Below, piece by piece: positions 1 through 28,104 of a stretch of 28,104 nucleotides of DNA. Location: contig CAYSHM010000018.1 in NCBI GenBank assembly GCA_964430885.1, positions 1-28,104 on the forward strand, in the 5' to 3' direction. Source of the stretch: an uncultured archaeon (GTDB lineage: Archaea; Thermoplasmatota; Penumbrarchaeia; JASLWR01). The notes under the pieces are model-generated. The model saw only the letters and a list, made by a program, of their open reading frames with translations, had not been told where the DNA came from and searched no databases. The position numbers were made by a program, and so were the translations under genes. How positions within the stretch are numbered: the stretch's first letter is position 1; every line of letters begins with the position of its first letter.

Positions 1-44
1 TGTTTTACCATATTTCAGGGCTTAAAGTACATATAGTTGACTTC

Positions 45-95
45 TTATAACGCCTTTATCTGCGATTTGGATAAATTCAGGTAAAGGCGTTATGG
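45..95. repeat. Inverted repeat / attC-like hairpin with AAC...GTT ends, 25 bp past the integrase stop
   Basis: Arm 47-62 ATAACGCCTTTATCTG and arm 78-93 CAGGTAAAGGCGTTAT are 15/16 complementary. An inner stem GATTT/AAATT closes a GGAT loop and leaves one unpaired C at 63. The inverted repeat is certain; a recombination-site role is inference. Confidence 0.7.
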
Positions 96-120
96 GAGGT
101 TGGCCCGCTGCGCTTTGGAG

Positions 121-1278
121 TTAGAGGATGAAAGGTAAGCGATTTCGTTCTTCAGATATACTGTCTAATGGGCTGATTATGCGAGATATGTCTCTTTTGC
201 ATACATGTGTGTAGATCTGTGTTGTTTCGGCTTTTTTATGGCCTAGCATTTCTTGGATATATCTTAGATTAATGCCTCTTTCCAGTAGATGTGTGGCGAA
301 ACTGTGTCTTAATGAATGTACTGAAGCTTTTTTCTTGATCCCTGCTGTATTTAAAGCTTTTTGGAAACTTAGCTCTACTGCTCTTATTGATAAATGGGTA
401 TTGATCTTTCTTCCGGGAAAGAGCCATTTCCCTTTTGGTCTGAAGCTGTCGATATAATGACATAAGGCTAGGTATGCTTTTTGTGAAAGTACAGTGTATC
501 TATCCTTCTTACCCTTGCCCCCTTTTATATGGATAACTCCGCGGTCTGGATGAATGTCACCATCCTGTAAGTTAACTGCCTCGCTGATCCTGAGACCGGA
601 CGAGTAGATCAGCATGAACAATACCTTGTCCTTGGTGTTCTTTACTGATGCGAATATTCGATGTATTTCATTTTCGCTTAGAACGACAGGCAGTTTGAAC
701 TCTCTTCTCGGGCGTTTCACCTTCTGCCAGATATCAGGTTTCTTTAATACAAGTACAACAAATTTCTTTATTGCACTGATTGAGACATTGAAGTATGGTA
801 AAGATGCCTGTTTTTTTTCTCTTAGGAATGCTAGGTACTCACTTATTTCCTGCATTTTGAGGTCTAGGGGGCATCGGTTATGGAAAAGAAGGAATTTCTT
901 CAGATGTCTGCTGTAGTTTTCGATAGTGTTTTTGCTGAAATTCTTTATCAGTAATTTCTTTTTGAACCTGTCTATGAGGTATGATATGCCGTCTGAATCT
1001 GGACCGTTATGGAAACTAAGATCCTTTATCAGCTCAGTACTCAATGATAATTCAGCATTATTAAACTCACTCATAAGCATTTTTGCATCTATTGTGTCTT
1101 TTGGGATCATCCAGTATCGGTATTCAGGGTGCCATACCCCACCTAACTTTAACATTCTTCCAATTGGATGGGTAGTATTCAGGAAAGTTAATCTTATGAA
1201 TTCTTCATTACTTTGGCTCCCGTGTTTATTATTTTTATTTAGTTCAGTTACCTTATCGGCTAGTACTACTAGTTCCAT
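121..1278 (-). CDS. Tyrosine recombinase, integron-integrase-like architecture (N-terminal extension + SAM-like domain + catalytic domain), without the IntI-specific insertion
   Basis: Catalytic motifs YSSGLRISE (R), GKGKKDR (K), HSLRHSFATHLLE (HxxR) and LGH...TTQIYTHV (H, Y). SAM-like segment FSKNTIENY...ISEYLAFL, linker KLPVVLS and C-terminal ISPLD. RBS-like AGAGGT lies upstream of the ATG. Confidence 0.93.
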   Translation of the reverse strand: MELVVLADKVTELNKNNKHGSQSNEEFIRLTFLNTTHPIGRMLKLGGVWHPEYRYWMIPKDTIDAKMLMSEFNNAELSLSTELIKDLSFHNGPDSDGISYLIDRFKKKLLIKNFSKNTIENYSRHLKKFLLFHNRCPLDLKMQEISEYLAFLREKKQASLPYFNVSISAIKKFVVLVLKKPDIWQKVKRPRREFKLPVVLSENEIHRIFASVKNTKDKVLFMLIYSSGLRISEAVNLQDGDIHPDRGVIHIKGGKGKKDRYTVLSQKAYLALCHYIDSFRPKGKWLFPGRKINTHLSIRAVELSFQKALNTAGIKKKASVHSLRHSFATHLLERGINLRYIQEMLGHKKAETTQIYTHVCKRDISRIISPLDSISEERNRLPFIL

Positions 1279-1708
1279 TATATTACCTCTTACTTTATTG
1301 CGATATATTATTTTATAAAATCAATTGACATTTCTATTAAAAGTAATTAATAATATATAAACGGTAAGTAGGGAGGTTGGTGAAACAAAATGATAGCATA
1401 GTTTAATTAATCAATTATTAATTAAATGGATTTTCGAATAATAGGATTTAGGAACGTTTTTTATCCGAAGAACATTTTCGGGAAGTTATTTTGGAAGATA
1501 CTTTGCTCCCTTTTGGTTGATAGGCTATAATGTGGCAGTATTGATTCAAAGGCATTATATATCTAAAAATAAACCTGTTAAAGAAAAATCTATGTATCAA
1601 GGCGGCTTTGTCAAATATTATCATATTTGATTTATGATTTGAGACATAGAAATTTTAAGATGAATTGGTAAGCGAGAGACTCACTCAAGCGGATAGGAAG
1701 GTGGAAGA

Positions 1709-3649
1709 ATGAAACATTCATGGTTTAGAAAAATATCAATATTACTGTTCTTTATAATTACAATTGCAGGATCATTTTCAATAGCTGTGTTCGACCCGGT
1801 CAAGAGCCAAATTATCAATCCTGTCATCATCACCAATATTGAACTGGTTACCTTGGAGGAAGAATCATTTACAGTATCCTGGGTGACAAGTACGGAAGCG
1901 GACACGGTGATACAGTGGGGTGAGACCGAGGAGCTAGGGGAAGAGCTCACCATCAACGAAACAACCCAATACCATATCATCACTGTTGACGGCCTGGAAC
2001 AGGGGACTGAGTATTATTACAGGATCGGGGCAGGAGGGCGATGGTCGGGTATTGAGAGCGAAACCACCCTGGTGCCGCCTGAAGGAAATCACCGGGCCAA
2101 TATCGCTATTGTAGCTGACACTCATTATGATTCAAACGGGGAGAACACTGCCAACGGCAATATGTATGCCGACAGCCATCATATCACTGACAGCCTGGTA
2201 AATGAGCTCAATTCTGATCCATCAATAGATTTTGTTATTACCCTTGGCGACCTTACCAACGGCGAACTGGATGATTACATCAACTACTCTGCAGTAATGG
2301 ATAAGCTGGAAATGGAGTGGTATCCAGTCCTCGGGAACTGGGACAAACAGAACAGCAACTGGTCGGTATGGTATGAAGATTATTTCCGCTATGACCGGAC
2401 CTATTATTCGATCGAGAAATACGGTTATTCTTTGGTGGTTCTGGACAGCGCTGTGGAGGGAGAGATAGCCGGCAGTATTGATGAACAGCAGCTGGAGTGG
2501 TTTGAACAGACACTTGACGATAATGCCGGCAAACCGGTGATAGTATTCATGCATCATATGATTGATAGGACAGATGTTTTCGGTGTGGACCAGGATACCA
2601 AGACCAGGTTGGAGAATATACTTTCCGGAAGAAAGAACGTATTGGGTGTTTATTCAGGACATATGCATAAGAACATCGTCACCGAGGACAGCGACGGACG
2701 GTATCTGGTGACAGTGGCGGGAACGGTACAGTATCCCTCGGGCTACAGCATCATGAAACTGTATGAGGAAGGTTACACCCAGAGCTTCAAGAAGATAGAA
2801 TCTGTGCTTGATATATGCGAGGAGAGCCGTATGAGGCTCAAGGCCTCCAATGTGAACCCGAATGCCGATCAGGAAGCTTTGGGTGATATGGAGGATCGAA
2901 ATTTTGCAGTTACGATACCCGTTAACCATCCTCCTGTTTTGTCAGGTATTGAAGTGAGCAATTACGTCATACCTCCCGGAGGAAAGACCACAGTCATGGC
3001 GGATGCATCGGACCCGGATAACGATACTTTGGAATACGTCTACGAAACAACTGGCGGGGAAATCATCGGCGAGGGAGACCAGGTGGAATACCTGGCTCCT
3101 TCAGCGGGGGGGGAATACGAGATCAGCGTAAAGGTCAGCGACGGGGAGTTTATGTCGGATGAAAAGACCGTAGAGATAAACGTGGACCCTGACATGGTGA
3201 ACAGCCCACCGAGGATTGTCGAAGTGGTTCTTGGTATAAATGAGGTGGTAATAGGTGAAAAGGTCAGTATAACCGTTGATGCCAGGGATGACGACGGGGA
3301 TGATATCATCTACCATTATAGAGCGGAGAATGGAGTGATCATCGGTTCGGGCAGCAGGGTGGAATGGGAAGCCCCATCGACTCCGGGCGACTATGATATT
3401 GACATATGGGTTTCCGATGGGAAACTGGATTCCGCTGAGAGGACAGTTACGGTCAAAGTTTCGGACAGCGGGGATGATGATGGAGGGGATGACGACGATG
3501 GGGGAGGGGATGGAGATGATGATGACGGTGGTAACAGCGGCGGTGGTTCAGAGGACGGAGATGACGGCGGAGCAACACCCGGATTTCAATTCTTCCTGAT
3601 CCTGGGCGCGGTCTTTTTGATCTGCTTGGTAAGGATAAGAAGAGAATGA
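1709..3649 (+). CDS. Secreted calcineurin-like metallophosphoesterase with N-terminal FN3/purple-acid-phosphatase-type domain, two Ig/cadherin-like repeats, G/D-rich linker and PGF-CTERM anchor
   Basis: N-terminal hydrophobic signal. FN3-like VSWVT...GLEQGTEYYYRIG. Metal motifs ADTH, GDLT, GNWD, MHH and GHMH. Repeats NHPPV...DASDPDND...VSDG and NSPPRI...DARDDDGD...VSDG. C-terminal PGF + TM + RIRRE. Confidence 0.9.
   Translation: MKHSWFRKISILLFFIITIAGSFSIAVFDPVKSQIINPVIITNIELVTLEEESFTVSWVTSTEADTVIQWGETEELGEELTINETTQYHIITVDGLEQGTEYYYRIGAGGRWSGIESETTLVPPEGNHRANIAIVADTHYDSNGENTANGNMYADSHHITDSLVNELNSDPSIDFVITLGDLTNGELDDYINYSAVMDKLEMEWYPVLGNWDKQNSNWSVWYEDYFRYDRTYYSIEKYGYSLVVLDSAVEGEIAGSIDEQQLEWFEQTLDDNAGKPVIVFMHHMIDRTDVFGVDQDTKTRLENILSGRKNVLGVYSGHMHKNIVTEDSDGRYLVTVAGTVQYPSGYSIMKLYEEGYTQSFKKIESVLDICEESRMRLKASNVNPNADQEALGDMEDRNFAVTIPVNHPPVLSGIEVSNYVIPPGGKTTVMADASDPDNDTLEYVYETTGGEIIGEGDQVEYLAPSAGGEYEISVKVSDGEFMSDEKTVEINVDPDMVNSPPRIVEVVLGINEVVIGEKVSITVDARDDDGDDIIYHYRAENGVIIGSGSRVEWEAPSTPGDYDIDIWVSDGKLDSAERTVTVKVSDSGDDDGGDDDDGGGDGDDDDGGNSGGGSEDGDDGGATPGFQFFLILGAVFLICLVRIRRE
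3466..3570 (+). repeat. Low-complexity Gly/Asp linker (GAT/GAC/GGN codons) inside the phosphoesterase gene
   Basis: Translates to DSGDDDGGDDDDGGGDGDDDDGGNSGGGSEDGDDGG. Confidence 0.85.
3578..3646 (+). other. PGF-CTERM archaeal protein-sorting signal (archaeosortase A-type substrate)
   Basis: PGF motif, hydrophobic helix QFFLILGAVFLICLV and basic tail RIRRE at the extreme C-terminus. Confidence 0.85.
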
Positions 3650-3652
3650 ATA

Positions 3653-4360
3653 TTATTTTAATCGGTCCTGCACCTTTTCGCTTGTTAGTTCCTTCAGGGC
3701 TGTTCGGGCTATCCATTTTGAGGTCTTGTCGCTGGTTGATAGAAGCTGTTCGGCGATGTTCACGGCCGTTTTGTTCATTTCCTTGTTGCGTTTGCCTATC
3801 TGCCTAAGGGCCCAGCTCACTGCTTTTTTTACAAAATTACGGGGATCTGTGGAGTATTTGATTATCAGGGGGATGAAGGGTCTGAATTTGTCGTCCTTGT
3901 TTATGGTCGTTGTATTCTTGTCGTGGACTGCCAGCCATGCCATTAGGGCAAAACCCGCCCGCCTTACGAACTCTCTCTTATCATGCGCCCATTCCTCGGC
4001 CTTTGGGTAGGCGAATGGTGTTTTATCAAAAAGTGTTCCCGTTGCTGTATCGGTTATATCCCAGGAATTGAACTCAGAGGCCCAGCGATCCATCTGCTCT
4101 TCGGTCACCTCAGCCGGATGATCTACCATAGAAGCCAGCATCCGGGCGTCCCTGTAGCCGGCATCCCAGAGTTCAAGTGCGAGAGCGTGGTTTGGGCGGT
4201 GCCGTTTTGCGTATTTGCGAAGCTGGGTCACAGAAACTCCCAGGTTCTTGTCGGGATTGATGCCGAACCGGGCCATGCCTTCAATGTTCTTACGGGTGCC
4301 CTTTTCCCTGAGTTCATCGAGTATACTCCTGGTTTTTTCTGACAGCATGGGATCAGCCAC
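3653..4360 (-). CDS. DNA alkylation repair protein (AlkD-like HEAT-repeat family)
   Basis: Typical motifs GMARFGI, LGVSVTQLRK, LALELW, FNSWDITD, EFVRRAGF and RNFVKKAVSWALRQIGKRN. The start is either GTG 4360 or ATG 4348. The gene begins 9 bp after the pfk stop. Confidence 0.85.
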   Translation of the reverse strand: MADPMLSEKTRSILDELREKGTRKNIEGMARFGINPDKNLGVSVTQLRKYAKRHRPNHALALELWDAGYRDARMLASMVDHPAEVTEEQMDRWASEFNSWDITDTATGTLFDKTPFAYPKAEEWAHDKREFVRRAGFALMAWLAVHDKNTTTINKDDKFRPFIPLIIKYSTDPRNFVKKAVSWALRQIGKRNKEMNKTAVNIAEQLLSTSDKTSKWIARTALKELTSEKVQDRLK

Positions 4361-4369
4361 ATTCGCATT

Positions 4370-5398
4370 TTATGGGAAGAAATACTTGGCCACTTTATAG
4401 AGGTCGTCCTCCACTATCCGCCTCTTGCCAACGCCTTCGGTGAGGTCAACAGCCCTCATCTGGTCGCTCTTAATGCTTATCATCTTGCCGAACTCGCCGT
4501 TGTTGACCATCTCTATTGCCTTTACGCCGAGACGCGTTCCGAAGATACGGTCGAAAGCTGACGGTGCGCCCCCTCTCTGAATATGTCCTAAATTGACCAC
4601 ACGGGTATCGAAACCTGTCCGCTTCTTTATCTCGTCGCCTATGACCTGACCTATACCGCCCAGCCTTACGTTGCCGAACTGGTCCTTCTCGTCGTTCAGG
4701 GTCACAAAGCCCTCGTCCTCGTCCAGCTTGAAACCTTCCGCAACTGCCACTATACTGAAATCCCTTCCCGAATGGTGCCTGCGTTTTAAGGATTCGGTTA
4801 TGCTCTCTGCGGTCATGGGTTTTTCGGGTATCAAGATCATGTCCGCCCCGCCTGCCATACCTCCCAAAAGCGCTATGAAACCCGAGTGCCGGCCCATAAC
4901 TTCAAGGACCATTACCCTGTGGTGCGATTCAGCTGTTGAATGAAGCCTGTCTATTGCCTCCATGACTATGTTGATGGTGGTGTCGAAGCCTATTGTGGTG
5001 TCAGTGCCTGAAAGGTCCCTGTCTATTGTCTTGGGTACGCCTATGACGTTTATTCCGCCCCTGTAAAGCCCCAGGGCTGCGCCCAGTGTGTCGTCGCCTC
5101 CTATTGCAATAAGTGCTTCTATACTGAGGTTTGCCATTACGGATTTGACCTTCTCTATGCCGTTCTCAACCTTCAGGGGATTGGTCCTTGACGAGCGGAG
5201 CATGGTGCCTCCCTTGTGGAGGATCCCCGAGACCACGTTGCGGTCCAGCACTATGTAATCGCCTTCCAGTATGCCCTTCCAACCGTTCTTGAAACCTATC
5301 ATTCTATGTCCGTCGGCTATACCCTTTCTCGTGGCGGCCCTGATAACCGGGTTGAGTCCGGGACAATCGCCGCCTCCTGTAAGAATCCCTATCTTCAT
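4370..5398 (-). CDS. pfkA: PfkA-family 6-phosphofructokinase, mixed-substrate group III type, predicted PPi-dependent
   Basis: Motifs LTGGGDCPGLN, GGTMLRSSRTNP, IGGDDT, PKTIDRD, EVMGRHSG and LGHIQRGG. Start placed at ATG 5398 (MKIGIL) because AAGGTGA lies just upstream; the ORF track uses GTG 5407. Confidence 0.93.
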   Translation of the reverse strand: MKIGILTGGGDCPGLNPVIRAATRKGIADGHRMIGFKNGWKGILEGDYIVLDRNVVSGILHKGGTMLRSSRTNPLKVENGIEKVKSVMANLSIEALIAIGGDDTLGAALGLYRGGINVIGVPKTIDRDLSGTDTTIGFDTTINIVMEAIDRLHSTAESHHRVMVLEVMGRHSGFIALLGGMAGGADMILIPEKPMTAESITESLKRRHHSGRDFSIVAVAEGFKLDEDEGFVTLNDEKDQFGNVRLGGIGQVIGDEIKKRTGFDTRVVNLGHIQRGGAPSAFDRIFGTRLGVKAIEMVNNGEFGKMISIKSDQMRAVDLTEGVGKRRIVEDDLYKVAKYFFP

Positions 5399-5424
5399 CA
5401 AAATCACCTTTTTTTATTTCGTTC

Positions 5425-5516
5425 GTACACGTGCTGCGCACGTGCCTCTTTTTAACTGTACATGTGCTTCGCACATGCCCCCCTCCATTTATTTGTACAC
5501 ATGCTGCGCACGTGCC
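5425..5516. repeat. Three direct copies of a 22-bp palindromic unit (GTACAYRTGC-TKC-GCACRTGCC) in the fba-pfk intergenic region
   Basis: 5425-5446 GTACACGTGCTGCGCACGTGCC; 5458-5479 GTACATGTGCTTCGCACATGCC; 5495-5516 GTACACATGCTGCGCACGTGCC. Spacers are 11 and 15 bp. Confidence 0.92.
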
Positions 5517-5557
5517 GCCCCATTATCCACCCCCTAGAAAACTGATGGAATCATCAA

Positions 5558-6703
5558 TTACAAGCTGTCCATGTGGTCCCTGACAAGCTGCGCAGTGCCC
5601 TGGCACTTGAAAGCCCTGTAGAATGTCAAAGCCTCGGCGTAGGCACGTGCCTCCAGAGCGTGCTCGGTCTCGTCGTCTATGGCGTAGATCTCGTCGAAGA
5701 ACTGCTTTGTGGCGAACTTGGAATACTTGCCTATCAATTGATGATCGTTCTTGATGCCGCTCTTCCGGCCTTCCTCGCCGTAGGTGTCAACGGTCCAGTC
5801 CCACATCTGCCTGAAGAGAGCAGGCTGGTAGATCCTGAGGACCTCGTGGGCTATATTCTGCCAGAAGGTGCCGACGTTCCCTTTTATGATGGCGCCGTGG
5901 GGGAACCTCTCGTAGATCAGCTCACGGGGCGTGCCGGTTATTCCGTGCTGGGCTATCCTTACTCCAAGGCCGCCGTTCTTGAGTGCCAGGGCGATGGCGC
6001 TTGTCCGGGGTATGTCTATGGATATCTGCTCTATGGCCTTGCCGGATGCGTCGTAGATGTTGCCGTGGGCAGAGCCGTTGGCAATGGCCAGGACCTGCGG
6101 GTATACTCCCCGGTCATTGAGAGCGGAAATGAATGCCACCGCCTCCTCGGGGGTGGTGAGAACCATGCCGTCATGATTGGTCCGGCCTATCTCCCCTACC
6201 TCAACCTCCAGACCGAAATCGCGTCCGTCCATGTTGGTTTGGATGAACTTGCCTATGTTGGCAGTGGCCTCGATGTTGGGACCCAGTTCCTCTGTGAGGG
6301 ATGCACCCTTGAAATCGTAGAGATGGGATGCGTCTATTGCGAAGGAGGTGAAGCCCGCGTCTATCTGCGCTCTTATGAGCTTCTTGGTCTCTTCAAGATC
6401 CTCGGGGGTGCCCTTCTTGATGCCTATGTGGTCGGCGTGGAGGGCCCAGATGTCGTGTCCGGCCTCCTCTGCGGCCTGTTTGGTCAGCTCGGCGAAGGTA
6501 TTCGGGTAGAGCCCGGTATAGCCGTTCGTGAGGTTGCACTCAGATCTTGCAAGCTCGATCATCACTGCCGAATCGGTCTTCTTTGCGGCCCTGAATATGC
6601 CTCTTGTTATTCCCTTGATTATACGTGTGTTGGCGGCCAGTATTATGCACGGCCTGTCCATTACTGCGTTGAATATATGATTGGCTGGTATTGGTTCGCT
6701 CAC
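5558..6703 (-). CDS. fba: Class II (metal-dependent) fructose-bisphosphate aldolase
   Basis: Motifs ALHADH, GFTSFAIDASH, EVEVGEIG, IANGSAHG, IAQHGITG and KGNVGT. GTG start with AAGGAGG upstream. Adjacent to pfk. Confidence 0.92.
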   Translation of the reverse strand: MSEPIPANHIFNAVMDRPCIILAANTRIIKGITRGIFRAAKKTDSAVMIELARSECNLTNGYTGLYPNTFAELTKQAAEEAGHDIWALHADHIGIKKGTPEDLEETKKLIRAQIDAGFTSFAIDASHLYDFKGASLTEELGPNIEATANIGKFIQTNMDGRDFGLEVEVGEIGRTNHDGMVLTTPEEAVAFISALNDRGVYPQVLAIANGSAHGNIYDASGKAIEQISIDIPRTSAIALALKNGGLGVRIAQHGITGTPRELIYERFPHGAIIKGNVGTFWQNIAHEVLRIYQPALFRQMWDWTVDTYGEEGRKSGIKNDHQLIGKYSKFATKQFFDEIYAIDDETEHALEARAYAEALTFYRAFKCQGTAQLVRDHMDSL

Positions 6704-6770
6704 TTGAATTCCTCCTTGAAAGTTACGGATATTTCATGAGATTATCGGATTGAAGTAGAATATTGACCAA

Positions 6771-6786
6771 TTATAAAACCTTCGGG
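6771..6786 (-). promoter_or_regulatory. Putative archaeal promoter (BRE + TATA box) for fba-pfk-alkD
   Basis: The minus strand reads CCCGAAGGTTTTATAA about 70 bp upstream of the fba start, matching a purine-rich BRE followed by TTTATAA. Confidence 0.6.
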
Positions 6787-6828
6787 TGAAAAATATCCCC
6801 GTCGGAAGTGATAAGGCTGCAATGGGTC

Positions 6829-9800
6829 TCAGTTCCTTTTAGATACGGCTATTCCCACACCTGCGATTATCATGATGAAAGCGGCGGCCAGAACGGCTAT
6901 CATGACCGAGGTGCCCGAGAATGAGGATCCATCTTCGCTGGGGGTTTCGTCGGCGGTTTCCGAGGATAACAGGTCCATGAACACTCTTTGGGTGGATGTG
7001 TGCCCTGCAAGGTCCTCAGCTGTCACTGTTATCTCATGGCGGCCCGCCTTCATGGAGCTTGTCTGGAGCCTGTGCTTCCACTGTCCTGCCTTGGGGGTGA
7101 GTGAATAAGGAACACCGTCTATTGTTATTGTCAGATTGGATATGCCTGTGTCGTCCTCGAGATTTCCTGTAATTAGAATTGATTCTCCTATGAGTATCGG
7201 TGTCTCACGGTCTTCCTCTATCGGGTCCATTGTAAGTTCAGGAGCTCCAGTATCCGCGGTGAACTCGAGTTCCTGGGAAATCTCGTGCCCTGCAGTGTCC
7301 TTGGCAGTGATCCTTATGTAGTGGGTGCCGGGGGTCAGAGATGAAATGTCGAGGTAGTATGTCCAGTTCCCGAGGGGGGTCCGGGAATCGGGTTCGGATG
7401 TGAGATCGGCTGTGGGTATGTCGTCGATGTAAAGGGTGAGTTCGGACAGCTCCCAGTCGTCGGCTGCAGTGCCGGTTAGTATAATTGGATCAAGGTAGGA
7501 ATATGCCAGTTTATGTTCTGCAAATCCAAAGGAGAGTGCGGGTTCTTCCGCATCCACTATGAGCTCTAGGGATTCAGAGGCATGGTTACCCGACGGATCC
7601 AGGGCCTTGATGCTTATTGTGAGGGGCCCTTCAGGGGCTGCATCGGTGTCCCAGATATGGCTGAAAGCACCGTTGTTATCGAGGCTGTAGGTTATGTCGG
7701 TCTCGAATCCTGCATTTATGGAAAAGGATAAGCTTTGAATACCGCTGTCGTCCCGTGCGGTGCCGGTGAATTCCACGGTATTCCCTTTCTTAATTATCGT
7801 ACCTGAAGAAGGGGCTGTTATGGTGATAGTTGGAGGATTGCCCTCTATGACCGTCAGGTCGGCAGCCTTGTATGCGGTGTTTCCGGCTCCGTCCCCGGCT
7901 GTGACCTTGATGCTGTGTTCACCGGGCAGAAGCCCTGAAAGTGAATAGGTCCAGATACCGTCAAAGAGGTAGCCTGTGATGTCCAGGGGAGCCTGGGGGC
8001 CCTGCTGGGCATCGATAACCACCAGGATGAGCGAGGTCACCTCCTCGTTGTCCTCCGCCGTGCCGGAAAGTGGAATGGATTGGCCCTGGTAGTAGTCGGT
8101 ATTGGATACCGAGGGGTTGATGGTGACGGCTGGCGGGTCGAGGTCCACAAGCTTGAATGTTGTCCATGTGTCGGCATATGCCGGACCCGAGTATGCCCTT
8201 GCCCGTATCTCATGGGCGCCCAGTTCCATATTGGCGGTTCCCATGTCCAGGGCCCAGTAGCTGTATGATGGCTCTTCCGGGGACGAGCGGTCCTCTGCCG
8301 GGAGCTGGATGCCATTGCCGTCGAACTCTATCTCCACGGAATCAATATCCTTATGACAGAATGCTCCGCCTGATACCTGGATAAGACCGCCCTTGGAGAA
8401 GGCCTGGCCGTCCACTGGCTGATCGAATTCGATATTGACCCTGCTGTAGACCGAGATATTGATCTCCACGATCTTTGCGGCTGTCTGGGAGAAAGCGTTG
8501 GACAGAACGGTGAAATAATCGCCCTGGGATAGTTCCATTGAAAGGGATTCCCCGGGAGTCCTGGTGGATGAATGGAAGGCGCTGAATGGAAGATTGCCGC
8601 TGTAGAGGTTGTAGTTCATGGGGTCTGTGAGGAAGAGATCGATGTTTCCCGTGTTGACGAATAGGTCGCCCTTGTCCCCTGTGTATACGTTGTCTGAAAG
8701 GACCAGGCTTGATGCGACGTTGTAGCTTATCTCGAACTCATAGGGTCTGGTGAGATCAGGGGCCACTTCCATAGGATTTACTATGAGGGCGTCGGCGGCC
8801 CTGGGGAGACGGAATGTATGGTTATAGACTGCATCGGCCTCGGAGCCCTCCACTATGCTGGTGGTCCCATAGACAGGATCCTCTCCCAGGGTGTCGGAGT
8901 TGGCCGCCGACCAGTAGTTTCGGTTGTCCCCCAGGGGTATCGAGACCGTTCCCGTATGGTCCGTTGAGCCCCAGGTGGTGGTCGTGAGAAGATCGGGATT
9001 GTAGAAGTTCTCGGTGGATACCCTCACGAGGGCGCCGTCAACAGGCAGCCCGTCGCTGTCCAGTACCGTGGCGTTGTAGGTGCAGTGGGCAGTGTACTTG
9101 GGCGTCACGGGCCAGATATGGCCGTCGCCCCGGGTGTTCCAGACCGATGATATGGTCTTGCCCCAGCCGTTCTCGTACATCATTGGCCGGTCCACTGCCC
9201 CGTCCCAGTGGATCCATCTCTTGTTCCAGAACTCGTTCCAGACATGGTCCTCTGCGGAGTTCAGCGTGCAGGTGGTCGGGACCAGACCAGTACGGGCTGC
9301 TGCAGCCCTCATGTCCTGGTACTCGCCGCACCGGCCGATATGCTTGGCATAGATACGGACCGGCTGGACCGGGCGCTCCTGGTTGCTGGTGAAGGACATT
9401 GAGCCGCCGATCCAGCCGTTGAAGGCGCCTATGGCCTCGTCCATGGTGGATACTGTGGAGAGGCGGTCCTTGAGAAGCGGGTAGCCTGTATCGTTATGGT
9501 AGTAAAAATAATCGCGCCAGTACTTGCCCACAGGCGGCGGGGTCCCGTAATTCCGGTCGAAGGGCGGCTGGGATGTGTAATCGTATTCGGGATCGACATA
9601 GGTGGGCAGTTCGTCGGACAGGTCAGGGTGGACCACATACCAGTAGTAGATGTCCCGGGGCAGGGTAAGGCTCTCCCCGTCCACCAGGCGGTAGGTGAGA
9701 GTTGTGTGATCGCCTTTCTCTGTTATGTTCACATAGGGAAGCTCGGGGGCTATATCGTAGATGAGCCGTGCATTGTGGGGGATGAGCTCCGGGAAGAAAT

Positions 9801-10341
9801 AGTCGTCCTCCAGGGTCTCCACGGAAGAATGGGCTATAACGAATGCCACCTCGTCGATATGCAGGGGTTCCAGGTCGGCGATGTCGAGTATCATTTCGGC
9901 GAAAAGGGAGCGGGATCCCGGTGAGAGGCGGAGGAACTTGTGTGTGAGGTTCTCCCTCAGCCATTGGGGAGTGGCATCCAGAGCCTCGCGGCATTCGGGA
10001 GGGAGCCTGCGGGTCAGGTCCTCGGTTCGGAGATAGTTATCGGTGAAATGGATGAAGAAATCCTCTCCGGGCTCTAGTAGAACGCGCTCCTGTATTGTAT
10101 CCACCAGGACCCGGTCCGGCTCTTCGGGTTCGGGTGGTTCCGTGGTGGAGGTGTTTCTTGTTTGGGTGTCGGTGGGTGAACAGGAGTCGGTAAATGATTT
10201 CGCTGTGAACGGTCTTGCCAGGGTCACCGCTGGGGAGACCAGCATTACGGGGAGGACAGTCAGCATTATTAGGAGAACGGTCAGGCATAGCGCGGTCTTC
10301 ATGGCCTTTTGTGAATTGGAAAAATATTTTCTATTGTTCAT
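6829..10341 (-). CDS. Secreted, C-terminally membrane-anchored transglutaminase-superfamily (PNGase-like) protein with about five Ig-like repeats
   Basis: N-terminal signal. Cys-His-Asp core GRCGEY...EDHVWNEF...RWIHWD. Repeats of the form G.A.D...I..L.I.ID...G.H.I...A.D.AG. C-terminal TM IAVLAAAFIMIIAGVGIAV followed by SKRN. Confidence 0.85.
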   Translation of the reverse strand: MNNRKYFSNSQKAMKTALCLTVLLIMLTVLPVMLVSPAVTLARPFTAKSFTDSCSPTDTQTRNTSTTEPPEPEEPDRVLVDTIQERVLLEPGEDFFIHFTDNYLRTEDLTRRLPPECREALDATPQWLRENLTHKFLRLSPGSRSLFAEMILDIADLEPLHIDEVAFVIAHSSVETLEDDYFFPELIPHNARLIYDIAPELPYVNITEKGDHTTLTYRLVDGESLTLPRDIYYWYVVHPDLSDELPTYVDPEYDYTSQPPFDRNYGTPPPVGKYWRDYFYYHNDTGYPLLKDRLSTVSTMDEAIGAFNGWIGGSMSFTSNQERPVQPVRIYAKHIGRCGEYQDMRAAAARTGLVPTTCTLNSAEDHVWNEFWNKRWIHWDGAVDRPMMYENGWGKTISSVWNTRGDGHIWPVTPKYTAHCTYNATVLDSDGLPVDGALVRVSTENFYNPDLLTTTTWGSTDHTGTVSIPLGDNRNYWSAANSDTLGEDPVYGTTSIVEGSEADAVYNHTFRLPRAADALIVNPMEVAPDLTRPYEFEISYNVASSLVLSDNVYTGDKGDLFVNTGNIDLFLTDPMNYNLYSGNLPFSAFHSSTRTPGESLSMELSQGDYFTVLSNAFSQTAAKIVEINISVYSRVNIEFDQPVDGQAFSKGGLIQVSGGAFCHKDIDSVEIEFDGNGIQLPAEDRSSPEEPSYSYWALDMGTANMELGAHEIRARAYSGPAYADTWTTFKLVDLDPPAVTINPSVSNTDYYQGQSIPLSGTAEDNEEVTSLILVVIDAQQGPQAPLDITGYLFDGIWTYSLSGLLPGEHSIKVTAGDGAGNTAYKAADLTVIEGNPPTITITAPSSGTIIKKGNTVEFTGTARDDSGIQSLSFSINAGFETDITYSLDNNGAFSHIWDTDAAPEGPLTISIKALDPSGNHASESLELIVDAEEPALSFGFAEHKLAYSYLDPIILTGTAADDWELSELTLYIDDIPTADLTSEPDSRTPLGNWTYYLDISSLTPGTHYIRITAKDTAGHEISQELEFTADTGAPELTMDPIEEDRETPILIGESILITGNLEDDTGISNLTITIDGVPYSLTPKAGQWKHRLQTSSMKAGRHEITVTAEDLAGHTSTQRVFMDLLSSETADETPSEDGSSFSGTSVMIAVLAAAFIMIIAGVGIAVSKRN

Positions 10342-10465
10342 TTTATCGCCGGATTTTACAGTATGATCTTTGCAGCAACAAGTGCAATTTCAGTGTAACA
10401 AGCGTTAAGATATAGAATTATCTTCTGAAATGTATCATTTTGATGTTTGGTTGTTCTTACAGGTC

Positions 10466-13400
10466 CTATCCTCTGATAACCACTCTCTCGCCGCAGTGAG
10501 GACATGCCGCTGCCGCAGGGAACTGCTTCAGCATCACCGCAAAGGCGCCGGCGCAGCTGGGGCACTTTACCCTGACCTTCTTGGGAGCGTCCTCCTCAGG
10601 CTGTTTTCGGGGTTTTGGTTCCTCTCTGGGTCTGGACGACTGTGTCGGAGCAGGGGGCTCAGGACCCTCGTAATTGGAGAGTATCCTCTTTATATGCTTG
10701 GCGTTCTTGATACTGAGTTCATACTTGCCTGAATCAAGGGAGTCCTTGGAAACCTTCAAAAGTGCCTCCACCTTCTTTGCCGTAGGTGTCTCAATCTTGT
10801 CCTTCTTTGTATCGTACTCGTCACGGGCGTCATCAAGTACCATACCGGCTATCTTCTGGCGTCTGCTGTTGATCTTGGCCTTGAGCTTCACAATGACATT
10901 CTTCAGTATGGTGATGGCCTTGTCGATGTCCTCCTCCTCCAGAAGTCTGCCCGCCTTTGTATTGAGCTTGAGCTCGGCATCGATATCCGCTGCAAGGTCC
11001 CGGGCGGCCTCCACATACTTGTCCACTGTCTCCACCAGCTTGTATGCCTCGTCCCTATTGGACATTTTGTCCCGCAGCTCGGTGATCATCTTCTCCATGA
11101 CCTCTATCTTTTCCTCCATCTCCTTCCATTCCGAACCGGAATAGTGGGACTGAAGGTCCTTTATGGCGCTTCTCATGACCTTGAGGTACTTGTCTGAGAA
11201 ATAGGGTTTCTTCTTTATCTCCAGGTAGAAGGCCTCCACTGATTTGAGCCGGGCGAAGAGATGGTTGCCTATGATACGGTAATAAGCGCTGTCCAGGCTC
11301 TTCTTCAGGTTCAGGCTGCCTATATATGCCTTCATGAACCTCTCCTGGTCTAGGTGGTCCAGAATGGCCGTGAACTTGGATTCGAGCTGGGAGGAATCAC
11401 GTCTGCTGTTTCTGAGAACATTCAGCTTGGGGTCCATCTCGGATATGTTGTTCTCTGCCCTGACCTTGAGCTGCGCGTTGAGATCGCTCTTCATGAAATG
11501 CCTCATCTCGGTCATTGTATCAGTGGCCTGGCCGTAGTAACCCTTCTCGATCTGCTCCCTGCCCTTTGAAAGGAGATTCTTGCCCTCGGTCGTATCTATA
11601 TCCAGACCCTCATATCCCAGGAGGCGCTCTTCCAGCTTTGCCAGCTTGGACTTATAGAGGTCCTTCTCGTTGGACGATCTCTGCAGTTCCAGGACCTCGG
11701 TGAACTCCTTCAGTTTCCGATTGATCAGTTCCAGATCCCCGGCGGAGGATGCGTCCAGTGCATCGTTGAGTATCTCCTCCAGATCAGGGTAGTCCTTTCC
11801 GGTATTATCCTTCAGTTCGTCTAGGTCCTCGAATGCCATGTCCAGCTCGTCCTGGGCTTCCTCCAGTTTTCTTACCTCAAGGGCCTTATTTATGGTCTTC
11901 TCCAAGCTCTTCAGAATCTCAACAGCCTTCTTGAAATCGCCCTTGGATTCACGCTCGTTTACATCTTCCCAGGTCTTCTGGATGTCCTCTATCTTCACCC
12001 TGTCCTCCTGGGCAAGCTGCATTAGAGACATTACTTCCTCCTTCTTCTTTTCAAGCTGACTTCCCATGACCGAAGCTATCATATCCTCCGCCTGTTTGTG
12101 AAGCTCCTCCAGCTTCTTTTCCGCATTTTCCTGATCCTCTCCTGCCATAAGGCCGTTTATCTCCGAGAGACGCATCTCCACCACATCCATGTCCAATCCG
12201 AGGTCACGTCCCTCCAGTATCATGGACTCCACCTCCTCGTATATTATATCCATCCTCTTTGATCCTGCCTCCCTGCGGGCCTTTAGGCAAATCTCCACGG
12301 CTTCCCTGGCAAGCTCCTTGGCCTCCTCGAACTCCTTCTTTTCCAGCGTATCCCTGGCTCGTATCAGCAGGGCTTCGCTGTTGAAATCCTCAAGATCCAG
12401 CTCTTTGTTCCGCTCCAGTTCCTTTTCCGCCTTGCCAATCACCATTTGGGTCTCAATGGGCATACGTTCCTCAGTGAGCCTGTCCAGGTTGGTGCTGAGC
12501 TCCGGCAGGGTATCCACGCATTGCTCGTAATCGTTATCCCTGATGTTTTTCTGGCATTGTTCCATCTGCAGCTGTATCACCTTGATGGGATCCCTGAGCT
12601 GTCTTATAGCGTTATGTCCAAGGTCCCTTATGACCTCCAGTTCTGCCCTGAATCGGTCCTTGAGCTCCTTGAGCTCATCCTTTCCTCGCCCCTCGATATG
12701 AGTTTTGTAAAGCTCCTTAAGTTGGGTCTTCATGTCAAGAAGCAGGTCTATTGCCGGGTCCAGGTTTCCGGCCTCATGCTCCCTGTCTGCCTTTGCCCTC
12801 ATGCTGACCAGGGCCCCAGGTGTATCAACTCCCCGTTTCTCGTTCCGGGCCAGCTGCTGGTAGATCTCCTCGTAGAGTGACGAAAACTGTTTCTCCTTAT
12901 CCATGCGGATCTCCAGCTCGGCCTTTAGCACCGCAAATCTCTCCATTTCCGCTCTGGCCCCTGCCTCTTCCCCGCTGTCCACCATGACCTCCAGCTCGTC
13001 AAGGTCCCTGAGCATCTCCTCCTTCCGGGCATCGGAAATGAAGGGCTTGTTTCGGGCAAGTTCAACGAACTCGGATATGTCCTTCACCTCGGCCTCCAGC
13101 CTTAAAAGGCGCAGGTCCCTTAAGGTGTCCAGGGTCTGCTGGAATTTCTCGGAAGAAAAGTGGTCTCCGGCCTCATCCAGGAGCTCGCGGGCCCTGTCAG
13201 TGTCCAGGCCCAGCCTCGCCATCTCATTGATCACTTCTGGTGCCCTCTCAAGGTCAGCCTGGGCGTTCTGCTTCATATGGTCCCTGTTGATCCGGGCCAA
13301 TATGTTCCTAGCCTCAATACATTTATCCCGGCAGTCGGCGAACCGCTCCTCCCTGTAATCAGCCCTTGCCTCTGTAAGGATGGGATCGGCTCCGCTACCG

Positions 13401-16400
13401 CTGTAGATATCCTCCCCGAGGTTCTCCCTGATCTTCCCAGCCATATCCTCCACCTCACGGAGGATGGCGGTAGCGCCGGAAAGCTCGTCCTCCCTCCTGA
13501 GACCGTCAATGTATTCCATGAGACTGTCGGCCTTTTCGCTGGCAGACTGGAACTTCTTCTTGTTCAGTTGGGTGTTTATATCGTACTGTTTCTGCCTCAG
13601 GTCCTTGATGACATGCCTCTCCTCGCACTGATCGATGAACTCCTCCGCCTTTGCCAACAAGCCCTCCACCTTCAGGGTGTAGTAGCTCTCCATCCTCAGC
13701 TCCAGGGCCCCCTCCACCTTGATCATGTTCTCCACGGCGGAGGAATAGTTGCCGTTCTTGAAGGCCATCCTTATATCCATGAACGCGTCCTTCTGGTCTG
13801 ACAGGTCTATACCCTTGAGCTGAAGGTCCCTGAAGGATGCCCGAAGGGCCGTGACCTTCTCCTTCGCCACGTCCTTGAGGCTTGTCTCCGCCTCGTCCAG
13901 TGATTCCAGGATGGTGGCCTGAAGCTCGAAGAGGGGGTCAAGTTCCCCTGCCTCGATATGCTCCCTGGCGCTGTTCAGGAGCTCCTCCGCTATGGGAGCG
14001 GAGAATCCGGCCCTGCCAACGTCCTGCAGCCTGATCTCCAGATCGCCGAACACAGCAGGGAAAACCTCCTTTAGAAGTATTGTCCTGAATCCCTTCATGG
14101 ATCCGCCGAACTCCGCTAGGAAGGCCTCCGAGTTGTCCAATTCATTCTCCTTCATGGCTATATCGGCGTTGGTAAGGCTGTTGCCCATGGACAGCAGTTT
14201 GGAGCTCTCCTCGGGATACTGCTCCTTGAGGTCCTCCATCTCCCTCTTGAGTGTATCGTAGATCCGCAGAGCCTCGGTTATCCTTTGAGCAAGCTCATCC
14301 TTTCTGGCCTTAGTGAGTTTGCTTTTCAGCTCTTCCACCACCTCCCTGAGCTCCAGCGTTGTCGAATAGTATGCGCCATCCCGGGCTGACTGGCTGAACA
14401 GGTCCCGGGATTTATCCTCGCTATCGGTATCAAGCTCGGCCTTCACCGCCTCGTCAAGCAGAACACCGAACTCCTCCGTCTCCTCCTGGTACATGGGCTG
14501 GTAATGGCGGTTCAGAAGGTCGGTCAGGTCTGCCCTGAACTCCTGGGTTCCCCGTGAGACCTCCTCGTAATCCTTTGCCTCTAGGTGTAGGTCCAGCTCT
14601 TCCAGGCGCTCCAGGTACTCCGAGAGGTCCAGTTCCTCCTCTTCTGCCGTCATGAGGAGCTCCCTGCATCTCTTGATATTGTCAGAGGCTCTCTGATACT
14701 TGGTCTGCACTATGGCCTTTTTCAGCTCGGCCAGGATATCCTCGGCCTGGTCGTGGGCCTGTTTGAACATATCTTCCTCGAACTTGAGGCTGGCCCCGCC
14801 GTAGCTCTCGCTGAAATAGTCGAGATCCACATCGGGTTCGCCGTCCAGTATCCCGCTGATCTCAGCCAGGAGCTCAGAGGCGCCATCCTTGAAGAATCGG
14901 TCCCTGTTGACAGTGCACAGCTCCTTGGCCCTGACCGCCAGCTCGGATGCCCTGGAGAATATGTTGTTATTGAAACTGTCCTGAGCCTCCTCCATCATCC
15001 CATCGGCCTCTGGGTTCTGTATACCGATCTCCTTCAGCTCGTCCAGCATGGCCCGGCCTTCCACCAGGAGGGTGAAAACTCCCTCCATGAAGGGTTTCTG
15101 CTTCTCCAGGAGCACATCGTTGAGCTGGTCCAGCAGCCGGAGGGCCAGGATATAATCCTTCTCCTCGGCGGCATTCTCGGCACGTTCCATTACCCCGGTT
15201 TCCTCGGTGAGGTCGGTCTCATGGGCCTTCACTTCCTCGTAGAGGGACCGGACCCTGGGCAGATTCACATCCAGCAGCTTCTTCCCCTGATCCTGCCTCA
15301 CATGCTCCACTATACCCTCGGTGGCCTCCTTGTACTTCTCAAGGGCCCGGGCATCGCCCTTCCTGGCGGCCTCAACGGCCAGGGCACAGGAGTCCCTGAT
15401 ATTGGCGACATTCATGCCCAGGGATTCCCACTGGTCTATGTTCTTCACGAACTCGTCCCTGCCCCGTATATATTCACTGCAGAACCGGTTCTTCTGCTCC
15501 AGGTCTATCATGTTCTTCAGATTTTTGATGGCGTCCTCTATGAACTCCAGGGCCGACTCGTCATCGCCCTCCTCCATATCAGCATCGGCATAGTTAAGAA
15601 GGGACTCCTCGGAAACACTGTCCAGTCCCAGATCCTCGGCATCCTGGATAAGGTCCCTGGCCTCGGCCATTTTCTCCTTGGCCTTGTTCTTCAGGAACTC
15701 GGTCTTCCTTGAGGTGTAGATCTTCTGGGCCCTCTCGCACAGCACCTGGGTCTCGCCGTAATCCCCTTCCTCAAATAGACCATAGGAGCCGTAGACTATC
15801 TTGTCAACGGGATGGATGTTCATGCCCAGCTCCTGACCTTCATCCATGAGCTTCTGGAGCTCGTCAAGCCTTTCCTGGGCGCACTGTTTATCGTAATCCT
15901 GTTTGATCTTCCGGGCAAGGGCGACGGCCTTCTCAGCCAGCTCACGGGATGCAAGGAAATCCTCCTCGTCGAACTTCACCCGGGCTTCGGCAAGTCCCGC
16001 CGAGACCTCTTCACGGTCCAGACCTATCTCTTCAAGGGTGGACAGAAGCTGTTCTGTGAGGTCCATGGCCTTCTGGGCCTGGTCCCTGCGGTATTCGGTC
16101 CTTATATCAAGTAGAGAGGTCTGCAGCATATCAACGGTCTGGCATCCTCCCAGGAAGTCCTTGTTCTGGATATGATTCCGGATCCCGTTGAACTCCCTCT
16201 TCTCCCGGTCCAGGTCCAGTCTCAGCCTGTTGAGCTCCACGAAGAGCTTCTTTGCGCTGTCTATACGGCCCCTGAGCTCATGCTTGGCCGTTTCCTGGCC
16301 AATATGCTGAACCATTTTCTTGACAGACCCCACCTGTTCCTGGGCCTTCTCCAGATCTGTTTCCTCCACAAGATGCAGACCCGCCTCTATGGCTTCCTCG

Positions 16401-19400
16401 ATCTCATCGGCTTCGATACGGGCCTTTCTGATCTCGGACACATTCTCCCTGAATCCTTCCAGGGCCTCTCCGGCGAGTTTAAGCTGGAATGTGCGCTCGT
16501 GGTCCCCGAGGTTGGTCTCATAGCTCCCGAATAGACGGTCCACTTCCTGGTACTCCTTGTTCTTTATGGCGTCCTCGGCAAGGTCCAGCATCTCGCAGAG
16601 GTCCTGGTACTCACCGCCGGTCCTGTCAAGGAACTTCTCCAGTGAAAGTCTGCATTCCTCTAGATCGCCTTCCTTGAGCTCGGTCTTCTTGGCATCTATG
16701 GTATTATGAAGCTGATCCCGGGCATTATCAATGAGCTCTATCGCCTGGTGGTACTCCAGGGTCTCTCTGAGCTGGTCGGATTGTGTAAGAGATCCGTCTG
16801 CCGATTCAGTATCGAGTTCGTACTCTTCGGCCTCGGTCATCAGCTTCCTGAGAATTTCCTGCTTTTCCGCCAGGATCTCGTCCAGCTTCCGGTCCACACG
16901 GGTCTTGATATCTGAATACAGTTCACGGAGGTCCATGAGCGACTTGTATATCTCGCCCTCCTGGAATACATTCTTGGTCTCCATGAAGCGCTCCTCAAGG
17001 TCGCTAGTGTCAACCTCCAGGCCCTGGCCTTTGACCAGCATCTCGTTCCAATCGTCGGTCTCGGCGGAGTATAGTTTTCGAATCTCCTTCTCACGGAGGG
17101 CCCTGTATTCCCTGAGGGCGGAATCCGCCGTTTCCTGGGCTTCCTGGAACCTGTCCTCTTCCAGCTCCTGGCCGGCCTTGTCCATAATATCCTCCATGGG
17201 ACTTATGTCCAGAGAGAACTCCTCGGCTCCCTTCATCTCTTCCCTTACAGAATGAAAGAGCTCCTGGGTACATTTCCAGTCATAGGCCGCCTTGATGGAC
17301 AATCCCTCCTCCTCGGCCTTACCGGCAGCGGTCTCTGACTCAACGTAGTCCCCGTCGGAGAACCGGGATTCGGCATCCAGAAGGAAAGCCTCCACGGAAG
17401 CTGTGTCCAACCCAAGTTCCCTGGTGACCTCCAGTATTTCATTGGCCTTATCCATGGCGACTTCCGCCTGACCCCGGAGGTAATCAGTCTCGATCTCCTC
17501 CATGGTCACTGCGAGCTCATCCACTATGGCGCATCCTTCCACATTCCTGTTCTCGGAAAGGGCGCCCTCGGCAGATGCGAGTATGGTCTCCTGTTCCGAC
17601 AGGTCCAGCTCGGTGTCCTCAAGGCGCTGGAAATATTCCCTGACAGCTTCAAGACGCCGGTTGAGCTCGTCCTTGGCGGTCTCGTTCCTGAGTTCTTTTA
17701 GAAGTTCATCCACTTCCGTCAGGGTCTCCCCGGCTCCTTCAAGGTCGTCTTCCTCTATCTGCTGGAGGGCCTGTGTGATAGATTCTGATATGTGTTCGGT
17801 AGAGATGTCGACATTGTCGATGGGTTCAAGTTCGCCGGACCTCACCTCCAGGGTTTTCTTTGTCTCATCAAGATTGAAATCCCTGAGATGTCTTTCCCTC
17901 TTGGTCGCGAACTCAGCAAAAAGGGTATCGGCGCCGTCATAATCCTTGTCGGTGATGGAGCTCTTGGCGGTATCCAGCATTTCCTGCAGGTCCTGGTACT
18001 CCGCATCGGTCTCGGCCATTATCTCCGAGAGAGAGGAGGTGCACTCCTTGAGCTGGTCGGACCTCATCTCGGTCATCCGGTCATCCAGCGAGCCCTTGAG
18101 AGCTTCCGCACGGTCTGTGAGAAGCTGAATAGCAGGTTCAAGTTCGCCCTCCCCGCGCATTTCGTCAGCCTTCTCCAGGTCTCCCGCTGCGGGATCGATA
18201 TACTGGGCGGACAGCTCTATGCATTCGCCCATCTCCATGAGCTCCTCGATCTCCTCCCAGTGCTCGGACAGAAGCTCCAGAAGCCGGTTCTCGATCTTGC
18301 CCTCCAGAGCCTCGGTGAGTATCAGGGCGGTATCCAGGGCCTCGACGTATTCCTCGTTCTTGAAAACGACACTGAGCTCCCTAAGGCTGGAGGCTTCCCC
18401 TGTGATATCGATTTCCAGCCCCTTGGCCTTCCCCATGAGCTCCTTCAGGATCTGGAACTGGTCCCTGCATGCGTTCTTGAAATGTATCTTCTTGGTCTCT
18501 GCGATCATGTCATATACTTCACGGGAAAGCTTCAGGGCTGCAATGTGATCATCATTCGCTATAAATTCCGTAACCTTTGCCAGTTCCCTCTCCTCGGCAG
18601 CGAGGTCAACACCCAGATTGGCAGTTTCATCAAAGTAGGCTTTTGAAGAAACAAGCTGCTCCTGGGCCAGCGGTTTGGCCTGGACCATGTTGGCGTTCTC
18701 GATCATTTCCTTTATCCAATCTATCCTCTTCTTGATGCTCTCCAGCTCGCTCTCGGATATGTCGTCCTTCATGGTTACCAGGGTTATCTTCTCCCTGACA
18801 ACCTCCAGCAGTTCATCGCCGGATTTTATATCGACCTCCACTTCCCTGACCCTGTCAAGGCCGTCCTCCAGACCATCCATCATGTTCCCGTACTCCTCGA
18901 CCTGGTGGAGACGGTCCTGGAGATGCAGCTCCTCCTTGAGCTCCTCTTTGAGAGAGTCAACCTCGGAGAATTCCCCCTTCATGAGGACCTTTGCGGACCT
19001 GTTCAGCAGATAGCGGGCATCGGATAACTTGCGTCCAGTGGTTTTCTCAAGTTCCCTGAGCTCCCTGCTCATATCCTCCAGGTCCTGTTTTCTCATGGTG
19101 GTGTTCCTGTCATAGATGGCCTTTTCGGCATTCTTGTTGACCTTCTTCATGAGCTCGATGGCTTTCTCAAGTTCACCATCCTCTGACAGCTGGTGAGCCT
19201 CGGCGGCGGAATCCATGATACTGGAAAGGTCAGCTTCAATCGGTCGGGCCTGGTCCTCCATGGTGCCCAGATCCTCTTTCATCTGTTGGATCATATCGCT
19301 CATAACACTATTAAGGGCGGATCCCATATCCTTCAATACCGGGGCTGAACCGGTGTAGGCTTCTCTGAACTCTTCCTTTTCCATGAGCTCCTTCAGCCCG

Positions 19401-20200
19401 GAATGGTTTTCCTCATAACCCGCGAGGTCCAATTCGAACTTCTCACCCTTCTCCAAAAGCACCTGTAATTCGGACATAGCAGACTCCGCCTTTTCCTTGA
19501 AAAGATCTTTCAGGAGGGATATATAGAGCTGGTGGGCCTCCTCGGCTTTGTGATGGGCGGATTTGAAATCCTTGTCCTGGTAAAATGACTGCGCTTCCCC
19601 GTTAAGGGACTGAACGGCATCGGTATCCATACCGAGCCCCTTTCCTTCCTCCATTGATTTCTTGAGTATGGACAGCAGTTCGCTGCTCCTCTGGGAATGG
19701 AAGGATTGACGGCACGAATCCAGGCTGTCCTTGAGACTGGGGAATAGGGTTAGCACCTGTATATAATCCCGGTCCCTGACCCTGTTGGATATCTCTCGGA
19801 AAACCTTGTTGGCATCCTTGAGGTCAACACCCATGGAACGCATCTCGGTAAACTCTTTATGAGTGTTCTTCAGGATATTTCGGGCCATCTTCTTGGCGCC
19901 CTTTCTCTTCACAGAGCTAATCTCGTAATTCAGGGCTGCCATCTGGTCTCCCAGATCGGATGTGTCACCTTCCTGTAACCTGCCCATGGCATCCTGGAGC
20001 ATCTTCCGGGCCTTGCCCAGGTTCAAACCTAGATCGGTGAGAATACCTATATCCTCTTCCTTTTCCTTCAAAAAGGACTCAGGGTCCTTGATATCCATAC
20101 CTTCATCCTTGAACCGGGCCAGTTCATCAAGCAGTCCGGGTTCGTTCTTATCTGTTCCAGAAGTTTTTTCCTCCGCATTCATCCTGTTTTCGGCCGTCAT
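10466..20200 (-). CDS. Giant acidic alpha-helical repeat protein (about 3244 aa) with C-terminal C4 zinc ribbon; function unknown
   Basis: Uninterrupted 9.7-kb ORF, E/L/K/D/A-rich, with units of about 66 aa of the form LG(L/M)D....L..A......(G/D)(D/E)(Y/F)..A. Ends in a Pro-rich linker and CPSC-x16-CPHC. Start placed at ATG 20200 (MTAENR, with GAGCTGGT upstream); the ORF track uses TTG 20302. Confidence 0.9.
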   Translation of the reverse strand: MTAENRMNAEEKTSGTDKNEPGLLDELARFKDEGMDIKDPESFLKEKEEDIGILTDLGLNLGKARKMLQDAMGRLQEGDTSDLGDQMAALNYEISSVKRKGAKKMARNILKNTHKEFTEMRSMGVDLKDANKVFREISNRVRDRDYIQVLTLFPSLKDSLDSCRQSFHSQRSSELLSILKKSMEEGKGLGMDTDAVQSLNGEAQSFYQDKDFKSAHHKAEEAHQLYISLLKDLFKEKAESAMSELQVLLEKGEKFELDLAGYEENHSGLKELMEKEEFREAYTGSAPVLKDMGSALNSVMSDMIQQMKEDLGTMEDQARPIEADLSSIMDSAAEAHQLSEDGELEKAIELMKKVNKNAEKAIYDRNTTMRKQDLEDMSRELRELEKTTGRKLSDARYLLNRSAKVLMKGEFSEVDSLKEELKEELHLQDRLHQVEEYGNMMDGLEDGLDRVREVEVDIKSGDELLEVVREKITLVTMKDDISESELESIKKRIDWIKEMIENANMVQAKPLAQEQLVSSKAYFDETANLGVDLAAEERELAKVTEFIANDDHIAALKLSREVYDMIAETKKIHFKNACRDQFQILKELMGKAKGLEIDITGEASSLRELSVVFKNEEYVEALDTALILTEALEGKIENRLLELLSEHWEEIEELMEMGECIELSAQYIDPAAGDLEKADEMRGEGELEPAIQLLTDRAEALKGSLDDRMTEMRSDQLKECTSSLSEIMAETDAEYQDLQEMLDTAKSSITDKDYDGADTLFAEFATKRERHLRDFNLDETKKTLEVRSGELEPIDNVDISTEHISESITQALQQIEEDDLEGAGETLTEVDELLKELRNETAKDELNRRLEAVREYFQRLEDTELDLSEQETILASAEGALSENRNVEGCAIVDELAVTMEEIETDYLRGQAEVAMDKANEILEVTRELGLDTASVEAFLLDAESRFSDGDYVESETAAGKAEEEGLSIKAAYDWKCTQELFHSVREEMKGAEEFSLDISPMEDIMDKAGQELEEDRFQEAQETADSALREYRALREKEIRKLYSAETDDWNEMLVKGQGLEVDTSDLEERFMETKNVFQEGEIYKSLMDLRELYSDIKTRVDRKLDEILAEKQEILRKLMTEAEEYELDTESADGSLTQSDQLRETLEYHQAIELIDNARDQLHNTIDAKKTELKEGDLEECRLSLEKFLDRTGGEYQDLCEMLDLAEDAIKNKEYQEVDRLFGSYETNLGDHERTFQLKLAGEALEGFRENVSEIRKARIEADEIEEAIEAGLHLVEETDLEKAQEQVGSVKKMVQHIGQETAKHELRGRIDSAKKLFVELNRLRLDLDREKREFNGIRNHIQNKDFLGGCQTVDMLQTSLLDIRTEYRRDQAQKAMDLTEQLLSTLEEIGLDREEVSAGLAEARVKFDEEDFLASRELAEKAVALARKIKQDYDKQCAQERLDELQKLMDEGQELGMNIHPVDKIVYGSYGLFEEGDYGETQVLCERAQKIYTSRKTEFLKNKAKEKMAEARDLIQDAEDLGLDSVSEESLLNYADADMEEGDDESALEFIEDAIKNLKNMIDLEQKNRFCSEYIRGRDEFVKNIDQWESLGMNVANIRDSCALAVEAARKGDARALEKYKEATEGIVEHVRQDQGKKLLDVNLPRVRSLYEEVKAHETDLTEETGVMERAENAAEEKDYILALRLLDQLNDVLLEKQKPFMEGVFTLLVEGRAMLDELKEIGIQNPEADGMMEEAQDSFNNNIFSRASELAVRAKELCTVNRDRFFKDGASELLAEISGILDGEPDVDLDYFSESYGGASLKFEEDMFKQAHDQAEDILAELKKAIVQTKYQRASDNIKRCRELLMTAEEEELDLSEYLERLEELDLHLEAKDYEEVSRGTQEFRADLTDLLNRHYQPMYQEETEEFGVLLDEAVKAELDTDSEDKSRDLFSQSARDGAYYSTTLELREVVEELKSKLTKARKDELAQRITEALRIYDTLKREMEDLKEQYPEESSKLLSMGNSLTNADIAMKENELDNSEAFLAEFGGSMKGFRTILLKEVFPAVFGDLEIRLQDVGRAGFSAPIAEELLNSAREHIEAGELDPLFELQATILESLDEAETSLKDVAKEKVTALRASFRDLQLKGIDLSDQKDAFMDIRMAFKNGNYSSAVENMIKVEGALELRMESYYTLKVEGLLAKAEEFIDQCEERHVIKDLRQKQYDINTQLNKKKFQSASEKADSLMEYIDGLRREDELSGATAILREVEDMAGKIRENLGEDIYSGSGADPILTEARADYREERFADCRDKCIEARNILARINRDHMKQNAQADLERAPEVINEMARLGLDTDRARELLDEAGDHFSSEKFQQTLDTLRDLRLLRLEAEVKDISEFVELARNKPFISDARKEEMLRDLDELEVMVDSGEEAGARAEMERFAVLKAELEIRMDKEKQFSSLYEEIYQQLARNEKRGVDTPGALVSMRAKADREHEAGNLDPAIDLLLDMKTQLKELYKTHIEGRGKDELKELKDRFRAELEVIRDLGHNAIRQLRDPIKVIQLQMEQCQKNIRDNDYEQCVDTLPELSTNLDRLTEERMPIETQMVIGKAEKELERNKELDLEDFNSEALLIRARDTLEKKEFEEAKELAREAVEICLKARREAGSKRMDIIYEEVESMILEGRDLGLDMDVVEMRLSEINGLMAGEDQENAEKKLEELHKQAEDMIASVMGSQLEKKKEEVMSLMQLAQEDRVKIEDIQKTWEDVNERESKGDFKKAVEILKSLEKTINKALEVRKLEEAQDELDMAFEDLDELKDNTGKDYPDLEEILNDALDASSAGDLELINRKLKEFTEVLELQRSSNEKDLYKSKLAKLEERLLGYEGLDIDTTEGKNLLSKGREQIEKGYYGQATDTMTEMRHFMKSDLNAQLKVRAENNISEMDPKLNVLRNSRRDSSQLESKFTAILDHLDQERFMKAYIGSLNLKKSLDSAYYRIIGNHLFARLKSVEAFYLEIKKKPYFSDKYLKVMRSAIKDLQSHYSGSEWKEMEEKIEVMEKMITELRDKMSNRDEAYKLVETVDKYVEAARDLAADIDAELKLNTKAGRLLEEEDIDKAITILKNVIVKLKAKINSRRQKIAGMVLDDARDEYDTKKDKIETPTAKKVEALLKVSKDSLDSGKYELSIKNAKHIKRILSNYEGPEPPAPTQSSRPREEPKPRKQPEEDAPKKVRVKCPSCAGAFAVMLKQFPAAAACPHCGERVVIRG
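15650..18001 (-). repeat. Intragenic higher-order tandem repeat, period 1389 bp (463 aa)
   Basis: TCCTGGTACT (part of EYQDL) occurs at 17991 and 16602. Downstream landmarks also recur: ETAKDEL/ETAKHEL, GCAIVDEL/GCQTVDML, YLRGQAEVAMD/YRRDQAQKAMD and YDWKCTQE/YDKQCAQE. The left boundary is approximate. Confidence 0.75.
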
Positions 20201-20775
20201 TTTTACCAGCTCATTTTTGTTTATAGACAATTGTAAGTAGGGTTTTGGTGCAGTTAGTGGGATCCTTTGTGCAATCCAAATGGTCAGAGTATTATTCTCC
20301 AAACCTGGATAGGGCTAGAGGATATTCCTCTGCCAAGTGCTTGTACTGTATATTTCAGGCGATACAGCCCTTGAGCTTCCCGGAGTATTTACCCGAATGA
20401 AGCAGGGCGTCATCTCCGCCGGCCGATGGTGGAAAGGCCAGATATGGAGTTAGCAGGTTCGCATGGGTCTAGAACTCCTCCTTCGAACCCGGTGCGGTCT
20501 GCAGATATTTATCGGGTGACCCTTTGACATTCCTAGGGTTTTCTAAAGCTTTCATATGGTATTATATAGGGCATTATCTAGGGTAATCAAACATACCGTA
20601 TGCGAGGTAAAATCACCCTTTCAAAATCTGATATATATTTATTGATAATTAAATATTCCTATGATTGAAAATAATAAATATATAAGGATTTTTTCAAGAA
20701 AATGCAAATATGCTAGGAATTTTCAGAAGGTTTTGGGAGAATTCATACAGCTTAGAGGAACGTTCACACTGTCCC

Positions 20776-20800
20776 AAAGAAAAAAAAGGCAAAATAGAAA
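20776..20800 (-). terminator. Putative archaeal oligo-T terminator
   Basis: The minus strand reads TTTCTATTTTGCC followed by a T8 run, about 35-60 bp past the stop of the 20836 gene. Confidence 0.4.
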
Positions 20801-20835
20801 GGATAATTACACCGGTTATATCCCAATATTAACTT

Positions 20836-23800
20836 CTACATTGTCTTTATCAGAGCCCGTTTTCCGCAGTAGGGACAGGCCACTGCAGCAGGGACCGTCT
20901 CCACAAGGGCGGCGAAGGGTTTGCGGCATGAGGGACATGCTATCTTCATCCTCATGGGGCCTTTCCTCTCCTTCTTGGGTTCGGGTCTCCTGTCCGGTTC
21001 CGTCTTGAGCCTTACACCGTCAAGGAACTTCTCAAGCTTTCTGGATGATCGGATAGATTCCTCGAACTTCTCCTCGTTTATACCCTGTTTGGATTCCAGC
21101 AGAAGCTCCTGGGCGAAATGAATATCGGACTGGTCCATGCGGTCCCGTTTCTCGGTGAACTCGTACTCGGCTTCCTCCAGGACCCCCAATGAAATTTCCC
21201 GGCGCCTTTTGTTGATCTTCTTCTTCACCTTCACAAGAATATTGCGCAGCTGTGTCATGGCCCTCTCGCCCTTGTCCTCTGAAATGAGCTTCTCGGCGGT
21301 CTTCTTGACCTTAAGCTCATCATCGATATCAGCGGCGAGGTTCTCGGCGGTCTCGATGGCCTTCTCAACGTTCCTGAGCATCTCCTGGACCTTGTCCTGG
21401 TCCACCATCCTTCCCCGCAGCTCCTCCATGACCTTGTCCATTGCCGCGAACTTCTCCTCCATGGCCGCCCATTCGGCGTTGGAATAATGGGACTGCAAGT
21501 CCTCCAGGGCTCTCTTCATGATCTCCTTGTACTTGTCTGAGAAGTAGGGTTTGGACCTGACCTTGAGATAGAAATCCTCCACCTCCTTCAATCGAGAATA
21601 GAGGCGCTCCCTCTTGGCGCTGTTGAGAATCCCGTAGATCTCCTCCTTCAATTTTGTACTCTTGATAAAGGCGACCATGAACTTCCTGTTGTCCATAGAG
21701 GTAAGGAGATCGGTGAAATCGTTCTCAAAACGGTCAAGGACTATCTCGCTTGACCTGAGCTTCTCCATCATGGTATTGAGCTCGTCCAGGTTGTCCTGGG
21801 CTCTGACCTGAACCTGAGCAGGAAGGTCCTCGTCCAGATACTTGTTGAGCTCGTGAATGTCATCCTCGGCCTTGCCGAACTCGCCCTCATTGACGAAACC
21901 CTTTATCCTGTATAGGAGCTCCTTACCCACGGAGACATCCATGTTAAGACCCTCGAAGGTCAGCATCCTGTCCTCATGGTCGTCGACTATCTCCTTGTAG
22001 CGGTCCTTTGCAAGGTCCAGGGATTTGGTCTGTCTCATATGGTAGAATAGCTCTAACTGCTCCTCGGTGATATCATACTCCCCGTTGGTGAAATGGTCAA
22101 GCACCCGCTGAAGTATCTCCTCCAGGTCGGAAAAGGCCTCACCGCTCTCAACCTTGAACTGCTCGTAGGACTTGAAGGCGGAATCCAGTTTATCCTTGAC
22201 CTGGTCCCGGTTCTTGGTGGATATCTTCCTGCTTATCTCCTCCTCGATACCATCGAGCTTGGCCATTGCATCGCTATAGTTCTTGGCCTCCTCCAGGGCG
22301 GCAATCGATCCCATTTCCGCTCTCAACGCCTCAATGTCAATATTCTCTTCTCCAGCCAGGTCAATAAGGGATTGGATCTCGGCCTTCCTGGTCTCAAGTC
22401 TGCTGAGCTGATGGTGCCCGATAATATCCATTGCAAGTGCTCTCGTATCCTCTATGAGTGCACGGGCCTCCTGAAGCACCCTCTCTTCCAAGAGGTGCTC
22501 CACCCTTGGGAGCTGGAGGTCCACCGGGTCCATGTCCAGACCCAGTTCTTCACCCTGGGCAACCAAGAGCTCTGTTGTCTTCAGCATCTCCTTGATCATT
22601 CCGCTCTCGGCGCTCATCTCGGCCTCCAGAGCCGACTCGTAGGCTATCTTGGCAAACCGGAGGGTGTTGTCAAAATTACCCTCCTCGTAGGCGTTGTTGG
22701 CCTTGAATAGGTAAGCCTCACTGTTGAAAACGTCCATACCAAGGTCCTTGGACCTCTTGACCTGGTCCCTGGCCTTGGACAGGAGTTCGCCGGCCTCCAG
22801 CTGGCTGCGGTCGTCCCTGAATGATGCAAATAGCTCCTGGGCCTGGTCCACAAAAGCTATGCACTCCCTGAAATTACCCTCTTCAAAAGCCTTTCGGGCG
22901 TATGCGGTCTTGGATTCCAGAGATTCTATGGTCTCGGCCATACCGGTCTTGGTGTCCTCATCCAACATTCCGAACTCCAGCTTGATCTTGCCTTCCAGGG
23001 TTATTAACCTCTCCTCTGCGGTTTCGCTCATCTGATCGTTGTACTTAGCTCCCAGTATCCGGGTGACATTCCTCAAGAGCTCAATGGCTATGTCCAGCTT
23101 GTTGTTCTCTCTGTGATTGATCGCCATACCAAGGTCCCTCTCTATCTCCTCGGGGACCTCTATGCCGTTGTCCCTGCAGAGGGTCATTAGAAGATCGGTC
23201 TCCTTATAGAGCTGATGGTACTCCCTCATCTGGGTCACCTTGAGCCTGGTAGCCTCTACCAATTCGGAGCACTCTCTTGTGGTTTCCATGGCTGCAATGT
23301 ACTGTTTCTCGGAAAGGGTCAGCTCCAGTGTATCCAGGAGCATTCTGATCTCCTCGCCCTCAATTGTAACGTCCTGATCGGATACGCTGATCACCTCAAG
23401 GAAGTTAAGGAAACCTCCCCGCTTGAACTCTATGTACTTCATACGGAAGGCATTCAGGTTATCCATGGCAGTTTCCATGTTGCCTGACTGGTAATCCGAG
23501 CGGGCTAGTTCTAGAAGCTGGACCATCTCGTCAAAGGGGGCCACCTCTTCGGGCTCCTCCTGTATGAGCACCCCGCAGTGCTCAAGCCCTCTCTCCACCC
23601 TTATCTTGAGGTTCTTGTCGCTGAGTACGGACAGACCTTCGGCCATATGCTTGAGTATCTCCATGGTACCCTGGTAATCCTGTTTCTGGAATGAATCCTT
23701 GGCCTGGGTGAGCTGGTTGTAAATATCCTGGACCTCCAGTTCCGCCGGACCTATGCTCGCCTCCAGTTCCTTGACCTGGGCATCGGTGTTCTTCAGGTCC

Positions 23801-26800
23801 ACCTCCGCCTTGGTCTTCAGAGACGATATCTTCATCTGTTCAATATGAGTATGCAGTTCTTTAGCCAGCATATAGGCGTTCTCGAATCGGTCCCTCTCGT
23901 ACCAGCGTTTGGTATCGTACAGACGCCGCCTGATCTCCTTGACCTGGGAACGCTCGCTTATGCATGACATTAGCTCCTGGGCATCGGCCATGGTGGACTC
24001 CACGAAATTCTTCTGGAATGCGCCCTTCTCCTCCTCCAGTGTTACCTGGGTGGTGAGCATGTTCTGGGCGGCCAGCATGTAATCCCTCTCCTTGATGGCG
24101 TTCTGAACAGAGGTGAACTGCTCCCTTGCCCTTGTGAGGTCAATACCTCTGGCATTCAGGTCACGGAAGCTTGTCTTGAGAACTACCAATCTCTGCCTGA
24201 TTATCTCTTTGATACGGGATTCGGCATCGTTCAGAATGTCCTCTATGTGATGCTGGACCTCTATGTAGCTGTCGAGATCACCCTCCTCAATATGCTCCTG
24301 TCCGCTGATAATAAGCTCACGGGCCAGTGCGGTGGTGAGTCCCAGGTCCTCCAGGACCTTCACCTTAACGGAGTACTTTTCGGCAATTAGCGGATATATT
24401 TTTTCCTTCAGAAGCTCCCACTGTTCACGGGATATGCTCTTGAACTCGTCCATGGATTCCCCTGCAAGCTGGTACTGGTCCTCGGTCATTTGGTCCTCTG
24501 CCGAGGTAATGAGGATCTGAAGCTTCTCTATGTCAAGCGGTGTGAAATCGAAATTCTCCAGAATGGTCTCCGCATTCCCGATGTACCGGATATGCCTCTT
24601 CACCCTGGTCCTGGCATCGGACATGTCCTTCAGTATGTCTGATCTGGTCTTGTCCACCATGCGTCCGTTAAGATCGTCAGCCAGGGAATTCACCTCGAGC
24701 TTGGCTTCATAATACCGCCCTTCCCCGGAAAGAACCTTGACATCCATGAGATTCTGGGGCACATCAGATACATCAATCCCCTGCTCCTTGACCTTCTGGA
24801 TTACGGTTGTCAGGTTGCCCAGGTCCAGCTGGTAGTCCTCCTCGGAGACGCCGTTGAGGAACAACAGCAGCCGAGCCCTGAGGTCGGCAAGGGTTTCCGA
24901 AGTACCTTCCAGGTCACCTTCCTGCAGGAGCTGTTTGGCCATAACGAAACTTTCCAGCTCCGATGTTATGTCCAGCTCCTTTCCAGCCCCTGCTTCCAGG
25001 AGAGATGATATATCTTCGATATCGCCTTCCAATCCTGTTCTCCTGTGCTTTCTGAGTTCATCAGCCACGTATGCCTTGGCCTCCTCTGCCACTGACAGGG
25101 CGTTGTAGTAGCGCCTTCTCTTGAGAAGGGTGCTCACCTTGCCGATGAAGGTGCTCACCTTCCATTTGTTGATCTGAATACCCTTTTGTGAACATTCATC
25201 CTGAAGTGCTCTCACCTCATCCAAGACCTCGTCGGTCCTGTTTCTGGTGAAGTTCTTCTTGGCATTGATGGCAATCTCTTTTGCTTCCCTGAGCTTACGC
25301 TCCGCTCTTGAATATAAACCCTCGTTGTAGAACTCCTGTGCATCCTCCATGATATTGGCAAGTGCTGTTATGTCGAGTCCCACCTCCACTGTTTCCGTTA
25401 TGAAACCCCGGGTCTCCTCTATGAGCTTCTGCACCCTCAATATGAATGGTTCCTGAAGCTGGGTCAGATGGGATGAGAGGTCGCGGTTGATCTTCAATGC
25501 AAGAACATAATCCTCGTTCTTGTTGGCATCGTTTATCATTACAAGTTGTTCCTTGTTGGAAGAAAGGTCGTTGCCCTGGGCCATGACCTCTTTGAAGAGC
25601 TTGGCAGTATCCTTGGTCCTCTGGTTCGACAGTTCCTTGGCCTGGAGTGCCTTTGCCACTCCCACCAGCTCAACCATTCTCTTTCTGTACTGCTTGAAGT
25701 TGCGTATATCCTGCTCCTCAGCGTTCTTCAGGGCTAGATGGAACTGCCCCCTTGCGGCAGACATGTCCAAACCCAGTTCCTTCATCTCATCGATCTCAGC
25801 CTTGATATCGTCCTTCTCCGAGAGGAACTCCGATATGACGCTCACCGCTTTCTGGTGTGTGATCTTTGCATTTAGAGACTGGACCACTGCATTGACAAGA
25901 CCCAGTGATTCGCTGTATTTCTCCGCTGTAAGAACAAGTTTGGCATTATCAAAGGTGGACCTTTCGGAACTGACATCAAGACCCATCTGCTGAGCATTGA
26001 TGAACAGGATGTCGGCTTGGGCCAAAAGTTCAGTTATCCGGGCCCGCATTATCACAGCTCTCTTGTCCCTGAATCCGTCCTCGGCGCCCCTTATCAGCTT
26101 CGTTCCTTCATCCAGTTTTCCCTCTTCAATAAGCACTCTGGCACTGGCAAGCTTTTCACGCATCTGAACAGTATCTATCCCCAGCTCAGAATTATTATCC
26201 ATGAAACGGCCCACTTCGTCTATCTTAGCGAGTGCGGTCTCGGCCTCGTGCTGGTCCCTCACCCCGCTGCAGATATCCAGTGACTGACAGAGCATTTCCC
26301 GGATGGATGCTAGGTCCTCTGAACTATCCAGGCCCTCTTTTGCCTTGAGAGCAAGATCCCGCGCCTCAGAAACATCAAGCTCCTTGTCTGACAGGTCCTC
26401 AAAGGTAGCCTCGGCCTCCTTGAGCATCTTGGAAAGCTCGCTTCTCTCATATTCCTCCTCCTTGGCCCCAAAGCGGGCAATTATCTCCACTGTACCCTCA
26501 CTAGCTGTTAGGTAGTCACCTTCCTTGACTTTCATAAGTATATTTTTAAAGAGGTCTTTCTCTTCTGTTACATCCTGTCCTTTCTCCTTGAGGGACGCAA
26601 ACATCTCCTTGGAGCGCCTGGCATTGGAAAGGGCTAGCTCCTTGGCCTTTGTTGAAAGTGTCCTATCGAGTTCCTCACGGGTCCTCTGAAGTGCATCCCG
26701 GACCGCTTCATTGTCTCCACTGGAAAGCTGGTCCTGGCAGTGAGCGGTCAGCTCCTTGAGAACATCATTCATGATGCCGAGGTTAAGAAGCCGTCCAGTC

Positions 26801-28104
26801 TGTTCCCTGATATGGTCCAGGGCTCCCTGGGATTCCTCAAGAGCGAATGAGGATTCAAGCTCTGCCCGGAATCTCTGGAACATCTCGATATGCTCTTCTG
26901 CATTGGGGAAATCGCTCACATCCAGGGCTTGGGATGCATTAAGTAAAAGGGACCTGAGCTTGCTCTGCTCTTCCCCGGTCCTCTCCTCGAATGAGGTAAG
27001 ATCGGCGTCAAGGGCGCTTATTATATCCACCAGCTTTCCTTTCTGCCGGCCAATGCCCTCTGTGATGGCTTCCTCCACTAGGTCTATGTTTTCATTCAGT
27101 ATTCGTACGGACTCCTCATAGCTCCTTCGGTCCATTGCGGGTTCCAACATCGCAAGCACCTGAACTGCGGAATCCACATCCAGTTCCATCTCTTTGGCGC
27201 GGTCCAGAGCATTGCTGAGTATCTCCTTTCTCTCATCAACAAGCTCCCTGTAGCGTTCGGCTATACTGTCCTGAACGGATATCTTCAGATGGGCAAGTTT
27301 TTCCATTGCTTTTTCTTTTTCACCCTGACTGTAATCCATCTTCATCTCTTCCAGTTCCTGATGGAACAAGGTAGGGTCCAGATCCAGTCCAAGGAACTCA
27401 TTGAAGAGAACTTCCAGCTCCTTCAAGGATGCCTCGTACCCACTTCTCTGATGCTTTCCCAGGGCATTTATTATACCTGCCCTCAGTTCACGGGCCTTTT
27501 GGATACCTAGTATGAAGTCCTCCCTTGAACCCTCCTTTATGTGAATTGCTATCTCCTTGAAAAGAGCCATCTCGCCATCGGCGGGCAGACCCTGGCCCCT
27601 GAGTCCACCTATCATTCCCTTTATCTCGACTATCAATTCCCTGGCGATCTCCTTCACCTCGGTTCCGAATATCTCATCCAGGGTAGTGTGAAGGGATTCG
27701 ATGGTATGTTCCAGGCCTATCAGTTGGCCTCTATCAATACTGCTTGAGATGGAAAAAAGATCATTCTCCAGAAGTGCGGTGTCCATGTCTATTCTCTTAA
27801 GGGATTGAATATCCATGTCCAGAGACTCCAGCTCCTCCATGAGCTCCTGGGCGTCGGCCCCCTGCGGCAATTCCGGCTCCTGAAGCGCTTCTTCCTCCGA
27901 CACATCGGGCAGTTGAGGGGGCGGACTGGGGAGGGGAGGCGGACTCAATCCAGGCGGTGTGGGAAGTTCAGGTTCCACGGGTATCGGCTCCTCTTCTGGC
28001 TGCGCCTCCGGCTCTGCGGCCTCGGGTTCTTCATGAACTTCGGGTTCAGCTGCTGCTTCCGGTTCTTCAGCAATTTCAGGCTGCACCTCAGGCTCTGCGG
28101 CCTC
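20836..28104 (-). CDS. Second giant alpha-helical repeat protein (more than 2422 aa, 5'-truncated by the window), paralog of 10466..20200, with C-terminal C4 zinc ribbon
   Basis: The frame stays open to base 28104 (EAAEPE precedes the GTG at 28086). Same repeat of about 66 aa. Shares KPYFSDKY, DLQSHYS, LAADID.ELK, SFRDL..RGIDL/SFRDL..KGIDL and FNSEA.L with the other giant. Ends in CPSC-x16-CPYC. Confidence 0.9.
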   Translation of the reverse strand, partial: EAAEPEVQPEIAEEPEAAAEPEVHEEPEAAEPEAQPEEEPIPVEPELPTPPGLSPPPLPSPPPQLPDVSEEEALQEPELPQGADAQELMEELESLDMDIQSLKRIDMDTALLENDLFSISSSIDRGQLIGLEHTIESLHTTLDEIFGTEVKEIARELIVEIKGMIGGLRGQGLPADGEMALFKEIAIHIKEGSREDFILGIQKARELRAGIINALGKHQRSGYEASLKELEVLFNEFLGLDLDPTLFHQELEEMKMDYSQGEKEKAMEKLAHLKISVQDSIAERYRELVDERKEILSNALDRAKEMELDVDSAVQVLAMLEPAMDRRSYEESVRILNENIDLVEEAITEGIGRQKGKLVDIISALDADLTSFEERTGEEQSKLRSLLLNASQALDVSDFPNAEEHIEMFQRFRAELESSFALEESQGALDHIREQTGRLLNLGIMNDVLKELTAHCQDQLSSGDNEAVRDALQRTREELDRTLSTKAKELALSNARRSKEMFASLKEKGQDVTEEKDLFKNILMKVKEGDYLTASEGTVEIIARFGAKEEEYERSELSKMLKEAEATFEDLSDKELDVSEARDLALKAKEGLDSSEDLASIREMLCQSLDICSGVRDQHEAETALAKIDEVGRFMDNNSELGIDTVQMREKLASARVLIEEGKLDEGTKLIRGAEDGFRDKRAVIMRARITELLAQADILFINAQQMGLDVSSERSTFDNAKLVLTAEKYSESLGLVNAVVQSLNAKITHQKAVSVISEFLSEKDDIKAEIDEMKELGLDMSAARGQFHLALKNAEEQDIRNFKQYRKRMVELVGVAKALQAKELSNQRTKDTAKLFKEVMAQGNDLSSNKEQLVMINDANKNEDYVLALKINRDLSSHLTQLQEPFILRVQKLIEETRGFITETVEVGLDITALANIMEDAQEFYNEGLYSRAERKLREAKEIAINAKKNFTRNRTDEVLDEVRALQDECSQKGIQINKWKVSTFIGKVSTLLKRRRYYNALSVAEEAKAYVADELRKHRRTGLEGDIEDISSLLEAGAGKELDITSELESFVMAKQLLQEGDLEGTSETLADLRARLLLFLNGVSEEDYQLDLGNLTTVIQKVKEQGIDVSDVPQNLMDVKVLSGEGRYYEAKLEVNSLADDLNGRMVDKTRSDILKDMSDARTRVKRHIRYIGNAETILENFDFTPLDIEKLQILITSAEDQMTEDQYQLAGESMDEFKSISREQWELLKEKIYPLIAEKYSVKVKVLEDLGLTTALARELIISGQEHIEEGDLDSYIEVQHHIEDILNDAESRIKEIIRQRLVVLKTSFRDLNARGIDLTRAREQFTSVQNAIKERDYMLAAQNMLTTQVTLEEEKGAFQKNFVESTMADAQELMSCISERSQVKEIRRRLYDTKRWYERDRFENAYMLAKELHTHIEQMKISSLKTKAEVDLKNTDAQVKELEASIGPAELEVQDIYNQLTQAKDSFQKQDYQGTMEILKHMAEGLSVLSDKNLKIRVERGLEHCGVLIQEEPEEVAPFDEMVQLLELARSDYQSGNMETAMDNLNAFRMKYIEFKRGGFLNFLEVISVSDQDVTIEGEEIRMLLDTLELTLSEKQYIAAMETTRECSELVEATRLKVTQMREYHQLYKETDLLMTLCRDNGIEVPEEIERDLGMAINHRENNKLDIAIELLRNVTRILGAKYNDQMSETAEERLITLEGKIKLEFGMLDEDTKTGMAETIESLESKTAYARKAFEEGNFRECIAFVDQAQELFASFRDDRSQLEAGELLSKARDQVKRSKDLGMDVFNSEAYLFKANNAYEEGNFDNTLRFAKIAYESALEAEMSAESGMIKEMLKTTELLVAQGEELGLDMDPVDLQLPRVEHLLEERVLQEARALIEDTRALAMDIIGHHQLSRLETRKAEIQSLIDLAGEENIDIEALRAEMGSIAALEEAKNYSDAMAKLDGIEEEISRKISTKNRDQVKDKLDSAFKSYEQFKVESGEAFSDLEEILQRVLDHFTNGEYDITEEQLELFYHMRQTKSLDLAKDRYKEIVDDHEDRMLTFEGLNMDVSVGKELLYRIKGFVNEGEFGKAEDDIHELNKYLDEDLPAQVQVRAQDNLDELNTMMEKLRSSEIVLDRFENDFTDLLTSMDNRKFMVAFIKSTKLKEEIYGILNSAKRERLYSRLKEVEDFYLKVRSKPYFSDKYKEIMKRALEDLQSHYSNAEWAAMEEKFAAMDKVMEELRGRMVDQDKVQEMLRNVEKAIETAENLAADIDDELKVKKTAEKLISEDKGERAMTQLRNILVKVKKKINKRRREISLGVLEEAEYEFTEKRDRMDQSDIHFAQELLLESKQGINEEKFEESIRSSRKLEKFLDGVRLKTEPDRRPEPKKERKGPMRMKIACPSCRKPFAALVETVPAAVACPYCGKRALIKTM
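27870..28104 (-). repeat. Pro/Glu/Ala-rich repetitive linker with a proline-rich tract
   Basis: EAAEPEVQ / EAAAEPEVH / EAAEPEAQ units, with the DNA repeat GGCTCTGCGGCCTC near 28010 and 28091, followed by PTPPGLSPPPLPSPPPQLP. Confidence 0.8.

Follow-up and report, generated by a model that had tools for sequence, protein, structure and literature searches.

A non-IntI tyrosine recombinase with an adjoining palindromic site, the probable head of an integron-like platform in an uncultured Thermoplasmatota archaeon

The window (the whole stretch of 28,104 nucleotides that was analysed) lies on contig C18 of a MAG from an uncultured archaeon of the Penumbrarchaeia, and the part under study holds a tyrosine recombinase gene, a hairpin on its 3' side and a short remnant of further sequence (Table 1). 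The archaeal origin of the MAG (designated G000; 44 contigs, 91.6% complete, 3.13 Mb searched), which a sequence-only reading of the window had proposed, was evident from a full-length match of 1503.7 bits to the archaeal SSU rRNA model on contig C2. In this genome, PF00589 was matched by the recombinase gene alone and no DNA paralogue was found. The 5' neighbours of the gene were ordinary chromosomal genes, i.e., those for a surface phosphoesterase, DNA alkylation repair, phosphofructokinase (PFK) and aldolase. No mobile-element genes were found flanking the recombinase, and no synteny of the window neighbours was noted with the related genomes G001, G002 and G003. The G+C content was 35–39% in window 1–2000 as opposed to about 52% in the rest of the window. 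Base 1 of the window is the end of contig C18, so that 46 nt remain beyond the GTTAT end of the hairpin and an array would not be visible at the locus in this MAG. A 13-mer search of the MAG for another contig that continued window 1–130 returned scattered single matches only.

Table 1. Features of the recombinase locus and the evidence for each
Feature	Window position	Strand	Evidence
Tyrosine recombinase gene, 385 aa	121..1278	-	ORF, PF00589 and PF13495
Extra N-terminal domain, residues 1-100	979..1278	-	Conserved motif, AF2 model, structural matches
SAM-like core-binding domain, residues 101-180	739..978	-	PF13495
Catalytic domain R-K-H-R-H-Y, residues 199-360	199..684	-	PF00589 and invariant family columns
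Residues 272-295, position of the IntI-specific domain	394..465	-	phmmer against 2a3v, motif distance, TIGR02249 split
Hairpin/palindrome, 12-bp perfect arms, 19 pairs in total	47..93	.	Fold z and inverted repeat
Nine-nt core AGGCGTTAT (recombinase strand)	47..55	-	Sole overlap of two metagenome contig types
First part of the unit beyond the site (cassette or conserved flank)	1..46	-	Metagenome contigs
Motif CTTTAAGCCCTGAAATAT	10..27	-	Kept in G002, inverted copy in a metagenome contig

The product of the recombinase gene matched both PF00589 (Phage_integrase, E 6.7e-41) and PF13495 in a Pfam search, and residues R230, K255/K258, H321, R324, H347 and Y356 were invariant in an alignment of seven family sequences, in agreement with its earlier description as a SAM-like tyrosine recombinase with an intact R-K-H-R-H-Y set. 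The absence of an IntI-type insertion, noted at the same time, was apparent from several comparisons. Thus, the phmmer alignment with VchIntIA (Vibrio IntI4, 2a3v) fell into two pieces, between query residues 109–272 and chain residues 13–177 and between query residues 295–372 and chain residues 241–318, with about 41 VchIntIA residues (within 178–240) unmatched, and the window recombinase has 22 residues at 272–295 where IntI has a specific domain of roughly 40 aa. The corresponding alignment with Pyrococcus abyssi XerA (4a8e) was colinear over query residues 102–368. The KDR..HxLRH distance was 63 in the window recombinase, compared with 68 for a XerD and 103 for an IntI3-like protein. The IntI model TIGR02249 also matched in two pieces, with model positions 178–233 skipped, and the scores obtained with this model and with NF011946 were below the curated IntI cut-offs (196.7 vs 265 and 133.3 vs 435, respectively). 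The cut-off of the archaeal XerA model NF040815, which NCBI names 'site-specific tyrosine recombinase/integron integrase', was passed (228.2 bits vs 220). The IntI insertion was missing from all seven aligned long forms. Judged from these alignments and models, the window recombinase is of the XerA/XerD-like type, in an extended form that has no IntI-specific domain.

The N-terminal residues 1–100 were without counterpart in XerA, XerC/D or IntI. An N-terminal module of about 60 residues was common to all seven aligned long forms, and a motif around W49/W56/P59 was kept across the family. The best structural match of an AF2 model of this domain (pLDDT 73.5) was the N-terminal domain of T4 UvsW (Z 6.0, rmsd 2.2, 62 aligned), followed by the N-terminal half of archaeal XPB (Z 4.8), although Z values of 4.8–6.0 are below the secure level and may reflect just a common arrangement. 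HARP (PF07443) was matched by 7 of 22 family N-domains (best E 3.4e-4) and DUF5710 by 8 of 22; the N-domain of the window recombinase itself matched no Pfam family, HARP and DUF5710 included. A Foldseek search of the N-domain against the PDB returned nothing at E ≤ 0.001, and a protein Atlas feature search gave no score of 0.9 or above. The N-domains of HARP, UvsW and XPB are related structure-specific DNA binders, and the modelled fold suggests that the N-terminal domain is probably a HARP-like module of this kind.

In a FastTree tree of 97 proteins, in which IntI was represented by only two rows, the window recombinase grouped with that of G002 (support 98) and then with those of G001 and G003 (96) inside a 10-row clade of extended forms (95). 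It fell outside a 9-row clade of the short XerA-type proteins of the class (99) and apart from the two IntI rows and from XerC/D; support at the deep nodes was low (46). Short-form relatives of about 290 aa from Pseudomonadota formed a 25-row clade. The best structural-sequence match of the window protein was archaeal XerA (4a8e, 5hxy; 138.7 bits, colinear), with which it shared the two-domain core, the spacing between motifs and a passing NF040815 score. It differed from archaeal XerA (about 270–310 aa) by its 100 extra N-terminal residues, by a C-terminal SPLD tail that aligned with IntI4, by its position outside the XerA-type clade of the class, by its patchy distribution and by the variable region at its site.

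These results bear on the possibility that the protein serves the cell as its Xer enzyme or belongs, as integrase, to a single integrative element, in which case the hairpin would be a dif-like or att site and the branched metagenome sequences described below would be occupied and empty forms (IMEX-like). This explanation is unlikely, even though the gene is the sole PF00589 gene of the genome, passes the NF040815 cut-off (228 vs 220) and was present in 4 of 4 genomes of family f1, none of which gave a short XerA-type match with the window recombinase as query. Thus, the protein lay within the clade of extended forms and not among the short XerA-type proteins, only 8 of the 301 phylum genomes sampled had the long form, and the recombinase was not accompanied by mobile-element genes.

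The hairpin begins 27 nt past the recombinase stop and was the strongest inverted repeat within window 1–1750. Its arms (47–58 and 82–93) form a perfect 12-bp inverted repeat with more pairs inside, and its folding energy of −13.9 kcal/mol (z = −6.9) was equalled by none of 200 shuffles. The hairpin, with its ATAAC...GTTAT ends, was therefore present as the sequence-only reading had described it, as was an ATG at 11–9 on the minus strand, the start of an ORF that continues past the contig end. That the hairpin departs from canonical attC in having a paired spacer was likewise evident, since it is fully paired there. The proposal that it represents the first attC of an array was not supported. 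Thus, the attC-like sites of the family, described below, have a 4–6-nt bulge 5' of GTT, whereas the window hairpin has no such bulge and is paired throughout in this region. Moreover, its position matches that of the palindromic attI-like site of the relatives, in which palindromes abut a GTTA core at +60 to +130 nt after the recombinase gene. Because of the missing bulge and the matching position, and because the metagenome contigs part precisely past GTTAT (46|47), an attI-type primary site is a more likely identity for the hairpin than a first attC.

Immediately beyond this site, the nearest relative, G002, had 17 of 19 bases identical to the window at the same 20-nt distance from GTTAT, and an exact 14-mer of the CTTTAAGCCCTGAAATAT motif was found only at the recombinase locus in both G000 and G002. 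This shared sequence is more in keeping with a fixed flank than with a cassette that moves freely. The hairpin itself, unlike the flank, was not kept in G002.

Its location just past a stop codon and its absence as a hairpin from G002 are features that could be expected of a transcript-end or regulatory structure only, with the contig break and the branching reduced to ordinary strain variation unrelated to the recombinase. Such an explanation is very improbable. A terminator scan revealed no T-run and called nothing at 47–93, contrary to the possibility, also raised in the earlier reading, that the hairpin might simply be a transcript 3' end. In addition, the contigs branched at precisely the base where the hairpin ends in GTTAT, and the break in homology between G001 and G003 occurred at the same GTTA position.

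Among 41 related genomes, the best matches spanned the N-terminal 100 residues, and the 3' side of the gene was strikingly near contig ends. Thus, contigs ended within 350 nt of the gene in five of seven archaeal loci, which had 120, 169, 310, 53 and 277 nt of downstream DNA. The two archaeal loci that continued downstream (G003:C7 and G010:C146) were alike in layout. In both, the motif GGAGTTAKGCG(A/T)AAT was located about 110 nt past the stop with palindromes before it, and the downstream ORFs were one for a Schlafen/AlbA_2 protein with HATPase_c_4, a small ORF together with one for a PIN_2 toxin, and one for a protein of the UDG family; a site of 100–110 nt came after each ORF. The order of elements in these sites was R''(..YAAC), a 10–12-bp stem, a loop, a stem, an unpaired stretch of 4–9 nt and GTTAKRCG. 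The sites folded at z −4.4 to −5.0. Among relatives, the folds comprised an R stem, an asymmetric loop (1–3 vs 4–6 nt), an L stem and a variable loop; the canonical extrahelical bases were not identified in these folds. The first cassettes of G003 and G010 were bracketed by perfect 15–17-nt inverted repeats.

Downstream content was variable among homologues. This was evident from the congeneric archaea G001 and G003. Their sequences shared 85–90% identity over a stretch that starts 1.8 kb upstream of the gene and reaches 119 nt past the stop, but showed no relatedness beyond GTTATGCG, i.e., homology ended at the GTTA site. In a further archaeal genome, G150, attI-like, dif-like palindromes were noted beside the gene but no recognisable attC was found in 10 kb; dif-like palindromes also adjoined the recombinase gene in G010. 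The palindromes beside the gene in G010 and G150 would be in keeping with a cellular Xer enzyme or the integrase of a single element, whereas the several successive cassettes with chained sites found in relatives would not, since these are not one element.

Corresponding features were sought in the window's own genome. The 3' attC motif of G003 and G010, allowing up to two mismatches, gave 37 and 5 matches in G000, none of which was in a hairpin context. A genome-wide attC finder gave 56 matches in 3.13 Mb, which were rejected; both apparent 'clusters' resembled coding sequence. No cassette, attC or second site was seen in the window or elsewhere in the MAG. The idea of a cassette array downstream of the recombinase thus stood for relatives, in which attC-bounded cassettes are present, while none is visible in this genome, where the contig ends.

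More than 602 relatives were detected in a scan of one genome per species, from which 79 loci were kept. These were mostly from Bacteria (Bacteroidota, Spirochaetota, Gemmatimonadota and Bacillota) and DPANN archaea. In the long Bacteroidota loci, the recombinase was followed by rows of co-oriented genes with AAC...GTT sites between them. The same layout, with chained sites, was noted on a closed Chryseobacterium plasmid, and at least two co-oriented downstream genes with repetitive intergenic motifs were present in each of two Bacteroidales MAGs (L031 and L053). In the arrays of relatives, the stretch after each GTT was the reverse complement of the stretch that precedes AAC at the following site, which should be the trace expected of cassette circles that recombined at G|TT. 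A primary-type site directly abutted the recombinase gene in every lineage examined.

A first attC finder, based on complementarity between R'' and R' of the same site, gave 22 matches in 527 kb upstream and 33 in 445 kb downstream and missed the arrays at L078 and L081. It was replaced by a chain test because R'' pairs with R' of the previous site. In this test, an exact 6/6 match was required between the flank after GTT and the flank before the AAC of the next site. The sample of 85 loci (L021–L105) comprised 40 extended forms (ORF of at least 340 aa), 40 short forms and 5 truncated loci that were set aside. For the extended form, 14 links were found downstream, in 10 of the 40 loci (151.5 kb), as opposed to one link upstream (307 kb). 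The corresponding numbers for the 40 short forms were 0 links downstream (266 kb) and 0–1 upstream (220 kb). When only extended loci with at least 900 nt of downstream sequence were considered (n = 31), an exact link was present in 10 and absent from 21. Flanks of less than 2 kb were more frequent downstream than upstream for extended forms (21/40 vs 5/40) and the opposite pattern was seen for short forms (10/40 vs 17/40). The association with the array head was specific for the extended form and directional.

IS91-family elements with an upstream tyrosine recombinase provide a further comparison. The short-form relatives of about 290 aa from Pseudomonadota may be akin to such IS91-associated recombinases and belong to the same wider family as the window protein, from which they differ in having no N-terminal domain and 0 chained sites downstream.

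The same findings argue against the view that the arrays are canonical integrons served in trans by a true IntI from an unassembled part of the genome, with the window-type recombinase as a bystander at array heads. Although the MAGs are incomplete (83–93%) and six true IntIs were found in archaea by Ghaly et al. (PMC9668308), the IntI model cut-off was reached by no protein in G000–G003 and G010, i.e., five genomes that include the array-bearing ones. Considered together with the restriction of the array-head association to the extended form, the directionality of this association and the presence of a site against the recombinase gene in each lineage, this result renders control by IntI in trans most improbable.

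Evidence of variation at the predicted site within a natural population came from four marine-metagenome runs of one study that contain the region, two of which may be the source of the MAG. Logan contigs, which are built independently, were compared with window 1–1400. A contig of about 28 kb covered the window from 47 onward and, in run X1, had 21 different letters in place of window 26–46. A contig of about 1.8 kb, obtained from three runs, covered window 1–55 and then continued with other letters. The two contig types overlapped in window 47–55 alone (AGGCGTTAT). On the 1.8-kb contig, window 10–27 (CTTTAAGCCCTGAAATAT) occurred again, inverted, about 1.6 kb away at record positions 1680–1697. 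The 21-letter overhang would be the outcome of a k=31 graph if the same 9-nt core also precedes the downstream unit elsewhere. The branching contig types thus amount to three or more kinds of junction around the hairpin's GTTAT end, and the crossover is predicted to lie within the 9-nt core or at its 3' edge. These contig types would also fit attL, attR, attB and attP with a 9-bp core and so, like the flank kept in common with G002, could be accommodated by a Xer enzyme or single integrative element. No Logan contig spanned 46|47 with 31 nt on both sides, and the join printed in the MAG is without independent confirmation. The depth of the 1.8-kb contig was about twice that of the 28-kb contig (about 25 vs 13), each being one figure per contig.

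Integrons were described in 75 archaeal MAGs by Ghaly et al. (2022, Sci Adv, PMC9668308), who reported 539 attCs and six IntIs, all six with the IntI-specific domain and with attI immediately 3' of intI. According to the sections of that report covered here, archaeal integrons were mostly CALINs, without IntI, and 'inverted' intI genes co-oriented with cassettes occurred in Spirochaetota; in the portion of Data S1 covered, 5 of 5 Thermoplasmatota genomes had attCs but 0 IntIs. Archaeal integrons were accepted in that study, as its covered sections describe it, only with the IntI-specific domain, and the window recombinase would escape the method. A second system, rAID-1 of Bacteroidales, was described by Ross et al. 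(2019, bioRxiv 10.1101/471110) as a XerD-family recombinase plus genes of like orientation, with intergenic repeats 'reminiscent of integrons', and the same definition is given again in the covered part of PMC12247911. Assignment to rAID-1 was based on at least 44% identity to BF9343_RS08045 and on immunity-gene content in Bacteroidales, according to the covered portion of 10.1101/471110. The window locus resembles rAID-1 by description of layout, and that same portion gives no mechanism, site structure or archaeal member. Thus, within the covered parts of these sources, it is already known that archaeal attC arrays are mostly without IntI (PMC9668308) and that arrays occur behind a XerD-like recombinase in Bacteroidales (10.1101/471110). 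A literature search found no paper on the archaeal case, the mechanism, chained-site evidence or the N-terminal domain.

In common with sedentary chromosomal integrons, a tyrosine recombinase heads the locus and a putative primary site is immediately beside the gene. Further likenesses are found in relatives, i.e., cassettes bounded by AAC...GTT hairpins, R'/R'' complementarity across each cassette, and a cassette content that includes toxin-antitoxin and defence-like genes. The differences are that the window recombinase is without the IntI domain (197 vs 265) and has an extra N-terminal domain, that the attC-like sites of the family have a 4–6-nt bulge 5' of GTT rather than canonical extrahelical bases, and that the putative primary site of the window is a 47-nt palindrome.

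Taken as a whole, the locus is a real, non-chance feature and is most likely, with a probability of roughly 0.65, the head of an integron-like platform with a non-IntI recombinase in an archaeon. The head of the platform would consist of the recombinase gene and then its own primary recombination site on the same strand, i.e., the palindrome that ends in GTTAT. The recombinase would cut this site at or beside G|TT, and the cut site would be joined to the GTT of a folded attC-like hairpin on a circular cassette, the order of elements in this partner being R''...AAC, stem, loop, stem, 4–6-nt bulge and GTT...R'. Joined in this way at their GTT, cassettes would accumulate downstream, all pointing the same way as the recombinase gene. 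We infer that the window recombinase catalyses these exchanges, that the sites are folded single strands when they act and that they are read by the N-terminal domain in place of the IntI domain.

The platform interpretation is favoured by the excess of downstream over upstream links in extended forms (14 vs 1) and the lack of downstream links in short forms, by the attI-like motif, ORFs and attC-like hairpins of G003 and G010, and by the break in homology between G001 and G003 after GTTATGCG. Also in its favour are the proximity of contig ends to the 3' side of the gene (5/7 archaeal loci; 21/40 vs 5/40), the metagenome branching at 46|47 with the left part joined to another partner through the 9-nt core, the absence of any protein that reaches the IntI cut-off from five genomes, array-bearing ones included, the chained sites on the closed Chryseobacterium plasmid and the ordinary chromosomal 5' neighbours. 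The core of the sequence-only reading, namely a non-IntI recombinase with a co-oriented integron-type site downstream, accords with three of these observations, i.e., the cassettes of relatives, the homology break and the branching of contigs. Several results count against the platform interpretation. Thus, no cassette, attC or second site was seen in the MAG, for which the array is an extrapolation; the join at 46|47 was bridged by no Logan contig; the flank shared by G000 and G002 has the character of a fixed flank; and the hairpin was not kept in G002. Similarly, 21 of 31 extended loci had no exact link and G150 had no attC. Finally, a housekeeping Xer role is possible for the sole tyrosine recombinase of a genome when, as in the present case, it passes the XerA cut-off.

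The window recombinase may be the integrase that archaeal gene-cassette arrays have seemed to lack. A much broader and rather doubtful proposal is that most archaeal attC arrays filed as CALINs, and many bacterial ones, have the extended Xer-like family instead of IntI as their working integrase, with folded sites read by the N-terminal HARP-like domain. According to this proposal, enzyme and site in the window's archaeal family may double as Xer/dif and so represent a living intermediate between Xer and integrons. The detection of integrons, like the theory about them, depends on the IntI-specific domain. If such arrays are headed in archaea and bacteria by a widespread recombinase that lacks this domain, most integron-like platforms are missed by standard searches, and either cassettes can be captured without the IntI domain or their sites are used in another way; natural intermediates would then also allow the descent of integrons from Xer-type enzymes to be tested. 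The gain from the window alone, which has no visible array, is smaller and consists of an archaeal lineage and of population-level branching at the predicted crossover. With respect to occurrence outside the genomes considered above, a metagenome scan yielded 12 loci, one of which (L114, 42% identity) carried the long form.

Inverted repeats were found around the first cassette of two archaeal relatives, L021 (the recombinase locus of genome G003) and L022 (that of G010, contig C146). These repeats were perfect, 15–17 nt in length and external to the R boxes, so the folded site of a cassette circle would far exceed the R''-R' hairpin in length. The recombinase gene of L022 was in addition flanked by dif-like palindromes of family D1, alike on both sides, with two copies 5' of the recombinase start and two 3' of the gene ahead of the GTTAGGCG core. 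In the AT-rich DNA upstream of the window recombinase start, CAAAGGCATTAT (window 1540-1563) differed from the hairpin arm TAAAGGCGTTAT by 2 mismatches, a likeness that is possibly due to chance.

Features of the window and of related recombinase loci
Feature	Location	Strand or remark
dif-like palindromes, about 11-6-11, family D1	L022 3088-3160 and 4353-4420	flank recombinase gene on both sides
Perfect inverted repeats around first cassette	L021 10212-10283 / 11829-11865	
Perfect inverted repeats around first cassette	L022 4439-4453 / 5197-5211	
IS110 transposase and group II intron reverse transcriptase	L138 16266-17267 and 18732-20048	opposite strand to array
Giant ORF, 3278 aa	window 10466-20302	(-)
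Giant ORF, at least 2416 aa	window 20836-28104	(-)

Searches with the window recombinase as query revealed no short XerA-type recombinase in any of the four genomes of family f1 (G000-G003), and a single gene with the tyrosine recombinase catalytic domain (PF00589) was noted in G000. XerA-type genes of 266–313 aa were present in relatives from another family of the class, f7. The extended recombinase of L024, on contig C9 of the 'archaeal' genome G035, nested within a Flavobacteriaceae/Bacteroidota clade with support of 100 (FastTree), a placement that may result from gene transfer or from mis-binning of the 430-kb contig.

The G+C content of the window was 35–39% at the recombinase end and 51–59% in the stretch holding both giant ORFs; that of most G000 contigs was about 40–46%. 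Overlaps of about 96 nt common to many G000 contig ends represent assembly-graph branches; the left end of C18, the window contig, had no such overlap.

The cassette array of L138, on a closed Chryseobacterium plasmid, was found to hold an IS110 transposase together with the reverse transcriptase of a group II intron. An association of group IIC introns with integrons is stated in the abstract of PMC7923331.

Follow-up and report, generated by a model that had tools for sequence, protein, structure and literature searches.

Rod-shaped scaffolds made of chained three-helix bundles are known from eukaryotes, in the form of spectrin, and from a few bacteria, in the form of EzrA and Ebh; to our knowledge, no comparable rod scaffold has been described in archaea. 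In the spectrin repeat proteins (spectrin, alpha-actinin, dystrophin and the plakins; PF00435) a unit of about 106 residues folds into three helices of similar length, and a helix that is continuous between consecutive bundles joins them into a rod. Spectrin is cytoplasmic and non-enzymatic and carries binding modules at its ends. EzrA of the Firmicutes (PDB 4uxv and 4uy3) is a cytoplasmic protein of 564 aa with spectrin-like three-helix repeats and an N-terminal membrane anchor, and the staphylococcal FIVAR-GA rods Ebh and Embp (PDB 2dgj) are giants of up to about 10,000 aa that contain many short helical-bundle modules; Ebh is secreted, wall- or membrane-anchored and built from a 126-aa double module.

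The present analysis concerns two neighbouring minus-strand ORFs, A and B, of an uncultured marine archaeon. They lie in a window of 28,104 nucleotides, the whole stretch of DNA that was analysed, of which more than 17 kb is devoted to the pair. A and B are best explained as tandem copies, since diverged, of a single giant structural protein that is cytoplasmic and lineage-restricted, an explanation that we regard, taken as a whole, as evenly poised between right and wrong. The repeat of 66 residues from which they are made is the building block of proteins 2000 to 7700 residues long in uncultured marine Thermoplasmatota, and a literature search over titles and abstract openings returned no description of such a repeat family. 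Whatever its function, its strict period and very confidently predicted fold make it a well-defined new repeat family for structural studies and for protein design.

Genes A and B and their predicted fold

The coordinates of all features are collected in Table 1. Gene A probably starts at the ATG at 20200 and not at the TTG at 20302, and the protein comprises about 49 units of 66 aa, followed by a linker and a zinc ribbon. Gene B leaves the window at its 5' end, where it crosses a run of N in the scaffold that falls inside an acidic Pro/Glu/Ala linker; its ATG lies at C18:29061, and a gap-free copy (P0004) gives a full-length protein of 2696 aa. The N-terminal head recovered in this way, which an earlier sequence-only reading of the window had listed as missing, is small (about three units), is tethered by the Pro/Glu/Ala linker and contains no known enzymatic or export domain in a Pfam search. 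A TATA-like box is present for each of the two genes; judged by the spacing customary in archaea, A is probably transcribed from a promoter of its own.

Table 1. Features of genes A and B in the window (strand "." means not stranded)
Feature	Position	Strand	Basis or remark
ORF of A	10466..20302	-	3278 aa if started at TTG 20302
Gene A	10466..20200	-	3244 aa from ATG 20200; stop codon 10466-10468
A zinc ribbon, four-cysteine, last 42 aa	10469..10594	-	alignment, model, HMM
Colinear core of A, residues 1051-3243	10472..17050	-	BLASTP against B
A Pro/Glu/Lys-rich linker	10583..10675	-	predicted disordered; pLDDT below 50, model residues 385-409
Best-conserved five units, A 2797-3126	10823..11812	-	per-unit identity to B 30-47%
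A seven-unit internal duplication, copy 2, residues 1053-1495	15716..17044	-	
A seven-unit internal duplication, copy 1, residues 587-1032	17105..18442	-	
Spacer, B stop to A start	20201..20835	.	AT-rich, 635 bp
TATA-like box	20219-20227	-	about 20 nt upstream of A's ATG 20200
Gene B, part in the window	20836..28104	-	2422 aa, 5' end open; residues 275-2696 of 2696
B zinc ribbon, four-cysteine, C-terminal	20839..20964	-	alignment, Pfam comparison, HMM
Colinear core of B, residues 508-2694	20845..27405	-	BLASTP against A; multi-sequence alignment
B acidic Pro/Glu/Ala low-complexity linker, part in the window	27850..28104	-	sequence reading

The sequence-only reading had described two same-strand ORFs of helical units of about 66 aa with no signal peptide, transmembrane (TM) segment or Walker A motif, and all of this is borne out. 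A pattern scan of A and B found no Walker A motif, a crude hydropathy scan found no TM segment in either protein (the highest value over 19 residues is 1.2 in both), no signal peptide was found in either, and no Pfam family reached its cut-off for A, B or complete B. Both rods carry a large negative net charge (-278 and -190). A non-enzymatic, cytoplasmic and all-helical nature of the two proteins is supported.

The repeat was counted with a profile hidden Markov model (HMM) of the unit, built from A, B and their relatives, which matches 36 times in A and 33 times in B. Successive matches are exactly 66 residues apart in 21 of 35 cases in A and 12 of 32 in B, the remaining spacings being mostly 65-70 residues or about twice 66; in the relatives P0007 and P0008 the exact spacing occurs in 66 of 92 and 63 of 97 cases, respectively. 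The units of A and B fit an LGLD...GDY..A motif pattern and are each predicted to consist of a helix of 43 residues, a 5-residue loop with the LGLD motif, a return helix of 15 residues and a 3-residue turn with the G-D-Y motif. In an AlphaFold2 model of a six-unit block of A (mean pLDDT 93.6, pTM 0.63) the 43- and 15-residue helices alternate six times, and a model of the C-terminal 450 aa (mean pLDDT 85.5) repeats the same 43/15 pattern before a low-confidence linker and four strands. These models were built on very shallow alignments of 5 and 3 sequences; a MAFFT alignment of thirteen six-unit blocks lost its register (845 columns from sequences about 400 aa long) and was left out of the folding. 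The prediction is that A and B are chains of three-helix bundles with 40 to 50 units each, in which the long helix bridges two adjacent bundles, so that the bundles would make one continuous rod. A curvature of the rods like that of EzrA is possible. A rod that ends in a ribbon is, in our judgement, very probably the correct anatomy for both proteins.

The unit reaches beyond the two genes. The unit HMM finds 14 units (E 5.8e-46) in a protein of 2325 aa encoded elsewhere in the same genome (C5:98352-105326), whose C-terminal sequence has no zinc ribbon, and a profile of six units finds matches at E <= 1e-6 in 40 of the 151 genomes sampled from the phylum. Expression of the locus is hinted at by seven assembled metatranscriptome contigs of 157-275 nt and at least 99% identity, four placed in A, two in B and one across the stop codon of B; all come from one library, in which DNA carry-over is possible. 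No such contig matches 9000-10466, a gap from which nothing is concluded.

Descent and possible pairing of the two copies

The colinear cores of A and B align in a single BLASTP segment of 2228 columns with 25.4% identity and 651 bits, and an independent search recovers the match with E 8.7e-199. The sequence-only reading had noted landmarks in the same order in both proteins, and these prove to be offset by 543, 539, 536, 539, 539, 539 and 539 residues in the seven pairs. Over the last 1900 residues of a five-sequence alignment B is gapped at only 17 positions of A. The DLEEIL, KPYFSDKY and LAADID landmarks fall within the five best-conserved units, which are the last five full units of the chain and contain invariant columns in a five-sequence alignment. 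A masked chunk search of A additionally revealed an internal duplication of seven units, with copies offset by 463 aa (7.02 units), 31-33% identical and matching with E values down to 7e-33, which is absent from B. A and B are true paralogs, and the old duplication that the reading had proposed is supported by this colinear similarity over about 2200 residues.

A search among 1.84 billion representative proteins returned 21 at E <= 0.001. One of them, P0006, is a fragment that is 99% identical to a piece of A; the four best matches besides it (P0007, P0008, P0004, which is B itself, and P0009) are all ribbon-ended, like A, and the ribbon-ended relatives measure 2009 to 7686 aa. Residues 1352-3243 of A align with the C-terminal end of P0007, and residues 1583-3243 with that of P0009. 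The subfamily of A, B, P0007, P0008 and P0009 has in common the core, a Pro/Glu linker and a ribbon of the form K-[VM]-[KR]-x-x-CPxC...PA...CPxC. Its C-terminal core of about 1900 aa is fixed in length in all members, including those present in single copy, and the N-terminal part varies by whole blocks of units.

Each of the three further genomes from the same family (f1) has just one ortholog at the corresponding syntenic position; the reading frames measure 7295, 7294 and 7028 aa, and the shortest is truncated by the end of its contig. The ribbon-ended subfamily is found in full in these three genomes and in none of 37 genomes outside f1. A scan of genome contigs yielded only two relatives that were already known (from MAGs of Thermoplasmatota or of an uncultured archaeon), a scan of metagenome contigs gave one match, to the ribbon only, and ESM Atlas returned exclusively hypothetical proteins of Thermoplasmatota, with scores of 0.82-0.84 that lie below the level counted as more than a lead. 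In an unrooted tree A and B stand together on one side of a 100/100 branch with the five other sequences opposite; they are also the two longest branches (1.14 and 1.05 versus 0.10-0.48), for which the tree program warns of long-branch attraction. We infer that the pair arose in this genus by duplication of a single ancestral gene.

In the sequence-only reading, the length register was kept because the two proteins co-assemble. A and B would then be obligate partners, joined lengthwise or through their C-terminal tips as the alpha and beta chains of spectrin are, and the scarcity of gaps and the constant offset of 539 residues would reflect this pairing; both genes are intact and both are touched by metatranscriptome contigs, which speaks for this view. 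The register is, however, equally poor in gaps against the single-copy orthologs, so pairing is not needed to explain it, and we attribute it to the repeat architecture. One gene and not two occupies the locus in each of the other f1 genomes, and the lengths in the family vary almost fourfold, a combination that the reading itself had named as speaking against its proposal. Moreover, A exceeds B by 548 aa and contains the extra seven-unit duplication, so the rods are not matched in length overall, and the two genes lie 635 bp apart, each behind its own TATA-like box.

In a complex prediction the last 261 aa of A and B scored 0.35, compared with 0.01 for the best of three controls; the runs agreed in at least 49% of contacts, with a partner pLDDT of at least 79. 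The mark used here is passed by 116 of 157 solved complexes and by 2 of 215 mismatched pairs, but passes that score 0.60 or less comprise only 18 of the 157 solved complexes along with both passing mismatches, and a pass at 0.35 is false more often than true for any pair that there was no good prior reason to expect. Because near relatives of a genuine partner pass as well, an ancestral habit of homodimerisation would score alike. The predicted tail-to-tail complex is thereby weakly supported, and obligate pairing of A and B appears improbable.

The C-terminal ribbon and candidate roles of the rods

The sequence-only reading had placed a zinc ribbon at both C-termini, and it can now be described as a CPxC...CPxCG ribbon on a linker predicted to be flexible. 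The CPxC-x16-CPxC spacing and a PA motif are invariant in all five aligned sequences, and a glycine follows the second knuckle in A and B; the spacing agrees with the 15-20 residues or so that separate the two CxxC knuckles, set on beta-hairpins, of generic zinc ribbons. In the model of A the ribbon forms four short strands (pLDDT 77-83), and the length of the Pro/Glu linker before it differs among orthologs. The best Pfam match, Zn_ribbon_8 (PF09723), reaches 20.7-23 bits against a cut-off of 34.4, followed by Zn_ribbon_4 (PF13717) with 16.4-21.3 bits against 30.3; all matches being below cut-off, the ribbon is not placed in a specific family.

A ribbon HMM built only from the seven rod ribbons was used to search 15,245 frames of this genome (G000). 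It matched 11 further ORFs with E values of 7.8e-10 to 1.5e-4, in every case no more than 8 residues from the C-terminus. Ten of these ORFs measure 1271-1781 aa, and a crude hydropathy scan places a TM segment close to the C-terminus in all ten and a hydrophobic segment at the N-terminus in eight. Five tails were inspected, each with a TM segment followed by Arg/Lys residues and a Pro-rich tail, and four ORFs scanned for domains contain PKD, LTD, NIDO, Kelch or Laminin_G domains. Judged from these sequence features, at least ten type-I surface proteins encoded in this genome also appear to carry the ribbon at the end of their cytoplasmic tails, a finding that is new here; ribbon-tailed surface proteins are encoded, for example, at C16:46364-50413 and C34:9372-13286. 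The ribbon is only about 35 aa long. Small zinc ribbons can arise by convergence. Rod ribbons are of the CPxC type and most ribbons of surface-protein tails of the CHxC type, so the two may be sister groups with different partners.

Within the explanation of A and B as copies of one structural protein, the rod would be a passive scaffold or tether, a role that we consider somewhat favoured. The conserved last units together with the ribbon would form its docking end, and the ribbon might bind a partner of the surface-protein tails, or the tails themselves, in which case the rod would sit under the membrane. Such membrane-proximal docking through the shared ribbon is doubtful at present; if true, it would make the rods a testable candidate for an archaeal membrane skeleton and the shared ribbon a new protein-docking module. 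It is conceivable, though unlikely, that rods and ribbon-tailed surface proteins constitute a cortical membrane skeleton. Rods of hundreds of nanometres would then lie beneath the membrane of a wall-less archaeon, pinned ribbon-to-ribbon or through one hub to the tails of dozens of type-I surface proteins. The organisation of the surface would be coupled to an internal lattice, as it is by spectrin in animal cells but independently invented; the mesh would be sized by the fixed core of 29 units, and the variable N-terminal extension would adjust how far the rods reach.

Nucleic-acid binding is common among zinc ribbons, and the rods might instead be tethers of nucleic acids or of the chromosome, with the ribbon attached to DNA or RNA and the rod acting as a spacer or bridge between elements of the nucleoid. 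The orthologs of about 7000 aa begin with a motif of about 45 aa that is also found on two small proteins of this genome, one of which shows a weak match to a ribbon-helix-helix family (RHH_1, 17.3 bits versus a cut-off of 20.5). This motif is, however, missing from A and B, the rods are strongly acidic, and ribbons of this type also end the cytoplasmic tails of surface proteins anchored in the membrane, a setting in which binding to nucleic acids is unlikely. We consider such a tether quite improbable.

The gene context gives no partner, since no neighbour is conserved except a tRNA-splicing endonuclease gene, which lies divergently upstream in G000, G001 and G003. A downstream gene for a surface protein with a transglutaminase core and Big_7 domains (6829-10341) was considered as a partner and rejected, as it is not adjacent to the ortholog in G001 and G003. 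Past the endonuclease gene, 1.8-4.2 kb upstream of B, lie an E2-type gene (UQ_con, E 7.7e-14) and a double-JAB gene, and the rods might accordingly be imagined as scaffolds or substrates of an adjacent ubiquitin-like modification system. The E2 and JAB genes are absent from the locus in G001 and G003, which led to their rejection as one system with the rods; there, the ORFs after the endonuclease gene resemble TrkA and TrkH, judged by eye from their N-terminal sequences. The ends of A and B are also four-cysteine ribbons and not RING domains: the terminal 42 residues contain only four cysteines, whereas a RING requires eight zinc ligands in a cross-brace, and the Prok-RING_1 score of 13.9 bits falls short of the cut-off of 29.1. 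A link to this system is very improbable.

That the ORFs are fast-evolving, functionless low-complexity expansions that stay open by chance, as the long branches of A and B, the great variation in family length and the 215 stop-to-stop frames of at least 1000 aa in the genome (which would cover about 32% of the assembly) might suggest, is hardly credible against frames of 2000 to 7700 codons kept open in several genomes, a strict 66-residue period, a nearly gap-free core, invariant ribbon cysteines and the highly confident fold prediction for the six-unit block.

Comparison with described helical proteins

Among solenoids, the TPR and PPR proteins come to mind, as a profile of 55 units gave summed matches to designer PPR and consensus TPR proteins with E values of 3.3e-11 to 6e-6. 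These matches all lie over the return helix, the turn and the next helix, and they include no individually significant stretch; no TPR or PPR family of Pfam matches A or B at E <= 0.01. The period of 66 residues in A and B differs from the 34-35 residues of TPR and PPR repeats, and helices of 43 and 15 residues, as predicted here, do not make up a two-helix solenoid.

Structure comparison was performed with Foldseek against the PDB, which produced no row at E <= 0.001 for either model, and with VIA-align, whose wide search gave a best Z of 9.9, inside the background for helical models and mostly from single generic or designed three-helix bundles. Ebh gives a weak Foldseek match (E 1.2, TM 0.37 on the target) and no sequence similarity; it shares with A and B the giant size and the many short helical modules, but differs in its export, its anchoring and its double module. 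Of the long solved chains, only EzrA could be aligned with the greater part of the model (VIA-align Z 8.3, 368 residues); the rmsd is 24 A, which means that the shape differs or that the match is one of topology only, and the Z lies within the helical background. Like EzrA, A and B are prokaryotic, cytoplasmic and predicted to consist of three-helix repeats; they are, however, five to six times longer and have no membrane anchor.

In the Foldseek comparison with solved spectrin repeats the best row for a spectrin is 3edv_A (E 3.2) and 5j1i_B stands at E 1.8, PF00435 has no match at E <= 0.01 in A, B or complete B, and the actin-binding, PH and EF-hand domains of the spectrin family are missing from both proteins. 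The unit of A and B is much shorter than a spectrin repeat, and its return helix has only 15 residues. What they would have in common with spectrin is a helix predicted to run on between consecutive three-helix bundles to form a rod, together with a cytoplasmic, non-enzymatic character and a binding module at the end of the chain. The likeness to spectrin is, as the sequence-only reading had proposed, best regarded as analogy and not homology.

Two tandem giant genes and their surroundings

The region 10466-28104 is filled by two minus-strand open reading frames, the giant rod gene A and its paralog B. The source assembly comprises 3.13 Mb in 44 contigs (completeness 91.6%), of which the window covers C18:1-28104.

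Features of the A/B locus and of related loci in the source genome (positions without a contig prefix refer to the window)
Feature	Position	Strand	Description
ORF of A	10466..20302	-	3278 aa counted from TTG
ORF of B	20836..28104	-	2422 aa, open at window end
TATA-like box of A	20219-20227		TCTATAAAC
Scaffold gap in B	C18:28105-28204		run of N
E2-type ubiquitin-conjugating gene and double-JAB/MPN gene	C18:30909-33293 (L009:2706-5090)		past the window; UQ_con, E 7.7e-14
Surface-protein gene	6829-10341	-	1170 aa, directly downstream of A
Tyrosine recombinase gene	121-1278	-	Phage_integrase, E 6.7e-41
Paralogous type-I surface set	C16:29571-50413		five tandem genes
Paralogous type-I surface set	C34:9372-18423
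Paralogous type-I surface set	C4:224364-232651
Paralogous type-I surface set	C5:133096-138438
Unit-bearing frame	C22:43708-53190		3161 aa, 28 unit matches, runs off contig end
Trio of unit-bearing frames	C17:38914-52296		adjacent, same strand; 2129, 872 and 1512 aa
Small motif-bearing protein	C6:103139-103726
Small motif-bearing protein	C10:78747-79043

A is likely translated from the ATG at 20200 and would thus be 3244 aa long, and the TATA-like box about 20 nt upstream may be a working promoter. The window ends at a scaffold gap, where a run of N begins within a Pro/Glu/Ala low-complexity stretch of B that is tandemly repeated, so that the flanks of the gap repeat each other. The frame stays open past the gap up to an ATG at C18:29061, again with a TATA-like box about 20 nt upstream. 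Complete B is represented by P0004, a gap-free, near-identical database copy of 2696 aa; reading the frame across the run of N gives 2741 aa, 45 residues more. The N-terminus of B, which the sequence-only reading had lacked and in which a known domain might have resided, is thereby recovered: it consists of a head of about three repeat units tethered by about 110 acidic Pro/Glu/Ala residues and contains no known domain (Pfam). Seven metatranscriptome contigs of 157-275 nt (at least 99% identity; one library, from the same study as the DNA) map to the pair: A has four and B two, and one spans the stop codon of B; they hint at transcription of both genes, assembled contigs carrying no strand and possibly stemming from DNA carry-over.

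A and B are separated by an AT-rich spacer of 635 bp. The surface protein encoded downstream of A has a hydrophobic segment at its N-terminus, a membrane anchor at its C-terminus, several Ig-like domains (Big_7/Big_13) and a weak match to the transglutaminase core, and its gene is not kept beside A/B orthologs. The recombinase gene lies in a low-GC stretch (0.37-0.41 at 1-3000, compared to 0.49-0.58 over most of the rest and 0.47-0.48 near the spacer), and together they may mark the edge of an integrated element. Upstream of B, the E2-type and double-JAB/MPN genes adjoin a tRNA-splicing endonuclease gene; the stretch that the two occupy holds neither a ubiquitin nor an E1 gene.

The 66-residue unit and the predicted rod

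A 1051-3243 and B 508-2694 align in one BLASTP segment of 2228 columns with 25.4% identity (651 bits; E 8.7e-199 in the genome search). This single segment and the nearly constant offsets of seven landmark pairs (543, 539, 536, 539, 539, 539 and 539) confirm the tandem, colinear paralogs recognized in the sequence-only reading; over the last 1900 residues of a five-sequence alignment, only 17 positions of A fall in gaps of B. The helical unit of about 66 aa proposed there was recovered both by a motif scan (spacings of 66, 132-133 and 199) and by an iterated unit HMM, which detects 36 units in A and 33 in B, successive matches being exactly 66 residues apart in 21 of 35 cases and 12 of 32 cases, respectively. 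Both proteins are strongly acidic (net charge -278 for A and -190 for B). As already noted from the sequence, they contain neither a Walker A pattern nor a transmembrane (TM) segment, as judged by a pattern search and a crude hydropathy scan (maximum over 19 residues 1.2 in both). No Pfam family exceeds its cut-off for A or B, the best being YfdX (17 bits vs 26.6) and GST_C_7 (18.8 vs 27).

Most of the roughly 540 residues that A has in excess of B are explained by an internal duplication of seven units (residues 587-1032 and 1053-1495, offset 463, 31-33% identity, E down to 7e-33), whose copies are closer to each other than A is to B. The related P0005 (5000 aa) contains a super-repeat of about five units, so the length of these proteins varies in whole blocks of units.

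In the aligned units, the hydrophobic end of a helix leads into a loop of the form L-G-[LIM]-D-[LVIT]; the helix after it closes with G-[DN]-[YF] and is followed by a long helix. An AlphaFold2 model of six units (A 784-1179, three-sequence alignment; mean pLDDT 93.6, pTM 0.63) is perfectly regular: each helix of 43 residues is followed by a loop of 5, a second helix of 15 and a turn of 3, which makes 66 in total. The same pattern recurs in the last 450 residues (five-sequence alignment; mean pLDDT 85.5), where a linker modelled with low confidence (residues 385-409) then precedes four short strands that bear the two CPxC knuckles. From this regular alternation, each long helix is predicted to belong to two successive three-helix bundles. 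Judged by helix lengths alone, the net advance would be about 3-4 nm per unit, so that a straight A might span about 150-190 nm and the 7300-aa relatives 330-440 nm.

Relatives and origin of the pair

A HMMER scan of A's last 1099 residues against 1.84 billion representatives retrieved only 21 proteins at E <= 0.001, nine of them at E <= 1e-10. The best match, P0006, is a 515-aa fragment of A (99% identical), followed by P0007 (7274 aa), P0008 (7686 aa), P0004 (the copy of B) and P0009 (2009 aa), all four terminated by the same ribbon as A. These members have the colinear C-terminal core in common with A and B, as seen between A 1352-3243 and P0007 5332-7272 and between A 1583-3243 and P0009 337-2007. 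P0005 and P0010 (3840 aa) are rods of 66-residue units lacking the A/B-type ribbon, and P0005 carries a different group of four CxxC pairs. The giant rods are a real finding, undescribed in the public resources searched; the portion of the literature returned by full-text search holds nothing on such proteins, and the one preprint naming JASLWR01 is reportedly concerned with archaeal microcompartments.

Forty related genomes were searched with A's last 600 residues. Exactly one full-length match was found in each of the three other genomes of the source family, in open frames of 7295, 7294 and 7028 aa (the last ended by the contig end), and in the 37 genomes outside this family any match was confined to the ribbon or to generic units. 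B has a tRNA-splicing endonuclease gene upstream of it in divergent orientation, and so does the single giant gene of the related genomes G001 and G003; this is the only neighbour conserved across the three loci. In a sample of 151 genomes of the phylum, a six-unit profile has matches in 40 (E <= 1e-6); in family f7 all 17 genomes match, with frames of about 1750-1800 aa, and several families are empty, such as f11 and f31 (0/15 each).

Nine ORFs of the source genome contain at least seven units, one of them 2325 aa long. Besides the one on C22, unit-bearing frames of 3134-3198 aa are present in five other genomes of the phylum. The C17 trio may represent a further cluster of rods or a single gene split by the assembly; its first frame contains a scaffold gap, and its last has a double-CxxC ribbon of another type at its end. 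A motif of about 45 aa (..WLT..QI...IQ.MMA.GN..I) opens the 7000-aa orthologs, is missing from A and B, and recurs on two small proteins. In one of these (BLASTP E 2e-11 to P0008), the motif is followed by an RHH-like segment and, after an acidic linker, by a zinc ribbon.

In an unrooted maximum-likelihood tree of seven members (last 1080 residues), A and B group against the other five with support 100/100; their branches are the longest (1.14 and 1.05 compared to 0.10-0.48), and the program warns that long-branch attraction may be at work. Because of this grouping and of the single gene in each of three relatives, the simplest reading of the sequences is that the pair probably arose by tandem duplication in the genus of the source organism and then diverged fast; the alternative is an older duplication with loss elsewhere.

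The kept length register had been taken as a sign of two rod-like subunits that co-assemble. The nearly gap-free register is a trait of the core of the whole family, single-copy members included, and by itself does not point to pairing; total length varies from 2009 to 7686 aa among the ribbon-ended members, and the other genomes of the source family have a single copy. That A and B co-assemble is at best weakly suggested by a complex prediction of their last 261 residues, which passes the mark at a score of 0.35 (best of three controls 0.01), with a contact agreement between runs of at least 49% and a partner pLDDT of at least 79. Among 157 solved complexes 116 reach this mark, and among 215 mismatched pairs 2 do; scores <= 0.60 account for only 18 of the 157 and for both passing mismatches. 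The C-terminal heterodimer is weakly favoured in this way. Because A and B are paralogs, an ancestral protein given to homodimerization could explain the pass equally well.

A ribbon shared with surface proteins and its possible role

The C-terminal zinc ribbon of the sequence-only reading is substantiated by the four predicted CPxC-bearing strands and is shared with P0007, P0008 and P0009; Pfam places it in no specific family. An HMM built only from seven rod ribbons and searched against 15,245 frames of the source genome matched 11 further ORFs (E 7.8e-10 to 1.5e-4), always within 8 residues of the C-terminus. Ten of these encode proteins of 1271-1781 aa, in which a crude hydropathy scan detects a TM segment at a distance of about 150-330 residues from the C-terminus (10/10) and an N-terminal hydrophobic segment (8/10). 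Four scanned ectodomains contain PKD, LTD, NIDO, Kelch or Laminin_G domains. In five inspected tails, the TM segment is directly followed by Arg/Lys and then by a Pro/Gln-rich tail with short conserved motifs and the ribbon at the end. The loci on C16, C34, C4 and C5 encode one paralogous set of type-I surface proteins with ectodomains of these types; its cytoplasmic tails, rich in Pro/Gln, share motifs such as ...LP.FST..G.QDLN...LPPAP and LDSVF and terminate in a zinc ribbon. The position of the TM segment would make the ribbon cytoplasmic, held by a flexible, Pro-rich tether as at the end of the rods. No published description of this tail architecture was found. Many genomes of the class also have matches to the ribbon alone, at the ends of frames about 1060-1090 aa long.

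Stop-to-stop frames of at least 1000 aa number 215 in the source genome (35 of at least 2000 aa) and, if all were genes, would occupy about 32% of the assembly; many terminate in acidic, Pro-rich or zinc-ribbon tails.

Conservation within the rods peaks in the last five full units (30-47% A/B identity vs 12-27% in most others) and in the ribbon, which suggests that the C-terminal end is the functional one. The predicted protein is a long rod, acidic and cytoplasmic, in which 29 units form a fixed core that is joined by a variable extension and a tethered ribbon; it would act as a passive scaffold or tether. Docking may take place through the conserved end and the ribbon, to a partner of the surface-protein tails or to the tails themselves, and a rod docked in this way would lie under the membrane. 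Rival readings make A and B an obligate pair, make the rods a nucleoid tether or tie them to the neighbouring E2/JAB genes, a pair that is absent from the corresponding locus of G001 and G003. The shared cytoplasmic ribbon is the most useful new lead and offers a sharper hypothesis, open to test, than that of co-assembling twin rods.

For neither model did Foldseek retrieve a solved structure at E <= 0.001; among its weak matches are EzrA and the EbhA, plectin and beta2-spectrin repeats. VIA-align reached Z values up to 9.9, which is background level, mostly with single three-helix bundles, and aligned 368 residues of EzrA at that level with an rmsd of 24 A. With a profile of 55 units, designed PPR and TPR chains were matched in sum, no single match being significant, and YfdX was matched at E 0.0014. 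The spectrin analogy of the sequence-only reading holds for the predicted chain of three-helix bundles: as in spectrin, a long helix would be common to neighbouring bundles, in a shorter unit.
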